Assembly: GCA_041737125.1 (NCBI GenBank)
Contig: JBGSSJ010000003.1
Coordinates: 15,718-79,717 of the forward strand
Direction of reading: 5' to 3'
Source: Minisyncoccia bacterium
Lineage (GTDB): Bacteria; Patescibacteriota; Minisyncoccia; Phycocordibacterales; UBA9973
Length of the DNA: 64,000 nucleotides
In this document: positions 1 to 64,000 of the stretch, piece after piece
Position numbering within the stretch: the first letter of the stretch is position 1
Layout: the number at the start of each line of letters is the position of its first letter
Translations under genes and position numbers: made by a program
Notes under the pieces: generated by a model
The model's input: only the letters and a program-made list of their open reading frames with translations
Told to the model about the DNA's origin: nothing
The model's database searches: none

Positions 1-468
1 TCCAGTATCAGTAAGCACATCACTATCACTACCTAGTAATGGTGTGAGCTTTTCAGCGGTATTACCTGTATACCACTTCGCTGAGTGGAAAGTCAAAGTC
101 TGAGATGAAGATATAGTCGCATTAACTGGTGATAGTGAGACACTACCATTATCTGACATTATTCTACCTGTGAAAGAGTGACTTGTAGAATTGTTGTTGT
201 GAGAACGTCTCACAGAGACACTAGCGTTCTTCGCTGTCTCATTACCAGTATTGTGGTAATAAATTCTAACATTTATCATATCTCCTCCTTTTGCAGACAC
301 GCTAGAAAGAGGCCAACAAGGATTAATATATCCTTGATTTGTTGTGGCATTAACTATACTTATACCTTTACATTCATTTGATGCTTGATTCCAAGTCACC
401 GCTGCAAAAGCACTCTGTGCTACGAAAAGCAAAGCGAAGCTAAATATACCGACTATTATTTTTTTCAT
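1..468 (-). CDS. Partial CDS (N-terminal 156 aa; C-terminus lies beyond the window start). Secreted hypothetical protein with a signal peptide MKKIIVGIFSFALLFVAQSAFA|A
   Basis: Hand translation of the minus strand: ATG at 468-466, and the frame stays open to position 1 with no stop. Classic N-region, hydrophobic core and AxA cleavage site. Absent from the ORF track, presumably because it has no stop in the window. Confidence 0.55.
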   Translation of the reverse strand, partial: MKKIIVGIFSFALLFVAQSAFAAVTWNQASNECKGISIVNATTNQGYINPCWPLSSVSAKGGDMINVRIYYHNTGNETAKNASVSVRRSHNNNSTSHSFTGRIMSDNGSVSLSPVNATISSSQTLTFHSAKWYTGNTAEKLTPLLGSDSDVLTDTG

Positions 469-625
469 AAAATTTTTCTTCATATGATTAATCTAAATTA
501 TTATTACTATTTACAATTTTAAACCTTCAACTATTGGATAAGTTAAAGACTTAAAAAAGCAAGGAATGTTTATCGGTTAGATATAACATTCCGTACTGAT
601 GTTTAAAGGTTTAAAGAACAAATTC

Positions 626-1345
626 TTAATCCGGTGTTGTGGGTGCACCACCTGGTCCACCACTTTGATTACCACCTCCTCCTTTGAGAAGAATTGCTGC
701 AAGAGTTCCCAACACAATACCAGTACCGATACCGATAAGTAACCCTTTTCCATTTTTTTTCTTCTTTTCTGCGGGTGCTGCAGGAGGACGATTGTTTGGA
801 ATTTGTAGGTTTGACACTACAAACGGTTTTGGGGTTTCAAACTTCTGGAACGGATCCAGGCGAATGAATTCGGTTTTGGCTGGTGGGGGTGTATCAACAA
901 CTGGTGGTGGAGATGGTGGCACATAAGTTGTGCAACACATTGCAGGTGGCGTGTTTACCTTTTCAGGTATCCTGGCTACCTCTTCTAGAACAAGAAGATT
1001 TTTGCAGGCTTCTGCGTAAACGCAGCCACCTTCCTTGGTTATCCTAACCGCTCCATCAAGCTCAGTTAGATGAGCCTTCTTGGAATCGAAATTCCAAAGC
1101 AAACCTGACCCTTTAGTGCCCATTTGAGGGAATGCATCCCCCAACAAAATAACTTGATTATTATTTTGTGTCGCGTGGAAAGGGCATCCTTCCGCCAACT
1201 TTTTTGCTTCCACAGATCCAACAGATCCGTAAAAGCCTCTATTTTGCCCCACGAGAACCTTGGTTCCCTTAAGCTTATAAGAGTATTGAGCTTGTGCCGA
1301 AAAGCTCATAAATACGATAACGGCAAATGTAAGTAACTTTTTCAT
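626..1345 (-). CDS. Hypothetical secreted, membrane-anchored protein with a Pro-rich linker and a Gly-rich tail
   Basis: 239 aa ORF with N-terminal signal peptide (MKKLLTFAVIVFMSFSAQA), a PPSPPPVVDTPPP linker, a C-terminal TM helix (LLIGIGTGIVLGTLAAILL) and a GGGGNQSGGPGG tail. Confidence 0.5.
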   Translation of the reverse strand: MKKLLTFAVIVFMSFSAQAQYSYKLKGTKVLVGQNRGFYGSVGSVEAKKLAEGCPFHATQNNNQVILLGDAFPQMGTKGSGLLWNFDSKKAHLTELDGAVRITKEGGCVYAEACKNLLVLEEVARIPEKVNTPPAMCCTTYVPPSPPPVVDTPPPAKTEFIRLDPFQKFETPKPFVVSNLQIPNNRPPAAPAEKKKKNGKGLLIGIGTGIVLGTLAAILLKGGGGNQSGGPGGAPTTPD

Positions 1346-1526
1346 TTTCGGTAGTTTGATGTTTGTTTATATCTAAACCCTATGTAAATCAAGGTCAAGA
1401 TATAAACAAACACAAACTTCCCTTTATTCAGATAGTATCATACTTTGCTATAAATGTCAAGGTATATTAAATGGCCTACCCTGTTAAGGTGTAGGCCATA
1501 ATTAAGACGTTCGACAGTGGAAAAAC

Positions 1527-2075
1527 TTACTGACTCCAACCAGTAGCTACTTTCGTGGCTTGGTTAGTGGTTTCCTTCAGGTTGAATTGAAGCCAACACT
1601 TTGAGTCAGGCTTACCCCCTAAGTAAAATCTGTTATCCGAAGCAAGAATAAAGGTAAGTTCAAATGTTTTGTCCTCCATGTCGAAAGAGATTTTCATTTG
1701 TGTAACTTTACCTGCAGTGTTTTTTGCAACTGATATCAGCTTGCCTGCTGTCATCTTTTTAACACTCCGGGCAATCTTGTCACTGTTTACGGAAATAGAT
1801 CCATCGGGGTCATATACTGTTTCTTGATCTGAATTTCCTCCCGCAATCCCCATATCTATTGCTGCGGTGTTGTAAAACAATGTAGGAGCGCTCTTCATTT
1901 TTGTGAGATCAAAGTTTGCAAAGTAAGGCTCAAACCAATCTTCAAGCCCTGGTTTTGATTCAACATCTATCTGAGCTGTTGCTTGAGGTTCAGCCACAAC
2001 AACTTGAGGGGCTTTGCAAGCAAAACCAAAAATAACTGCAAGCGCTACTACAAGCGCGGTGATTTGATTTTTCAT
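1527..2075 (-). CDS. Putative lipoprotein (hypothetical)
   Basis: 182 aa. Signal peptide followed by a lipobox-like GFAC (MKNQITALVVALAVIFGFAC). No recognisable catalytic motif. Confidence 0.5.
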   Translation of the reverse strand: MKNQITALVVALAVIFGFACKAPQVVVAEPQATAQIDVESKPGLEDWFEPYFANFDLTKMKSAPTLFYNTAAIDMGIAGGNSDQETVYDPDGSISVNSDKIARSVKKMTAGKLISVAKNTAGKVTQMKISFDMEDKTFELTFILASDNRFYLGGKPDSKCWLQFNLKETTNQATKVATGWSQ

Positions 2076-2254
2076 AAGAACTGTTTTTTTATAAAGATTA
2101 TTGAATATATGAGATATTTACACCCAAAATACTAGATAGTTTAGAGGCAAATATCACATATCAATAATCTCGCATTTCATCATATATTGGCATATTTTTT
2201 GTTATTTGTCAAGCCCACATCCGGTTCACTTTGTAAATAATTACCACACCCTCT

Positions 2255-2292
2255 TGGCTGCTAATTCCCGCATATGCGGGAATTAGCAGCCA
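2255..2292. repeat. 38 bp perfect palindrome tggctgctaattcccgcatatgcgggaattagcagcca, centred on CATATG
   Basis: Read directly; its reverse complement is identical. It is more GC-rich than its surroundings. It lies in the divergent intergenic region between the lipoprotein gene and the GIY-YIG ORF. Confidence 0.8.
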
Positions 2293-2386
2293 TATAGAAA
2301 ATGTTTTTATTAATATTAGTGTCTTATATACCCACAAGTAGTGGGGTATCGTATTATTTATTAAATAAGCTATAATAATAAACATG

Positions 2387-2666
2387 ATCCCGTTAGAGAT
2401 CAGTTATGTTTTATTACACATATATATTAAGAAGCAAAAAAGACGGTAAGTGCTATACTGGTTATACACATGACCTACGGAAGCGCCTTGTGCAACACAA
2501 CAAAGGTTTATCCACTTATACGAAAGGTAGAGGCCCATTTGTTATTATTTATTACGAAGCATGTTTATCAGAGCAAAAAGCTCGGTCGAGAGAATTATAT
2601 TTAAAATCGGGAATGGGCAAGCGTTATCTAAAGAACAGATTAGGCGCTTCCTATCTCTAACGGGAT
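2387..2666. repeat. 14 bp perfect inverted repeats (atcccgttagagat at 2387-2400, atctctaacgggat at 2653-2666) that exactly bracket the GIY-YIG ORF
   Basis: Read directly. The right repeat contains the GIY-YIG stop codon and overlaps the ATG of the downstream pilB-like gene (2665). Confidence 0.8.
2406..2660 (+). CDS. GIY-YIG nuclease-domain protein (small standalone, UPF0213-like)
   Basis: 84 aa. Begins YYTYILRSKKDGKCYTGYTHDLRKRLVQHNKG, which fits the GIY-(10-11 aa)-YIG motif followed by the conserved Arg. Confidence 0.7.
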   Translation: MFYYTYILRSKKDGKCYTGYTHDLRKRLVQHNKGLSTYTKGRGPFVIIYYEACLSEQKARSRELYLKSGMGKRYLKNRLGASYL

Positions 2667-4365
2667 GACTATCCAATTTGACGAAGATAAAGAAGAGAAG
2701 AATCTATCCGACCTAAGGAAGCAAGAAGAAGAGGACCTGATACAAATGTTATCAGAATCCAAGTACGGTATACCTGCTATTAACCTCAGTTCCATGCCCA
2801 TCGACAACGATGCTCTCCGTTCTATCCCCGAGAAAGAAGCTATCAATGAGAAAATTGCTCCTTTCAAGGTGCTTGGTCATGATCTACATATCGCAGTTCA
2901 ATCTCCCCACAAAGAAAAGTTGGAAAGCCTCACTGAATACTTCAAAAGTCATGGCTTCACTCCCCACTTCTACATGGCATCTATGGCAAGCTTGCAGAAA
3001 GCTTGGGATAGATACAAAGAGATATCGTACGCTTCCGAATCGAAAGCCGGTAGTATCGCTATATCCGGTGATGCACTGAAGAAAATAATGGCAGATATCA
3101 AAAACATTGAAGATATCAAAGCCGCCATAGTAGAAACACAGAAAGACAAGAGCCACACTACTTCACACATACTTGAGATTGCACTTGCAGGTGCTATCGC
3201 TATAAATGCCTCTGACCTTCACTTCGAACCTGAGCAGGATACTGTGCGTCTGCGTTTCCGACTAGACGGAGTACTACATACGGTTATGGAAATAGATCAT
3301 ACGATTCATAAGTTTATAAACTCTAGAATAAAATTACTCTCCGGACTCAAAATTACAACTGCAGCCATAGCTCAAGACGGGCGCTTCAGCATATACCTTG
3401 ATGAAGATGAGATAAGTCTGCGTGTCTCTCTTATTCCTGGAGCTTATGGTGAGTCTATCGTGATGCGTATACTTAATCCAAAATCTATCCAAGTAAAACT
3501 AGAAGATATGGGTATAGAACCGAAGCTTTTTGAAATATTCATGCGCGAAATCAAAAAGCCGAACGGCATGATCCTACTTACAGGTCCAACTGGTTCCGGT
3601 AAGACTACAACTTTATACTCTTTCCTTCAGAAAATATATTCCACTGAAATAAAAATAATCACTATAGAAGACCCTATCGAGTACCACCTACCTGGTATTA
3701 CTCAGACACAGACCGATAGTGAGAAGGGCTATACATTCCTAGAAGGTTTGCGCTCTGCGCTCCGCCAGGACCCAGATGTAATAATGGTGGGAGAAATCCG
3801 CGATAGTGAGACAGCCAAAATAGCCGTCGAGTCTGCACTCACCGGTCACCTTGTGTTCTCTACTCTCCATACGAATAATGCAGCCGGGGTCATCCCCCGT
3901 CTTATAGACCTCGATGTAAATCCAAAGATTCTTGTCTCTGCATTATCTTTATCTATTGCACAGCGTCTTGTTCGTAAGCTATGTACTCACTGCAAGAAAG
4001 AGAGGGTGATAAGTGAAGAAGAAACAAAAATTATAAAAACAGTAAGCGAGAATGCGAAGGCTCATAATAAAGATTTCAATAGTTATGGAGTCGATATGAA
4101 TGCACCTTGGAAGATATATGAAGCTGTCGGCTGTATGGAGTGTAACAACACTGGCTACAAAGGCCGTATGGGAATATTCGAAGCCATTCATAATGATGCC
4201 CAAATAGAAAAAATAATTCCGAACAATCCAAGTGAGCGCGATATTATGGAAGTTGCTCAAAATCAAGGATCACTCAATATGAAAGAAGACGGAATAGTAA
4301 AAATACTAAAAGGTATAACTTCTTATGAAGAAGTAGGTTCTGTCGTAGACTTCTACGCAGATTAG
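2665..4365 (+). CDS. pilB: GspE/PilB-family secretion ATPase (type IV pilus assembly ATPase type)
   Basis: 566 aa. Walker A LTGPTGSGKTTT, Asp and His boxes (LRQDPDVIMVGEIRD, TGHLVFSTLHTN) and a C-terminal tetracysteine (CTHC...CMEC). PilT is excluded by length; in an organism lacking an outer membrane PilB is more likely than T2SS GspE. Confidence 0.85.
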   Translation: MTIQFDEDKEEKNLSDLRKQEEEDLIQMLSESKYGIPAINLSSMPIDNDALRSIPEKEAINEKIAPFKVLGHDLHIAVQSPHKEKLESLTEYFKSHGFTPHFYMASMASLQKAWDRYKEISYASESKAGSIAISGDALKKIMADIKNIEDIKAAIVETQKDKSHTTSHILEIALAGAIAINASDLHFEPEQDTVRLRFRLDGVLHTVMEIDHTIHKFINSRIKLLSGLKITTAAIAQDGRFSIYLDEDEISLRVSLIPGAYGESIVMRILNPKSIQVKLEDMGIEPKLFEIFMREIKKPNGMILLTGPTGSGKTTTLYSFLQKIYSTEIKIITIEDPIEYHLPGITQTQTDSEKGYTFLEGLRSALRQDPDVIMVGEIRDSETAKIAVESALTGHLVFSTLHTNNAAGVIPRLIDLDVNPKILVSALSLSIAQRLVRKLCTHCKKERVISEEETKIIKTVSENAKAHNKDFNSYGVDMNAPWKIYEAVGCMECNNTGYKGRMGIFEAIHNDAQIEKIIPNNPSERDIMEVAQNQGSLNMKEDGIVKILKGITSYEEVGSVVDFYAD

Positions 4366-4373
4366 AATATATA

Positions 4374-4478
4374 AAAAATAGTCTTGTGAAAGGGGCTCGA
4401 GAGCGCGACGGCGCAAACGATTGAACAAATTTTGAGCTTCAAAATTTGTGTGCCCTTTCACAAGACTATTTTTTTTGA
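4374..4478. terminator. Long bidirectional terminator-like hairpin: 17 bp outer stem (tagtcttgtgaaagggc / gccctttcacaagacta) flanked by an A-run and a T8-run, enclosing a ~55 nt insert with its own sub-hairpin
   Basis: Read directly. Lies downstream of pilB. The insert contains caaattttgagcttcaaaatttg, which is self-complementary. Confidence 0.55.
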
Positions 4479-4770
4479 CCTAAAAAGAAAAAAACATAAA
4501 TCTCTAAACAATCCTTTGATAACGTAAAGCTTCCAAAGTAACATAAGGTTACAGGATAGCCCCAGTAAATATTAAATATAACCAAGACGTCCTACGCGCA
4601 TACATAGAGCACGTGGCCGATTGCTTAGAGATTTATGTCCTCTTCGCGAAAATGCTATAATTGATTTGTAAAAACTCCTTCTAAATTTCTGAAGAGAGTA
4701 TAGCATAAGTCTGTTGTAATGTCAAGTAGAATACAGGTAGGTCCTTAAAGGCCCAAAAATAGAAAAATTT

Positions 4771-5760
4771 ATGGATAATAAAAAAAATAACGAAAATAAC
4801 GAAAATTTCTTAGATCAAACACTTCGTCCCAATGCCTGGAATGAGTATATTGGCCAAGAGAACATAAAGGCTAATTTGAAAATTCTCCTAACTGCAGCAG
4901 AAGAGCGAGCGCATCCGGCAGAACACATACTCTTCTACGGTCCTCCAGGGCTCGGGAAGACAACTCTTGCCCACCTAATAGCCAAAGAGACACGTAGGCA
5001 GATAAGAATCACCTCAGGTCCAGCCATAGAGAAGGTAGGAGACCTTGCTTCTATACTTACGAACCTCTCTTCCGGTGATATTGTATTCATAGATGAGATT
5101 CATAGACTAAACAAAATGGTAGAAGAAATACTCTACCCTGCGATGGAGAGTGGTGTACTTGATATTATTATCGGCAAAGGTCCATCAGCCCGGACTATAC
5201 AACTTGAGCTTCCTCCATTCACACTAATTGCAGCAACAACACGTATTGCATTACTATCCTCCCCACTTCGGTCTAGGTTCTCTGGTGGAGTATTCCGACT
5301 GGAGTTCTATAAACATGATGAGATTAAAAAAATATTAAAAAGATCAGGCGTTATACTTGGAATAACACTTGAGGATGATGCATTAGATGAGATAGCTAAA
5401 CGTGCACGATTTACACCACGTACAGCGAATTACTTCCTCAAACGTTGTCGCGACTATGCGCAAGTCCACAAGCTTCCACTATCCAAAGACGCAGTAAGGA
5501 AAGCTCTTGCCCTACTAGAAATCGACGAGCTTGGACTCTCTTCTTCAGATAGAAGGATACTCGAAGTTATAATATCGAAATTCGGTGGTGGACCAGTAGG
5601 ACTCAAAACTATTGCAGCTGCTACATCAGAAGAAGAAGCCACAATAGAAGAAGTGGTAGAACCGTACCTTATACAACTAGGATTACTCGAACGTACAGTG
5701 CGCGGAAGAATAGTTACCAAGATGGGTTATGAGCATTTGGGTTTTGATTATAATAAATAA
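4771..5760 (+). CDS. ruvB: Holliday junction branch-migration helicase RuvB
   Basis: 329 aa. LRPNAWNEYIGQE, Walker A GPPGLGKTTLA, Walker B DIVFIDEIHRL and a C-terminal winged helix; full-length collinear with RuvB. Confidence 0.93.
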   Translation: MDNKKNNENNENFLDQTLRPNAWNEYIGQENIKANLKILLTAAEERAHPAEHILFYGPPGLGKTTLAHLIAKETRRQIRITSGPAIEKVGDLASILTNLSSGDIVFIDEIHRLNKMVEEILYPAMESGVLDIIIGKGPSARTIQLELPPFTLIAATTRIALLSSPLRSRFSGGVFRLEFYKHDEIKKILKRSGVILGITLEDDALDEIAKRARFTPRTANYFLKRCRDYAQVHKLPLSKDAVRKALALLEIDELGLSSSDRRILEVIISKFGGGPVGLKTIAAATSEEEATIEEVVEPYLIQLGLLERTVRGRIVTKMGYEHLGFDYNK

Positions 5761-5769
5761 TTAAACATA

Positions 5770-6255
5770 ATGAGAATACTTGCTGTAGATCCAGGATTCG
5801 AAAGAATCGGAATAGCTATTCTAGAGAAATTACCCAAAGAGAAAGAATCTTTGGTTTATTCAGATTGCTTTAAGACTTCGGCTAAAATACCTTTTCACGA
5901 AAGATTAACTGCTATAGGTGGAGAACTTGAGAAGATTATAAAGAAGTATAAACCAGAAGCTCTCGCAATAGAAAAGCTATACTTCACTACTAATCAGAAG
6001 ACAGTTATGGGTGTATCTGAAGCACGTGGTGTAATAGTATACTCTGCATCACGTAATGGGTTATCTGTCTATGAATATACTCCCCCGCAAATTAAAGTAG
6101 CCGTTACAGGTTATGGTAAGGCAGATAAAAATCAAGTTATATCTATGGTGGGTAAACTCATAGACGTTAAGAAGGACACTAATTCAGATGATGAGCTCGA
6201 TGCTATAGCTATAGGGCTTACATGTCTTGCTAGCATAAGACCTGCATATAAGTAG
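5770..6255 (+). CDS. ruvC: Holliday junction resolvase RuvC
   Basis: 161 aa. MRILAVDPGFERIGIAILE carries the catalytic Asp/Glu N-terminus of the RNase H fold; typical ruvC length. Confidence 0.88.
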   Translation: MRILAVDPGFERIGIAILEKLPKEKESLVYSDCFKTSAKIPFHERLTAIGGELEKIIKKYKPEALAIEKLYFTTNQKTVMGVSEARGVIVYSASRNGLSVYEYTPPQIKVAVTGYGKADKNQVISMVGKLIDVKKDTNSDDELDAIAIGLTCLASIRPAYK

Positions 6256-6345
6256 GGTGGTTTTCCACAGCGTGTGGGCTATTGCAAAGAAAATAATATT
6301 TTGTTACAAATAATTCATTATAATAAGGTTATAAACTATTTACAT

Positions 6346-6519
6346 ATGAGTTACAACGACGACGAAGAATTACAAATTGGTGAATTTAAAGAAGAGGATG
6401 TCCTCGATCTTGATTTAGAGTTAGATGAACCATTAGACCCAATAGAAGAATTAGATTTAGGAGATGATGAAGAAGAGGCAGATGATGAGTTCGCAAGTAT
6501 TGATGGATCAATATATTAA
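6346..6519 (+). CDS. Small highly acidic hypothetical protein (start chosen at MSYNDDEEL)
   Basis: The tracked ORF is 6274..6519. An internal ATG at 6346 gives a 58 aa Asp/Glu-rich product, followed by a hairpin and T-run. Confidence 0.3.
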   Translation: MSYNDDEELQIGEFKEEDVLDLDLELDEPLDPIEELDLGDDEEEADDEFASIDGSIY

Positions 6520-6525
6520 ATAAAA

Positions 6526-6556
6526 ATACCCTCCGACCAAGATCGAAGGGGATTTT
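6526..6556. terminator. Imperfect hairpin (accctccgacc...atcgaagggg) followed by T7; convergent terminator between the acidic ORF and tyrS
   Basis: Read directly. Confidence 0.4.
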
Positions 6557-6557
6557 T

Positions 6558-7742
6558 TTATATAACCTCTATTTTACAAAATCTTTTCTTACCTATCCTA
6601 TACACAACAGATTCAACTTTAATATTTGGATTGGAAACTTTTTCTTCATTGTCTAAGTTTGTTATTGCATGCTCAGCAACCAAACGCCTGAAATCTGTTT
6701 TCGAAGAAATTATTTTCTCCTCTAGCAGTACGTCCATCAACAAGGAATCCTTGGGAGCTTTAATTGTTTTAATATCTTGGGGTATTTCATTCTGTTGGAA
6801 AACTTTCCCCCAATTATCTTGTGCATTTTGAGCTTTGGTCTCACCATAATATAAACTTACGACAAAGAAAGCCAATTTCATTTTTAAATCTCTTGGATTT
6901 ACAGTATTTGATGCCATATCACGCGCAATTCCTTCTATCTCATTCATAGATAAATCTGTACAGAGCTCAAATGCAGGTATAATTAACGAATCATTCCAAC
7001 TCATTATCTTACCAAACATTTCTTCTGGCGTATCAGAAAGTGCCACCATATTACCTTCTGTCTTGCCCATCTTTTTACCATCATTATCTTCTAAAAGCTT
7101 GAGTGTAATAACGAATTTTTCTTTATTCTTATATACTTTCATTAGGTTACGACCTTGAAGCATATTAAATGTCTGGTCATTACCACCAATCTCACCATCT
7201 ACATCCATAGCCACAGAATCATATCCTTGCATTAGGGGATACATAAATTCGTGTATTGATATTGGCTTACCTTCCTCCATCCTTTTTTTAAACATGTCGC
7301 GCTCAAGCATTTGCTGAACAGTCATGTGTGAAGCGAGGTTTATTACATCCTCAAAATTCATTTTGCCTAACCACTTGGAATTAAATTTTATCAAAGCTGC
7401 ATTTTTACCAGAGAAAGAAAGCAGTGAACTTGCTTGTTTTTTGTAATTCTTCAGATTAGCCATCACCTGCTTGTGAGTCAGAGGCACCCTTGCTGTAGTC
7501 TTATCTGGGTCACCAATCATAGCAGTAAAGTCACCCATTAAAAGTATCACCTTGTGACCGGCTTTCTGAAACTCGGACAACTTTTTTATAGCAATAGCAT
7601 GACCCAAATGTAATGTTGGGCCGGTGGGATCTATACCAAGATATATTGTAAGCTTCTCTTTTTTAGCAATTTTTGAAGCCAAAAAATCTTTGGATGGGTA
7701 TATATTAGCTATGCTTCTATTTAATAATTCATCTTTTATCAT
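6558..7742 (-). CDS. tyrS: Tyrosyl-tRNA synthetase
   Basis: 394 aa. IDPTGPTLHLGH (HIGH), KMGKTEGN (KMSKS), GDFTAMIGDP, and a C-terminal S4-like domain (SKTDFRRLVAEHAITNLDNEEKV). Confidence 0.85.
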   Translation of the reverse strand: MIKDELLNRSIANIYPSKDFLASKIAKKEKLTIYLGIDPTGPTLHLGHAIAIKKLSEFQKAGHKVILLMGDFTAMIGDPDKTTARVPLTHKQVMANLKNYKKQASSLLSFSGKNAALIKFNSKWLGKMNFEDVINLASHMTVQQMLERDMFKKRMEEGKPISIHEFMYPLMQGYDSVAMDVDGEIGGNDQTFNMLQGRNLMKVYKNKEKFVITLKLLEDNDGKKMGKTEGNMVALSDTPEEMFGKIMSWNDSLIIPAFELCTDLSMNEIEGIARDMASNTVNPRDLKMKLAFFVVSLYYGETKAQNAQDNWGKVFQQNEIPQDIKTIKAPKDSLLMDVLLEEKIISSKTDFRRLVAEHAITNLDNEEKVSNPNIKVESVVYRIGKKRFCKIEVI

Positions 7743-7812
7743 AATGAATGTATTTTAACACAAAAGGAAGGCTTTGTCCGTAAATTAAATAATTGTGATA
7801 TGATTATCAAAT

Positions 7813-10356
7813 ATGCAAGATATCAATAAATATTCAAAAAAATTAGCTAGGGATTTAGCCCGTTTTTTAAATAAAACAACAAATAATATAGGTAGGTGGT
7901 TCGTAAAAACCTTTAATCTGACTTCTATAAAAAATTACTTTCTGTTCTTTCTAGGTTTGGGAATAGTGATATTGAGTATGATTCTTATTTGGGTAAGCAC
8001 ACTACAATTACCGGACTTTAAAGCCTTTAATGACCGAAAAGTTCAAAGTTCTACTAAGATATATGATCGTACCGGTGAGATAATTCTTTATGATGTTCAC
8101 CAGGACATTAAACGTACAATTATTCCATATGAAGATATGGGGGTTAATATAAAGAATGCAACGGTTGCTATAGAGGACTCTGAGTTCTACAACCATAAAG
8201 GTATAAGAATTAACGCTATTATTAGAAGTACAGTATGGGCCAAACTAACAGGAAGGAAAATTGCAGGGGGTTCTACAATAACTCAGCAGCTAATAAAAAA
8301 TACATTATTAACCCAAGAGCGTACTATTACTAGAAAAGTAAAAGAGTGGATACTGGCTATAAAACTAGAGAAAATGCTAAGTAAAGATGAGATATTGGCA
8401 CTTTACTTAAACGAAGCTCCTTATGGGGGAAACCTTTATGGTATAGAGGAAGCATCTAAAGCATTCTTCGGCAAAGGCCCTGCGGAACTTACACTGGCTG
8501 AAAGTGCATACATGGCTGCTATTCCTAACGCTCCCACAAGATACTCACCTTATGGTAAGAATAAGAAAGATTTAGATACTAGAAAGAACATAGTTCTAAA
8601 CAGGATGCTTGAACTTCAATTTATAAATCCTGATGAACACAAAAAAGCAAGAGAAGAAGTTGTAGTATTCCTACCCTACCAGCCAGCAAATATTGCGGCC
8701 CCTCATTTCGTATTTTTTATTAAAGAATACTTAGAAAATAAATATGAAACAGAGATTCTAGATAAGGGAGGACTTAAAGTTGTAACTACTATTGATTATG
8801 AATTACAGAAGAAAGCTGAAGAATCAGCTTTCAAACATGCTAAAGAGAATGAGAAGAATTGGAAAGGTGAGAATGCCTCCGTTGTGGCAATAGACCCGAA
8901 GACAGGTCAGATACTTGCTATGGTGGGTTCTCGTGACTACTTTGACAAGACTATTGATGGTAACTTCAATGTAGCTACTGCTTTACGTCAACCTGGGTCA
9001 TCTTTCAAGCCTATAGTTTATGCTCTTGCATTTAAGGAAGGCTACACAGCTGATACTGTCTTGTTCGACACTAAAACAGAATTTAACTCATCTTGTAGCC
9101 CGCTTGGAAGACCATTACCCAACAGTAGAAATGCTGACTGTTATATGCCAAATAACTATGATAATGCTTTCCGTGGACCAATGACACTTAAAAATGCCTT
9201 AGCACAATCTATTAACGTGGTCGCTGTAAAATTATCCTACTTAGTTGGTATAAAAGATTCCATCAAAATGGCTCATGATTTAGGTGTTAGTAGTCTAAAC
9301 GATCCTGATAGATATGGGTTATCTTTAGTAATAGGAGGTGGGGAGACAACACTACTTGATATGACTTCTGTTTATAGTGTATTTGCTAATGATGGTATTC
9401 GTAATCCTTACCAAGGGATACTTTCCGTAGAAGATGCAAATGGTGTAGTTCTTGAAAAATTTAAAGAGAATTCTTACCAAGTACTAGATAGCAATATAAC
9501 AAGAACTCTTTCTGATATATTATCTGACAACATAGCTCGCACACCAACTTTTGGCGCAAATTCTATTCTGATAGTGCCAGGGAAAGATGTAGCTGTGAAA
9601 ACAGGTACTACAAACAGCAATAGAGACGCGTGGACTATTGGTTACTCTCCCAATCTTGCTGTTGGTGTGTGGGTAGGTAACAATGATAATACTCCGATGG
9701 GTAAGGGTGGTGCTGCTCTTGCTGGTCCTATATGGAATGAAGTTATATCTTTTGGTTTAAGAGATAGACCGCTTGAGAATTTTGAAGAACCGGATATTAT
9801 TGACCCAAGTACCCCACCTATACTTCGTGGGTTTTGGCAAGGAGGGGAAACATTTTTTGAAAACGGTGTGGAACAATCAATAACAAATGTACATACTATA
9901 CTTTATTGGATAGATAAGAATAATCCATTTGGTGGAAAGCCTTCAAATCCAGGCAATGATCCTTTATATGAAAACTGGGAATATGGTGTACAAAAATGGT
10001 GGGAAATTAACAGGTTTAACTATAAAAATAATAATAAGCCTATTGATTATGATTTAAATCAAGGTGAAGTTGTATTACCTATTCTTACTGCAAGTGGAAT
10101 AAAAACTACCCCTTATCTAAAGAATGAGGATGTAGTGTCTTTTATACAGATAACTAATGGAGTTATTTTAAAGAAAGTAGATGTTTTCGTAAATGATACA
10201 TATCTTACTTCTATAAAAATACTTCCACATAATCTTACCTTTACCCCAGCAGAAGTGGATAATATATCGGGCGAGAATACTCTACGTATTATAGGATACG
10301 ATCAAAGAGGTAATAGTGGTGAAGTAACACAGACATTTCTAGTTAGTGATATTTAA
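7813..10356 (+). CDS. Class A penicillin-binding protein (bifunctional GT51 glycosyltransferase / transpeptidase, PBP1A type) with a ~150 aa C-terminal extension
   Basis: 847 aa. N-terminal TM. GT51 motifs EDSEFYNHKGI and GGSTITQQL. Transpeptidase motifs SSFKP (SxxK), SIN (SxN) and KTGT. Confidence 0.9.
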   Translation: MQDINKYSKKLARDLARFLNKTTNNIGRWFVKTFNLTSIKNYFLFFLGLGIVILSMILIWVSTLQLPDFKAFNDRKVQSSTKIYDRTGEIILYDVHQDIKRTIIPYEDMGVNIKNATVAIEDSEFYNHKGIRINAIIRSTVWAKLTGRKIAGGSTITQQLIKNTLLTQERTITRKVKEWILAIKLEKMLSKDEILALYLNEAPYGGNLYGIEEASKAFFGKGPAELTLAESAYMAAIPNAPTRYSPYGKNKKDLDTRKNIVLNRMLELQFINPDEHKKAREEVVVFLPYQPANIAAPHFVFFIKEYLENKYETEILDKGGLKVVTTIDYELQKKAEESAFKHAKENEKNWKGENASVVAIDPKTGQILAMVGSRDYFDKTIDGNFNVATALRQPGSSFKPIVYALAFKEGYTADTVLFDTKTEFNSSCSPLGRPLPNSRNADCYMPNNYDNAFRGPMTLKNALAQSINVVAVKLSYLVGIKDSIKMAHDLGVSSLNDPDRYGLSLVIGGGETTLLDMTSVYSVFANDGIRNPYQGILSVEDANGVVLEKFKENSYQVLDSNITRTLSDILSDNIARTPTFGANSILIVPGKDVAVKTGTTNSNRDAWTIGYSPNLAVGVWVGNNDNTPMGKGGAALAGPIWNEVISFGLRDRPLENFEEPDIIDPSTPPILRGFWQGGETFFENGVEQSITNVHTILYWIDKNNPFGGKPSNPGNDPLYENWEYGVQKWWEINRFNYKNNNKPIDYDLNQGEVVLPILTASGIKTTPYLKNEDVVSFIQITNGVILKKVDVFVNDTYLTSIKILPHNLTFTPAEVDNISGENTLRIIGYDQRGNSGEVTQTFLVSDI

Positions 10357-10616
10357 TTTATATCTTTAAAATTTTTGTCTAAAAGTAAATCTTTTAGATC
10401 TTTCAAAATACCTTCTTTATGAATTAAAATTTCATTTTTAATTATAGGAGAACTTTGTATGGTTATAATACTGCCTTTAATTTTAATTAATTTTACATTT
10501 ATAACTAAACCAATATGTCGCTCAACAATACTAGCAATAATTTCGTAATACTCTCTGTTTTTAAAGAGGTTTTTCTTGATACCCGAGAGAAAACTAGAGA
10601 TGTGGTTATAATCCAT
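10353..10616 (-). CDS. Small DUF721 (DciA-like)-type protein downstream of dnaN
   Basis: 87 aa. Position immediately 3' of dnaN matches the usual placement of this family; weak pattern match only (IGLVINVKLIKIKGSIITIQSSPIIKNEILIHKEGIL). Confidence 0.35.
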   Translation of the reverse strand: MDYNHISSFLSGIKKNLFKNREYYEIIASIVERHIGLVINVKLIKIKGSIITIQSSPIIKNEILIHKEGILKDLKDLLLDKNFKDIN

Positions 10617-10617
10617 A

Positions 10618-11715
10618 TTACCTATTCATTGGCATTATTAGATACATAAAAGAAGCATCCCCTACTGGTTTTATTATCATAGGCTTATTATTACCATTTA
10701 GTTGTAAATTTAAACTATCAGCTCCTATGGACTGGAAGCAATCTATTATATATTTATAATTAAAATTAGCGGATACATTTTCTCCAGAGAGTGCACCTGA
10801 CATAAAAGTGGTATTTTCTCCTACATCTATATTCTTAGCTTCAATTTCAAAAACTTTTTCTATTGGTTTTACTGTGATCGTTATCTGATTAAATTTATCT
10901 GAAAATATATTAGATACTTTTAGGGAAGATATAAATTCTTGTTTCAAAACAACTGCTTCTGTCAGCGCTGTTTTAGGAATTATTAATTTGTAGTCAGGGA
11001 AATTTCCATCGACAACCCTTGAAGTAAGGTATGTATCGCTGGTTGAAAAAGATATTTGGTTATTTTGTAGTGTTATATTTATATCTTCATCAATACTCTC
11101 AAAAACTTTCATTATCTCTGTTGTATTTTTATAAGGTATGAGTATTCCAGTAAAAGATAATTTTTGTTTTATTTTAATTTTCTTCTCTGCTAACCTAAAT
11201 GAGTCTGTTGATACAAAAACTAACATATCGTCTTCTGGGTATATATAAACACTACCTATTTCTGGTTTTATCTCAGAAATTGATGCACTATAATAAACAG
11301 ATTTCAAACCTTCTATTAGTTTTTTACTAGGTAAAATAAAACTATCCCCTTTAATTATAGGTATAGTAGGAAAATCCTCATAAGGTGTGCTTTTAAGTAA
11401 TATTGTGTTTGATTTAGTTTTAACAGATAAATTATTATTTATTAATTCAAAGGACACATTTCCATCCCCTGATAGTACAGAGAAGAGAGATGATAATATA
11501 TCTCCCCTAATAGCAACAATACCTTCTTTCTCTATTTTTGCAGGAATTTTAATTTCAATACCAATACTAAGATTTGTTGCTCTTAATTTTAATGTTTTCT
11601 CTGTTGCGATCCATAGTATAGAACTAAGTACAGGTAATGTAAGATTCTTACCAGTTAATCGATCAACCGATATTAACGCATTCTTTATTTTATTTATAGA
11701 GCATTCTATTTTCAT
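10618..11715 (-). CDS. dnaN: DNA polymerase III beta sliding clamp
   Basis: 365 aa, three-domain length. N-terminus MKIECSINKIKNALISVDRLTGKNLTLPVLSSILW is typical. Located directly downstream of dnaA. Confidence 0.88.
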   Translation of the reverse strand: MKIECSINKIKNALISVDRLTGKNLTLPVLSSILWIATEKTLKLRATNLSIGIEIKIPAKIEKEGIVAIRGDILSSLFSVLSGDGNVSFELINNNLSVKTKSNTILLKSTPYEDFPTIPIIKGDSFILPSKKLIEGLKSVYYSASISEIKPEIGSVYIYPEDDMLVFVSTDSFRLAEKKIKIKQKLSFTGILIPYKNTTEIMKVFESIDEDINITLQNNQISFSTSDTYLTSRVVDGNFPDYKLIIPKTALTEAVVLKQEFISSLKVSNIFSDKFNQITITVKPIEKVFEIEAKNIDVGENTTFMSGALSGENVSANFNYKYIIDCFQSIGADSLNLQLNGNNKPMIIKPVGDASFMYLIMPMNR

Positions 11716-11921
11716 ATTGTTTATATTATCTATTAATAATTTATTATTACTACTATGGCTGTTGATATGTGGATTAAATTTAAAACGATGTTTATTAATA
11801 CTATTTTAAGGAATATAAAATTTTAACTATTTTTTAAAATCTTATAATCAAACATAATTTATTAAAATTAAAAGTTTTCCCCACTTTCATTTTTCTATAA
11901 ACACATCTTATCCACATACTT
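11716..11921. promoter_or_regulatory. oriC-type region in the dnaA-dnaN intergenic region: perfect DnaA box TTATCCACA (11908-11916), a near-consensus box (tgtggatta, ~11768-11776) and a very AT-rich unwinding-element-like tract
   Basis: Read directly; conserved rpmH-dnaA-dnaN origin context. Confidence 0.6.
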
Positions 11922-13286
11922 TTACTTAAACATAATTCTAATCTTTTCTATTTCTTGTAATAAAGAAGGGTCGGTTTTTAAATCATCTCTTATTTTTAAA
12001 TGGGAATGGATTACTGTTGTGTGATCCCGACCACCTAGCTTCTGCCCTATTAATGGATAAGAGATATTAAAGTCTTCTCTTAGCACATACATAGCTACTT
12101 GACGAGCTCTTACTATTTCCTTTCTTCTAGTCTTCTCGTATATTATTTCTTCTGAAATTCCATAATGGTCTGCGATTATACGAACTATATCTTTGATTGC
12201 TACGGTTTTTTTCGGTTTAATATTGTTTTTAATTAATGCCTTTACTTCAACAAGACCCAATGATTTATTTTTAAGTTGAGATTGGCATATAATAGTGTTC
12301 AGACTACCCTCTAATTCACGTATATTACCCTCTAGGGCTTGCGCTAGGTAATCAACGACATCTTCTGTCGCAATACAGTTTGTAGACTCAAATTTAGCCT
12401 TTATGATAGCAACACGCGATTCATAATCCGGCTCAACTATCTGTACTGTCATACCAGATGCGAACCTTGATTGTAGTCTATCTTCTAATCCTTGGATAAA
12501 GTTAGGGTGTTTGTCTGAAGAAAAGATAATTTGTTTATTACTTTCGTAAAGTGTATTAAACAAATGGAATAATTCTTCCTGTGTTTTGTCCTTACCAGAA
12601 ATAAATTGTATATCATCCATGATAATTACATCGTATTTTCTGTACTTTTCTTTGAAAGCATTTGGGTTTTTATTTTGTATTGAGTTTATATAATCTATAG
12701 CGAAACGCTCAAGACTGACATAGTAGACTCTTTTATTTGGATACTTTATTTTTATTGTATTCCCTATTGCTTGTATCATATGTGTCTTACCTAAACCAGT
12801 ACCACCATATATAAAGAAAGGATTATAGTTTTGACCAGGGTTTGTGATAATAGCTTGAGCAACAGCGTAAGCAAGTTCGTTAAAAGGACCCACTATAAAT
12901 GAATTGAATGTGTACTTAGGGTTTAGATTATCATCTTTGTTTAGATATAAATCATTTAAAGGAAGTTCTTTGTTTATGCTTATCTTAGTAGTAGGAGCTT
13001 CTGTTTTATCGTTTGATTTAGCTTGTTGATCATATTTATGTATTATGTACTCTATATTTCTTACACCTTCTTCGTGGCTTATTAGTGTTTTTAGTATAAG
13101 TTTATGAAATTTATTATATAACCAGTCTTTTACAAATTCATTAGGTACCCCTATGTACAAGGTACCAGTGTCCTCTTTTACAATAGATGTGTTCTTAAAC
13201 CACGTAGTAAAATTAGCCTTAGATATACTTAACTCAATTTCAGACAAACAATTATTCCAAAGCTCTTTTGTGTTCATAGTGCGCAT
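11922..13286 (-). CDS. dnaA: Chromosomal replication initiator DnaA
   Basis: 454 aa. Walker A GGTGLGKTHMIQAIGN, Walker B VIIMDDIQFISGK, and the C-terminal DNA-binding signature GGRDHTTVIHSHLKI. Confidence 0.95.
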   Translation of the reverse strand: MRTMNTKELWNNCLSEIELSISKANFTTWFKNTSIVKEDTGTLYIGVPNEFVKDWLYNKFHKLILKTLISHEEGVRNIEYIIHKYDQQAKSNDKTEAPTTKISINKELPLNDLYLNKDDNLNPKYTFNSFIVGPFNELAYAVAQAIITNPGQNYNPFFIYGGTGLGKTHMIQAIGNTIKIKYPNKRVYYVSLERFAIDYINSIQNKNPNAFKEKYRKYDVIIMDDIQFISGKDKTQEELFHLFNTLYESNKQIIFSSDKHPNFIQGLEDRLQSRFASGMTVQIVEPDYESRVAIIKAKFESTNCIATEDVVDYLAQALEGNIRELEGSLNTIICQSQLKNKSLGLVEVKALIKNNIKPKKTVAIKDIVRIIADHYGISEEIIYEKTRRKEIVRARQVAMYVLREDFNISYPLIGQKLGGRDHTTVIHSHLKIRDDLKTDPSLLQEIEKIRIMFK

Positions 13287-13410
13287 TATACTATTTTTTA
13301 AAGTTGGCCCATAATTTAATACCTGGATTAACCTGTGAACAATGTGTGGATATGTTTATAACCATAGAAACATTGCATTATTCTTGATTATAGTATATAT
13401 TTTCTTTATG
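13287..13410. promoter_or_regulatory. Divergent rpmH/dnaA promoter region carrying a DnaA box (tgtggatat at 13346-13354, the reverse complement of ATATCCACA)
   Basis: Read directly. Confidence 0.5.
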
Positions 13411-13548
13411 TCTCAAACATACCAACCAAATAAAAGAAAAAGAGCCAAAACACACGGTTTTTTGGTAAGAGCTAAAACTCCAGGTGGTAAAAGGGTTACT
13501 CAAGCTCGTCGCCGCAAGGGTCGTGCAAAAGTTTCTATTAAGAAATAG
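13411..13548 (+). CDS. rpmH: 50S ribosomal protein L34
   Basis: [46 protein letters not shown] matches the L34 family. The tracked ORF 13342..13548 has a spurious N-terminal extension. Confidence 0.9.
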
Positions 13549-13559
13549 TAGCAAAAGCT

Positions 13560-13880
13560 ATGCTTTCAAAGAAAAAAAGAGTCACAAAACAACTTTTCCT
13601 AGATATAATGAAAAATGGGAAAGTTATAAATGACCCTTTTTTTCTTTTTAGGTATGTAAAGTCAGGGAACCCTCAATATGCTGTAGTAGCACCTAAAAGT
13701 GTTGCAAAACAAGCAGTTTCAAGGAATAAATTACGTCGCCAGGGTTACTACGTATTTAATCAATACACCAAACTACCCTCAATTTCGGGCATATTTTTTT
13801 ATAAAAAAGAAGCAAAAAATATAGATTTTAAGGATATAAAGAAGAGCATATACTCTGTTCTTGGTAAAATAAACCCATAA
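13560..13880 (+). CDS. rnpA: RNase P protein component
   Basis: 106 aa, basic. Contains the AVVAPKSVAKQAVSRNKLRRQ motif. Sits immediately after rpmH. Confidence 0.85.
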   Translation: MLSKKKRVTKQLFLDIMKNGKVINDPFFLFRYVKSGNPQYAVVAPKSVAKQAVSRNKLRRQGYYVFNQYTKLPSISGIFFYKKEAKNIDFKDIKKSIYSVLGKINP

Positions 13881-13883
13881 AAT

Positions 13884-14090
13884 ATGGATAAAATGTTAGT
13901 TAGATTAATAAATATTTACCAGAAAACACCCACAAAAATGCATTATTCTTGTGTTTTCTTGCCCACATGTTCTGAGTACACCAAAGAAGCCATAATAAAA
14001 TATGGCAGCTTAAAAGGGGTATATCTCGGTATTAGGAGGATTTTGCGTTGCCACCCATGGCAGAAAAACCATTACGACCCATTAATATAA
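13884..14090 (+). CDS. yidD: Membrane protein insertion efficiency factor YidD
   Basis: 68 aa. CVFLPTCSEYTKEAIIKYG...RILRCHPW matches the YidD C-x-F-x-P-x-CS-x-Y signature. Confidence 0.85.
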   Translation: MDKMLVRLINIYQKTPTKMHYSCVFLPTCSEYTKEAIIKYGSLKGVYLGIRRILRCHPWQKNHYDPLI

Positions 14091-14152
14091 GAATATTTAA
14101 ATATTTCTGCCAAAATTTTCTTGTTTACCCATAATTCTGCTACAATAGAGAA

Positions 14153-14896
14153 ATGCAATCATTATGGAACACAATTTTCTACGAGCCCATTTACAATGGT
14201 CTCATTTTTATTATAAATAATATAACTTTCGGAGATGTCGGTTTTGGTATTATTATACTTACCATTATAGTTAAATTCATCCTATTCCCTCTTACAAAGA
14301 AGTCTATTAAAAGTCAGATTTTAATGAAAAAGGTTGAGCCAGAACTCAAGAAGCTAAAAAAAGATTTTCCAAACAAAGAAGAACAAGCAAAGAAAACATT
14401 TGAACTATATAAAAAGTACGGAGTTAATCCATTCTCAGGATGTTTGGTTTTATTACTTCAGCTCCCTGTGATATTTGCCCTATACTATGTTTTCTATAAA
14501 GGGTTATCTATTGAAACAGGACCACTATATTCTTTCATCCAGAACCCAATTGAGATGACTACAAATTTTTTGGGTATTTTTGATCTACATGCCAAAAGCA
14601 TAGTACTTGCTCTACTTGCAGGTATAACTCAATTCATTCAAGGTTACTTGGCACACCCTGCGAAGCCTAAAGTAGAAGTGGTAAAGTCTATGTCAGAGCC
14701 AGAGCCTAAAACTTTCCAAGATCAAATGTCAGAAAGTATGCAATTAAATATAAAATATTTCTTACCAGTTTTTGTGGCCATTATTGCTTATACTATATCA
14801 GCAGCAGTTGCATTATATTGGATTACAAGTAATATATTTACTATAGCTCAAGAATGGCATGTAAGAAGGTCTCTCGCTCGCCAAAATATCATATAA
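14153..14896 (+). CDS. yidC: YidC/Oxa1-family membrane protein insertase (short Gram-positive type)
   Basis: 247 aa with multiple TM helices; operon position rpmH-rnpA-yidD-yidC-jag. Confidence 0.85.
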   Translation: MQSLWNTIFYEPIYNGLIFIINNITFGDVGFGIIILTIIVKFILFPLTKKSIKSQILMKKVEPELKKLKKDFPNKEEQAKKTFELYKKYGVNPFSGCLVLLLQLPVIFALYYVFYKGLSIETGPLYSFIQNPIEMTTNFLGIFDLHAKSIVLALLAGITQFIQGYLAHPAKPKVEVVKSMSEPEPKTFQDQMSESMQLNIKYFLPVFVAIIAYTISAAVALYWITSNIFTIAQEWHVRRSLARQNII

Positions 14897-14903
14897 AACC
14901 CTT

Positions 14904-15365
14904 ATGAATCAAGACCAAATCAAAACTATAATCGAAGATATATTCAAACACACAGCATGTACTATTTCCAAATGCGAATTTTCTGAAGAAGGAAATATGT
15001 TGTGGTGTCATATAGATACACCAGACTCTCGCTTCATGATTGGTCGTGATGGTGAGACATTGCGCTCACTCAATCACCTTGTGCGTATGATGGTGGAGAA
15101 GAATATGACACCAGAAGAGACAAACAAAATTTTTATTGATATAAATGGATACCAAAAGAAAAGATTTGATAGCCTAAAGACCATCGCTCACATGATGGCT
15201 GAGCGTGCTCGATACTTCAAAAGTAATATAGAGATAGACCCTATGCCTGCATATGAGAGGCGAATAGTACACATGTTCTTAGAAGGATCCCCAGATATAA
15301 AAACAGAATCAGAAGGCTATGGACCAAACAGACGTGTAGTTATAAAATACGTAAATAATAGTTAG
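14904..15365 (+). CDS. jag: Jag/KhpB-like RNA-binding protein (KH + R3H)
   Basis: 153 aa. C-terminal R3H motif (YERRIVHMFL); conserved position after yidC. Confidence 0.8.
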   Translation: MNQDQIKTIIEDIFKHTACTISKCEFSEEGNMLWCHIDTPDSRFMIGRDGETLRSLNHLVRMMVEKNMTPEETNKIFIDINGYQKKRFDSLKTIAHMMAERARYFKSNIEIDPMPAYERRIVHMFLEGSPDIKTESEGYGPNRRVVIKYVNNS

Positions 15366-15427
15366 TACCTGCCTGCCGGTAGGCAGGATTACCTCAGATC
15401 AAGATTCCACAGTGTGGAATCTTTTTT
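15364..15427 (+). terminator. Two consecutive hairpins after jag: cctgcctgccggtaggcagg (15370-15389) and gattccacagtgtggaatc followed by T6 (15403-15427)
   Basis: Read directly. The second is a canonical intrinsic terminator. The first belongs to a recurring CCTGCCT-hairpin motif (see findings). Confidence 0.6.
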
Positions 15428-16714
15428 GTTTATGAAGAATATTTGCTCACCATTTTTATCCAAGAATAATTTAGTAGCATCTACTGACTCACTACTATAA
15501 GAATCGATATTTGTATTTTCTCCAGTCTTGGCATCAATCATTACAAAATTATCATCGAAAGAAACTAATCCTTGATACCAATTATCAGGCTGACTGCCGT
15601 CTATATTACTAGGAATGGCACAATATATTGTTACATTGTCTATATCCCAAACACACTTTTCTGGCAGAGAGTAAAGATTCAAATCCACAACACTCCTGTC
15701 TTTGGTATTAAATACATTTAATCTAGGTATACCAGAGAGTGATGAGCTGTATAGAATAAGAGAACCGTCATTACTTGCAAGTGTCGTCAATCCTTTAATT
15801 TCACCGAAAACTTTAGACAGTGTCCCATTTGCTGTATTTAAGCTGAAGATACTACCATTAACCCCTGAAGAAGCCTTAGTTGTGAGGAATATCTTATTAT
15901 TCCCTACCCACTGTGCTATCCACTCAGTGTACGGCGAGGCGAAGACTTGGGAGGACTTAGTTTCATTAAAAGACCGGATTGTGCCAGTAACACCACTACC
16001 AGACTTCGTAATATAAAAGTATCTATTTTTCTCTGGGGAAACTGCTATGTTTATAATATTTGATGGCAAGAATTCACTTTTTGTAGAGCCTAGCGATGCG
16101 ATGAAGCTACTAATAGAATTATTGTCAGCCGATAGATATCTATAAATTACTGATTTTGCGCTACCATCAAATATAACTTCATAAATACTTGGTATAGTCG
16201 AGTTCGATACTTTGCCTGATACTTTTGTATCTAGATACATCTGAAATATGTGCCCTGTGGCACGCTCTACGTATCTGATAGATGGAACAACTTCAAACTT
16301 GGGAGCTGTAGGCTTCGTAGCTTTAATAGTAGTTTTATTTATGACCGGTGGGGTGGTTTCACCGCCTTCTTTGACTTCTGTTGCGACAACAGCCTCAGGG
16401 ATGATTCTGGTGTCATCAAAGTAAGTAGCACCAGCTACTGCGAACTCTGTAATCTTGTGGAATTTCTGGCTTGCCTCGGGTTCTTTTACTAACTCACCAC
16501 GAGGAATATCCTCTGTTGGTGTTTCTATTTCTTCTCCCTCTATTTCTGTCTCTACGTCTTCACTTCCAAAAGGATTAAATATACTGTAGTCGGACTTCGG
16601 AGCCTCCCCTGTTGTATTAGTAGTCGTTTGATTCTTGTAATAGTAAAAACCAAACATCGCTCCACCGACGAGTATGAATACAGTTATGAAAATAATTATT
16701 GTTTTTCGAGGCAT
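15389..16714 (-). CDS. Hypothetical secreted protein (N-terminal signal anchor, large extracytoplasmic domain)
   Basis: 441 aa. N-terminal TM (IIIFITVFILVGGAMFGFYYY). Ser/Thr/Asn-rich. No catalytic motif recognised. Confidence 0.55.
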   Translation of the reverse strand: MPRKTIIIFITVFILVGGAMFGFYYYKNQTTTNTTGEAPKSDYSIFNPFGSEDVETEIEGEEIETPTEDIPRGELVKEPEASQKFHKITEFAVAGATYFDDTRIIPEAVVATEVKEGGETTPPVINKTTIKATKPTAPKFEVVPSIRYVERATGHIFQMYLDTKVSGKVSNSTIPSIYEVIFDGSAKSVIYRYLSADNNSISSFIASLGSTKSEFLPSNIINIAVSPEKNRYFYITKSGSGVTGTIRSFNETKSSQVFASPYTEWIAQWVGNNKIFLTTKASSGVNGSIFSLNTANGTLSKVFGEIKGLTTLASNDGSLILYSSSLSGIPRLNVFNTKDRSVVDLNLYSLPEKCVWDIDNVTIYCAIPSNIDGSQPDNWYQGLVSFDDNFVMIDAKTGENTNIDSYSSESVDATKLFLDKNGEQIFFINKKDSTLWNLDLR

Positions 16715-16761
16715 ATAATTTAGTTTATCTCACCTTTTTTATTGATTCATTTATTTGTTAA

Positions 16762-17754
16762 TTATATACTTAATCTTATTTGGCCACTTGCACTTTGGAA
16801 GTATGTGCTCATATTTTCCATTACTAACCTGATGGTAGCATACCCACCTCTAGAATTTGGGCGGACAGTAAGCTCTGTTTTCTTCGAAGGAGTATCTATG
16901 GCTTTATTATTTATCTGCCAGTTATATGTGAACCGAGATTCATTACCCACCACACCGAGGAAGTAAGGCACAGCTACGACTGTCATCTCTTCTTTCTCCA
17001 TATAAGTCCCATCTGTTAATGCAGAATTATACATGATGCCTTCAGTTGGGGACTTCTCGTAGAAGACAATCTTCGGATCCGTCATCGGTATGTTCACTGT
17101 CTTTGTCGCATTATAAGATCCATCTATAGAGGACACGGTGACTGTGATGCTGTCACTACTATTCATCTCACTATTGGTAAATACATAAGAATCTTTCCCA
17201 TAACCCGAAGCATTTGGTACTGTCTTGCCATTATTCTTCCATGTGTAGGTTAGATTCTTATTAGATTTGATAGAACTATTGTTCGGTATAGCTACTACAC
17301 GAATTAAGCTCTCGGATGAAGGGAAAGATTTACCTTTATAGAATGGTGGCGTGTATGCACTGACACCCTCCCAAAGTAGCTCTATATCAGTAGGGCTTAT
17401 AACTATCTGCTTCGTAATCTTAGATAGTGACCCATATGGAGTAATGGATATCTTGATAATTGTACTAGTATTTGGCCCCAATGCTTTGAAGGAGTAGCTT
17501 GTGCGACCTATACCAGAGAGCACTATACTTGATCCACTCTGCCACTCTATCTGAGCCTTGTTCAAGTCCGCCCCATAACTCTTCAGATTAATAGTGACGT
17601 TCTGGTATGGCTCAGGATTAGCGGGCACTGTGGTCGCTTCTATGTCGTAATCTTGTATTTGGAGCTCATCTATGGCTACACCTAGTTTCGGTAAAGATAC
17701 TACGACAAGTAGTATGATTAGTATAAAAAGGAGTTTTATTTGAGATTTCATCAC
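16762..17754 (-). CDS. Hypothetical secreted protein
   Basis: 330 aa. Signal peptide (MMKSQIKLLFILIILLVVVSLPKLGVA). Ser/Thr/Asn-rich with a beta-rich composition. Confidence 0.55.
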   Translation of the reverse strand: MMKSQIKLLFILIILLVVVSLPKLGVAIDELQIQDYDIEATTVPANPEPYQNVTINLKSYGADLNKAQIEWQSGSSIVLSGIGRTSYSFKALGPNTSTIIKISITPYGSLSKITKQIVISPTDIELLWEGVSAYTPPFYKGKSFPSSESLIRVVAIPNNSSIKSNKNLTYTWKNNGKTVPNASGYGKDSYVFTNSEMNSSDSITVTVSSIDGSYNATKTVNIPMTDPKIVFYEKSPTEGIMYNSALTDGTYMEKEEMTVVAVPYFLGVVGNESRFTYNWQINNKAIDTPSKKTELTVRPNSRGGYATIRLVMENMSTYFQSASGQIRLSI

Positions 17755-17796
17755 CCTTATATTATATGATAATTAAGGGTTATTAACAAACTAAAT

Positions 17797-19641
17797 CTAC
17801 TTACCATTGAATGACCAATGCCAAGGTTCTTTATCTAGATTTTGGAATCCATATTTAGATGCATTCGACTTAAGCCAAATGAAGCATTTACTATTTTTAC
17901 CACCTGAGGCCATCATTTTTTGACCATTACATGTAAAGTCTACAGCCCCTCCACCTTCATGATTTGAGTGGCCAGGTCTTGCTGTTGGAGGTTTGCAACT
18001 ACTTGATGGAGAGTTGTAGATATCCGGAGTACACCTATTCCTTTTTCTTAGAATAACTTGAGTTTGGTAGCTTCTAGATCCACTACCAGACAATATTATT
18101 CCATTCTTTTTGGCATCATCAAGCATTCTTTGAAGGTTAGAAGCTATAGGGATGCCACCAATAGAATTACAAACATTTATTTTATTCGGAGTACCGTATG
18201 TAGTTACATCTTTGTAACCAGTTGTACATAGATTTGCACCTTTCCCTGTAGGGGCCCCACCTCCTTGACTGTATATTGCATCAGGTTGTTCTAGTTCCAC
18301 TTCTTCATCTATCACACCCTGCACCCCCTCCACACTCAACCCATCCTTCCCTGTAAGCGCTGGATCTATGGTATTTAGTAATGCAAATGCACCAAGTGCT
18401 ATAAAGAGTCCTAGTAATGCAGCTTTTATCTTACTCTTCGCTTCTGTCTTACCGAATATTGACTCATCCCCTATATACTGTATACCAGCTATAATTATCA
18501 TTATCACAGCTAGTGCTCCAGCGAGTCCTATGCCTAGCTGGAACATTATATTAAAGTAATCCCCTATATTATCAGTCCTTATCTCTTTCAGTTTCCCTAT
18601 TGGTGCCAGTAATTCATATGTCATCTTGTTTACAAAAGATTGTTGATTCTCTGCATCTATACTGACGGCTTCGTCACCTTCCGGTATTATTTTGACTAAT
18701 TTACCATTATCAAGACAAAGACCAAAACAGTCATACCATAACCACCCAGTATTATTACTATTATTAGCAGAGCTATATGTAGTATTGTTGCCCTGATTTA
18801 TCTTAAAATACAAATCACAATTAAATCCAATAGAAGGTTTTTCACAATCTTCTTCACCTAGTAGTATTCTTATCTTGAAATTATCACTAGGAACTTTTAT
18901 GGGTTCATCATATATACCAGATTTATCCCAACCATCATCAGTTAATCTTGTTAAACCATCGGATTCATGAATAGTCAGTTTTATCCCAGTCCTACCCACA
19001 CAATCTTTTGACTTCACTACAATATCTGCATGAGTTAATCCTTCTACAAACCAAGCTCCTTTATGTTCTCCTGATGGATCCCAGTATGCGGACTCTATTT
19101 TACATGGAGATGATGTGTTCGTTGTATTTGTAGTTACTGTGCTACCTGTTACTGTTAGGTCGGTAATTTTTATTTCCTGAAATTTAAAGCTTTTGTCTAT
19201 CTTCTCTGATTTAGTGAGTCCATCTTTTGTTGTCGTTATTCTATTTACAATATTTACTGTCAGTATATAGTTCCCTTTTGTTACTTTGAATTGTCCACTC
19301 GCTAAAGTATTATCATTCTTATAATTAGTATTCATAGCCGCAGAATTGGATATAAGCAAAGGTTTCGTCGTAGTCCCCTTGGTGTTATTATAGCCATATG
19401 TAGTAGAAGGGTTAGCTTTCAAATTAAGAGTTATGCCATATGTTACATCTTTATTATCTCCATTTACGGCTGTATTTGCAGCTCCGAAGTTTATAAAGGG
19501 TCCGTTGATTGTATAATTTACTTTTAGGTCCGGAACTGATGGTAATCCTGCAGTAGTAATTGTCTCAGCATTAGTTATGCTTGGGATAATATAGATTAAA
19601 GAAAGTAGGAATATAAGTATGTATCTAGAGAATTTTTTCAT
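17797..19641 (-). CDS. T4SS-associated cell-wall hydrolase: a large secreted N-terminal domain, then a two-TM pilin-like hairpin, then a C-terminal peptidase M15 (VanY-like) domain
   Basis: 614 aa. Signal peptide. TM pair FQLGIGLAGALAVIMIIIAGIQYI / ALLGLFIALGAFALLNTI. M15 zinc-site motifs SRSYQTQ, HSNHEGGGAVDF and EPWHW. Gene sits adjacent to the VirB4 gene. Confidence 0.6.
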   Translation of the reverse strand: MKKFSRYILIFLLSLIYIIPSITNAETITTAGLPSVPDLKVNYTINGPFINFGAANTAVNGDNKDVTYGITLNLKANPSTTYGYNNTKGTTTKPLLISNSAAMNTNYKNDNTLASGQFKVTKGNYILTVNIVNRITTTKDGLTKSEKIDKSFKFQEIKITDLTVTGSTVTTNTTNTSSPCKIESAYWDPSGEHKGAWFVEGLTHADIVVKSKDCVGRTGIKLTIHESDGLTRLTDDGWDKSGIYDEPIKVPSDNFKIRILLGEEDCEKPSIGFNCDLYFKINQGNNTTYSSANNSNNTGWLWYDCFGLCLDNGKLVKIIPEGDEAVSIDAENQQSFVNKMTYELLAPIGKLKEIRTDNIGDYFNIMFQLGIGLAGALAVIMIIIAGIQYIGDESIFGKTEAKSKIKAALLGLFIALGAFALLNTIDPALTGKDGLSVEGVQGVIDEEVELEQPDAIYSQGGGAPTGKGANLCTTGYKDVTTYGTPNKINVCNSIGGIPIASNLQRMLDDAKKNGIILSGSGSRSYQTQVILRKRNRCTPDIYNSPSSSCKPPTARPGHSNHEGGGAVDFTCNGQKMMASGGKNSKCFIWLKSNASKYGFQNLDKEPWHWSFNGK

Positions 19642-19671
19642 GTTATATTTTTAATTAAAATTATTAAAATT

Positions 19672-21513
19672 TTACTGATTCGCCTCTTGTGCAGCTAATT
19701 CATCCTTCGCTTTCTTGATAGAAAGTATCTGTGATGGGTCTGAAGTTATAATCTGGTCTTCGGTGTAGGAAGCGATTGTTTTCACAGCGACGTGCTTGAG
19801 CCCTGCGAAGAATATACCCTCTCCGACATTCGCTTCGAGGAGCAGATACTTCTCTTCGTCTGTCAGGTTGAATGTCTTCTGTAGTACATCTATGGTTGAT
19901 GGGGATTGCTTCAATAGTATCTGGATAGAAGAGTTCGTGATTATCGGCACACCATATGGACTCTTCATGAAGTCGCCCACGTCTTGGGTAATAGTAGCAA
20001 GTCCTAGGTAGTATTTACGCCCACGCTTTGCGATAGAGTATAGGAATGAAGCAGTATCTTCAGACTTCATCATCCACCAAGCCTCATCGACTACAAGTAG
20101 TCGCTTCTTTATATTCTTGCGCACAGCATTCCATATCTGATGGATAACTATGTACATAGCGACTGGTTTGAGTTCATCTTCCATGTCGCGGACAGAGAAC
20201 ACCACGAATTTACGATTAATATCCACGTTCGTCGGCTGGTTTAGGAATGAAGACCATGAACCGTGGGTATACTTCGCTAGTCTTTGTATAAGGGATTCAC
20301 TACCATCCATACCCGCTAGGACCATTTCGAAGTCCATCAGTAGTGGTGGCTCTATGTTTGCAAAGTTGGATTCTGCTGTTATGTCCTTCAGTGCATAAGT
20401 CTCTGTGATGGCTCGGTCGATAATAGAATCTTCCTCTGGAGTAAGTCCTCCGAGCATGATGCGGAAGAGCCCCACTAGGTGTATGGTATTAGCGCGTAGT
20501 ACATCGGCTGGAGTCTCGTCGGATGTGGGTATAGGCAAGTCGAAAGGATTGATATGGTGATCAGAAGAAAGAGCGATATTGAAGTATCTACCCCCTACTG
20601 CTTCAGAGAGGTATTCGTACTCACGCTCTGGGTCGATGACGATGACTTCTGTGTCGAACATAAGTGTGCGAACAATCTCAAGCTTCGTTGCATAAGATTT
20701 ACCAGCACCAGAAGTAGCGAATGTAATAGAGTTATAGTTCGGCAAGGAGAACCTATCAAAGATTATCAGACTAGAGTTGTGGCGGTTCACTCCATAGAGT
20801 ATTCCTTTGTCAGAAGTAAGGTCGAAAGATACAAATGGGAACAGGCTAGATAGTGGCTCCGTATCAAGCTTCTGATTTATGTTTATGATGTCTGTCCCTG
20901 TAGGGATGACACTCTTGAAAGCTTCATCTTGCTGGAAGAGCGCTGGCTTCAGATAGATGAGTTTCGATTCAAGTAGTGACTTGATCTCACTCTCTACTTT
21001 GAATAAATCATTCTCATTATCGGCATAGATAGTAATATATAGACCCACATCGAACATTTTCGCTTGGGCCTGCATCAGGTTGTCGCGTAGGCCTTCGAGG
21101 TCGCGGTAGGCGGTGTCGAGCATCGGGTCGCGCACCAGGCCTTTCGACTCACGGATCGATATCTGACTTTGGACTTCAGCTACTTTCTTCTGGAAAGATT
21201 TCAATACTTCGCTTGTATCGATAGGGTGTATAAAAATAGAGACATCGAAAACTTTGTCCAAGTTGATAATCGGAGAGAACCAGTTGTCGGTAAGATAGCG
21301 GGGATAAGATATAACGAAGAAGGTACGGGCTATCTTGTCGCCTAGGTTTAGAACTTTCGGTGTAATCTGTAATGCTGATGGTGCGATAATATCCTGTAGT
21401 TCGAGAGTAGCCGCATGATATATTTCGGAAGGTATAACAGGCATCACCGTGCTCTTCGGCTTCGGATTGTTGTTGCTATTCCCTCCTCCAAATATTGATG
21501 AAAAAATTCCCAT
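19672..21513 (-). CDS. virB4: VirB4/TrbE/CagE-family T4SS ATPase, C-terminal ATPase portion
   Basis: 613 aa. Walker A FATSGAGKSYATKLEI. Walker B LLVVDEAWWMMK (the DEAW motif typical of VirB4). Arg-finger-like region KRGRKYYLGLATITQ. Confidence 0.85.
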   Translation of the reverse strand: MGIFSSIFGGGNSNNNPKPKSTVMPVIPSEIYHAATLELQDIIAPSALQITPKVLNLGDKIARTFFVISYPRYLTDNWFSPIINLDKVFDVSIFIHPIDTSEVLKSFQKKVAEVQSQISIRESKGLVRDPMLDTAYRDLEGLRDNLMQAQAKMFDVGLYITIYADNENDLFKVESEIKSLLESKLIYLKPALFQQDEAFKSVIPTGTDIININQKLDTEPLSSLFPFVSFDLTSDKGILYGVNRHNSSLIIFDRFSLPNYNSITFATSGAGKSYATKLEIVRTLMFDTEVIVIDPEREYEYLSEAVGGRYFNIALSSDHHINPFDLPIPTSDETPADVLRANTIHLVGLFRIMLGGLTPEEDSIIDRAITETYALKDITAESNFANIEPPLLMDFEMVLAGMDGSESLIQRLAKYTHGSWSSFLNQPTNVDINRKFVVFSVRDMEDELKPVAMYIVIHQIWNAVRKNIKKRLLVVDEAWWMMKSEDTASFLYSIAKRGRKYYLGLATITQDVGDFMKSPYGVPIITNSSIQILLKQSPSTIDVLQKTFNLTDEEKYLLLEANVGEGIFFAGLKHVAVKTIASYTEDQIITSDPSQILSIKKAKDELAAQEANQ

Positions 21514-21514
21514 A

Positions 21515-22168
21515 TTATTGTAATTTAATTCCTTGGCTTATATCACCAGGATTGAATGTTTTATAAAAAAGTTCTACAACTTCATCTGTTTTCAGTTGGG
21601 AGCTGCGCACACCAAGCCCTCCAAGGCCAGAGATGATCACGCCCACTCTCTCGTCGAGCTGGCTACGCTTCTCCTCGAAGTCGGCCATATCCATAGCCTT
21701 CTTCGTATTCTCTATCTGCTTCTTTGGTGCAGAGGATCCGAGCAACTTCTCTATAGCATCTCCGCTTGATTTTATAACATTAGAACTATAAGGCACAACA
21801 ATGAAGAAAGTCTTTGTCATGATGTTCACTTCATCGGTGAACGACTTGATGAATTCTATATACTCTTTTGTTTGTATCTTCAGAAGCTTCTCTGTCTGCT
21901 CGCGTTCACGGGCCTCTAGAGTAAGTAAGTAAGGGCGGATATCTAGTCTACGAGACTGTACAACTATCTGTATAGAGAAGTCGAGTCCATTTAAGAAAGA
22001 TTGGAATTGATTGATGATGGCCATCTGCTCATCGGAAGATTTAAGTGATAGGTTGATGGATGATGCTATGAGGACAGCACGAAGACCGCCATCTTTAAGT
22101 ATGATGACTCCATTGCGGACTTCTTTTATTGGAACGAATTCTTGAGCAGCGCGTGCATTTATAGCCAT
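21515..22168 (-). CDS. VirB4 N-terminal domain encoded as a separate ORF
   Basis: 217 aa. FVPIKEVRNGVIILKDGGLRAVLIASSINLSLKSSDEQ resembles the N-terminus of Gram-positive VirB4 homologs. Its stop is 1 nt before the ATG of the ATPase ORF (TAAtATG). 217+613 = 830 aa, a typical full VirB4 length. Confidence 0.6.
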   Translation of the reverse strand: MAINARAAQEFVPIKEVRNGVIILKDGGLRAVLIASSINLSLKSSDEQMAIINQFQSFLNGLDFSIQIVVQSRRLDIRPYLLTLEAREREQTEKLLKIQTKEYIEFIKSFTDEVNIMTKTFFIVVPYSSNVIKSSGDAIEKLLGSSAPKKQIENTKKAMDMADFEEKRSQLDERVGVIISGLGGLGVRSSQLKTDEVVELFYKTFNPGDISQGIKLQ

Positions 22169-22214
22169 AATATAATTACAAATTAGAATACATAATCATT
22201 ATACTATATTCCAT

Positions 22215-22248
22215 TAGTAATTCGTAATCCTGCCTACTGGTAGGTGGG
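22215..22248. repeat. Intergenic motif tagtaattcgtaat followed by the hairpin cctgcctactggtaggtggg (a G-U tolerant stem), sited between the VirB3-like and VirB4-N ORFs
   Basis: Read directly. The motif is shared with the 15364-15394 site; the core TAATTCGTAAT recurs at 22677-22687 (opposite orientation) and twice at 23757-23786. Confidence 0.6.
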
Positions 22249-22250
22249 TA

Positions 22251-22667
22251 TTAATTACCTACATTATCGTCTTTCACATCTAGACTCCAGGATAAATCCT
22301 TCAAAGAATTTGCAGACGACATAGGAACGATAGAAGTCATACTGTTCGGTAGCTGATCAGGAGCGACTTCGCCTTGTTTGGGCTTTACTAGACGCTGCTT
22401 CCAGACATATAGCTTGCTCGACATTACATAGTTGAGGGCTGCTTGTAAGTAGTATATAAAAGGTTTTTCATTTATGCGGTAGAAAACAAGGAGTAGGGTG
22501 AGGCCTCCTATAAGTAATATAGGTAGAACAGCTACCCAGAATGGTAGCATACGGTATAGAACGAATATCATTCCTCCCCCACCGAGCATATATGCGAATT
22601 GCTTGAAGGTAAAAGGTCCAAATAACTTGTCCTCAACATCTATAAATTGTGGAACTTTGAATTGCAT
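22251..22667 (-). CDS. VirB3/PrgI-like small membrane protein of Gram-positive-type T4SS
   Basis: 138 aa. Two TM helices (MLGGGGMIFVLYRMLPFWVAVLPILLIGGLTLLLVFY) after a short cytoplasmic N-terminus. Lies immediately upstream of the VirB4 ORFs. Confidence 0.5.
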   Translation of the reverse strand: MQFKVPQFIDVEDKLFGPFTFKQFAYMLGGGGMIFVLYRMLPFWVAVLPILLIGGLTLLLVFYRINEKPFIYYLQAALNYVMSSKLYVWKQRLVKPKQGEVAPDQLPNSMTSIVPMSSANSLKDLSWSLDVKDDNVGN

Positions 22668-22693
22668 AGAAGGGTAATTACGAATTAAAATTA

Positions 22694-23716
22694 CTAAATT
22701 GACTCATGATAAGGATCATGGATGACTTTACTTGTAGCTTGTGGAGGTGGAGTACTAATAGGAGCTTCTGCTTTAGGTGTAGGTGTAATTTTCGACATTG
22801 ATTGGTCGGTGACAACATTCTTACTCATAACCATCTGATTTAATTTGTTGGCGAATATATCTACACTAGGGTTCGCAGATGATGCGCTACTTGTATTAAT
22901 AGGCAGACTACTTCTACTCTCAGACATACTCGCACGCATATTTGGAGCAGGTGTTGTATTTATAGAGCTCTTTACTGCACTACGCAACTCTTCTATATAA
23001 GGTGGAAGTGGTACTTCATCATCCATAGAGCTAGGTGCGGATGGACCTTCATTCCCCCAGTTGGATTTCAATATTTCACGAATAGGAAGTAGAATTTTCT
23101 CATTCACGCTCTTTACTACCATGGCCACTTTGTCCGCCGTTATTGGTAGCTTGCCCTGTAGTTCTATCTCATATTTGTCGGGGTGGATAATACCAAGGAG
23201 GACTTTGTTCGTCACTTCTTCGAGGCTACCCATTTGCTCTATATTTAATTTATTCTCAGTTCCTATACTAAATAATACATTCTGATAGTCAGACTGCATT
23301 ATAGCCACTTGCACTTCTTGGGGGAGCTTGGCAAATCGCTCGTCGAGCTTGCTTAGGTCTCCATACTTCTCTTCTACTAGGCTTGCGACATGTGTGTCAT
23401 AAGCATCTGCAAGCAATGGCTTGATGTTATTAAATACAGTATTGTCTATCTCCTCCATCATCTTCGCTAGTATTGCGTCTTGCATACCGAGCTCTTTCTT
23501 CAAATTATCCTCATACTCTTCTGTGCGGATGATGCCGAGTAAAGCGAGAGTCGTCTCGGTAGCCAGGGTCTCAATTTGTGCATTATTTAGATTGTATTTG
23601 ATACTAATAGTCTTGAGGGTCTCCATCCATATCATATTAGAAAATACTTGCTGCGCATCAGGCGGAAGCTTAGAGTAAGAGAGAGCTATTTGTTGTTGTA
23701 ATTGTTCTGGATTCAT
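22694..23716 (-). CDS. Hypothetical soluble protein with a Ser/Pro/Thr-rich C-terminal third (T4SS-cluster member)
   Basis: 340 aa. No TM. Low-complexity tail SMSESRSSLPINTSSASSANPS...PTPKAEAPISTPPPQATS. Confidence 0.5.
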   Translation of the reverse strand: MNPEQLQQQIALSYSKLPPDAQQVFSNMIWMETLKTISIKYNLNNAQIETLATETTLALLGIIRTEEYEDNLKKELGMQDAILAKMMEEIDNTVFNNIKPLLADAYDTHVASLVEEKYGDLSKLDERFAKLPQEVQVAIMQSDYQNVLFSIGTENKLNIEQMGSLEEVTNKVLLGIIHPDKYEIELQGKLPITADKVAMVVKSVNEKILLPIREILKSNWGNEGPSAPSSMDDEVPLPPYIEELRSAVKSSINTTPAPNMRASMSESRSSLPINTSSASSANPSVDIFANKLNQMVMSKNVVTDQSMSKITPTPKAEAPISTPPPQATSKVIHDPYHESI

Positions 23717-23786
23717 TGTGATTTTATTTTTTCCTATTAATCCTTCCTAGCTCATTAGTAATTCGTAATTATAAATTCGTAATTGT

Positions 23787-26174
23787 TTAATGGTGTCCTC
23801 CCCCCCCTCCACCATGTCCTGCGTCCGCCTTCGCATGACCACCCCCTCCACCCGAACTCACTTCGATTTTCATACCTTTTAGGGTAGTTTCAAGTGTGTT
23901 TCCCAAATCCTTTAAGAAATCTTTTTGTGCAGTCCCTGTGTTTACCTTTAGTCCACTCTTGAGCCCCATACGCACCCCACCCGCAACTACAGCAGCTAAA
24001 CCTACACCTACATTCGGTATAAATCCTTTTGATTTTACTTTTGTGTCTGGAAGATTTCTTAGATCATAACTTCCTTTTCTGAGAGCGTTAACAAATTCAC
24101 TAACAGCTGTCGCTTTTTTTGTATCTCCGACCATATCTGTAGATGTATGAACATGCTCACCTCTAGTTGCTGCTATTTGTTTATTAGCTTCTGCGGCATC
24201 AGCCCACTCACCATTTGGATTAATTGGATTTCTATTGGTATCAATAACACCTCTTTGTGCTTGATCAAGTTTTTCGTAGGGCTTATTATATTGTTCTTTT
24301 GATACGATATCTCTATCAATTCTATCTCGAACAGTTTTTTGCTGATCTTCTCCGAGATCTTTATACTTCATTTCTTTATTACCTGTAACAGCTTGGGCCT
24401 TTTCATCTAGTACATGTTCTGAGTGCTCCTTAGCCCCCAACTTCTTGCTCTCTCTTTGGATCCAACTCGTTTCTTGCCCTGTGTGGGGATCTGCTTTTCT
24501 TCCTATTCTAGATATTCCATGTGCAACACCCGCCGCCGCCGCCTTACCTGTACCTTGTACAGCTTCTTTTGCTAATTTGGTGTAAGCAAGTGGATTTATA
24601 ACATTCCAACCCTTTATTTTCTTAGCAGCTTCTTTGGTGTCTTTATAGTTAAGAGCATTTTCTCTGGCTCCATCGTTTTGTGCGTATTTAGATACTGAAC
24701 CCATGGTCTGTCTTCCTAGTGCCGCCGCACCAAGAGCTGCACCACCGAGAGCAAGTCCACCCATAGCCATACCGACATTCGTGACTGTAGAGCCGATGGT
24801 ACCAGCTAATTTGGAAGCGATAGATTTTGCTTGCCATAGAAGCACCATGATGAAAATGAAAGGCACTATGGTGGCGAGGATAAACGCCGCACCGTTCTCA
24901 GAGTTCACAGGCACTAGGCTTTCTAGGCTTACGAACTTGATTATCATATACATGAAGAACATGAATACTGGGGCGAGGAATGCCATCTTGATGGTTTCTG
25001 ACCACCATTTCTTGTAGCCGACCATTTCCATGTCTGCCATGGCGGGTACTGTATAAGAGAAGAATGCAAAAGGTACGAGTATCATAGCGAGCCACAGTCC
25101 GATAACCCGAGCGACAAATAGTAGTCCGACAGTAAGGAACACTATGAACCCGATAACATTGATAGCTATAGCAAGAACAGTTACAAGTATGTATACACCA
25201 GCTCCGTCATTTGTTTCTGTTAATTGCTGTGTGGTCATTACAGTCGTCTCTGAGTTTGATTTATTTATCTTACCCACTTTGCCCAATCCCTCACTTATAA
25301 GCTTTTGAGGATTTACTTTTGATACTATAACCTCAGACATAGGTATAGGCTTACCAGAATCTGTGTCAACGGCTTTACCATCTTTAGTCACACTAATAGT
25401 CTGTGAGTTATAGAAGACTCGCGCCAAGATGTTCGAAGTGTCGATGATGATTTGTGTAGCAAATAAGCTGAAGTTTATCAACAGTCCTATGATGACTACC
25501 TTTACTATCATATCCTTCGGGCCTGAGCCATGCCCACCACCGACGCCGAGTATAGTAGTAAATGCCACATACAAGAGTACGAATATGAAGAACATATTCA
25601 CTATGTCGCGCACTAATCCCCAACCCTCGAGTACAAAAGTAGAGCGATAAGAGTCATCATTAATAGAGTATGCGAACATATTATCGAAAAATATTCCAGC
25701 AAGACCGAACAAAGCAGATGTTAAGCTAAATAACATGTCGAATAATTGAGCAACACACCCCAAGAATGTTCCAGTGGCTCCTACCTTAAACATAGTAGCA
25801 AAAACACAATTCGGTACCACATCTACTTTTGGTTCTGATGCATTCACAGAAAGACCAGCCGCAGCACGAGCCTCTTGTAATACATTAAGTAAATTTTCTA
25901 CTTGTATTCTAAGTGCAATTATTTCTTCGGCGGTATAAGAACTACCATCTGCCTTTGTTCCTCCCGCGAGGGCTTTATTATAGATATCGATTGCAGCATC
26001 ATGCGCTTTCTTCGCATCATCTATCGCTTTCTGTTTCTCTTCAGGGGTTAGGTCTGCATTTACTATATTTGCGCGGACTTCTAATCCCCTCTCGATATTC
26101 CTTGCTACGCTAAAAGGCGCGAACAAGTTCACGAGTATGACTAATAAGAGGATTGTAGGGAGGAACTTTTTCAT
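23787..26174 (-). CDS. Large polytopic membrane protein, VirB6/TrbL-like channel candidate, with a long cytoplasmic tail ending in a Gly/His-rich tract
   Basis: 795 aa. Signal peptide. At least 7 hydrophobic helices between aa ~150 and 480. Charged ~300 aa C-terminal region ending SSGGGGGHAKADAGHGGGGGGHH. No catalytic motifs. Genomic context with VirB4/VirB3-like genes. Confidence 0.5.
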   Translation of the reverse strand: MKKFLPTILLLVILVNLFAPFSVARNIERGLEVRANIVNADLTPEEKQKAIDDAKKAHDAAIDIYNKALAGGTKADGSSYTAEEIIALRIQVENLLNVLQEARAAAGLSVNASEPKVDVVPNCVFATMFKVGATGTFLGCVAQLFDMLFSLTSALFGLAGIFFDNMFAYSINDDSYRSTFVLEGWGLVRDIVNMFFIFVLLYVAFTTILGVGGGHGSGPKDMIVKVVIIGLLINFSLFATQIIIDTSNILARVFYNSQTISVTKDGKAVDTDSGKPIPMSEVIVSKVNPQKLISEGLGKVGKINKSNSETTVMTTQQLTETNDGAGVYILVTVLAIAINVIGFIVFLTVGLLFVARVIGLWLAMILVPFAFFSYTVPAMADMEMVGYKKWWSETIKMAFLAPVFMFFMYMIIKFVSLESLVPVNSENGAAFILATIVPFIFIMVLLWQAKSIASKLAGTIGSTVTNVGMAMGGLALGGAALGAAALGRQTMGSVSKYAQNDGARENALNYKDTKEAAKKIKGWNVINPLAYTKLAKEAVQGTGKAAAAGVAHGISRIGRKADPHTGQETSWIQRESKKLGAKEHSEHVLDEKAQAVTGNKEMKYKDLGEDQQKTVRDRIDRDIVSKEQYNKPYEKLDQAQRGVIDTNRNPINPNGEWADAAEANKQIAATRGEHVHTSTDMVGDTKKATAVSEFVNALRKGSYDLRNLPDTKVKSKGFIPNVGVGLAAVVAGGVRMGLKSGLKVNTGTAQKDFLKDLGNTLETTLKGMKIEVSSGGGGGHAKADAGHGGGGGGHH

Positions 26175-26186
26175 TACTAATTTACT

Positions 26187-27008
26187 TTACCAAATCTTGA
26201 ACAGCTCTTCTAGTATCTCGTATGTAGGGACATAAGGTGTGATGCTATCTACTGCTGTGTTGTAGTAAGGATTAGACTTTATAGTCTTCGGTCCACTGTA
26301 CCTGTAGTCGGCCTTCTGTGCTATACACTGAGTGTTCAGGGTCTCTGCTCGGGCTACTAGGTCAGTGTTCGTCTTCAAGTCACCTTGTAGTAACTCTATA
26401 TCATCTTCTGTTTTTAGTAGATAAGATATAGCGTAGTAATCTTTAAGTAATGCTTCAAGCTCAGTCTTCTCGGCATCGGTGAATACAAGTGGGTCATCGC
26501 TCGGACAGTATGCTTCGACTATAGGTCGTGGCGTATTATCGACAGGTCGAATAGGGTCCCTGATAGGGTCACCTAGGCCACCTCCATTATTTCCTTCCCA
26601 TCCGTCATCTTCATCAGGAACTGTAATAGGGTCAAGTGGCGGTGTAATACCAAATCCTCCACCACTACCCAAGCCCCCACCTGAGCCGAATTCGCCAGTA
26701 CCAAACCCTCCGCCAGTATTACCTCCTGTACCACCGTTAGGATCTGTAGGGTCTACTGGTGTCTGTCCACCTGTACCAGGATTCACAGTTCCACCAGGTT
26801 CAGTGCCAGTATCTACCGGAGTAAGCTCCTTTGGCTTCTTGGTGCCGAATAATGATTCGAATATTTTGTTCGAGCCACCTTCCTCTGTACTCTTGGTCTC
26901 GGACTTCTTCATATTACGGAACAGGAAAAAGCCTATCAATAATAATATCAGTACTATTATGAATGTTATGAGGAACGCTTTGCTTTTTCTTGGGTTATGA
27001 TCATCCAT
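26187..27008 (-). CDS. Hypothetical bitopic protein with a Gly/Pro/Thr-rich low-complexity segment
   Basis: 273 aa. N-terminal TM (FLITFIIVLILLLIGFFLF). Tract GGTGGNTGGGFGTGEFGSGGGLGSGGGFG. Confidence 0.5.
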   Translation of the reverse strand: MDDHNPRKSKAFLITFIIVLILLLIGFFLFRNMKKSETKSTEEGGSNKIFESLFGTKKPKELTPVDTGTEPGGTVNPGTGGQTPVDPTDPNGGTGGNTGGGFGTGEFGSGGGLGSGGGFGITPPLDPITVPDEDDGWEGNNGGGLGDPIRDPIRPVDNTPRPIVEAYCPSDDPLVFTDAEKTELEALLKDYYAISYLLKTEDDIELLQGDLKTNTDLVARAETLNTQCIAQKADYRYSGPKTIKSNPYYNTAVDSITPYVPTYEILEELFKIW

Positions 27009-27012
27009 ATAA

Positions 27013-29259
27013 TTATTTTAATACACCATTATCATCTAAATACGTAATCTTCTCCACAGCTAGACATATAGCTTTCATCGCAGGCTTACCCTTGGCTACT
27101 CTTTCGGCTGTGCGTCTCTTCTGTGCTGCGTCTATTATCTTGTTTACTTTATCTTTGATTACATTGAGGCGTGTGATGCTTGTTGTCGTGTCTGCTACTG
27201 CTTGCTTGTATTCATCTTTTGCTTCCTTGATGGCTTCATCGTAAGAGGCTAAGTCTTTCGTAATATTTAATCCCTCCACAGACATTTTTAGATAGTTTGG
27301 ATTGGTTAGTGACTGTGTCTGCATAGGGCTGTCAGGTCCGTATGTTTTACTCACTTCTAATTCGTAAGCATTTACAGTTTTTTGTATATCCTCTAGTTTT
27401 ATTGGAGGGGGAACTAAAGAACCTTCCTCCGCTTTCTTAAGGGCATCAAGCAATTCTTGGGTAACTAGGTTTTCTCCCAATTCATTACCTTGATAGTAGA
27501 GATCGGCAATCATTTCCCTAAGCATTATTTTTTGCTTTTCATTTTCTGCATACAAACTAACTGTACCAGAATATTCATCTATAACATCTGTTGAATTAGT
27601 AAACCAATTTGGATTTGGTCCAGGGATACAATAGTCTAGTTTACCTATAGTGGGGACGACTTTATCGAGCACAACCTGAGCATCTTTTAGGAGCTTGATA
27701 TAGTCATACTGTACTTGTAGTATACCCCTCTTCTCTATCACAAGCTTACCTTTTAATGATGCATCTGTATATTTATTCCCTATATCACTCGTTAGGCTGA
27801 AGTATCCTACATTTGTTGTAAATGCATTTCCGGTATTAGCAGTTAGACTGTTGCCGTCTGCATCAAATATCTGATTAATGCCGAACCCCCCACTTCCGCT
27901 ACCAGAGAAGTCGTTGTCAGCCGAGCGCAAGCCATACAGTCCTTGCGTGGTGAACTTATTTAGAAGAACAGCGAACAGGCTATTTAGAGCATCGTCTATA
28001 GTCTTTACTAGTTCTATCTGGCGCTCAGGTGTATTTAAGTGTGTATCTACCTTTGTCTTTATATTACTACCTGGAGTCACTGTCTTCCATTGGAGGCATT
28101 TTGGTGATCCGTCTGGGTTCTGAGTATCGTCTTCTCCTGCCCACTCTGCACACTCTTTCTGGTCTAAGTAGCCTCCATTACGAGCTATCTCATCCGCAGT
28201 TTGCTGGACTGCTTCATTCCTCTTCCTACCTATGAGCTCTGTTGCCTTGATAGTGAATCCTAGCGGATTATTCTCCGGCTTTTGGGTGAAGGCGAACCAT
28301 CCATCCCAGCCACCTTCGGAGAAGTCTTCAGAGAAGCTCTCGGGTGTAGCCCCTGGCTTTAGGTAGTCAGTTAAATCTTGCCGGAGAGCATTGTTTATAT
28401 TACCTTTATATCTTTGAGCTAGTATTTGTGAACGAGCAAAGTCTCTGCCGTAAGGGTGGTCTATAGATCCTTCCTCACCAAGTTTTGCAAGCTCATTCTG
28501 AAGTATCTCCCCACTGACACTGTCTAGTAATGAAGTTACATTCGTCACATACATAGGGTCACCGTTGAATCCACTATTTACCCAGTTCATAGTCTGCTTT
28601 GTCATAAGGGTGAGCTGCCTCTTCGCTAGAGCTACAGCGATACCGTTGAAGCATTTTTCTTGCTGTTCTTTCAGTTCTTTCTTGTTATCATCCTCTACTT
28701 TTTGTTTTGCATCTCTTTCTAGTTCTGCTAATAATGAATCATCATATACTTCTTTAGGAGCTGCATCGGTTTCGAATTTATCAGCATTATCAATACCTGT
28801 TTGTATACCAGTAGCTATACCAGCTCCAACTCCTTGAGGTATCCATCCCACAGCTATTGCTGCTGTTGATAAGGCACTAGTGATTGTTTTTTTTATTTTT
28901 TCGATTTCGTCATTTATTGCTTTTGTTTTGTTTTTGCTTTTTAGTAGGTTTTTTAATTTATCTTCCAATTTGTTTGTTAAATTATTAAGTTTTTTCTTAA
29001 AAAGATCGTTTACTTGGAGAAGTTTACCTGCAAGCGTATTTGTAATACCCGTACAACTAAGTACAGATGTAAGTAGTTCGGGACTATCTTTTAGAGATTT
29101 CAATGATAATTGATAAGGATTTTTACCGTTCGCACCAGGATTATTGTAATTAAGTAAGTTATTATCAGCCAGAAGTTGCAAAGGCAGAATAACTTGCGAA
29201 GCAAGTATAGCCACTACGAGTATTATAGGAATTATTTTTTGACTTAGTAACTTACTCAT
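27013..29259 (-). CDS. Large hypothetical extracytoplasmic protein (N-terminal signal anchor) within the T4SS-like block
   Basis: 748 aa. N-terminal TM (IIPIILVVAILASQVILPLQLL). No recognisable motif. Gly-rich patch GWIPQGVGAGIATGIQTGIDNADKFETD. Confidence 0.5.
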   Translation of the reverse strand: MSKLLSQKIIPIILVVAILASQVILPLQLLADNNLLNYNNPGANGKNPYQLSLKSLKDSPELLTSVLSCTGITNTLAGKLLQVNDLFKKKLNNLTNKLEDKLKNLLKSKNKTKAINDEIEKIKKTITSALSTAAIAVGWIPQGVGAGIATGIQTGIDNADKFETDAAPKEVYDDSLLAELERDAKQKVEDDNKKELKEQQEKCFNGIAVALAKRQLTLMTKQTMNWVNSGFNGDPMYVTNVTSLLDSVSGEILQNELAKLGEEGSIDHPYGRDFARSQILAQRYKGNINNALRQDLTDYLKPGATPESFSEDFSEGGWDGWFAFTQKPENNPLGFTIKATELIGRKRNEAVQQTADEIARNGGYLDQKECAEWAGEDDTQNPDGSPKCLQWKTVTPGSNIKTKVDTHLNTPERQIELVKTIDDALNSLFAVLLNKFTTQGLYGLRSADNDFSGSGSGGFGINQIFDADGNSLTANTGNAFTTNVGYFSLTSDIGNKYTDASLKGKLVIEKRGILQVQYDYIKLLKDAQVVLDKVVPTIGKLDYCIPGPNPNWFTNSTDVIDEYSGTVSLYAENEKQKIMLREMIADLYYQGNELGENLVTQELLDALKKAEEGSLVPPPIKLEDIQKTVNAYELEVSKTYGPDSPMQTQSLTNPNYLKMSVEGLNITKDLASYDEAIKEAKDEYKQAVADTTTSITRLNVIKDKVNKIIDAAQKRRTAERVAKGKPAMKAICLAVEKITYLDDNGVLK

Positions 29260-29283
29260 ATAATCAATAATAGTATATCACTT

Positions 29284-30180
29284 TTATTCTAATTTGGTTG
29301 ATAATTTATCGATATCAAGAACCAATGCCTGGCTATATCTGTTGTAATTAATAATACCTTTCATGCCCACGATAGGGTTCGAGAATAGCTTGGTCAGGTC
29401 GTATATAGACTGTGCCACCTTTTCATAATTATTGGCCAGACTAACATGTGCATCAACCATATCGAGCGGAACTGATAATTTTATTAAATCTTTACTATAA
29501 TTTCTATAAGAATCAGCAATTTTCGACACGAGAGCGAGTGCGGCCTTATCATTGTTGTTTAGTGCTGTTTCTACGAAGAATAATTCATCCCCAAGATTAC
29601 TTTTTGAATATTTTATATTTAAATTAGTGTAATCGGTAAAATAAGTTATAATTTCAAATCCATCCTCGTCTGCTTCTGCTATTTTTACCATATCTCTACT
29701 GTACACATCTGCTATGGGTTCCGCGACAATCTTCTGCCCTATTGCTTCGTTGACCGCATTTAGAGTCCCTTCATTTAGGTTCCCAGTCTGTTGGAGTGAC
29801 ATAATAACAGCGAAGAATTCTTTCGATAAAGCCTCATTCTCTTTCGAATCAATACCTTCATCTGTGAATAGGGGCACACTAGTATCCTTTTCTAATGCTT
29901 CTCTTTTCGCCAAGATAAATGCTTTATTCTCTGGGCCGTTTAGGTATGGGTCTAGTCCCCAGAGGGATTCCTCCCAGTCTGGAATACCGTTCGTGTTGCT
30001 ATCTTGGAGGACTAAGTCTTTGACTATGAGAGTATCTACTTCTCCTCTCTTGGTAGCTACCTTTTTCTTTATGAAGCGACTGATTTCTGTAATACCAAAA
30101 ACAAGCCCAATGATAATGAGGATAATAAGGACGCGGGCTCTAAATTGTGTACTCGGTAGATACTTCTTATCTATAGTCAT
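29284..30180 (-). CDS. Hypothetical bitopic membrane protein. Its topology and size are compatible with a VirB8-like component, which is speculative
   Basis: 298 aa. Single N-terminal TM (ARVLIILIIIGLVFGI), then a ~260 aa extracytoplasmic domain. First gene of the minus-strand block before rsmA. Confidence 0.45.
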   Translation of the reverse strand: MTIDKKYLPSTQFRARVLIILIIIGLVFGITEISRFIKKKVATKRGEVDTLIVKDLVLQDSNTNGIPDWEESLWGLDPYLNGPENKAFILAKREALEKDTSVPLFTDEGIDSKENEALSKEFFAVIMSLQQTGNLNEGTLNAVNEAIGQKIVAEPIADVYSRDMVKIAEADEDGFEIITYFTDYTNLNIKYSKSNLGDELFFVETALNNNDKAALALVSKIADSYRNYSKDLIKLSVPLDMVDAHVSLANNYEKVAQSIYDLTKLFSNPIVGMKGIINYNRYSQALVLDIDKLSTKLE

Positions 30181-30229
30181 AAATTGATTTACGACTTTAT
30201 TATACTATTTATTATTTAAATATACTAGA

Positions 30230-31030
30230 TTATCTATGTAGAAACTCAGTGATGCGGAGCCATGTGGGGAAAGGTAGGTCCTCGGCGCGGGCTTTCGCGT
30301 CTATAGAGAGCTCTTTGAACATGTCCTCTATCATATCCGCGTCCGCTACATCCTCTAAATTCTTCCGTAGGACTTTCCTTTTGTGTGCAAATGAAGCACG
30401 GATCACTTCGAAGAATTTATCTTCAAGCTTTTTGTCGCCCTGGAAATTGCTTTTCGATATATTATTTATAGCTATTATTGCGGAATCCACTTTCGGGCTA
30501 GGGGTGAAGAACCTCTTCCCTACTTTCATTACATACTTAGGATCTCCGTATGCTTTCACTGATAGGGATAAGATGCTTTCTTTATTGTCGCGGGCGACTA
30601 TGCGCATGGCGACTTCTTTCTGCACAAGAAGGACCATGGTTTTCGGTTGAATTGTTTCTGATAAGAATTTGCGAATGATAGAACCTGTTATATTGTAAGG
30701 GATGTTTGCGATTATTTTATACTCCCCCTCTTTCAATCCGTACTCTGCCCCATCGAATTCCAATATATCACCGTAGATTATTTTTAATTTATTACTCTCT
30801 ACTTCATCTTTGAATCTGTCTTTCAGTATATCTAAGAGATCACGATCCTTTTCGATTGCTATCACTGTCGCACCTTGCGCAAGTAGTCTCTCGGTAAGGG
30901 CTCCTTTACCTGGGCCTATCTCTACTATAGTGTCTGTATTTAGCACATTCCCCGAAGAGATCATAGCACGCAAAGCCTCCTCACTCTTGAGGAAATTCTG
31001 ACCTAAGGACTTTTTCGCTTTGTGAATCAT
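30230..31030 (-). CDS. rsmA: 16S rRNA (adenine1518/1519-N6)-dimethyltransferase RsmA/KsgA
   Basis: 266 aa. LGQNFL signature plus the SAM-binding VEIGPGKGALT motif. Confidence 0.9.
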   Translation of the reverse strand: MIHKAKKSLGQNFLKSEEALRAMISSGNVLNTDTIVEIGPGKGALTERLLAQGATVIAIEKDRDLLDILKDRFKDEVESNKLKIIYGDILEFDGAEYGLKEGEYKIIANIPYNITGSIIRKFLSETIQPKTMVLLVQKEVAMRIVARDNKESILSLSVKAYGDPKYVMKVGKRFFTPSPKVDSAIIAINNISKSNFQGDKKLEDKFFEVIRASFAHKRKVLRKNLEDVADADMIEDMFKELSIDAKARAEDLPFPTWLRITEFLHR

Positions 31031-31044
31031 AAATTTATATTAGC

Positions 31045-31420
31045 ATGTATGTTCCATAAAAACATTCTCAGATTTGCTCAAACAAAAATATTCACGAGCG
31101 AACCCTTTCGCAGACTGTCGAGGCGAGAAGAGCAAAAATTGAGCACAATTTTATGCGTGGTGAGCCCGTGAGTATTTTTGTGGTGAGCAGCAAAAAGAAA
31201 TAATAAAAACATTCTCAGATTCACCACGAATAATTTTCTGGTGAAAATTTTCTCTGCTCGGGTCGTCGCCCTGCGCAAGGGTTCGCTCACGAATACTTTT
31301 GCTCTGCTCTGTCTGGATAAAAAATAATACTTTTTTATTGAGCAGGTGTGGGCGCGCGCTCCGAGTATTCTCGGAGTAGGGATAAACGAAATAAAAAAGT
31401 ATTATTTTTTAGTAAGACAT
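31045..31420. repeat. Unusually long structured non-coding region: two direct copies of aaaaacattctcagatt (31052, 31207); imperfect ~35 nt inverted repeats (31090-31130 vs 31260-31300); an AT-rich 20 bp inverted repeat pair (aaaaaataatacttttttat / ataaaaaagtattatttttt, ~31318-31340 and ~31391-31412) enclosing a GC-rich hairpin (ctccgagtattctcggag)
   Basis: Read directly. No protein-like ORF: the tracked 70 aa ORF 31078..31290 is low-complexity. Candidate structured ncRNA (6S-like long imperfect duplex) or a MITE-like remnant. Confidence 0.4.
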
Positions 31421-31421
31421 T

Positions 31422-33386
31422 CTAAATGTATACTACTCTCTCCCCTCTACCACTCTCCCCTTGTTCGAATTCTACGAGATGCTCTGGTATGTCATTTATG
31501 AATTCACTTGGGTTATTGATCTGTCTATTACCATATATAGTACGAATAGATGCATAAGATAAATATAATTTATGCTCTGCTCGAGTGAGTGCCACATAGA
31601 ACAGTCTGCGCTCCTCTTCATTATCTTCTTTCCCTCTGTTACCCATGCGTGCATGAGGGAACAGGTCTTGCTCAAGTCCCGCAATGAAAACGTATTTAAA
31701 TTCAAGTCCTTTCGATGCATGGACTGTCATGAGTCTTACCCCACCCTTCTTCTCTTTGGGTTTATTCTCTTCGTGTATGAGTGTGTCTTGGTCAGATGCT
31801 AGGCTTGCATCTTCGAGCAATTTCTCCAATCCCTCGCCTTGTGGCATGGTGTCATACTTCGTAGCCAAAGTTACAAGCTCTTTCATGTTCTCTAGGCGCT
31901 CTATGTCATCTGTTGAGCCTTTTGCTAATTCTTCTTCAAGTCCGCTGTCGCTGATAACATACCGTATAGTTTCAGATGGAGTGTGGGTCTCTGCATAGAC
32001 TTTTATATTATCGAGTAGTCTGTAGAATTTACTAATTTTCACTTGCATGCTTGCAGGCAAGTCACCATATTGATCTGCGAAAAGTTTAAGTAGTGTGACT
32101 TTGCCTATACCACGAGTCGGTGTATTTATAATTCTTTTAATATCTGACAAGCTCTCTCTGTTGAAAGAAGCCCTGATATATGAAAGCAAATCTTTAATTT
32201 CTTTTCTTTCGAAGAACTTCACTCCTAGCACTTGGTAAGGGATATTTTTACCGAGCAATGCTTCCTCTAGTACTCTTGACTGGAAGTTCGCACGGTATAG
32301 TACAGCTATGTCTTCTGTCCTCGTGCCACTATCAATGAGTGCTTCTATGGTTCGTGCGACGAATTCAGCTTCACGGACTTCATCGTAGGCTTCATGAATT
32401 GTTATCATCTCACCTGTTTTGTTCTCAGTGAACAAAGTTTTATCTACTCTGTATTGATTCTTCTTGATTACATTATTGGCAGCTTCGATAATATTTTTCG
32501 TCGATCGATAATTCTGTTCGAGCATTATGATCTTCGTATTCGGATAATCTTTCTCGAAGTGAAGCATATTCTTGATATTAGCTCCGCGCCAACTATATAT
32601 ATTCTGATCAGTGTCACCCACCACGCATATGTTCTCTATGCCATCCGCATTCTGTCCTACGAGCAACTTTACGAGTTCATACTGCACTTCATTCGTGTCC
32701 TGATACTCATCTATATGTATGTACTTCCATTTGGTCTGGTACTTATGTTTCACTTCCGGATACTTCTTCAATATTAAAACAGTCTCGAGCAATAAGTCAT
32801 CGAAGTCGAGAGCTTTCTCCTTTTTCAATGTCCTTTCATAGTCGCGCCAGATGCGTGCGACTATACTTGTCATAGTACTACTAGCATCTTTGCTATAGGT
32901 ATCGACTGTGATGAAGTCACCTTTGGCTTTCGATATTATGCTTTTGATTTTCCTTGGCTCGAATTGCTTGGGATCTATGTCCGCTGCTTTCATAGCGTCT
33001 TTGATAATAACCATCGTGTCATGGTCATCGAGTATGGTGAAGTGCTTCGTCAGGCCGATAAGATGAGCATTCTCTTTGATAATGTACACACCGAGTGAGT
33101 GGAATGTGGATACGAACGGCACACTACCCCAACTCTGGTCTTGTCCACTATTCTCTACATCATGTAGTAAGTTTATAACTCTCTCCCGCATCTCCTTTGC
33201 GGCTTTGTTTGTGAATGTGACAGCAAGTATAGACGACGGATTAACACCTTGGTGTATGAGGTGAATAATGCGGTGGGTTATAGTCTTCGTCTTCCCTGCA
33301 CCAGCGCCAGCTACAATCAAAAGAGGCCCCTCTGTATAAAGTACGGCCTCTTTCTGTTTATCATTTAGTGAATCTAGGTATTTCAT
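31422..33386 (-). CDS. pcrA: UvrD/PcrA-family superfamily 1 DNA helicase
   Basis: 654 aa. Motif I AGAGAGKTKTITHRI, motif Ia AVTFTNKAAKEM, and later helicase motifs (VDEYQDTN-like HIDEYQDTN, GDTDQNIY-like VVGDTDQNIYSWRGA). Confidence 0.88.
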   Translation of the reverse strand: MKYLDSLNDKQKEAVLYTEGPLLIVAGAGAGKTKTITHRIIHLIHQGVNPSSILAVTFTNKAAKEMRERVINLLHDVENSGQDQSWGSVPFVSTFHSLGVYIIKENAHLIGLTKHFTILDDHDTMVIIKDAMKAADIDPKQFEPRKIKSIISKAKGDFITVDTYSKDASSTMTSIVARIWRDYERTLKKEKALDFDDLLLETVLILKKYPEVKHKYQTKWKYIHIDEYQDTNEVQYELVKLLVGQNADGIENICVVGDTDQNIYSWRGANIKNMLHFEKDYPNTKIIMLEQNYRSTKNIIEAANNVIKKNQYRVDKTLFTENKTGEMITIHEAYDEVREAEFVARTIEALIDSGTRTEDIAVLYRANFQSRVLEEALLGKNIPYQVLGVKFFERKEIKDLLSYIRASFNRESLSDIKRIINTPTRGIGKVTLLKLFADQYGDLPASMQVKISKFYRLLDNIKVYAETHTPSETIRYVISDSGLEEELAKGSTDDIERLENMKELVTLATKYDTMPQGEGLEKLLEDASLASDQDTLIHEENKPKEKKGGVRLMTVHASKGLEFKYVFIAGLEQDLFPHARMGNRGKEDNEEERRLFYVALTRAEHKLYLSYASIRTIYGNRQINNPSEFINDIPEHLVEFEQGESGRGERVVYI

Positions 33387-33432
33387 GAGTTCCTATTATA
33401 TCACTTTTATTATTTTTATTTATTTTTCTATT

Positions 33433-33738
33433 TTAACCTATCTGGCTCATGATATTCTGCGCATCATCTGCGATCTTTTGAGCCTCTTCCTTCACAATAG
33501 TATCAAGCTCAGGCACCTTCTCGGCAAGGTAGCCGAACATTACTTCTGGAGTAGGGTTCGTCTCGAGTAATTTCTCGAATGCTTCACCTTCCTTGTCATC
33601 CATGATATCAAGCACACGAAGCATGACTTCCTGGTAAACTATAGAGCCCAACTTCTCCATAACTTCCTGTTGCTGTTCTACAGGAAGCTTATCTATACCT
33701 AATATTGTAACTACATTTTTATTTATTTCATCAAACAT
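33433..33738 (-). CDS. Small acidic hypothetical protein (last gene before the helicase in the operon)
   Basis: 101 aa. Glu/Asp-rich. No TM. Confidence 0.45.
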   Translation of the reverse strand: MFDEINKNVVTILGIDKLPVEQQQEVMEKLGSIVYQEVMLRVLDIMDDKEGEAFEKLLETNPTPEVMFGYLAEKVPELDTIVKEEAQKIADDAQNIMSQIG

Positions 33739-33773
33739 ATTTTTGTCGCCAATGGCGTATTAATTATTAATTT

Positions 33774-36700
33774 CTAACGACGATACCAACCATAACCCCC
33801 TACTGGAACAGTCCACCTATTATTTGCAGCAATTACATCTACACCCCTAAGCGCTCTCCTAACTGTTTCTGGACTGTAGTCATACATAGGATTCTGGTAA
33901 TTACTTTGTCTTACGCTGTAACTTTGTCTTTGCATTCCGCGAGATGTGCGATCACCTTCTCTAAATTCATTACGATCAAGAGCTGTCTCACTTATATCTG
34001 CATCTTTCTTGAGAGCGTAGAGTGTGTTGTCTTCTGTTCTGTGTATATCGCGTGTGATACGAGTTATATACTTCTCTAGTGGTTCATCCCCTATTGGCTT
34101 TGCATTTAGAGGGTCAATCTTCTCGTATAATTTCGACATTCTTACTAGCTCTTCTTCATTCTTGAATGAAAGGTCAGTTATGGCACCGGCAGAGTTTTGT
34201 GTACCTACTACTATGCCTTTATTGATAAGTGTCTGCATTTCTTCTGTAGAAACTTGGGCATTATTCATATCGAAGAAATCTTTCGCAGGAATCTTGTTCA
34301 CAATCTTCCATTCTGGCTGTTCACGATAGTAGTCTAATGCTGTAGCTTCTACTACCTTATCTAGTTCTTTGTCGTACATATTACCTGTTTGTCCATTACC
34401 TAGAAGAGTCTGCATTGTCCTCTCTTTCTCGTATTCGTCATATGAAGCGAAATCTAGCTTCTTCTGTTCGAAAGTATTATCAACTGCATTGTTCCATTTA
34501 TTATTCTCTACTCCATTTGTTTCGACATATGTCGGCTTATCTATAACTACATTGGAGCGACCGAATGTGTCGCGGACTTCTTTCGCATCTTCTAGGTGTC
34601 TTGCATCTGCCTCTATCTTATTCATAGAGACTTCTTTGTTGCCACCTACGTTCTCTATATTATTTTGCCCTGCATTTGCTGCAGCCTCATTTTCTCTAAG
34701 TGTTTCGAGCATTCTCTCGCGTGCTTCTATCTCTGCTTGGGCTACATTGGTCATAGGTATTGGACCTTTTGTGAAGCCATTACCTTGTATTTGAGACTGG
34801 CCACTGTCGCCTGCTCTATATATAGTCTCACCTCCACCAGTGGTATTGAATCCACCACTATTCGGAGATACCATTTCAGTGTTTGTGCCATTACTATTGT
34901 CCCACTTACCTTCAAGGGGAGCTATGTCTTCATTCCTACCTTGAGTTAAGTTTGACTTAAGACCATCATTTTCTCCTGGAGTTATAGCTTGCTCATCTAC
35001 TTGTATATTTTGATTTATCTTTTCCGGAGCATCTCCTCCATTTAGTGGTTGCTCATCTACTTGTATATTTTGATTTATTCTCTCTGGTGCATCTCCTTCT
35101 AGTCCTGTCTGAGAATTACTTGCTTCAAATTCAGAAACTTTCTCTGGTGATACCATTCTACTACCAGATCGATCAGAGTCGAACATCTTACCATCATACT
35201 TACCTGAAGGTGCCTCCGCGTCTCCTTTTGCGAGCTCTATAGGAGTACCACCTTCACTCTGACTGTATGATACATTGCCACTCTCATCTACATTAAATCT
35301 TCCACCGAGCTGTAGCATTGCACTCTCTGCGTCTTTACTAGGATCGAACATGCCGTACTCTATAGCAAGCTTGTCTGCTTTCGTATCTAGGATATGTTGC
35401 ACACTCGCAGGTCTGGTCGCTTCATCAGGATATTCTGCCTCCAACTTTTCTTGAAGTTCTTGTATTGTCTGTATTGCTCCATGACCTTTCGCAACTTCGA
35501 CACTTACTGCTTCTGGTTTCTCTTCATTTTGTTCTTGCTCAGTTTCCTCTTCTTTTTCTTCAACCTTCTCTTCCTCTTCCTCATTTGCCTCTTCTTGTTC
35601 CTCTTCATTATTTTCACTTTCTTCCTTTTCTTCAGCTTCATTGTCTTCCTTCGACTCTTCTTCCTCTACAGTTCCGTTATCATTATTTCCAGCCTCTTCT
35701 ACCTCAGGAGCTGGGCCAACTTCATCAGGACCTAGGCTTCTACCTGGATAATTATTAAAACCAAACAACCTTTTAAAGAATCCAGGTTTACTCTCTGCTT
35801 GATCTGCGACTTCTCCTGCTACTGGAGCAGCTACTTCTGGCTTCTCTATATTGTCTCCACCTAGGTTTATACCTAATTGTCCGGAAGCCAGTAACTCAGT
35901 TCCACCACCAAGTACAGCACTCATAGTTAGACCCACTGCCATTTTGGCGCGAGCTCTATTCCTTAATCTTTTCTTCTCGGCTTCATCGAGCTTCAGCATC
36001 TCCTCATCGTATTTCTTCAGATCGATACTATTGGCAGCGAACTGGTTGCCCAGGACTTCCATTTGAGCTTTCTGGTATTCTGCAAATGCCTCATCTTTCT
36101 TTTTATTTTTAAGATCTATGCCTTGGACAGCAAGAGCAGTTCCTTGACCTATTGTGTAGCTTCTTGCTAAACCTTTTGTAAATTTATAACCTGCATATGC
36201 TCCAGCACCTGCTGCTCCGACAATCCCAAAACTTACGGCACCTATCGTAAAAATACCAGTATTTAGAGCAATTCTTGCGGGCTTCGGTAGTTTTACATAC
36301 CAGTTTAGAGCCTGCTTCCAGTAAGGCTTTACAGGTGAACCCTCTGTCTTTTGTTTAGCTAATTTCCTCTTTTCTTCTACATAGACTTTCCCGAGGACTT
36401 CTGTTGCTTTGTATTTTAGGAAAGCTTCTTGTACTTGTTGGTAAGAAAGACTAGGATCTCTGTCCAACTCTCGCATCTTTTCATGGCAAAGTTTACGTTC
36501 TAGTGCTTGCCTTGCTTGGTCGTAAGATTCCTTAGTATTTTTGTATTCTTGTGAAAAGTAGTCCTCTTCTGCGATTTTCTTTGATATCCCAAGGCTAGCT
36601 TTAACCTTATCAATATTTAATTTCAGTTTATGTTCCTTTTTATTCTTTTTGTATTGCTCTACATATTCTCCGCGAGCGATATGTAATGCGATCTCTTCGC

Positions 36701-36938
36701 CATCCATGCCAAGCTCACGTCTAAGCTCGTCTAGCACATATGGAGATGCGTTCTCTGCGACAGCTTCTTGATACAACTTTATTTTATCTTTCAAAAGCTT
36801 GTCCTTCTCGTCCTCTATAGTCGCCGCATTCTTAATAGCCAGCTTTTTGTCAGCTTCTATTTCCTTCGCAAGCTTTTTCGCATCGGCTGGGGTTGGAGGA
36901 ACTATCGGAGCTATTGGGGGTACATCAACGTTTGTCAT
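33774..36938 (-). CDS. Very large hypothetical membrane protein with a poly-acidic (Glu-rich) region and an internal 20 aa tandem repeat
   Basis: 1054 aa. Hydrophobic helices (IALNTGIFTIGAVSFGIVGAAGAGAYAGY; MAVGLTMSAVLGGGTELLASG). Tract EEEESKEDNEAEEKEESENNEEEQEEANEEEEEKVEEKEEETEQEQNEE. Repeat APERINQNIQVDEQPLNGGD x2. Confidence 0.6.
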   Translation of the reverse strand: MTNVDVPPIAPIVPPTPADAKKLAKEIEADKKLAIKNAATIEDEKDKLLKDKIKLYQEAVAENASPYVLDELRRELGMDGEEIALHIARGEYVEQYKKNKKEHKLKLNIDKVKASLGISKKIAEEDYFSQEYKNTKESYDQARQALERKLCHEKMRELDRDPSLSYQQVQEAFLKYKATEVLGKVYVEEKRKLAKQKTEGSPVKPYWKQALNWYVKLPKPARIALNTGIFTIGAVSFGIVGAAGAGAYAGYKFTKGLARSYTIGQGTALAVQGIDLKNKKKDEAFAEYQKAQMEVLGNQFAANSIDLKKYDEEMLKLDEAEKKRLRNRARAKMAVGLTMSAVLGGGTELLASGQLGINLGGDNIEKPEVAAPVAGEVADQAESKPGFFKRLFGFNNYPGRSLGPDEVGPAPEVEEAGNNDNGTVEEEESKEDNEAEEKEESENNEEEQEEANEEEEEKVEEKEEETEQEQNEEKPEAVSVEVAKGHGAIQTIQELQEKLEAEYPDEATRPASVQHILDTKADKLAIEYGMFDPSKDAESAMLQLGGRFNVDESGNVSYSQSEGGTPIELAKGDAEAPSGKYDGKMFDSDRSGSRMVSPEKVSEFEASNSQTGLEGDAPERINQNIQVDEQPLNGGDAPEKINQNIQVDEQAITPGENDGLKSNLTQGRNEDIAPLEGKWDNSNGTNTEMVSPNSGGFNTTGGGETIYRAGDSGQSQIQGNGFTKGPIPMTNVAQAEIEARERMLETLRENEAAANAGQNNIENVGGNKEVSMNKIEADARHLEDAKEVRDTFGRSNVVIDKPTYVETNGVENNKWNNAVDNTFEQKKLDFASYDEYEKERTMQTLLGNGQTGNMYDKELDKVVEATALDYYREQPEWKIVNKIPAKDFFDMNNAQVSTEEMQTLINKGIVVGTQNSAGAITDLSFKNEEELVRMSKLYEKIDPLNAKPIGDEPLEKYITRITRDIHRTEDNTLYALKKDADISETALDRNEFREGDRTSRGMQRQSYSVRQSNYQNPMYDYSPETVRRALRGVDVIAANNRWTVPVGGYGWYRR
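34989..35108. repeat. 60 bp tandem repeat x2 (ttgctcatctacttgtatattttgatttat...), encoding the 20 aa INQNIQVDEQ repeat of the 1054 aa protein
   Basis: Read directly; the two units are about 90% identical. Confidence 0.8.
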
Positions 36939-36939
36939 A

Positions 36940-38484
36940 TTATTGTTTGTTAACTAAATTATTGAATTCTTCTTCGACCTGTTTTATATACTCATTTGTC
37001 CTTTCTATATAAATTTTCTTGGCTGCTTGATAGCCTTGTACCTCGTACATTATTCTACCATTCTGGTCTGCTATTTTATATATCTCATTGTTGTCGTTAT
37101 TATCATCAACTTCAAAATGGTATCCACCGTAGTCACCCACATTCTTTGGGTTAGGTTCTGATATTCGAAGACTAAAGCCAGCTGTGTTGAAATCTACACA
37201 AAAATCTTCGTCACCATATATACTTGTCCTAGACTTGTTCTTATAAATAGCTTGTATGTATTCAACAGTTTCATCGAAAGATTTGTAAAAATAATAACCC
37301 GCATCTATTCCAGTTAAGCTGATATATTCCTCTCCTTCTTCTTTATGGTCACTACGATCACGTAGGTACCCATCAATAATTGGATCAGTTACCTTACGTG
37401 CTAGAAAGTAAGGTAATGGGAATGTTTTCTTCATGTTTAATTCTAGAGATTCTTTTAGGTCCTCAAGCTTAATGAATTTTTTTTGTCTTTCTAGAAGGAG
37501 TTTGTCTTCTTCTTCTTTTAATACTTTCTTCTGAGCATCGTTCGCTACCTTAATCTGTTCCCGCACAGCTTCTATTTGTTTGTATATCTCACTTCTTTGT
37601 GAAGTTATTTCATTAAAATCCCTTACACCCTTCTCGAAATTCTCCTTCGCTTCCTGTTTTCCTTTTGGGCTTACATTTATCCATCTATCCATATTCTCTT
37701 CTTCACGCTTTGTTCTTTCGATTGTTCTCTTGATTTCTTTTCTTCTGTCTCCATTTTTGAAATACTTCCATACCTTTGGGAATGTTTTTCCGAAAGAAAG
37801 TTCACCCAATTGTTCTTTTAGAATCTCAGTCTTATTGCTCGGACCTACATTTTTCTTCTGTGCATCTGGAGTAACACCAGGCGCGGTATTCACAGCTGCT
37901 GGTGCTGGGTTAACAGTCGCAGGTTCCACAGTCTTTTTAGTGTTCTCTCCTTTCTTCTGTTCTAGCCCACGCAAGATGAGCTCATTTGCTCTGATCTTCT
38001 CACGTAATGCATAATTACCTTTCTCTTCTTGTTCTAACCACTTTTCTTTATTCAATAAAGATTGCATCTTATCTCTGAATGCACCATCTACCTTCCCCTG
38101 CTGTTCAGGGGTTCTAGATTTAGGTTCTTTTGTTTCTTTCTTCTCATTGTCATTATCTAGATCAAGAGGCCCAAGCTCATCAGGCTCAGGAGCTGCCACC
38201 TTTGCTGGTTCAAGTTCGTTGTCTTTGTCATCCAAATTATGAGGTCTTAATTTATCATCTTCAGCTTCTTCTTCCACCCCAAATGCTTTCCTGGTTTGAG
38301 CCAGCTGGTCTGCGGTCAGAGTTTGGCCTGCTATGAATTCATTAAATTTTCTTAAAGCTTCTGCCCTTTGGTTTGATTTTTCTTCAGCTATTTTAGCCTC
38401 TATTGCATCGGCTTTTGCCTGCAGAGCTTGCTTCTCTTTTTCTATTTCCTCTTTAGTTTGTGTTGGGGGGTAATCTTTTGTCAT
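36940..38484 (-). CDS. K/E-rich coiled-coil hypothetical protein, paralog 1 of a tandem pair
   Basis: 514 aa. No TM. C-terminal domain shares collinear motifs with the next ORF: PLPYFLARKV/PFAYYLVDKI, EYISLTG/QYVSLKG, GFSLRI/GFSMKI, YIKQVEEEFNNLVNKQ/YINKVEKEFNKLTNK. Confidence 0.6.
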   Translation of the reverse strand: MTKDYPPTQTKEEIEKEKQALQAKADAIEAKIAEEKSNQRAEALRKFNEFIAGQTLTADQLAQTRKAFGVEEEAEDDKLRPHNLDDKDNELEPAKVAAPEPDELGPLDLDNDNEKKETKEPKSRTPEQQGKVDGAFRDKMQSLLNKEKWLEQEEKGNYALREKIRANELILRGLEQKKGENTKKTVEPATVNPAPAAVNTAPGVTPDAQKKNVGPSNKTEILKEQLGELSFGKTFPKVWKYFKNGDRRKEIKRTIERTKREEENMDRWINVSPKGKQEAKENFEKGVRDFNEITSQRSEIYKQIEAVREQIKVANDAQKKVLKEEEDKLLLERQKKFIKLEDLKESLELNMKKTFPLPYFLARKVTDPIIDGYLRDRSDHKEEGEEYISLTGIDAGYYFYKSFDETVEYIQAIYKNKSRTSIYGDEDFCVDFNTAGFSLRISEPNPKNVGDYGGYHFEVDDNNDNNEIYKIADQNGRIMYEVQGYQAAKKIYIERTNEYIKQVEEEFNNLVNKQ

Positions 38485-38488
38485 TTTA

Positions 38489-40072
38489 TTATTTGTTAGT
38501 TAATTTATTGAATTCTTTTTCGACCTTATTTATATATTTTTGTGTAGCTTCTTCGTATATAGCTAGAGCATTATTGTAATCGACTTGCTCTATAATTTTC
38601 TTTCCATCAGGATTCATAACTTCATATCTGGCTTTAGGGTCAGATAATTTAACCCGTTCATTCGCATCCTTACTCAATTCTTCAAGGTTAACTATCTTCA
38701 TACTAAAGCCAGATAAATTATATTTAACAATATTGTCGAGTTCCTTTATGAAGCTCTCAAATGTAAGGGTAGTTATTTCTGAATGAGCCAACGGATTCTC
38801 TGCAAAATTTGAATAATAGATCTTGTTTCCTTTTAAAGATACATATTGCTCCCCACTTTGCGTCTCATTTGTTAAGAGATTTTTAATTAAAGGATTTTTA
38901 ATTTTATCTACTAAGTAGTAGGCGAAAGGGTATTCTTTCTTTTTAATTTGCTCATATGATTTTTCAATTTCATCTTGCTCAGCAGTTAATAACCTCCTTT
39001 TTGTATATAAATTGTCCCATTCAACATCCTCTGGTTCATATTCTTCCATTTGTAAATGACACTCTTCAATTTTTTTGTCTATATCATTGTATTTAGATTT
39101 GAGCCCAAATAGCTTTTCTTGATTCTCTTTTGAAGCTTCTATTTTAGCCTCTTCTTGTTTTGCTTTTTCTATTTTCTTTTCTAATTGCCACTGTTTTATA
39201 GCATAGATAGTTCCTCTAAATACATTCCATCCAGGTGTATTCCTTATCTTTTCATTTATAGTGTCTAATTCTATTTGTAATTCTTCGCTCTCTTTTATTG
39301 GGATATTTTTTTCTTCTGTTAGTGTCACAGGAATAACCACAGGTTCATCTGTGTTATTTTCTATTTCTTCTGTTGGTTCTTTGTCTTCTGTCTCAGCATC
39401 CTCTCCTTCTGAGCTCTCTTCCCCTGCTATTGTTTCCCCCGTTTCTTTATCTTGTAGCCTCTTTATGTCTTCTGGTCCAGGATCTATTATCAAAGGTACG
39501 TCGTCTTCTGGTTTAGCTTCTATTTCTGGTATAGGATTCTCTCCTGTTGGCACCTTAGCTTCAGTTTCTGTTGAAGAAGATGGTGTAAAGATAAATTCTT
39601 TAGCTTTCTCTGCTTCAGCTTCTTTAGCGATTCTTTGTCGCTCCATTTCATCCTTCTCAAGCTCTTCTATGAATTTATTTTTCTCTTCTATTTCTTTCTT
39701 TATTACATCGAGCTCTTGTTGATAACCTGCTAGCCTTGCATTCCTTTCCTCTGTAGCTTGCTTCACGGAAGCTAGTAAACTTTGGAAAAAGTCATCATAG
39801 GCTTTTTGTTCGTCTTCTTTACTACTCTCGTCTACTGCATTTTGTGTGTTTTCTGGAGCTTGTGTGTTTGTTATTGAGTCACCCACTATTTTTACCCCCC
39901 TTAAATCTATATTTTTTAGGTTTGGGTTTTGGCTATCAAGATACATACTGATTTCTTCATCGGTCATAGTCTCGAAGCCGGGCTTCTTCTTCAGATCTGC
40001 TATTAACTTAGCTTTTTTTTCTCCTTTCTTTTTTGCTATTTCTTCTGTTGTTAGAGGTTTACTTTCAGGCAT
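38489..40072 (-). CDS. K/E-rich coiled-coil hypothetical protein, paralog 2 of a tandem pair
   Basis: 527 aa. Same C-terminal domain as 36940..38484. Acidic Ser/Glu-rich middle region. 4 nt gap to the downstream paralog. Confidence 0.6.
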   Translation of the reverse strand: MPESKPLTTEEIAKKKGEKKAKLIADLKKKPGFETMTDEEISMYLDSQNPNLKNIDLRGVKIVGDSITNTQAPENTQNAVDESSKEDEQKAYDDFFQSLLASVKQATEERNARLAGYQQELDVIKKEIEEKNKFIEELEKDEMERQRIAKEAEAEKAKEFIFTPSSSTETEAKVPTGENPIPEIEAKPEDDVPLIIDPGPEDIKRLQDKETGETIAGEESSEGEDAETEDKEPTEEIENNTDEPVVIPVTLTEEKNIPIKESEELQIELDTINEKIRNTPGWNVFRGTIYAIKQWQLEKKIEKAKQEEAKIEASKENQEKLFGLKSKYNDIDKKIEECHLQMEEYEPEDVEWDNLYTKRRLLTAEQDEIEKSYEQIKKKEYPFAYYLVDKIKNPLIKNLLTNETQSGEQYVSLKGNKIYYSNFAENPLAHSEITTLTFESFIKELDNIVKYNLSGFSMKIVNLEELSKDANERVKLSDPKARYEVMNPDGKKIIEQVDYNNALAIYEEATQKYINKVEKEFNKLTNK

Positions 40073-40256
40073 ATTTATATATGTTTAATTAGTATGCAAA
40101 TTATACCACAATTTAATAAAAAAGCAAGTATTTACACGAGTGAACATTTTACTCTTTTATTATACTATAGCTTTTCTTTTTTAGGTAATAAAAATGCTCG
40201 GAACTTGCGTTCCGAGCGGTTTTTTGTGTTTAGGTTTCTCATGATCCATTTTGGAT

Positions 40257-40865
40257 CTAATTTACTGTGTGGGGGTGTGCCATGTTTGCAGCAGAAGCTG
40301 GGTTAGGTATCGTCACTGGCTGTGCAGCCAAAGCTTTTCTCTTGGCCCTGTGTGAGAGTAGCATCAAAGTAAGGATTCCAACTGTTGTTACTAAGAATAA
40401 CAGCATCCCAACTTTGGATTTGATCTTTTGATCCTGTAACACAACAGCCTCCTTAAAAGTAGTTTTAGGTTCTGACACAATTTTACCTGCAGTGTCTTTA
40501 ATGGGTTTCTGTGGGTATAGCTTTGCAGCTATTTCGTCCAGGCTTTGGAGTTGTTGTTTGCTTGTGGCGGCATTTTCTGCCACCAAGCTCAAAACTTCCT
40601 TCACCTTTCTTACGCTGTCGTCAACAAGATCTGCGTAATGCCAAGCATCATCTGCTCTGGTTTGTGCTGTGGATACCTGATTCTGCAGGTTCTGCTTGTC
40701 CTTTTTTTGGGCCTTTTCAAGCTCAGCTAACTTTTGGGTTAGTGCCTGAACTTGTTCATCTAGGCCTTGTGCCTGTGTGTCCAAGTTGAAGATAAACAGA
40801 ATTGCGAGGGTGGCCACTATGGCCGATGTTACCTTTTTCATGGTTGTAAATTGATTTATACCCAC
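40257..40865 (-). CDS. Hypothetical secreted coiled-coil protein with a C-terminal TM anchor and a basic tail
   Basis: 202 aa. Signal peptide (MKKVTSAIVATLAILFIFNLDTQA). Heptad-like Q/L/A region. C-terminal TM (VGMLLFLVTTVGILTLMLL) plus HRAKRKALAAQP. Confidence 0.5.
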   Translation of the reverse strand: MGINQFTTMKKVTSAIVATLAILFIFNLDTQAQGLDEQVQALTQKLAELEKAQKKDKQNLQNQVSTAQTRADDAWHYADLVDDSVRKVKEVLSLVAENAATSKQQLQSLDEIAAKLYPQKPIKDTAGKIVSEPKTTFKEAVVLQDQKIKSKVGMLLFLVTTVGILTLMLLSHRAKRKALAAQPVTIPNPASAANMAHPHTVN

Positions 40866-41034
40866 CTTTTTATTTTAGGTGAGCTTGAGTGAATAGATAA
40901 ATAGTACCACCTCAATTTCCAATAACTTGAAAAGCAAAGTGGTACTCTCAATATATCCACACAATATTTCAAAGAGCTAATACTGTGCATATACTAGCAT
41001 ATTTATACCCTTCTGTCAAGGGGTATTTTGTATA

Positions 41035-43521
41035 TTACTCTTCGTTTTCTACAAATTTAACCTTCGGCTTTTTGATTATATCCCAAGAACCATCGCTGTT
41101 CTTCTTTGCCTCCCCTTCTTCTACAAGTTCCATTTTAGTTATACCTCTTACTGGGTTATTCATGAGCTCAAATCCGTCTATATAATTTTTCCAATCAGTT
41201 ACACTTACATAATATTTCTGCGCAGATATATTACTGTTTAAAGATATTGTCGCAGTGCCATCACCATGATCTTTTAACTCAAAAACCTGTTCACCATTTT
41301 CAGTTTCACTAACCATGTCTTTCTTAAATATAAGATCACCGTCTATATTGGCTCCTTTAGGCCAAGCGAATTTCGCATAATAAGTTTTCACTACTTCTTT
41401 ATTCTCTATCGGCATTGATTGTTCAGGGTTTGATTTATTAAATTCTTCCAGCAAGACTCTAATTACCTCCTCATCTGAAGAATTCCTGAATTTTATGTTC
41501 TCATCGAAATCTTTTATTTTAGGAAGGTGTTTTATGTATTCTTGATTAAAGAAAACTTTGTCTGTCTTCAACAAATTTTCATATTCTTCTATGTTGTTTG
41601 GAACCTCTATTCCTCTATTCTTATTCTCGTTTTCTTCTGCTTGCATTGCATTCATACTCGCTTCTACATTCTCTACACCTAGAAGATCCATCATATCTGC
41701 TGTAGCCGGAGAATTTTTTTTCAGTTCATCCATATCTATTTTTATCTCAGGTTCTTCTTCGGGTTGTAGTGCCGCTAATTCCGCATCGTATTTTGCGTTG
41801 ATCTCTAAATAAGATTTCAGTGCTTTTTTGTGTTTGTCTATACTATCTACATAACCTTGATTATCTCCATTCAAATATTTCCCCTCCTCTCTACCCTTCA
41901 GTGTATATTCTCCTGTATCAATCCAGTCTTTTAAAATTTTATCAAAAATTTTAGTATTATCAGGTCGATAGTCTCTTTCATATCGGTATCCATCAACATT
42001 TTTAATTAAATCTTCCTCCCTTCTTTTTTCTATATCAGCTATTTTTTCTTCCAGTTCTTCTAGTTTCGCCATCTCTGCCCAGTATTGTGCTATTAATTCA
42101 TCTACAGTCATTTCTGCTTCTTTATCCTCTACTAAAGATTCAGGAATATCTTCACCTACTTCCTTTGGTGCTTGCTCTATTTCTACTACAGGCTGTGGTT
42201 GCGTCTTCTGATAGGCTTCATATTCTTCAAGGAGTTTTTCTGCTCCTTCTTTTTCTATTTTTATACCCCTTAATTTGAATTCTCTAGGTAGCATTGCAAC
42301 ATTCACATATCCCAGTTCATTTGCAATATCAATAACCATCTGTAAGTTTTTAGGAAGTTCTGGTTTCTGTTCTGTATTTAATTCGGGTTTTACTGGCTCA
42401 TCGTTCAGTTTAGGTTCTTTGTTGATATCTTCATTATATTTATTGAGCACAAAGTCTATTCCTGGAGCAAAAAGAAATAATTTCATCTGATCTGGTGTCA
42501 TAGAACCCCTTGTTCCGTCTGTAAGGTTATCGAAAGGTATTTTATCTCCTTTTTTCTTCCCAATTTTATAAACTATGTTCCTTTTAACGCCAGTCCTTTT
42601 GACGATGACTATCGTACCCTCCTCTATAAGATTAAATTTTCTTTCCTTGTCACTTTCTTTTATTTCAGTATTTGTTTTTTCTTCTACTATAACTTTATCA
42701 AATTTAAGCGGTAAATTTCTTGCAATTGCTAACTCTAAATCTTTTAAATTTTTTTCATTTATTTGTATTTTTCTTCTTATCTCTCTTCTCTCTTCGTCAG
42801 TTTTTGCATTAGATAATTCTTCATTTCTCCTTCTGATACTGTTATTTATCGCTGTTTTTATCCATAAAACAGGACCTTGGTTGAAGTCTTTTAAATCCCT
42901 CTTGTTTCTTTCTTGAGCTTCTTTGCTCTGGGGTATCTCTATGAGTATACTTTTCCAGTAATTATATTGCCTCTCTACTATATCAGCTAATTCTCTGTCA
43001 TCTAAGATCTTTTCTTTTTGAGCACCAGTGGGTTTTCCTCGCACTTCTTTAACATCTTCAAATGGTATAGTTTCACCAATCGTTTTCAAATTCCAACCCT
43101 TTTTAGGTTTATCTGGAATATTTGTTAATTTTAGATTTGGTCCTGGCATATCTTGTTCCTCAATTGTATCATAATTATCTGTCTCAATCTCAAATACTCC
43201 GTCCATAAGACTCCCCTTTTCGTTGGGATTTTCTCTTCTTTTGATTTGATCTGCTGATAAGTAGAACCCTACTTCATCATTATTTTTGTTTGACTCCGGC
43301 TTATAACTACCCATAAGCTGGTACCTAGTTTTCTTTTTTGCTTCCTCTTTAGGTGTTGCCTTGTTGTTGTTTTGTCCTTCTTCGAACTTGATAGCTTCTT
43401 CTTTTTTGAATTTCCATCCTTTCTTTTTATTCTTCGCATCTTTCTTCTTCTCGATTCCTGGGAATGTTCCTCCACCTAGGTCAGCTAGGTTTTTTGAATA
43501 GAATTTTTGTCCTTCAGGCAT
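41035..43521 (-). CDS. Large K/E-rich hypothetical protein (first gene of the 33.4-43.5 kb minus-strand operon)
   Basis: 828 aa. No TM. Extensive Lys/Glu-rich, predicted coiled-coil sequence. No catalytic motif found. Confidence 0.55.
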   Translation of the reverse strand: MPEGQKFYSKNLADLGGGTFPGIEKKKDAKNKKKGWKFKKEEAIKFEEGQNNNKATPKEEAKKKTRYQLMGSYKPESNKNNDEVGFYLSADQIKRRENPNEKGSLMDGVFEIETDNYDTIEEQDMPGPNLKLTNIPDKPKKGWNLKTIGETIPFEDVKEVRGKPTGAQKEKILDDRELADIVERQYNYWKSILIEIPQSKEAQERNKRDLKDFNQGPVLWIKTAINNSIRRRNEELSNAKTDEERREIRRKIQINEKNLKDLELAIARNLPLKFDKVIVEEKTNTEIKESDKERKFNLIEEGTIVIVKRTGVKRNIVYKIGKKKGDKIPFDNLTDGTRGSMTPDQMKLFLFAPGIDFVLNKYNEDINKEPKLNDEPVKPELNTEQKPELPKNLQMVIDIANELGYVNVAMLPREFKLRGIKIEKEGAEKLLEEYEAYQKTQPQPVVEIEQAPKEVGEDIPESLVEDKEAEMTVDELIAQYWAEMAKLEELEEKIADIEKRREEDLIKNVDGYRYERDYRPDNTKIFDKILKDWIDTGEYTLKGREEGKYLNGDNQGYVDSIDKHKKALKSYLEINAKYDAELAALQPEEEPEIKIDMDELKKNSPATADMMDLLGVENVEASMNAMQAEENENKNRGIEVPNNIEEYENLLKTDKVFFNQEYIKHLPKIKDFDENIKFRNSSDEEVIRVLLEEFNKSNPEQSMPIENKEVVKTYYAKFAWPKGANIDGDLIFKKDMVSETENGEQVFELKDHGDGTATISLNSNISAQKYYVSVTDWKNYIDGFELMNNPVRGITKMELVEEGEAKKNSDGSWDIIKKPKVKFVENEE

Positions 43522-43794
43522 ATGTGAAATTATACAACACTTATGCCAAAAGTGTCAAAATTTGGCTCCATACTTCATTTTTAAAGGTTTAAATGGACCT
43601 GTTCATAAGATGTGAATTACTCGGTTGACTAACTTTTCTATATGGGATACCCTTGTACTTGTAGGGTTGGTGACCAAATGCCCCATAACTCCCGAATAGA
43701 AGACTTGCTTTATATCATAGAGCTTTCCCGACCGTCCAAACCTCTTATGCAATTACAACAAACCCCAAAAGATTCTAGCGATCCATCTATTAAA

Positions 43795-44976
43795 ATGGGT
43801 CAAAAGATGAAAATATCGTTATTTATCAAGCCTATTACTGTAAAGGCTTGTTTCTCTCTAGTCGTGTTTATGTATGTTTTCGCGCAATCAAGCCCTGCCT
43901 ATGCTGGGTTTTTCTCTGATTTGGTAAGAAGTGTCATGGGTAATGAGACTCAAGCATCTGAAGTAGAGACTATAAAAGGTGAAGTCATTCATAACTCTCA
44001 GAACGTCCCTCTCCTTGAGTCCTCTATCAACCCAGATCTTAAGAATATAAAGAGAGATGAAGTAGTTATTCTAGAAGAAGAAGGCTTATTGTCTACTAAT
44101 GGGGCACTTGATGTAGATTCTGAGCTTGAGAAATATGATCCAACGGTCAAAATTACGACTTATGTAGTGCAAAAAGGTGATACTATAGAAGGCATAGCAA
44201 AGAAGCTTGGTATTACGAAGGCAGCAATTATAGACTCAAATGCAGACTTGAAAGAGGACGATATGATAAAAGTAGGAGAATCCCTTGTAATTCTAGGACT
44301 TAAGGCTGAGAAAGCTAAAGAATTAGCAAATAAGGAAGATGTGAAGGTAGCTACTCCTACAAAGAAAGAGGAGCCAAAGAAGAAAGAAGAAGTAAAAATA
44401 GCAAAAGTCGCCCCAGAACCTAAAAAAGAAGCTCAAAAAACAGAAGTAAAGAAAGAGGTCATAGCGCAAGTTCAAGCTCCAGTCGTAAACACACCAGTAG
44501 TGGAAGTACAAGCAAGTAAAAAAGTAGAGCTAAAGAGTGAGGAAGCTCCTACTCCGACTGGCCAACCAGATGGTGATATAGATGGAGGCTACATCTGGCC
44601 ATTCCCGAAAGGAGTCGGCCGAGTATCACAAGGCTTACATGCTGACCAAGCTTACGACTTCGCTGCACCGAAAGGCACACCTATATATGCAGTAAATAGT
44701 GGTACGGTGGTTGTAGCGAAACCAACTGGTTATAATGGAGGATATGGTTTGTATGTCGTTATAAACTTTGATGATGGTAGACAAGCAATATTCGGCCACA
44801 TGAGTAAAGTACAGGCGAAAGCTGGTCAAGTAGTGAAGAAAGGTGAAGTTATAGGTTATGTAGGTACGACAGGCAAGTCTACAGGTAACCACTTACACCT
44901 CGGCTTCCGTGGCGCGCTTCGCAACCCTTATATAGGATTAAAAGTTAATGATAAAGATTTTATAAACCATGAATAA
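43795..44976 (+). CDS. LysM-domain peptidase M23 (murein endopeptidase type). Start chosen at MGQKMKISLF; the tracked ORF begins at 43642
   Basis: Signal peptide ending SSPAYA|G. LysM (YVVQKGDTIEGIAKKLGITKAAI). Lys/Glu/Pro-rich linker. M23 motifs HxxxD-like HADQAYDF and GNHLHLGF (HxH). Confidence 0.8.
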   Translation: MGQKMKISLFIKPITVKACFSLVVFMYVFAQSSPAYAGFFSDLVRSVMGNETQASEVETIKGEVIHNSQNVPLLESSINPDLKNIKRDEVVILEEEGLLSTNGALDVDSELEKYDPTVKITTYVVQKGDTIEGIAKKLGITKAAIIDSNADLKEDDMIKVGESLVILGLKAEKAKELANKEDVKVATPTKKEEPKKKEEVKIAKVAPEPKKEAQKTEVKKEVIAQVQAPVVNTPVVEVQASKKVELKSEEAPTPTGQPDGDIDGGYIWPFPKGVGRVSQGLHADQAYDFAAPKGTPIYAVNSGTVVVAKPTGYNGGYGLYVVINFDDGRQAIFGHMSKVQAKAGQVVKKGEVIGYVGTTGKSTGNHLHLGFRGALRNPYIGLKVNDKDFINHE

Positions 44977-45355
44977 ATTTATTTTATATTTAGTTATAGC
45001 TTCATTTTTAGTTGTGAGTCCTTCTGTAGTAAATGGAGAGCGATTAATAGCGGTACCTAGTATTATCACGCCAGAGACTGCCCCATACTCAGCGAAACCC
45101 AAAGCCAAAGCAAAAGCGAAGGTTGCTACAGTGAGGAACTTGAAGTTCGGCATGGTTGGGAATGACGTGACGGTATTACAGAACTTTTTAATAAAGAAGA
45201 ATGTAGGTCCTGCAGCTCAAGCACTAGCGAAACACAAAGCTACTGGCCGCTATGGAGAGCTTACAAAAGCTGCCCTTATCGAATATCAGAAAGCCAAAGG
45301 TCTAACTGCCGATGGTATAGCTGGTCCGAAGATGAGAGCTGAATATAAAAAATAA
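44969..45355 (+). CDS. Secreted peptidoglycan-binding (PG_binding_1-like) domain protein
   Basis: 128 aa. Signal peptide. GNDVTVLQNFLIKKN...GRYGELTKAALIEYQKAKGLTADGIAGPKM matches the PGBD consensus. Confidence 0.65.
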   Translation: MNKFILYLVIASFLVVSPSVVNGERLIAVPSIITPETAPYSAKPKAKAKAKVATVRNLKFGMVGNDVTVLQNFLIKKNVGPAAQALAKHKATGRYGELTKAALIEYQKAKGLTADGIAGPKMRAEYKK

Positions 45356-45360
45356 TTCAT

Positions 45361-45400
45361 AAAATAAAATCCCTCGAGTGTACTCGAGGGATTTTATTTT
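45361..45400. terminator. Perfect bidirectional intrinsic terminator aaaataaaatccctcgagtgtactcgagggattttatttt
   Basis: Read directly: 13 bp stem (including a palindromic CTCGAG) flanked by an A-run and a T-run; sits between convergent genes. Confidence 0.75.
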
Positions 45401-47081
45401 ATGAGACTTCTTGCTGATAGCAGGATTCACAATATATAATATCCGGTTTGTCTTTGCTGTAAGTTGTTTGAAATTTTTCGATACAATTATCTGTATGATT
45501 ATTGTGATTACTCTTGTCACACATGCATGACCTCTCATGTAGAGTACGAGGGTTTCTCCTTCGTATTCTGTCTTGATGCCTGCATTCGAAATCTTTATGA
45601 GGTAGTGGCAAGTTCATCTTCTTATAGAAGGCAAGCTCAGCTTCCACAATTTTATAATTCTTATTACATTCTTCGCACACCAGAATTTCTTGTAGGATAT
45701 TATCACTAACATTTTCTATTGTGTTTGGTGTATTACCTTTTGCTATTGTTTCTTTACTATATGTTCCAGTAACCTGCTCTTGCCATTTGTAACCTCGCTT
45801 CAGTGCTTCCTCTTTTGATAGTGGGAAGAAGTCACAAGCGAGTGTCTCATTATATCCGAATGGTGCAATGTGTGAAGGGAAGAATTGGTCAGCATCTTCT
45901 TCTTTCTTTATCTCTTCCAAAACTTTCTTTTTTAATTCTAGGTATTCTTCTTTTTCATATTCTTTATTGAGAATCATATGATTACCTTTTCTTATCGCGA
46001 TACAACCTATAGCATCAGATAAGTGGTAGGAACTTTCGCAATACATAATGTCATTACAGTAGAAGACGAAAGCAGAATTGCGGAGTTTATTTCCCTCGAG
46101 TGCGCCCATAATATTGTACCCATAACTTGGTCTGTAGTAATAATTATTGCAATCCATGCTGTCTATAGGGCTCTCTGAATCAGTCATATAAGAACAATTC
46201 TTTGCATCATAAGTATCAAAAAGCATAACTCCGTCATGACAGTTGTGCAAATAGTTCCCTGTTACGTTGTGGCATTTTGTCTGTGAAGAATATTTCTTCA
46301 CAGTTTCGTTCTTTAACTTCTCAAATTCTTTTTTCGCCTGTTCTATACTCTCATAACTTGCGAGTATTTCTTTCTTTTTATTTTCAAATTCTTCTTTACT
46401 ATATTTAACATTGAGAATTGCATTTGATAAGTGTCTTCCGTTTGAGCATAGAATGCAATTCTGTGAATCACGTATGTTGTAGCAGAAGAGTAAATCACTA
46501 GACGATTGGCATTGCTCGGAATACATACACTTGAAGCATTGCCTACAATCTATGCATTCATAACAAAGTTCTGATTCATGTAAGAACGCGCAGTCCACAC
46601 ATTGCTTGTCCCTCTGAAGGAGTCTGCCATACATACAGTCTTCATTATAGTCAGCAGCAAATATTAGATAGCAGTCTTTATTCTCCGCAGATCCATTCGT
46701 GTAATCACTACGGACATTATTGAAAGCCATGAGCCCCAGCCTAGGCACTTCCATTTGTAATTCTTTGTATTGCTTAAAGAAAGATTTGTTGAAATCATAT
46801 TCTCTGCCATAATCTTTCGGATTCCAATCATCGCTCCACCAGCAATCATGACAGTAAACTTTGTAAGGTGATGTCGGTGCATATACAGTAATGATATCTT
46901 TTTCGCAAAGGTCACAGGCCCTTTTGTAGAAAGTTCTTTCGTTTCGGAAAACCAATCTCCTTGCCATTCTACAATCTGGACAATATATAGGAGGAAGCAC
47001 ACTCATCTGCTCGTAGAAGACCATATCTTCGTCTTTAATAACGAACTCCTTTTCACATGTTTTACAGGTCTTGTTTAACAT
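45399..47081 (-). CDS. Cys-rich predicted multi-zinc-binding protein, paralog A (family not recognised)
   Basis: 560 aa. N-terminal CxxC...CxxC zinc-ribbon pairs (CKTCEKEF...CPDCR; CDLCEKD...CHDCWW). Central Cys-ladder (CVDCAFLHESELCYECIDCRQCFKCMYSEQCQ). C-terminal CEECNKNY...CESCYQQEVS. Collinear with 58290..59987. Confidence 0.65.
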   Translation of the reverse strand: MLNKTCKTCEKEFVIKDEDMVFYEQMSVLPPIYCPDCRMARRLVFRNERTFYKRACDLCEKDIITVYAPTSPYKVYCHDCWWSDDWNPKDYGREYDFNKSFFKQYKELQMEVPRLGLMAFNNVRSDYTNGSAENKDCYLIFAADYNEDCMYGRLLQRDKQCVDCAFLHESELCYECIDCRQCFKCMYSEQCQSSSDLLFCYNIRDSQNCILCSNGRHLSNAILNVKYSKEEFENKKKEILASYESIEQAKKEFEKLKNETVKKYSSQTKCHNVTGNYLHNCHDGVMLFDTYDAKNCSYMTDSESPIDSMDCNNYYYRPSYGYNIMGALEGNKLRNSAFVFYCNDIMYCESSYHLSDAIGCIAIRKGNHMILNKEYEKEEYLELKKKVLEEIKKEEDADQFFPSHIAPFGYNETLACDFFPLSKEEALKRGYKWQEQVTGTYSKETIAKGNTPNTIENVSDNILQEILVCEECNKNYKIVEAELAFYKKMNLPLPHKDFECRHQDRIRRRNPRTLHERSCMCDKSNHNNHTDNCIEKFQTTYSKDKPDIIYCESCYQQEVS

Positions 47082-47120
47082 ATTATGTTTGATGATTATA
47101 TCAATAATATTATTCTGATG

Positions 47121-48692
47121 CTATGAATTCGTTCTTGGTCTGTACTGCAACGCTTCTAATACATGTGAAGAGGTTATGTCTTTACTCCCTTCAAGGTCGG
47201 CGATGGTGCGGGCGAGCTTGATGGTGCGATGGTATGCCCGAGCGGAGAGCGAAAGTCGCTCGGCACTTTGATTTAAGAGATTTTTTATTTCTGGTGTCAG
47301 TGGTGCGTATATGGCCAAATCTTTCACATTCATTTCACTATTGGTATTTATTTTCCTCGAAGCACCTTTAAATCTCCTGCTCTGTATATCACGAGCCCTC
47401 TCTACTCGCTCTTTGATTGTGTGAGTCTTCTCTCCACTTTGCTCAGTGCTTGATAGCTTGTCATAGTCCACTGCTCCAACTCCAACCCATATATCAATAC
47501 GATCCATAATAGGGCCGGACAACTTCCTAGAATATTTATCCAGATCACTTGGTTTGCAAATGCAGGCTTTCTGCTTGTTGCCTTTGTTCCCACAAGGGCA
47601 AGGGTTCATTGCTGCTACAAGAATAAAATTCGATGGGAATATAGCAGAGCCCCGAGCACGTGATATCGATACTACATTGTCTTCAAGTGGTTGGCGGAGT
47701 GACTCGAGAACTTTCTTCTCGAACTCTGGGAATTCGTCGAGGAAGAGCACTCCTCTATGCGCTAGTGTTACTTCCCCTGGTTTGGGATTTGCTCCGCCTC
47801 CTATCATCGATACATAGCTTGCAGTATGGTGCGGTGCGCGGAATGGCGCATTGGTGATGAGTTCACCATCGAGTAATCCTACGACAGAGTGTATGCCAGT
47901 TATTTCTAATATTTCATCATTGCCCAAGTCCGGCAGTATATGCGAGAAGACCCGAGCAAGCATCGTCTTCCCTGTGCCTGGAGGTCCGGACATGGCTATA
48001 TTGTGCCCACCTGCAGCTGCTATCTCGAGCCCTCTCTTGGCCCCTTCTTGTCCGCGAATATCCGAGAAGTCGATAGGGTTCTCTTTGCGAGTATTTTTTA
48101 TCTCAGTTCTTGGTGTTGGTGTTATCTTCGGCCTCTCTTTCTCTATAGGGTTACCTTTCTTATCTAATCTTACTTTATAAACATGATCTATCACTTCGCG
48201 AAGTGTGCGTGCTCCGTAAACTACAATCCCATCTATAAGCGAAGCTTCCACAGCATTGTCTATCGGTAAAAATATCTCTTTGTAGCCGAGCTTCTTGGCT
48301 TCCTGAGTTAGTGGCAGTGCACCTTTTATAGGTTGGAGCTCACCGTTGAGCGAGAGCTCACCTAGGAATACTCTACCTGCTGGATCGAAATCTATCTCGC
48401 CCGCCGAGAGTAAGTATGCAAGTGCAATAGCCAAATCAAAATACGGACCCTCTTTTTTAAGGTCCGCAGGCGAAAGGGAGATAACTATTTTCTGGTTTTG
48501 ATTCTTTGGAGAGTTGAAGCCGGAGTTCTTCAGGGCAGAAGACATTCTGTCCTTAGATTCATCGACAGCTTTGTCTGGTAATCCGACTAGGGTAAATGCA
48601 TGTAAGGTGTTCTTTGTAATGTCTACTTCGACAGTTACAATTTTGCCTTTTAGTAAGTGTGTTTGCGCAGAATATATTCTAGCAAATGACAT
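47121..48692 (-). CDS. comM: Mg-chelatase-like AAA+ ATPase YifB/ComM
   Basis: 523 aa. N-terminal Lon-protease-like domain. Walker A GPPGTGKTML. Walker B VLFLDEFPEF. C-terminal Mg_chelatase region. Confidence 0.85.
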   Translation of the reverse strand: MSFARIYSAQTHLLKGKIVTVEVDITKNTLHAFTLVGLPDKAVDESKDRMSSALKNSGFNSPKNQNQKIVISLSPADLKKEGPYFDLAIALAYLLSAGEIDFDPAGRVFLGELSLNGELQPIKGALPLTQEAKKLGYKEIFLPIDNAVEASLIDGIVVYGARTLREVIDHVYKVRLDKKGNPIEKERPKITPTPRTEIKNTRKENPIDFSDIRGQEGAKRGLEIAAAGGHNIAMSGPPGTGKTMLARVFSHILPDLGNDEILEITGIHSVVGLLDGELITNAPFRAPHHTASYVSMIGGGANPKPGEVTLAHRGVLFLDEFPEFEKKVLESLRQPLEDNVVSISRARGSAIFPSNFILVAAMNPCPCGNKGNKQKACICKPSDLDKYSRKLSGPIMDRIDIWVGVGAVDYDKLSSTEQSGEKTHTIKERVERARDIQSRRFKGASRKINTNSEMNVKDLAIYAPLTPEIKNLLNQSAERLSLSARAYHRTIKLARTIADLEGSKDITSSHVLEALQYRPRTNS

Positions 48693-48700
48693 AGTATTGT

Positions 48701-49057
48701 TTACTCCTTATTAATACATTCCATACAAGTTCTCGCACTTGCATTCGCCTCTAGGCGTTCTTCTTCGATTGGTTTATTACAGAATTCACACATGCCGTAA
48801 GTTCCATCTGCAATCTTACCCAATGCTTTATCTATATCATCGAGTCTCTTGTTGAGCACATCTGTAGTGCTTGATCTCTCTTGATAATCCTCGGCGCGGT
48901 CAGCCATATCGTTCTCGTCTGATTCAGGAGAGCTTTGTTCCTCTGGAGTTGCTTCCCAGTCGCCTGTCTCTTTATCTTGTTTGCCCATTCCATTAAGTTC
49001 GTTTTCTACTAACTTTTTCTCCTCTTCTAATTTAGCTTTATAGATATCTGTTTTCAT
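48701..49057 (-). CDS. DksA/TraR-family C4-type zinc-finger protein
   Basis: 118 aa. Acidic coiled-coil N-terminus. C-terminal CEFCNKPIEEERLEANASARTCMEC. Confidence 0.7.
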   Translation of the reverse strand: MKTDIYKAKLEEEKKLVENELNGMGKQDKETGDWEATPEEQSSPESDENDMADRAEDYQERSSTTDVLNKRLDDIDKALGKIADGTYGMCEFCNKPIEEERLEANASARTCMECINKE

Positions 49058-49102
49058 TTTATTATCATAACATTATTACAATATCAATGGCAATTTATAC
49101 TA

Positions 49103-50038
49103 TTATATAGGCTTCGTCTCTTTTGCTCGCAATCTCGCTGTCACTTCTTTGATGGCTTGTTTGCTATCTGTTATGAGCAAGGTGTCCTTACTTGTAAATA
49201 TATAGAATAGTATGTCTTTACCATCCTTGTCGTAGAGTATGCGAGCGTCCTTATTATCAAGGATGATATCTTTCCAGGGTTTATCGAATAGTACACTCCT
49301 TTCTCCTGCGACATCTGTATCAAATAATACAAACATGTCGTTTAATAGCAGATCTTCCCAGGCAAGCATCGAAGCATAAGCTTGGTTATAATCTTTGATT
49401 TTGAATATTAAGAATGGGTGCGTCTCTGCGACTACTTGCTCCTCTCCTTCAGCGTTTGTTGTTGTGGTTGATTTGGCTACGTAGGATCCTATCATGTAGT
49501 CTGTATCGAAAGTACGAACAAGTGCTTGTGGAGCATCAAGATCAAATAATGTGAGGAACTTTTCTATAGATATTGGCGTCTCTACTTCGCCCACTTTTTC
49601 TTGCAAAAGAATTGATTTAATTTGACCCTTCGCGAGAGGCTTCTTTGTTTCTTCTTTTATCAAAGTCCCTAGTTCTATGTCTGTGTTTATGTTGCTAGTA
49701 TCAAGAGCAACTTCTTCGTCATAAGATATGAGTGCTTCGGTTCTTATTTTTACTTCTGGTGCTATACTTGCACTTTTATTTTTCTGATAGAGGAAGTATC
49801 CTCCGACAAGAGAACCCGCGATGAAAATAATTCCTCCTAGTACCCAGAAGAATTTATTCACACCAGATCCACTTGCTTCCTGGTATATTTCTTCTCTTTC
49901 GCGCTTCTCTTTTTCGGCAAGAGCAATCTTGATAACTGACATCTCATTCTCACGAACAGCATCAGCCATATCTGATGTGTAAGTGTGAATAGTTTTCAAA
50001 TTATTCTTTGTATTGTTTTGTATTTCTTTCTCGTCCAT
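49103..50038 (-). CDS. Hypothetical membrane-anchored protein
   Basis: 311 aa. One TM (FFWVLGGIIFIAGSLVGGYFLY) after a charged N-terminus. No motif recognised. Confidence 0.5.
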   Translation of the reverse strand: MDEKEIQNNTKNNLKTIHTYTSDMADAVRENEMSVIKIALAEKEKREREEIYQEASGSGVNKFFWVLGGIIFIAGSLVGGYFLYQKNKSASIAPEVKIRTEALISYDEEVALDTSNINTDIELGTLIKEETKKPLAKGQIKSILLQEKVGEVETPISIEKFLTLFDLDAPQALVRTFDTDYMIGSYVAKSTTTTNAEGEEQVVAETHPFLIFKIKDYNQAYASMLAWEDLLLNDMFVLFDTDVAGERSVLFDKPWKDIILDNKDARILYDKDGKDILFYIFTSKDTLLITDSKQAIKEVTARLRAKETKPI

Positions 50039-50050
50039 TTTTATTTTTTA

Positions 50051-52174
50051 CTATGCTTTTGGTTTAAAGAAATTCTCATCCGCTTCTTTGATTGATAGGT
50101 TCAGACGTCCTTTCTCATCCACCTTTATTATCTTCACTGGCACCTTATCCCCTTCCTTAAGAATATCAGAAACTTTCTCTACACGGAACGGTGTAATTTC
50201 AGAAATGTGTACAAGTCCTTCTGTTCCATTTGATAGTTTCACAAACGCACCGAAATCCATGAGCTTCACAACTTCCGCATCACTAGTATCACCTACTTTG
50301 TATTCATGTGTCATGTCATCGATTATCTTCTTCGCTTTCTCTGCGCCCCCATTCTTACCTGTGATGAATACTGTTCCATCTTCTTCGATTGTGATCTCTG
50401 TGCCTGTCTCTTCACGAATTGCATTTATGTTCTTGCCTCCAGGTCCGATGATCATTCCGATCTTCTCTTTATCTATTTTAGTCACTACTATCTGTGGAGC
50501 ATTTGGTGAGATATTTGCGCGTGGAGTTGGGATCTCTTTCGTGATGGCTTCTAGTATTTGAAGTCGAGCAGTTTTCGCACGAGTGAGTGCTTCCTTTAGT
50601 ATGACGACTGGGATGCCATCTACTTTCACATCGAGTTGTATCGCTGTGATGCCATCTTTCGTTCCTGCAACTTTGAAGTCCATATCACCGTAGTGATCTT
50701 CTGGTCCTTGAATGTCAGTGAGTAGGACATATTTATTTTTATTTTTCTCATCTATCATTACTCCTACAGATATACCTGCGACTGGAGTCTTAATCGGCAC
50801 GCCTCCGTCCATAAGTGCGACTGTGGATGCACAGATAGATGCTTGTGAAGTGGAACCATTCGATGCAACAGATTCAGATACTACTCGGATAGTGTAAGGG
50901 AAATTTATTTTCTCAGGTATGACTGGAGTGAGAGCTTTCTCTACGAGGAAGCCGTGGCCCATCTCTCTGCGGTTGAGTCCTCCGACGCGGCCCGTCTCAC
51001 CTCCTGAGTATGGAGGGAAGTTGTAGTGATGCATGAAACGCTTCTTGAATGAGTTCTCCACTCCGTCTATCGCATGCATGTCCTCTGGTCCACCGAGAGT
51101 GAGCACAGAGAGCACGTGTGTTTCGCCACGATAGAAAATACCAGAACCGTGTAACACTGGTGAAATACCCCCAGCTTTTGCATAAAGACCTCGGACTTCA
51201 TCGACAGCTCTGCCATCTGCGCGTTTGTTTTCAAGGAGGGATGCTGTGTGAAACATAGAGTCTAAGTAGTGATGTATGTAATCTTGTGCCACATACTTGT
51301 CTTCATCAGTGTAGTCAGGGTAAGTTTCTTTGATAAGAGTCTTCCATAAAGCTTCTGCTTCACTTGTGACTTCTTTACTCTTGGCACCGAATAGTCCTCC
51401 ATCGATAATTGGCTTCACTTTGTTATTAAAAAGTTCTATGACGTCAGTCGGAGTCTCTTTCTTTGGGAAAGAAAGTTTAGCTTTACCAAATTCTGCTCGT
51501 AGCTTGTTCTGGAATTCTTCCCACTTTGTTATCTCTGCTACTGCCATATCGAAGCACTTACTCATCTCTTCTTCACTAAGCTCATATGCCATAGACTCGA
51601 TCATGTTGATAGTCTGCTCTTTACCGCAAACTAGTAGATCAAGTGCGTAGACTGCTTCATCGGAATTCGGAATGTAATTATTTATTTTGATCTCAGTCTC
51701 ACCATGGGCCTTACTTATGTGTACTGCTCCTACCGGACCGTTCCAAGGAATGTCGGACATTGATAGAGCGATAGATGAAGCATTGATTCCCAAAGTTTTC
51801 GGATCAGCACCACCGACTGCGATAACTGTGATGATTACTTGAACTGCGTTCTTGATATGGTGATCAAAGAGTGGGCGAATAGTTCGGTCTGTCATGCGGG
51901 CTGCAAGTATTGCTTGCTCAGAAGGTCTGCCTTCTCTCTTACTAAATTGTCCACCAAGAATTTTCCCTGCGGCATAATACTTCTCCAAGTACTCGACAGT
52001 CAGATTAAAGAATCCAGGATTATCTTCCCCACTTTTTGATATTACCGCTGTCGCCATAACAACTGTGCCGTCGCATTTGAGCATGACGGAACCATTCGCT
52101 TGATTTGCTAAGTCGCTAAAAACGGCCGTAATTTTCTTACCACCAATCTCTACTTCATATTCTTTACTTTGCAT
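50051..52174 (-). CDS. pnp: Polynucleotide phosphorylase
   Basis: 707 aa. Two RNase PH-like domains, then KH (IGMIIGPGGKNINAIREETG), then S1 (VGDTSDAEVVKLMDFGAFVKL). Full-length collinear with PNPase. Confidence 0.95.
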   Translation of the reverse strand: MQSKEYEVEIGGKKITAVFSDLANQANGSVMLKCDGTVVMATAVISKSGEDNPGFFNLTVEYLEKYYAAGKILGGQFSKREGRPSEQAILAARMTDRTIRPLFDHHIKNAVQVIITVIAVGGADPKTLGINASSIALSMSDIPWNGPVGAVHISKAHGETEIKINNYIPNSDEAVYALDLLVCGKEQTINMIESMAYELSEEEMSKCFDMAVAEITKWEEFQNKLRAEFGKAKLSFPKKETPTDVIELFNNKVKPIIDGGLFGAKSKEVTSEAEALWKTLIKETYPDYTDEDKYVAQDYIHHYLDSMFHTASLLENKRADGRAVDEVRGLYAKAGGISPVLHGSGIFYRGETHVLSVLTLGGPEDMHAIDGVENSFKKRFMHHYNFPPYSGGETGRVGGLNRREMGHGFLVEKALTPVIPEKINFPYTIRVVSESVASNGSTSQASICASTVALMDGGVPIKTPVAGISVGVMIDEKNKNKYVLLTDIQGPEDHYGDMDFKVAGTKDGITAIQLDVKVDGIPVVILKEALTRAKTARLQILEAITKEIPTPRANISPNAPQIVVTKIDKEKIGMIIGPGGKNINAIREETGTEITIEEDGTVFITGKNGGAEKAKKIIDDMTHEYKVGDTSDAEVVKLMDFGAFVKLSNGTEGLVHISEITPFRVEKVSDILKEGDKVPVKIIKVDEKGRLNLSIKEADENFFKPKA

Positions 52175-52373
52175 ATTGTGTGTAGCTAATCCAGAGACCC
52201 TAGTTTTGAAATTTTGGCCCTTAGGCTATTTCAACGCTATCCGTCTTTGGATTAACGAATTTACTTATTAATACTAGAAGCATAGCAGAAAATGTGAGTT
52301 TTATGAAGAGCCAAATTATCCTTTGACTTAAAATTTTATCTAGTATAGAGTGTAGAAAAAAAGGAGTGTTTAT

Positions 52374-53087
52374 ATGAGAAACATAGAATTCTCTGGGTAC
52401 GAAAATGTGTCCAGATTACAACTTGTAAATTTTTCCCCAGGATATTTGGGAATGCTTACTGATTTAAGGTTAAATATCCGTGAGAACCAGACAATGAATT
52501 TGTGTTTGGTGAGAATCACAGATGTTGGTGTGTCCGTAAGTCCACCAATAAATTTTAGCAATCTAAGTATGGAGGGTAATTTCATCAAAGGGACTTACTT
52601 CGATGATCATTACCAGACTGACGAAGGGCAAAAGATTCCCCAGACAAAGACCATCCGCTTAGACAATCCATTCGGTGAAGTTCCGATCATTCCGGGGTGG
52701 CAAGCTTCCAAGCTTTTTATTTTCGGTGAAGGGTTGGATGAATACCAATCATTCATTGAAGAAGCCAGGAATGGATTATTGACTGAGCTTGGGAAGCCGA
52801 TTCAGCTGACCTACAAAAACGATGACGGAAGTTTTTCTGTTGTTGGAGGTTTGCTGAATATAGTGAATAGAGGGAATATTGATGTTCAGGACTACTATGA
52901 AATACTGGTAGTAGAGAACAAAACTGTTTCTGCAAATTCGCTTGACCGCAGGAAGAACCACCGGTTTATTTCTGAAAATGGTTTTCTGGTAATGGTTGGC
53001 CCTGCATTTGCAAAACCTAATTCTATGGACACCGGAGAAGTTTTCGGTATCGAGAAGTTCTGGAATTTCAAACCCCACAAAGGTTAA
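52374..53087 (+). CDS. Hypothetical protein
   Basis: 237 aa. Strong RBS AAAGGAG 10 nt upstream of the ATG, and a -35-like TTGACT upstream. No recognisable domain. Confidence 0.5.
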   Translation: MRNIEFSGYENVSRLQLVNFSPGYLGMLTDLRLNIRENQTMNLCLVRITDVGVSVSPPINFSNLSMEGNFIKGTYFDDHYQTDEGQKIPQTKTIRLDNPFGEVPIIPGWQASKLFIFGEGLDEYQSFIEEARNGLLTELGKPIQLTYKNDDGSFSVVGGLLNIVNRGNIDVQDYYEILVVENKTVSANSLDRRKNHRFISENGFLVMVGPAFAKPNSMDTGEVFGIEKFWNFKPHKG

Positions 53088-53119
53088 AGAAAATTTTAAA
53101 GTTATTAAAAAATAACAAC

Positions 53120-53155
53120 AATGGCGTTGCTTGAATGCAACGCCATTTTTATTTT
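53120..53155. terminator. Intrinsic terminator aatggcgttgc-ttgaa-tgcaacgccatt followed by a T-run, with an A-run on the other side (bidirectional)
   Basis: Read directly. Confidence 0.65.
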
Positions 53156-53161
53156 ATATTT

Positions 53162-53689
53162 TTAATATATCAAATACTTTTTTGGGTTTACGGAGAGGTC
53201 GAGGAAGTCATCGGCTGTCTCTTTGAGCTTCATTGATGAGCTTTTGCCGAAAGATACGACTTCTATCTGGACACCATAAGTACTCTGCAAGTATTCTACC
53301 AAGGGCACGAAGTCCCCATCCCCTGCCACGAGCACTACTGCGTCGAGCTTCGGTGCCATCTTTACCGCGTCTATGGTGATACCGACATCCCAGTCGCCCT
53401 TCTTCGCCCCACCAGCGAATACTTGTAAATCTTTTGTCTTTGTTTCTATGCCAAGCTTAGTTAGTGCATCGAAGAAGTTCTTCTCATCACCTCCTTCACT
53501 AGTGATAACATATGCGACTGCACGCACTAGCTTCCTACCTGCAACTGCGTCGCGAAGTACTGCCCCGAAGTTCACCTTCCTTTTATATAGATTCTTCGCA
53601 CTATGATATAGATTGGATGTATCTATGAACACCCCTACTCTCTGTTCTTTATGTTTGATTATGCTCATATATGTATTGTACCAAAACAA
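53162..53689 (-). CDS. NYN-domain (LabA-like) protein
   Basis: 175 aa. VGVFIDTSNLYHSAKNL and VVLVAGDGDFVPLVEYL match the NYN/PIN-like acidic motifs. Confidence 0.7.
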   Translation of the reverse strand: MFWYNTYMSIIKHKEQRVGVFIDTSNLYHSAKNLYKRKVNFGAVLRDAVAGRKLVRAVAYVITSEGGDEKNFFDALTKLGIETKTKDLQVFAGGAKKGDWDVGITIDAVKMAPKLDAVVLVAGDGDFVPLVEYLQSTYGVQIEVVSFGKSSSMKLKETADDFLDLSVNPKKYLIY

Positions 53690-53723
53690 AACGTCCTCCG
53701 ACAGGGGTCGGAGGGCATTTCGA

Positions 53724-53984
53724 TTAAGCTTTTATTAATTTAGTCTGAGTCGCATGTCTTACCTTGTCTGTCTTCTCCAAGTATTTAAGGTGACCTCTAC
53801 GATCAGCAACCATTTTTATCAATCCTCTGCGTGAATGGTTATCTTTCTTGTGTTCCTTTAGGTGGCTTGCAAGTTCATCGATTTTCTTACTCAATATAGC
53901 AATCTGTACTTCAGGACTTCCAGTATCTTTCGCGTGTAACTGGCTCTTTTTTATAATATTTTGTTTTTTCTTTGTTGTTAACAT
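53724..53984 (-). CDS. rpsO: 30S ribosomal protein S15
   Basis: 86 aa. [50 protein letters not shown] matches the S15 family signature. Confidence 0.9.
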
Positions 53985-54122
53985 CGTGGCTCAATATTAG
54001 CACATATTATAAAAAATTGCAAGACCCACTGAATATACTGATTATTCACCCTCTTAGTAGTCATTATTGACGAAAAGCATTTAAAGTGGTAGTTTGGAAT
54101 AAACTTATTAAATTAAAAAACT

Positions 54123-54587
54123 ATGACAAAGAAGCTTCTTAGTATACTCCCCATTAATTGCGAGTATCGACACGGTGATGAATTAGTAGTAGGACTATCT
54201 TCTTTCTATTTAAATTTATTAAATAAAGGAGAAGAATTCGAGGACCAGCAGGTTTATTTTGAGGATGGTTTTGGTAAAGTTTGTAAACTGTTCTTCAAAC
54301 ATGAAACTAACTTAGCATGCCGGTTGCAAATGCTTGGTGAGAAACCTAGTGACCATGATTGTGATTTACGCATCAAGCCAGCGATTGTGAACAACTTCAC
54401 TCTAATGGCTCAAAAACCCTTTCATTATGATGGAGACACATCAACAGGTTATATAAGCAACATAATGGTTACCACTGGGATTTCCATAAAGGAGATGCCC
54501 CTTCAATCTTCAGAATACCCGGATGCTTTTTTGATTACACAATTTGAGGAAAGGTGGAACAAAAAAGCCCATGCCTTGTACCCCTAA
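54123..54587 (+). CDS. Hypothetical protein
   Basis: 154 aa ORF with a clean promoter-distal position. No recognisable domain. Confidence 0.45.
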   Translation: MTKKLLSILPINCEYRHGDELVVGLSSFYLNLLNKGEEFEDQQVYFEDGFGKVCKLFFKHETNLACRLQMLGEKPSDHDCDLRIKPAIVNNFTLMAQKPFHYDGDTSTGYISNIMVTTGISIKEMPLQSSEYPDAFLITQFEERWNKKAHALYP

Positions 54588-54799
54588 TAAGTACAAAACC
54601 TACTTACCAGAACGTTCGACAAAACCCGAACGTTCTGGTATTTTTTATTATGTTATAATTATTGTGCGACCCTCCTTTTTACTATAGGGGGCACACTTGT
54701 CCCGTACTAAATTTTTGATTATTTATTTTAAAGATTTAGAAAGATAAGGAAAATTTATTTAGAGAAAGATAATTATTAATATTAAAATTTTAGTATGGG

Positions 54800-55723
54800 A
54801 TGGCTACACAATTAGAACAACTTAAAAGAGAATTCCTTGAGCATATCGAGATAGAGAAAGGCAGAAGCCTGAAAACGGTAGAGAATTACGATCACTACAT
54901 TACTCGCTACTTCGACTTCTCGAAAGTGAAGAATCCAGAGGATATAGACAGCACTTCTGTGCGTGAGTTCAGGCTTTGGCTTAATCGTCAGTCGATGGGT
55001 AACAATAGAGCCACAGGGAAAACAGTCTCGAGGAAGACTCAGAACTACTACATGATAGCTCTGCGGGTATTCCTGAAATATCTAACAAGGAAGAAGATTA
55101 AATCCATGTCCGCCGATGAGATAGACTTGGCGAAAGTCCCCGAGCGCCACCTCGACCTCATATCTACGAACGAGCTTGGCCGATTACTGAAGTCGTCCGA
55201 AGGTGGTGATATAAAGTCACTCCGTGATAAAGCGATACTCGAGCTACTATTCTCGACTGGGCTTCGTGTATCCGAGCTGTGTTCACTTACAAATGATATA
55301 GATTTCGAGACTGGGGAATTCTCTATCCGTGGTAAAGGTGGGAAGATAAGAGTCGTATTCATATCCGATGAAGCGCGCACGACACTGAAGAAGTACCTCG
55401 CTTTGCGGAAAGATATGTCCGATTCCCTATTCGTTCAGATAGGTAGCGAGAAGAAAGATGGCATGGATATAAAGCCACTAACTAGGCGCTCAGTAGAACG
55501 CATTGTGAAACAGTGCGCGGTTAAAGCCGGTATCTCGAAGAAGGTTACACCGCACGTCATCCGCCACTGCTTCGCCACTGATTTACTTTCAAATGGTGCA
55601 GACATACGCTCTGTCCAGACTATGCTCGGCCATGCCAACATAGCCACAACGCAGATATACACACACGTAACTGATGCACAGCTTCGCGAAGTCCATAAAA
55701 AGTTCCATGGGAAACGGGAATAG
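54800..55723 (+). CDS. xerC: Tyrosine recombinase, XerC/XerD type
   Basis: 307 aa. N-terminal core-binding domain. Catalytic R...HxxR...Y: RVSELCSL, HVIRHCFAT, GHANIATTQIYTHV. Confidence 0.85.
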   Translation: MATQLEQLKREFLEHIEIEKGRSLKTVENYDHYITRYFDFSKVKNPEDIDSTSVREFRLWLNRQSMGNNRATGKTVSRKTQNYYMIALRVFLKYLTRKKIKSMSADEIDLAKVPERHLDLISTNELGRLLKSSEGGDIKSLRDKAILELLFSTGLRVSELCSLTNDIDFETGEFSIRGKGGKIRVVFISDEARTTLKKYLALRKDMSDSLFVQIGSEKKDGMDIKPLTRRSVERIVKQCAVKAGISKKVTPHVIRHCFATDLLSNGADIRSVQTMLGHANIATTQIYTHVTDAQLREVHKKFHGKRE

Positions 55724-55886
55724 ACCACCCCACAAAAATTAAAATAATCTCATTCCAGAGTCCGGAAATTTCTTACTAGAAATTTCCTCATTGTTCGCGC
55801 CGTCGCACTTACCAGCCTCTTCCATGAGGTTATTTTAATTTCTGTGTTCACTCGATAATACTTTTATTTCGTGATATATTTTCTAT

Positions 55887-56666
55887 ATGAAAATTATTTC
55901 TTGGAATACGAATGGTTTGCGAGCGACAGTGAAGCAAGGGAACTTCGATCCCCTCTTCTCTAAATACAAGCCCGACATAGTTTGCCTACAAGAGACGAAA
56001 GCAGAAGCTGAACAGCTTCCAGAAGATGTCCGTAATAAGAAAGGCTATTACTCGTACTTCTCGCATTCACGTAAGAGAAAGGGCTATAGCGGTGTAGCTA
56101 TATACTCGAAGATAAAACCCGATAAAGTGACAGAGCTTGGTATCCCGCACTTCGATGATGAGGGTCGCACTTTGGTTGCTTACTATAATATAGACGGCGA
56201 AGAAGTCGTCCTCATTACATGCTACTTCCCGAATGGTGGTTCTGGTCCTGATAGGCTCGAATATAAACTAGAATTCTATGATGCATTCCTCAAGTTCATA
56301 AATAATTTGAGGAAGAAAGGAAGGAAAGTCATCTTCTGTGGGGATGTGAATACTGCGCATACGGCAGTCGATCTTGCCCGCCCGAAGGCCAATGAAGAGA
56401 ACACAGGCTTCCTCCCTATCGAGCGTGCTTGGATAGATAAAGTCGTAAAGCATGATTACGTAGATACATTCCGCTACCTTAATCCCAACACGAAAGACAT
56501 GTATACATACTGGGATCAGAAAACTGCCAGTAGGGATAGGAATGTGGGCTGGCGCATCGACTACTTCTTCGTATCGAAAGAATTAGAGAAGAAGGTGAAG
56601 AGGTCTACAATGCTCACTGACTATATGGGCTCTGACCACTGCCCTATCTTGCTTGAACTTAAATAA
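55887..56666 (+). CDS. xth: Exodeoxyribonuclease III (AP endonuclease family 1)
   Basis: 259 aa. MKIISWNTNGLRA, CLQETK, GDVNTAH, and a C-terminal SDHCP motif. Confidence 0.9.
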   Translation: MKIISWNTNGLRATVKQGNFDPLFSKYKPDIVCLQETKAEAEQLPEDVRNKKGYYSYFSHSRKRKGYSGVAIYSKIKPDKVTELGIPHFDDEGRTLVAYYNIDGEEVVLITCYFPNGGSGPDRLEYKLEFYDAFLKFINNLRKKGRKVIFCGDVNTAHTAVDLARPKANEENTGFLPIERAWIDKVVKHDYVDTFRYLNPNTKDMYTYWDQKTASRDRNVGWRIDYFFVSKELEKKVKRSTMLTDYMGSDHCPILLELK

Positions 56667-56705
56667 CTTGCATGTTTCACTTTTTGTGTTATAATAGTTT
56701 CAAAT

Positions 56706-56894
56706 ATGAGTTTCAGAAAATTTTTATCAAAATATTCCGGAGGGATAATTTTGATAGTGATGTCTTTTATCGTTTTTTACGGTGGTGGCCCAATATTCGG
56801 GCTACTAACTACAAATGTAGTGAGTATCATAGGCTTCCTAGGAGGGTTCTGTGTTATTTTTTCTACTGAGTTAAAGAACAAGACTTCAGAATAG
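56706..56894 (+). CDS. Small putative membrane protein
   Basis: 62 aa with two hydrophobic segments; weak. Confidence 0.3.
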   Translation: MSFRKFLSKYSGGIILIVMSFIVFYGGGPIFGLLTTNVVSIIGFLGGFCVIFSTELKNKTSE

Positions 56895-57010
56895 GATCCA
56901 GTTCCACGCTGTAAAGTGGTCGTCGCGTCACTCTTGTGTATGCGGCTTTTTTTATTTTTACACTATTCATGTATAATAGGAAAACATTATAAATTAATAA
57001 AATAAAAAAT

Positions 57011-57616
57011 ATGAAAACAATTATAACAATCCTTATTATTATCGCTGTTGGTGCTGGTATATGGTATGCCGTACAGACGAAGCCTGATGCAAATGTGCCT
57101 CAAGCAATAGTAAGTGATGTGAATACAAATACAACAGAAGAAGTGAAAGTAGAGAATACAACAACAGAGGCTGACTTTATTACAGGCAAGACGGTAGACA
57201 ATACAAATGTAAAAATTGGGTTTAAAGGTTTCGGTCCAGGTAAAGAGCACATAGGTTCATTTGCTAAGATTGATTCTAAGCTCGCAGTAGATGGAGCAAG
57301 TATCAAAGGTACAGTAGTCGCAGATCTTAATTCTATCAGTACAGACACTGAGAAAGTTACAGCTCATTTGAAAACAGCAGACTTCTTCGACACTGCGAAG
57401 TACCCAAATGCTACATTTAATCTAACTTCAATTATAGATGGTAAAGCTATGGGTAAGCTCACTGTCCACGGTGTTACGAAAGATATATCATTCCCTGTCG
57501 TAGCAAGTGCTACAGAAGTGAAGGCGACATTCAACATAGATATGAAAGAATTTGGTATAAACCAGAAGTTCGCGAACGAAGTCATCGAGCTTACAGTCAC
57601 AGTGCCCCTTAAATAG
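57011..57616 (+). CDS. YceI-family periplasmic / polyisoprenoid-binding protein
   Basis: 201 aa. Signal anchor. HLKTADFFDTAKYPNATF and LTVHGVTKDISFP match the YceI signature. Confidence 0.75.
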   Translation: MKTIITILIIIAVGAGIWYAVQTKPDANVPQAIVSDVNTNTTEEVKVENTTTEADFITGKTVDNTNVKIGFKGFGPGKEHIGSFAKIDSKLAVDGASIKGTVVADLNSISTDTEKVTAHLKTADFFDTAKYPNATFNLTSIIDGKAMGKLTVHGVTKDISFPVVASATEVKATFNIDMKEFGINQKFANEVIELTVTVPLK

Positions 57617-57621
57617 TATTT

Positions 57622-57661
57622 AAAATAAAACACCCCGACACAAGTCGGGGTGTTTTATTTT
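57622..57661. terminator. Perfect intrinsic terminator aaaataaaacaccccgacacaagtcggggtgttttatttt
   Basis: Read directly: 9 bp GC-rich stem plus T-run. Confidence 0.75.
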
Positions 57662-57709
57662 GTATTTATATGTGTGATAATAAATGCATGAACAAAATAA
57701 TACTAAATA

Positions 57710-58285
57710 ATGAGGATTATAAAGTTACGACTAGTAAACCTACCCTACTTGGTTATCTATGGCGAGAAGTCCGGAGGATCACATTTTACTATTACGCTTA
57801 TGGTGGATCTATATAAGTCAGGGGACAAGATACTTTTCTTCACTGCTTTCCCTATGGCGAAAGATAATTTCTTGGAACAGATTGGAGGTGTGAATGGAGA
57901 TGTTGCTTTTGTTAACTCGGTGGAAGATTTGGAAAACCACAAAGAAAGTAGAGCGATAATACTTGATAGTGGAAATGAAAGTTTATTTACTGATGCAGTA
58001 AGATTACTCCCAGATGTAAATGAAAGAATAATATTAGTGAAAAATATAGAAGCATTCAGTGCTCGTGTATTTGAGGCATGTTTACCTTTGGATAATATTG
58101 TTCTATCTGGTTATATAGATGCTTGTGTATCGAAAGACGAAATTATGGAGAAGAAATACAATAGTATGGTTGTGTTTACTAAACCAGAGATTACGCTTCC
58201 ATTAGAAGTTCCCGAACTTCCTAAATGGACTGGATATTTATCAAGTGAAAATAAAAGTGGAATGATTAAGGTTCAAATAAATTAA
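57710..58285 (+). CDS. Hypothetical protein with a degenerate P-loop-like segment, co-transcribed with Cys-rich paralog B
   Basis: 191 aa. VIYGEKSGGSHFTITLMVDLY resembles a RecA/KaiC-like strand-loop-helix but lacks the canonical GKS/T. 4 nt gap to 58290. Confidence 0.45.
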   Translation: MRIIKLRLVNLPYLVIYGEKSGGSHFTITLMVDLYKSGDKILFFTAFPMAKDNFLEQIGGVNGDVAFVNSVEDLENHKESRAIILDSGNESLFTDAVRLLPDVNERIILVKNIEAFSARVFEACLPLDNIVLSGYIDACVSKDEIMEKKYNSMVVFTKPEITLPLEVPELPKWTGYLSSENKSGMIKVQIN

Positions 58286-58289
58286 ATAT

Positions 58290-59987
58290 ATGGAAACAAA
58301 GCTCTGCCAAAATTGCAAAAAGGATTTCATTATAGACGAGCGGGATGCTCTTTATTATAAGAAGATAAATGTCCCTCACCCTACTTGGTGCCCCCTGTGT
58401 CGATTTGAACGTAGAATGTCTACGCATAATGTATGGAGTGTGTATTGGCGTAATTGCGATAAGTGTGAGAAGAAAGTGCTTTCAATGTACAACAAAGATA
58501 ACTCTATTACCGTGTACTGTCCTTCGTGTTGGTGGGCAGATGATTGGGATGGCACAGAGTACGGTATGGATTATGATACAAGTAAGAATTTCTTTGATCA
58601 ACTCTATGAACTTTCACGCAAGACTCCGTGGGTGGCACAGGAAACTGTCGCTCCAACTATGATTAATTCAGAGTATTGTAACGGTGCATCATACTTGCGT
58701 AATTGCTATCTGACGTTTTGGGCAGATTATTCTGAGAACATTACACATTCATCTATGATGTTGGAATTTAAAGATTCATCAGATTGTCTGAGGACTCAAT
58801 ACTCTGAACTGTGTTACGAGTCTATAGGTATAAATAAATGTTATCAAACATTCTTCTCTGAAGAGTGTGATGCTTGTACTGACGTATGGTTCTCTCGGAA
58901 CTGTTATAACTGCACAAACTGTATAGGCTGTGCGAACTTGCGCGGTGAGTCATACTGTATCTTTAACCAGAAATATTCTAAAGAAGACTATGCTATTAAA
59001 ATAAAAGAACTAGGTCTCGATTCTTGGGATAAATTACAAGATCTTCAAAAAACTTCTCGTTCTTTCTGGCTTACTCTACCTTATAGAGAGTACAGTGGTA
59101 ACTCTTTGAACGTAAATGTGACCGGGGAGTATACCTATGAGTCAAAGAATTCTCTGGATATGTATATATGTAATAACGCTGAAGAGTGTCGTTACTGTCA
59201 GTTTATAACTGTACCTTCTTCTAAAGAGTGTTACGATTACTCGGGTTGGGGAGCGAATGTTGAGCTTATGTACGAATCTCATTCGAGTGGTGAGAACGCA
59301 AGTAATATTAAATTCTCATACTGTGCTTATACTAACTCGATGAATGTAGAATACTCTATGTGGACCATTGCAGGGAAAGATAACTTTGGTTGTGCGAATT
59401 TGAAACGCAAAAAGTATTGCATTCTGAATAAAGAATATACAAAAGAAGAATATGAAAAGCTCAAAGGACAGATTATAGAAGATATGAAGAAGAATCCATA
59501 CATAGACGAGCAAGGTCGCGTGTGGAGCTACGGGGAAACTTTCCCTCTGAAAATGAGTCTCTTCAGCTACAATGAGACAAGTGGCGCAAAATTCATTTCA
59601 AAAACGAAAGAGCAAGCACTTAAAGAAGGATATACTTGGTATGAAGGAGAAACTCCTAGTCATGCCATCACGATGGAAAATACAGATATACCAGACACTC
59701 TGTCTATTACCAAAGATACGATTACGGATGAAGTCATAGAGTGTGGCGAGTGTAAGCGTGGATACAAGATTGGTCCTCTAGAATATACACTTCTAAATAA
59801 AATGAGTATACCTATCCCCCACTCTTGCCCTAAATGTAGAGAGAATGCTCGCTTCGCTCGCCTCAATCCCCCAAAGCTTTGGAATCGTGCCTGCACCAAA
59901 TGTAGCAAAGATATAAATACAGCTTTCGCTCCGGATCGCGCGGAAATTATTTATTGTGAAAAGTGCTACCAACAAGAATTCGTATAG
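58290..59987 (+). CDS. Cys-rich predicted multi-zinc-binding protein, paralog B
   Basis: 565 aa. Collinear with 45399..47081 at both termini (CQNCKKDF...CPLCR...CDKCEKK...CPSCWW; CGECKRGY...CPKCREN...CEKCYQQEFV) and in the central Cys ladder (NCYNCTNCIGCANLRGESYC). Confidence 0.65.
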   Translation: METKLCQNCKKDFIIDERDALYYKKINVPHPTWCPLCRFERRMSTHNVWSVYWRNCDKCEKKVLSMYNKDNSITVYCPSCWWADDWDGTEYGMDYDTSKNFFDQLYELSRKTPWVAQETVAPTMINSEYCNGASYLRNCYLTFWADYSENITHSSMMLEFKDSSDCLRTQYSELCYESIGINKCYQTFFSEECDACTDVWFSRNCYNCTNCIGCANLRGESYCIFNQKYSKEDYAIKIKELGLDSWDKLQDLQKTSRSFWLTLPYREYSGNSLNVNVTGEYTYESKNSLDMYICNNAEECRYCQFITVPSSKECYDYSGWGANVELMYESHSSGENASNIKFSYCAYTNSMNVEYSMWTIAGKDNFGCANLKRKKYCILNKEYTKEEYEKLKGQIIEDMKKNPYIDEQGRVWSYGETFPLKMSLFSYNETSGAKFISKTKEQALKEGYTWYEGETPSHAITMENTDIPDTLSITKDTITDEVIECGECKRGYKIGPLEYTLLNKMSIPIPHSCPKCRENARFARLNPPKLWNRACTKCSKDINTAFAPDRAEIIYCEKCYQQEFV

Positions 59988-60219
59988 AAAATACCCACTT
60001 TTAGTATTTGCATTATTTCAATACATTAGCTATATTAAGTATATGAAAAATAATCAGTCAAAGTTTCTCATTCGTCTCATTCTCACACCATATTTGATGG
60101 CTGATTCTTGTGTTTAATCTCTCTCCTATAAAATGATTAAATCTAAAAATGAGCCATCAAATGGTTCATTTTTTGTTCTTTTTATTTTTTAACCCCGCTT
60201 GATTAAAAATTAAAAATTA

Positions 60220-60468
60220 ATGATCAAGCAACAAAATTTTCTAATTATGGAAATTGATCTAAATTTTGGTTCGACTCGTTTTGTAACTCAAAAGTCCACA
60301 GGAAAGGTGCTTGCAAGGTGTCCTAGTTGTCGCGGTTATCATGAGACTGATAAAAATGGCGACATACCTTCACACGATTATCTTGTGCCAGAGTCGGACG
60401 TTAATGATCCTGTGCTAAATTTACCGAAGGTAACAACTCAACCACAATCATTTGTCATGGTAAGTTGA
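60220..60468 (+). CDS. Small hypothetical protein with a CxxC pair
   Basis: 82 aa. CPSCRGYHE. Weak. Confidence 0.25.
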   Translation: MIKQQNFLIMEIDLNFGSTRFVTQKSTGKVLARCPSCRGYHETDKNGDIPSHDYLVPESDVNDPVLNLPKVTTQPQSFVMVS

Positions 60469-60533
60469 AATACATTTACCCCCTATCTTTTAACCCCCCA
60501 AGCATAATAATGCGAAAGGGGTTTTATTTTTTA

Positions 60534-62075
60534 TTACACTTTATGTTTCTTATGTAGCTTATCTACCTCTTCTTGTTCAAGTCTGTCTTTCTCTTCTTTT
60601 GCTTTCTCACCTAGGTTTCTGAGTTCTTCATCGGATAACTTGTTGAGCTCTAGGGCCTCACCCTTCAGATACTCTATTGTATTCTTCTTCGGATCTTCTA
60701 GTACAACTTCAAGTAATGCATGGAGAATCCACCCCATTCTTCTCGATGGTTTCATGTGTAACTCTTTTATTAATACTTCGCCATCGATTGCAAGCTGACT
60801 GACGGATAGCGGATCACGAAGCACTTCATCTATCATTGCGTGATACTTGCGGAGTCTGTATGGAGCCTCTGCTTTCTTCATGCCTACCCTGTCGCATTCG
60901 CGTATCTCCATGAGCTCCCATATATGCTCCTTCCCTACTTTTTGTACGATACGGCGCACAGCTGAAAGGCTAATCTGCTCTGTGTCAGAGAAGAACATAT
61001 GATTACGTACAAGGGATACTACTAGATCTATTGTTTTCCTTGGGTACTTTAACCTTTCCATTATTATCTTCACCATCCTTGCTCCTATAACTTCATGACC
61101 GTAGAAAGTATAAGCCTTTTTCGTGCCCGGCCTTCTACTGCGAGGCTTGCCTATGTCGTGGAATAGTGCGGCCAACCTTATCTCTGTGCTGTATCCTTTG
61201 TTTGTAGCATGGTCGAGTGCTCCTAGTAAATGCTCGAATACATCGTATATATGGGCACCACCTTGCTCGCAACCAATTCCCTCCTCTAACTCCGGAATTA
61301 TGTATTTGAGTAAATTAAATTTCTGTAGGAAGATTATCCCTTGAGTGCTATTCTTACTTTCAATTATTTTGGTGAATTCATCACGAATTCTCTCCATCGA
61401 GATGTTCTTGATAAGTTCAGAGTTTTCCACAATTGCAGTCATTGTGTCACTAGATATAGCAAACCCTAGTTGTGAGGAGAATCTAATGGCACGGAGCATG
61501 CGCAAAGCATCTTCATTGAACCTATCACTTGGTTCACCCACAGCCCTCACTATTTTGTCCTTTATGTCCTTTATTCCCTCATACAGGTCTATAATTTGTC
61601 CTTTATGAGGATTATAGGCTAAAGCATTAACTGTGAAGTCTCGTCTCTTAAGATCATCTTCTATTTTGTCGCTAAACTTTACTTGGTCCGGATGTCTGAA
61701 ATCACTATATTTAGCTTCAATTCTATAGGGCGTGACCTCAATTATCTCGTATTTTGTTACATGTGTAACACTCAAATCAGCGTTTTTAGCTGTTTCATGG
61801 GAAACATTAGGCATTTCAGCTTCTAGTTCTTCTGGAATCGGGATGCATACTCCCACTGTGCCAAAGTCATTTTCATATACAGTTTTCTCAAATAGAGGCA
61901 TTATTTCTTCTGGTTTGGCGTTAGTCGTTACATCCCAGTCTTTAGGATCTCTACCCATAATCAGGTCTCGGACACAGCCACCCACAAGAAAAACCTCAAA
62001 CCCTGCTTTCTCCAAGGTTTCTGTTACATGTGTAACACTTGATGGTATTTTTGAGTTTTCTATGTTTGGTTTCAT
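60534..62075 (-). CDS. cca: CCA-adding tRNA nucleotidyltransferase with a C-terminal HD domain
   Basis: Start chosen at MKPNIENSK (62075). Head-domain motif GGCVRDLIMGRDPKDWD...RRDFTVNA. HD motif LFHDIGKP. The tracked ORF extends to 62279 only because it reads through a duplicated non-coding repeat. Confidence 0.85.
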   Translation of the reverse strand: MKPNIENSKIPSSVTHVTETLEKAGFEVFLVGGCVRDLIMGRDPKDWDVTTNAKPEEIMPLFEKTVYENDFGTVGVCIPIPEELEAEMPNVSHETAKNADLSVTHVTKYEIIEVTPYRIEAKYSDFRHPDQVKFSDKIEDDLKRRDFTVNALAYNPHKGQIIDLYEGIKDIKDKIVRAVGEPSDRFNEDALRMLRAIRFSSQLGFAISSDTMTAIVENSELIKNISMERIRDEFTKIIESKNSTQGIIFLQKFNLLKYIIPELEEGIGCEQGGAHIYDVFEHLLGALDHATNKGYSTEIRLAALFHDIGKPRSRRPGTKKAYTFYGHEVIGARMVKIIMERLKYPRKTIDLVVSLVRNHMFFSDTEQISLSAVRRIVQKVGKEHIWELMEIRECDRVGMKKAEAPYRLRKYHAMIDEVLRDPLSVSQLAIDGEVLIKELHMKPSRRMGWILHALLEVVLEDPKKNTIEYLKGEALELNKLSDEELRNLGEKAKEEKDRLEQEEVDKLHKKHKV

Positions 62076-62081
62076 GAGAAA

Positions 62082-62400
62082 CGTTATTTTGTGGTCAGGC
62101 ATAGTTTTCTGCAGAAAACTTGCACGACCCTGGCTCGGCCCGTCGGCCTCCGCCTTGCACAAAATGCTCAGCATTTTGTGCACCCAGAGGGAATTTCGAT
62201 CATTACAGGATCTGTACACCTTTCGTATCGTACTTGCTTCGCTCCGTGCGATATACTCAAGGTTTTTCGAATCCCTCAAAAAACATGTCGTTTATTTTGT
62301 GGTCAGGCATAGTTTTCTGCAGAAAACTTGCACGACCCTGGCTCGGCCCGTCGGCCTCCGCCTTGCACAAAATGCTCAGCATTTTGTGCACCCAGAGGGA
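62082..62400. repeat. 113 bp direct repeat x2 (62082-62194 and 62289-62400, ~98% identical, 94 bp spacer). Copy 2 contains the last ~14 nt of tRNA-Arg plus ~95 nt of its downstream GC-rich, hairpin-containing sequence
   Basis: Read directly: cgtt(t)attttgtggtcaggcatagttttctgcagaaaacttgcacgaccctggctcggcccgtcggcctccgccttgcacaaaatgctcagcattttgtgcacccagaggga. Confidence 0.85.
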
Positions 62401-62458
62401 TTCGAACCCCCAATGACAGTTCCGAAGACTGTAGTGATATCCATTTCACTATGGGTGC
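62387..62458 (-). tRNA. tRNA-Arg (anticodon TCG)
   Basis: Hand fold of the reverse complement: acceptor GCACCCA/TGGGTGC; D-stem GTGA/TCAC; anticodon stem ACAGT/ACTGT with loop CTTCGGA; T-arm GGGGG-TTCGAAT-CCCTC (one G-U pair); discriminator A. No encoded CCA. Confidence 0.75.
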
Positions 62459-62601
62459 AATATTTATAATTTGAATATTTTACGACGTTTTAATTGTATA
62501 CTAAATAAATGTATTAGTAAATAACATTATAAAATAAGACTAGAATTAATTATTGCATTTTTGTTCAAAAACCATTATACTTTATAAGTTATTTTAATTT
62601 T

Positions 62602-62673
62602 GCGGGATTGGTTTAGTGGTAGAACACGTCCTTGCCAAGGATGAGACAGGAGTTCGATTCTCCTATCCCGCAC
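62602..62673 (+). tRNA. tRNA-Gly (anticodon GCC)
   Basis: Acceptor GCGGGAT/ATCCCGC (perfect); anticodon stem CGTCC/GGATG with loop TTGCCAA; T-arm AGGAG-TTCGATT-CTCCT (perfect). Confidence 0.85.
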
Positions 62674-62929
62674 AAATTTTAAGTCCAATAAAAAACATCT
62701 CTGACTTTTATTCGTCTTTTATACACAAAAATAAACCTTTAAAATTAAGAATTTTGTGGATAACTATGTGTGCATTGTTGATAAAAGACAAATTGATTAT
62801 TATTTAGCCTCATATTTTAACGGTCTAGTTTGGTAAATATGCTTGTTTTATAAGGTTACTATTGAAGGACAGAGTATTTTAGGTTTATCTGTGTCTTATA
62901 ATGTGAAATTTAGTTTCACGTGAAACAAT

Positions 62930-63367
62930 ATGAAGAAATTTACTTCAGATTCACAAAAAATTGGTCAATTAGGGGAGGATATAGCATGTAAGTTTCTCAT
63001 GAAACATGGTTTTGAAGTGCTAGAAAGAAATTATACTAAGAAATGGGGAGAGATAGATATAATTGCTCAGAAAGAAGACAAATTGTATTTTATAGAAGTT
63101 AAGTCTGTTTCCCGCCCATTAGAAAATGTTGGCGGACAGGCATGCTCCACAGATGGTAATGTTACACGAGAAACAAATCCGTTCACAAGTCGCCCAGAGG
63201 AAAATATGCATCCATGGAAGCTCAAAAGACTCTCAAGAACTATTCAGACTTATTTAATACATAAAAGAATAGGGAACACACCTTGGCAATTCGATCTATT
63301 GCTAGTTTATATAGATACGAAGAATAGGGTAGCAAGAGTAAGAAAAATAGAAAATATTATCTTATAA
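62930..63367 (+). CDS. yraN: UPF0102 / YraN-family endonuclease-like protein
   Basis: 145 aa. LGEDIACKFLMKHGFEVLERNYTKKWGEIDIIAQKEDKLYFIEVKSVSR matches the YraN signature (GE[IL]D[LI]IA ... [FV][IV]EVK.R). Confidence 0.75.
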   Translation: MKKFTSDSQKIGQLGEDIACKFLMKHGFEVLERNYTKKWGEIDIIAQKEDKLYFIEVKSVSRPLENVGGQACSTDGNVTRETNPFTSRPEENMHPWKLKRLSRTIQTYLIHKRIGNTPWQFDLLLVYIDTKNRVARVRKIENIIL

Positions 63368-63370
63368 GTG

Positions 63371-64000
63371 TTATATGGCTTTAGTTTGTGCCCACGCTAG
63401 TTCAAATATAATCTTTCTATAAAAATGAGCAATATCCACATTCTCTATGACTGTGCATGTAAGCTTTCCTTCTGTGAAAGATTGAATAGCTAGACTATCA
63501 TTCCAACTGAAGATGCCAGCCTTCCATTCCGCATCCTCTGGCATGAGGCGGACCTGGATTTTATACTCGCTCGACTTGGTATTTACTTTATTAGCAAAAT
63601 CGCATGGCGGGAAAATAAGCCTTGTACGTATACCTTTTTGGGATCTACGCTCAAAATATCCTTCTAGGTATTCTGGATCAAGGAGTTCAGAAAATAATTT
63701 AACATAGGTAAATACTAAGACCTCGCCTTTGGCAGTCAGTGTTTCCTCCAGCATTTTTTTGAATCCATCTACCCCCTCATACAACTTTACTAAGGGGATA
63801 CCCCCGTCACTTGGCTTGATAGTGTTCAGTAAATCTACTGCATAGTTGATATTACCTTTGAGTAACGCTAGATCGTTCTGCCGTAGTTGGAGGAGGCTAT
63901 AGAGCACACTTGGATTTTCAGCCCCTATGTACCTTTTCTTATTTTTCCTAGTTTCATATAGTAATCCTTTCTTAAGAAGTTGCTCTACTTCAGAATATAC
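63371..64000 (-). CDS. Partial CDS: TrmB/MarR-like winged-helix transcriptional regulator; its N-terminus lies beyond the window end
   Basis: The tracked ORF starts at a GTG (63907), but the frame stays open upstream to position 64000 (...VYSEVEQLLKKGLLYETRKNKKRYIGAENPSVL..., wHTH-like). The C-terminal ~175 aa domain is unassigned. Confidence 0.5.
   Translation of the reverse strand, partial: VYSEVEQLLKKGLLYETRKNKKRYIGAENPSVLYSLLQLRQNDLALLKGNINYAVDLLNTIKPSDGGIPLVKLYEGVDGFKKMLEETLTAKGEVLVFTYVKLFSELLDPEYLEGYFERRSQKGIRTRLIFPPCDFANKVNTKSSEYKIQVRLMPEDAEWKAGIFSWNDSLAIQSFTEGKLTCTVIENVDIAHFYRKIIFELAWAQTKAI

Follow-up and report, generated by a model that had tools for sequence, protein, structure and literature searches.

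Two Paralogous Cys-Rich Proteins and Their Family

The window (the whole 64,000-nucleotide stretch of DNA analysed here) encodes two Cys-rich proteins of about 560 aa, which raises the question of what such proteins are, whether their many Cys residues hold metal and whether they act together with NTPase-like neighbours. Paralogue A (orthologue group 'L'; 45399..47081, minus strand, 560 aa) closes a dksA-comM-A unit, and paralogue B (orthologue group 'B'; 58290..59987, plus strand, 565 aa) follows a gene for a protein of ~198 aa, the two making up a two-gene unit. A strong hairpin terminator with a 20-bp stem (45357..45404, minus strand) spans the stop codon of A and ends just 3' of it. Another strong hairpin terminator (57621..57662, plus strand), located between yceI and the small gene (U), isolates the U-B unit.

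The BLASTP alignment of A and B runs end to end with 34% identity and 53% positives (E = 1e-109), far above chance, and judged by their sequences the two are true paralogues that diverged anciently. The preliminary description of two collinear Cys-rich ORFs was thus confirmed, together with the motif following the second N-terminal CxxC pair, CxxCWW[SA]DDW (CHDCWWSDDW in A, CPSCWWADDW in B), the C-terminal motif C(E/K)(S/K)CYQQE (CESCYQQE in A, CEKCYQQE in B) and a central ladder of about 20 Cys (20 in A and 19 in B between residues ~130 and ~377; 37 and 35 in total); its interpretation was supported in part. Orthologues of A with 65–74% identity are present in many Paceibacteria-type genomes.

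Both proteins belong to a very large, previously undescribed family restricted to Patescibacteria (CPR), in which at least 2,084 clusters at 50% identity (E ≤ 1e-30) and at least 36 orthologue groups were found. The family had been called unrecognised, and the searches bore this out: no Pfam, NCBIfam or PADLOC model covers its body, the PDB yielded neither a sequence match nor a Foldseek fold match, and no literature on it was found. With their acidic pI and the absence of transmembrane segments and signal peptides, its members are best described as soluble, acidic, cytoplasmic proteins. The family looks like an important piece of CPR cell biology.

Pseudo-Symmetric Architecture with Zinc-Ribbon Termini

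The modules follow one another in the order double zinc-ribbon, core repeat 1, helical hairpin, core repeat 2, alpha/beta domain and double zinc-ribbon (AlphaFold model with pLDDT 88 and pTM 0.90). This architecture is pseudo-symmetric, with treble-clef/zinc-ribbon pairs as the terminal modules, and both internal duplications, that of the terminal modules and that of the cores, were supported at hhalign probabilities of 99.8–99.9%. The alpha/beta linker domain is conserved (in B, 59475..59720, plus strand, residues 396–477, modelled with pLDDT >90); its family consensus reads YGEFFP...SPF.YNET...FPLTKEEA...G..W, from which B retains YGETFP...YNET and KTKEQALKEGYTW.

The N-terminal module of A (46827..47081, minus strand, residues 1–85) contains C6/C9/C34/C37 and C56/C59/C77/C80, followed by CWWSDDW, and that of B (58290..58544, plus strand) has C6/9/34/37 and C56/59-x17-C77/80. 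The C-terminal module of B (59721..59984, plus strand; C485/488/513/516 and C535/538-x17-C556/559) is an internal duplicate of the N-terminal one (BLASTP E = 9e-14; hhalign probability 99.8%). The C-terminal module of A (45402..45695, minus strand, residues 463–560) is of the type found in most members, which has C-x-C...H..H...C inserted, and one Cys of its first ribbon is replaced by Asp/His.

The Cys spacing of the second ribbon in each terminal module is identical to that of PF23477 zf_Tbcl_2 / TIGR04272. In B, the HMM matches exactly at C56-x2-C59-x17-C77-x2-C80 and C535-x2-C538-x17-C556-x2-C559 (E = 3e-4 for the C-terminal module), and in A at residues 49–81. These matches stay below threshold (20.7 and 14.8 bits for A and B against curated cut-offs of 27), whereas many family members, as well as the long partner ATPase described below, score above it. 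The Methanosarcina mazei proteins with this finger (e.g., A00184 and A01980) are stand-alone and only ~40–60 aa long, whereas A and B, at about 560 aa, carry it within a set of four terminal ribbons. The first ribbon of each module is CxxC-x24-CxxC followed by a basic CRxxRR helix. It is annotated as PF13451 zf_Tbcl ('probable zinc-ribbon / treble clef') in several family members, with no match at E ≤ 1 in A or B. Models of a phage 'putative zinc-ribbon domain' superimpose at 0.5–0.7 Å over ~40 residues.

Given the exact CxxC-x17-CxxC spacing, the PF23477 / TIGR04272 matches and the zinc binding of such a domain established by ICP-MS (PMC12704099), we regard the termini as zinc-ribbon modules. 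The Cys residues of these finger sites co-vary (pairwise r of 0.74–1.0) and thus behave as all-or-none ligand sets that are gained or lost together. The claim that the Cys residues bind structural zinc therefore probably holds for the termini, which would carry four ions in B and about five in A; it was not supported for the central ladder, whose Cys vary independently.

Solenoid-Like Cores and Their Cys Residues

The Cys-rich core repeat 1 of A (46365..46718, minus strand, residues ~122–239) has a period-3 register, and the Cys-poor core repeat 2 (45921..46274, minus strand, residues ~270–387) is homologous to it (hhalign probability 99.9%, E = 4e-36). In B, core repeat 1 (58659..59012, plus strand, residues 124–241) shows a period-3 register of Cys and small residues, and core repeat 2 occupies 59109..59474 (plus strand, residues 274–395). 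Besides the period-3 signal, the strongest lags are 12 and 24, and the predicted model places beta-bridges at spacings of 3, 6 and 12 residues. From this we infer that the cores are narrow solenoids of ~12 residues per coil, the interior being packed with Cys or other small residues.

A possible structural parallel to such a core is the antifreeze protein of Tenebrio molitor, a narrow, Cys-filled beta-helix with 12-residue coils (TCTxSxxCxxAx), which is secreted, disulfide-bonded and 84 aa long. The lags, the period-3 register and the beta-bridges fit 12-residue coils with four inward positions. Unlike this protein, which was not among the Foldseek matches, A and B are cytoplasmic, have a variable Cys complement and lack the Thr-x-Thr ice-binding face. 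Outside the family, searches detected a single relative of the core, the uncharacterised phage family phrog_15341. Its profile of ~276 positions lacks the terminal zinc modules and, at a best E of 9e-7, matches the double core (residues 137–351 of A) in 25 of 40 family members. A tblastn search of 50,697 phage genomes gave no match.

The preliminary description suggested that the Cys could bind structural zinc or serve iron-sulfur or ribosomal-peptide chemistry. Taken broadly, the ~20 central Cys would then hold several metal ions (in zinc storage or in a metallothionein-like manner), form an Fe-S or redox scaffold, or act as a template for ribosomal-peptide chemistry. Family proteins are indeed Cys-rich (26–49 Cys, median 37), CxxCxxCxxCxxC runs occur in A, and genes for CutA1 (divalent-ion tolerance) lie within the gene arrays described below at eight loci. 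The quartet C205/208/211/214, complete in 54% of family members, B among them, may even form an additional, optional metal site. However, the central Cys, which follow a strict every-third-residue register, are individually dispensable: their columns correlate at r ≤ 0.42, compared with 0.74–1.0 at the true finger sites, and the Cys counts per quartet are graded, with no all-or-none co-variation. Ser, Thr, Ala, Val, Ile, Leu or Met stand in for them, the CxxC run of A reads S/I/T in B, and core 2 keeps the fold signature despite the loss of most Cys. Across more than 80 family neighbourhoods, no recurrent Fe-S assembly/maturation, radical-SAM or RiPP genes were found, and a 560-aa protein conserved along its whole length is unlike a precursor peptide. 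The central Cys thus behave as buried packing residues rather than as a conserved metal, Fe-S or RiPP scaffold, which makes the scaffold proposal most improbable.

Genes Adjacent to A and B in the Window

Each paralogue had also been paired with an upstream NTPase-like gene. Upstream of A, at a distance of 39 nt, there is indeed a full-length ComM-type AAA+ gene (47121..48692, minus strand) with ChlI, Mg_chelatase (E = 2e-88) and Mg_chelatase_C domains like those of ComM, a Mg-chelatase/MCM-like AAA+ helicase. The gene order of this block is pnp-X-dksA-comM-A-X-M23. A-type genes have comM upstream of them in the window and at loci L003 and L091; the adjacency is interrupted at L003 and missing at L090 and L074. 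It represents conserved block synteny and not a family-wide pairing.

The gene upstream of B (57688..58285, plus strand) was called as a 191-aa ORF (57710..58285) whose stop lies 4 nt before B. In a different frame, read from 57688, the N-terminus conserved in its family, MNKIILNNEDYKVT, is present undamaged. A 1-nt frameshift near 57730 connects this part to the called ORF, which gives the native protein a length of ~198 aa. Its family conserves the motifs GEKSGGSHF, IILDSGNE and LVKNIEAFS. The described 4-nt gap and P-loop-like motif were found, with two corrections: the ORF is truncated by the frameshift, and the motif GEKSGGSHF, in which GGSH is invariant, lacks the Walker A lysine. Profile searches revealed nothing connecting this family to NTPases. 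The family is rare (44 clusters) and lineage-restricted; its genes are placed before B, after B or without B, and one is missing beside the closest B orthologue. Hence, neither neighbour supports the idea of a conserved NTPase-like partner upstream. Both slots in the window, dksA-comM-A-M23 and xerC/D-xth-[U]-B-cca, are conserved and housekeeping.

Gene Arrays and TraD/VirD4-Like ATPases in Other Genomes

At the family level, the idea of an ATPase partner proved half right, through a different P-loop ATPase. Of 85 sequences scanned, 53 have co-directional tandem arrays of 2–7 family ORFs (two loci represent the same region). Array members share 41% identity within a locus versus 58% with other genomes, and for 93% of family genes the nearer relatives are orthologues from other genomes and not the array neighbours; by this sequence measure, the arrays are ancient. 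They are bracketed by two subtypes, long and short, of soluble TraD/VirD4/TrwB-like ATPases, and 37 of 40 ATPase genes lie ≤1 kb from a member of the family, an enrichment of about 40-fold. In the long subtype, the zinc finger of the family recurs, accompanied by a Lys/Pro/Glu-rich tail.

The resemblance to TraD/VirD4/TrwB, hexameric ATPases of the FtsK/HerA superfamily, concerns these partners and not A or B. They have a canonical Walker A and exceed the Pfam thresholds of TrwB_AAD_bind, TraG-D_C, T4SS-DNA_transf and DUF87, but reach only ~50 bits against NCBIfam equivalog cut-offs of 250–650. Two thirds of the family loci, including both in the window, have no ATPase in the sampled flank, so the family must also function, or be encoded, apart from the ATPase.

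Since type IV coupling proteins recruit substrates and arrays of many paralogues are common among effectors, the bracketed array members might be cargo recognised by the flanking ATPases and delivered by the episymbiont to its host. This is very unlikely. An N-terminal membrane anchor was not found in the ATPases, no VirB4, VirB6 or other T4SS channel or relaxase genes recur near the arrays, and family proteins lack a secretion signal. Housekeeping-level purifying selection, together with the greater closeness to other-genome orthologues, does not resemble an arms race, and a protein tightly folded around several zinc ions would be a poor translocation substrate.

A role in proteostasis, either as a zinc-dependent, holdase- or co-chaperone-like partner of DnaK/DnaJ or as an obligate Hsp70 client, would agree with the Cys-rich zinc domain used by DnaJ and with the position of some arrays. 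At six loci or more, the string long ATPase, family genes, short ATPase lies on one strand beside or inside a chaperone operon: dnaK is upstream and dnaJ downstream at L028, L052, L059, L070 and L082 (dnaJ only at L069), with the exact string 'dnaK [ATP-L] A D [ATP-s] dnaJ' at L059, L070 and L082. However, the embedding was seen in just 13 of 84 loci, mostly in Nomurabacteria-titled records, and may therefore be lineage synteny. In the window, neither A nor B is near dnaK/dnaJ, and the family shares no similarity with known chaperones. We consider such a role quite unlikely.

Putative Adaptor Function

Among 142 diverse family sequences, only eight columns are invariant; they hold Cys, Pro, Phe, Asn or Arg at symmetric structural positions. 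For this reason, A and B are presumed to be non-catalytic; a recognisable catalytic constellation is absent, which does not disprove catalysis. An enzyme family, in which the paralogues perform related reactions, each on its own substrate (for example by modifying nucleic acids, proteins or envelope precursors), and the zinc modules clamp the substrate, could account for ancient paralogues each conserved across genomes at housekeeping rates, as is typical of subfunctionalised enzymes. The conserved polar positions D84, D96, Q104, D165, N226, D316, N380, K381, S423 and N428 and the housekeeping neighbourhoods (rluA, cca, xth, pnp) would suit it as well. It is nevertheless doubtful, as the 142 sequences contain no invariant Asp, Glu, His, Ser or Lys constellation, profile and structure searches detected no similar enzyme family or fold, and repetitive, solenoid-like cores are commoner among binding proteins.

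Our best guess, offered tentatively from the architecture and the gene neighbourhoods, is a Patescibacteria-specific family of non-catalytic, paralogue-specific adaptors or scaffolds that would serve the TraD/VirD4-like ATPases, with solenoid cores, zinc termini, array ancestry and a link to the ATPases. The solenoid faces of such adaptors would supply the specific binding surface of each paralogue. The zinc-finger pairs might bind one common target, a partner or ligand that the ATPases share, for which nucleic acid and the ATPase hexamer itself are the most plausible candidates. A and B in the window would then be dispersed derivatives of the arrays, settled in conserved housekeeping slots. 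At locus L074, an A-type and a B-type gene are adjacent and lie beside an ATPase.

The cysteine-rich paralogues and their family

The ORF listing of the window contains both cysteine-rich genes exactly as they had been reported, paralogue A at 45399..47081 (minus strand, 560 aa) and paralogue B at 58290..59987 (plus strand, 565 aa). The two proteins align end to end in BLASTP with 34% identity and 53% positives (E=1e-109) and contain 37 (A) and 35 (B) Cys. All the motifs named in the preliminary description were found, namely the four N-terminal CxxC pairs, CWW[SA]DDW, ~20 central Cys and the C-terminal C(E)(S/K)CYQQE.

No model in Pfam, NCBIfam, PHROGs or PADLOC covers the body of A or B. The curated libraries gave only sub-threshold single-ribbon matches to PF23477 (zf_Tbcl_2) and TIGR04272 ("CxxC-x17-CxxC"), together with a weak match to phrog_15341, an uncharacterised phage family that is matched by the double core of 25 out of 40 members (E=9e-7 at best). 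The PDB sequence and profile searches yielded nothing beyond a weak resemblance of the last finger to LIM/CRP (E=0.004-0.45), and the literature searches found no description of the family.

The homologues of A and B are all unnamed proteins, and their source names are all Patescibacteria, Paceibacterota or Nomurabacteria. Among the matches listed, the orthologue clades show 65-74% identity for A and 57-81% for B. A profile search of 1.84 billion cluster representatives retrieved 5,112 clusters at E≤1e-3, of which 2,084 reach E≤1e-30, and almost all of the best 150 matches were full-length (540-610 aa). At least 576 loci in GTDB species genomes match a single peptide pattern. The 80 loci retrieved from these (Nomura-, Staskawicz-, Giovannoni-, Jorgensen-, Lipton-, Sungi-, Gribaldo- and Abawacabacteria as well as Minisyncoccia) all come from Patescibacteria lineages, bar one record titled Gammaproteobacteria. 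That record (CAYJLM010000079.1, "uncultured Gammaproteobacteria bacterium") carries two full-length family genes in tandem and is probably a mislabelled or contaminated MAG. Carriage by phages or plasmids was rejected, as tblastn of A in a phage collection and of B in a plasmid collection gave no match; the sole match in IMG/VR was one marginal fragment at a contig end.

As far as sequence, profile and Foldseek comparison shows, we place the family outside all families and systems described so far. It is undescribed, CPR-specific and heavily expanded, with zinc fingers of a known type at both ends and an unmatched repetitive core.

Terminal zinc ribbons

The CxxC-x17-CxxC spacing is kept in B (C56/C59-x17-C77/C80 and C535/C538-x17-C556/C559) and in A (C56/C59-x17-C77/C80). 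Against PF23477, for which the curated Pfam cut-off is 27 bits, B scores 20.7 bits (E=3e-4) and A 14.8 bits; B scores 17.4 bits against TIGR04272, with its cut-off of 36 bits. PF23477 is precomputed in many close relatives, and the long type of ATPase encoded beside family genes in other genomes scores 49-54 bits. The CxxC-x17-CxxC domain of small M. mazei proteins binds zinc, as measured by ICP-MS (PMC12704099).

The conservation of the finger Cys was examined in 142 diverse members. The outer ribbon Cys (C6, 9, 34, 37, 485, 535, 538, 556 and 559) are each present in ≥96% of them. C59, C77 and C80 are all present in 76 proteins and all absent in 65 (pairwise r=0.99-1.0), and C488, C513 and C516 also co-vary (r=0.74-0.94). 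The less-conserved finger Cys are thus lost only as sets, which is the behaviour expected of tetrahedral sites. This all-or-none co-variation supports zinc binding by the terminal Cys, and B probably holds four zinc ions.

It should be noted that A (residues 519-533, window ~45483-45527, minus strand) and most of the family, but not B, have a C-x-C-x4-H-x2-H-x3-C insertion in the last finger. The weak LIM/CRP matches arise from this insertion, which suggests a fifth, interleaved LIM-like zinc site in these proteins.

Domain architecture and the central cysteine ladder

The N-terminal module of B has a Cys spacing of 3-25-3-19-3-18-3, and the spacing at its C-terminus is identical. The two modules share 28% identity (E=9e-14) and match each other in profile-profile comparison with a probability of 99.8% (E=5e-30). 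Core 1 (B ~124-241) matches core 2 (B ~274-395) at 99.9% (E=4e-36), so the central region is an internal duplication as well. Both cores finish with FGC.NL..K.Y.I.NK.YSKEEY followed by a helix. From the two internal duplications, the order along the protein is a zinc-ribbon pair, core 1, a helical hairpin, core 2, an alpha/beta domain (396-477) and a second zinc-ribbon pair.

The AlphaFold model of B built from a 142-sequence alignment reached a mean pLDDT of 88 and a pTM of 0.90, with pLDDT >90 for the termini and the alpha/beta domain and 72-80 for the cores. It supersedes a run with a shallow 40-sequence alignment, in which the core was unmodelled (pLDDT 30-65).

The central Cys fall into ~45 columns that follow an uninterrupted every-third-residue register (B127 to B223, without indels). 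Any one column holds Cys in only 15-92% of members and otherwise Ser, Thr, Ala, Val, Ile, Leu or Met. By profile autocorrelation, both cores carry a period-3 signal, strongest at lags 12 and 24, that is absent from the control regions. In the model, beta-bridges occur every 3, 6 or 12 residues (e.g., 351-354/357/360, 363-366/369/372 and 375-378/381). From both signals, the cores are read as two narrow solenoids with ~12 residues per coil and every third residue buried, a geometry that presumably resembles the Cys-filled beta-helix of the Tenebrio antifreeze protein. The latter was not among the Foldseek matches of the B model, and the core is a candidate for a new repeat fold.

It had been proposed that the many Cys could bind structural zinc or serve as a scaffold for iron-sulfur or ribosomal-peptide chemistry. 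The solenoid reading makes the Cys ladder a packing feature instead, and the co-variation data go against a metallothionein-like, Fe-S or multi-metal scaffold. None of the ~45 columns clusters with another among the 142 members. The C205/208/211/214 quartet is graded, with one, two, three and four Cys in 3, 22, 40 and 77 proteins, respectively (r≤0.42). The CxxCxxCxxCxxC run of A has S/I/T in B at three of five positions, and core 2 is Cys-poor yet retains the fold signature. A RiPP precursor or scaffold was rejected as well, since the protein is conserved full-length at 560 aa and RiPP-type modifiers (radical SAM, YcaO, lanthipeptide synthetases and the like) are absent from the recurrent neighbour clusters of 83 loci. 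Some paralogues, B included, may have an optional extra metal site; a metal, Fe-S or RiPP scaffold is a highly improbable reading.

The neighbours of A and B in the window

A and B had each been described as paired with an NTPase-like gene. The comM gene (47121..48692) does lie upstream of A, 39 nt from its start, and encodes a full-length ComM-type AAA+ protein (ChlI E=3e-37, Mg_chelatase E=2e-88, Mg_chelatase_C E=1e-29). The block pnp-X-dksA-comM-A-X-M23 is identical in one other genome (67% identity), is interrupted by two genes between comM and A in a second and is absent in two more. The adjacency of comM and A is synteny and not partnership. A 20-bp-stem terminator follows A.

The 191-aa ORF (57710..58285) ends 4 nt ahead of B, as reported, and a strong terminator at 57621-57662 sets this gene and B apart as a two-gene unit. 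Its family comprises 44 unannotated clusters of ~198 aa (45-83% identity). No Pfam, NCBIfam, PHROG or PADLOC match was found for the ~198-aa protein, and the PDB profile search gave E≥0.49. The 23 homologues all retain the GGSH of the motif Y-G-E-K-S-G-G-S-H-F, and parts of IILDSGNE and LVKNIEAFS do not vary either. The Walker A consensus GxxxxGK[ST] is not matched by G-E-K-S-G-G-S-H, in which Ser-His replaces Lys-Ser/Thr. The possibility that the protein is a degenerate relative of the TraD-like ATPases found with family arrays was dismissed, the hhalign probability being 0.1%.

The gene lies directly upstream of a B-type gene in one locus (L086; 3-nt spacer, a start-to-stop offset of 4 that matches the 4-nt spacer of the window), directly downstream of one in another (L087; 4-nt spacer) and alone in the xth...cca slot in a third (L088). 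It is absent from L002, L004 and L085; in the last, which carries the closest B orthologue (80% identity), xth abuts B. The ~198-aa gene is a facultative, lineage-restricted accessory. The unrecognised family and the terminal zinc of the earlier interpretation hold, while the central metal or RiPP ladder and the pairing with these NTPase-like genes do not.

Aligned with 23 homologues, the small gene proves to be frameshifted. Frame 0 still encodes the conserved N-terminus, MNKIILNNEDYKVT, starting from 57688, but the start called for the 191-aa ORF is at 57710, in the +1 frame. A 1-nt frameshift (window 57688-57740), either very recent or an assembly error, has thus given rise to the 191-aa reading.

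Arrays of family genes and their partner ATPases

In other genomes, the family occurs in arrays. Of 85 scanned sequences, two of which (L001 and L002) are one region, 53 hold 2-7 co-directional, mostly abutting family ORFs, a number that includes some gene fragments; runs of seven consecutive family ORFs are found in L016 and in L019. The median identity between family genes is 41% within a locus vs. 58% for the best match in another genome, and for 93% of array genes the nearest relative lies in another genome and not in the same locus. The family divides into at least 36 orthologue groups. The arrays are common and ancient.

The most recurrent non-family neighbour is a P-loop ATPase, represented by 41 genes in 27 of 83 loci; all but one of the 41 are co-directional, and the gaps often measure 4-90 bp. 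The ATPase genes lie ≤1 kb from a family gene in 37 of 40 cases, ~40 times the density of the farther flank. These proteins score above the Pfam gathering cut-offs for TrwB_AAD_bind, TraG-D_C, T4SS-DNA_transf and DUF87/HerA, have the Walker A motif GKSG[VT]GK[ST] and fall far below all NCBIfam TraD/VirD4/CedD equivalog cut-offs. No finger is present in the short subtype (~490 aa, GKSGVGK[ST]). In the long subtype (~700-830 aa, GKSGTGKS), an above-threshold zf_Tbcl_2 finger (E=4e-13 to 1e-14) precedes a tail of 200-340 aa that is rich in Lys, Pro and Glu. Neither subtype has a membrane anchor, as the Walker A motif begins at residue ~35-64 and the median maximum hydropathy is 1.13. The partner ATPases share the FtsK/HerA-type P-loop domain and the TrwB/TraG signatures with the TraD/VirD4 coupling proteins but, unlike these, have neither an N-terminal transmembrane anchor nor a T4SS/relaxase context; no channel or relaxase genes recur near the family and ATPase loci. 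The link between the family and these soluble, coupling-protein-like ATPases is strong, and the ATPases share the family's finger.

Co-directional arrays bracketed by a long and a short ATPase were seen in L016, L019, L053, L059, L070, L082 and others. Group B genes abut ATPases in L010, L012, L014 and L020, and an A-type and a B-type gene lie adjacent beside a short ATPase in L074. Further conserved slots are rluA-family gene-L19 and short ATPase-cutA-cytidylyltransferase-family gene. CutA1 (divalent-ion tolerance) genes of ~100 aa were noted in or at the edge of eight arrays (L010, L016, L025, L026, L030, L038, L053 and L074), usually adjoining the short ATPase and often with a cytidylyltransferase-like gene next. 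No TraD-like ATPase was found anywhere in the window (hmmsearch, filters off), so A and B look like dispersed derivatives of arrays.

TrmB-type (PF01978) regulators of ~250 aa lie divergently upstream of family genes in ten loci (L002, L003, L004, L041, L058, L076, L078, L086, L087 and L090), and a TrmB-like ORF (~63380-63997, minus strand) runs off the window end. They were rejected as specific partners because an enrichment of 2.8-fold on 13 genes is too weak.

In Nomurabacteria-type genomes, the whole unit of long ATPase, family genes and short ATPase is inserted between dnaK and dnaJ. The exact string dnaK-long ATPase-A-D-short ATPase-dnaJ occurs in L059, L070 and L082, the same unit with dnaJ only in L069, and dnaK and dnaJ flank other family groups in L028 and L052. 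This placement would suit Hsp70-linked proteostasis factors, a role that we consider very unlikely.

Possible function of the family

Eight columns are invariant among the 142 sequences (C6, F13, C34, P113, N380, C485, P510 and R517). All of them are structural or symmetric, and no catalytic-looking constellation is found among them; enzymes of some unspecified activity are an unlikely reading.

The proteins are acidic, with a predicted pI of 5.6 for A, 5.3 for B and 6.2 for the family median, and no transmembrane segment or signal peptide was found in the family proteins. In matched genome pairs, A is 67-72% identical vs. 78-85% for comM, 80% for pnp and 50-53% for dksA, and B is 59-80% identical vs. 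43-72% for xth, 73-78% for cca and 84-89% for xerC/D. These identities reflect ordinary purifying selection on A and B and not arms-race evolution. Translocated effectors are a highly improbable explanation.

We tentatively favour, at somewhat less than even confidence, non-catalytic, paralogue-specific adaptors or scaffolds for the partner ATPases or their nucleic-acid substrates. A more specific proposal, which we consider quite unlikely, is an unrecognised Patescibacteria-specific machine made up of the family together with the two soluble TraD/VirD4-like ATPases at its flanks. The acidic, narrow double solenoids would then serve hexameric DNA/RNA translocases as paralogue-specific gates, adaptors or nucleic-acid mimics and would dock via the shared treble-clef zinc finger. 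If this were true, the family would be tied to DNA uptake and nucleotide scavenging, both of which these reduced episymbionts rely on, and the conserved place of A behind comM would fit.

A large part of bacterial diversity belongs to the Patescibacteria (CPR), which have genomes of ~1 Mb and are mostly uncultured. The retention, in genomes this small, of up to seven or more anciently diverged, individually conserved family ORFs per locus, by our estimate roughly 1-2% of the coding capacity, makes it unlikely that the family is dispensable; despite this retention, it has had no name, model or structure. The defined domain architecture, the evidence for a structural rather than metal-cluster Cys ladder and the strong linkage to soluble coupling-protein-like ATPases, which in some lineages falls inside the dnaK-dnaJ operon, would offer handles on CPR-specific cell biology.

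Other features of the window

Six large ORFs (795, 748, 1054, 514, 527 and 828 aa), none with a Pfam match, occupy 23787-43521 on the minus strand and could be another CPR-specific gene cluster; the 828-aa ORF (41035-43521, minus strand) is Lys/Glu-rich and of low complexity. The GC content of 10001-12000, around the ORF at 10618-11715 (minus strand), is 0.27 vs. ~0.39 window-wide, which may reflect a recent insertion or just a gene rich in AT. Hairpins that are nearly perfect palindromes, and are scored as terminators on either strand, lie at 53120-53147 and 54605-54640, between convergent or adjacent housekeeping genes. Divergent genes for tRNA-Arg(TCG) (62386-62458, minus strand) and tRNA-Gly(GCC) (62602-62673, plus strand) are located just past the gene of the CCA-adding enzyme.
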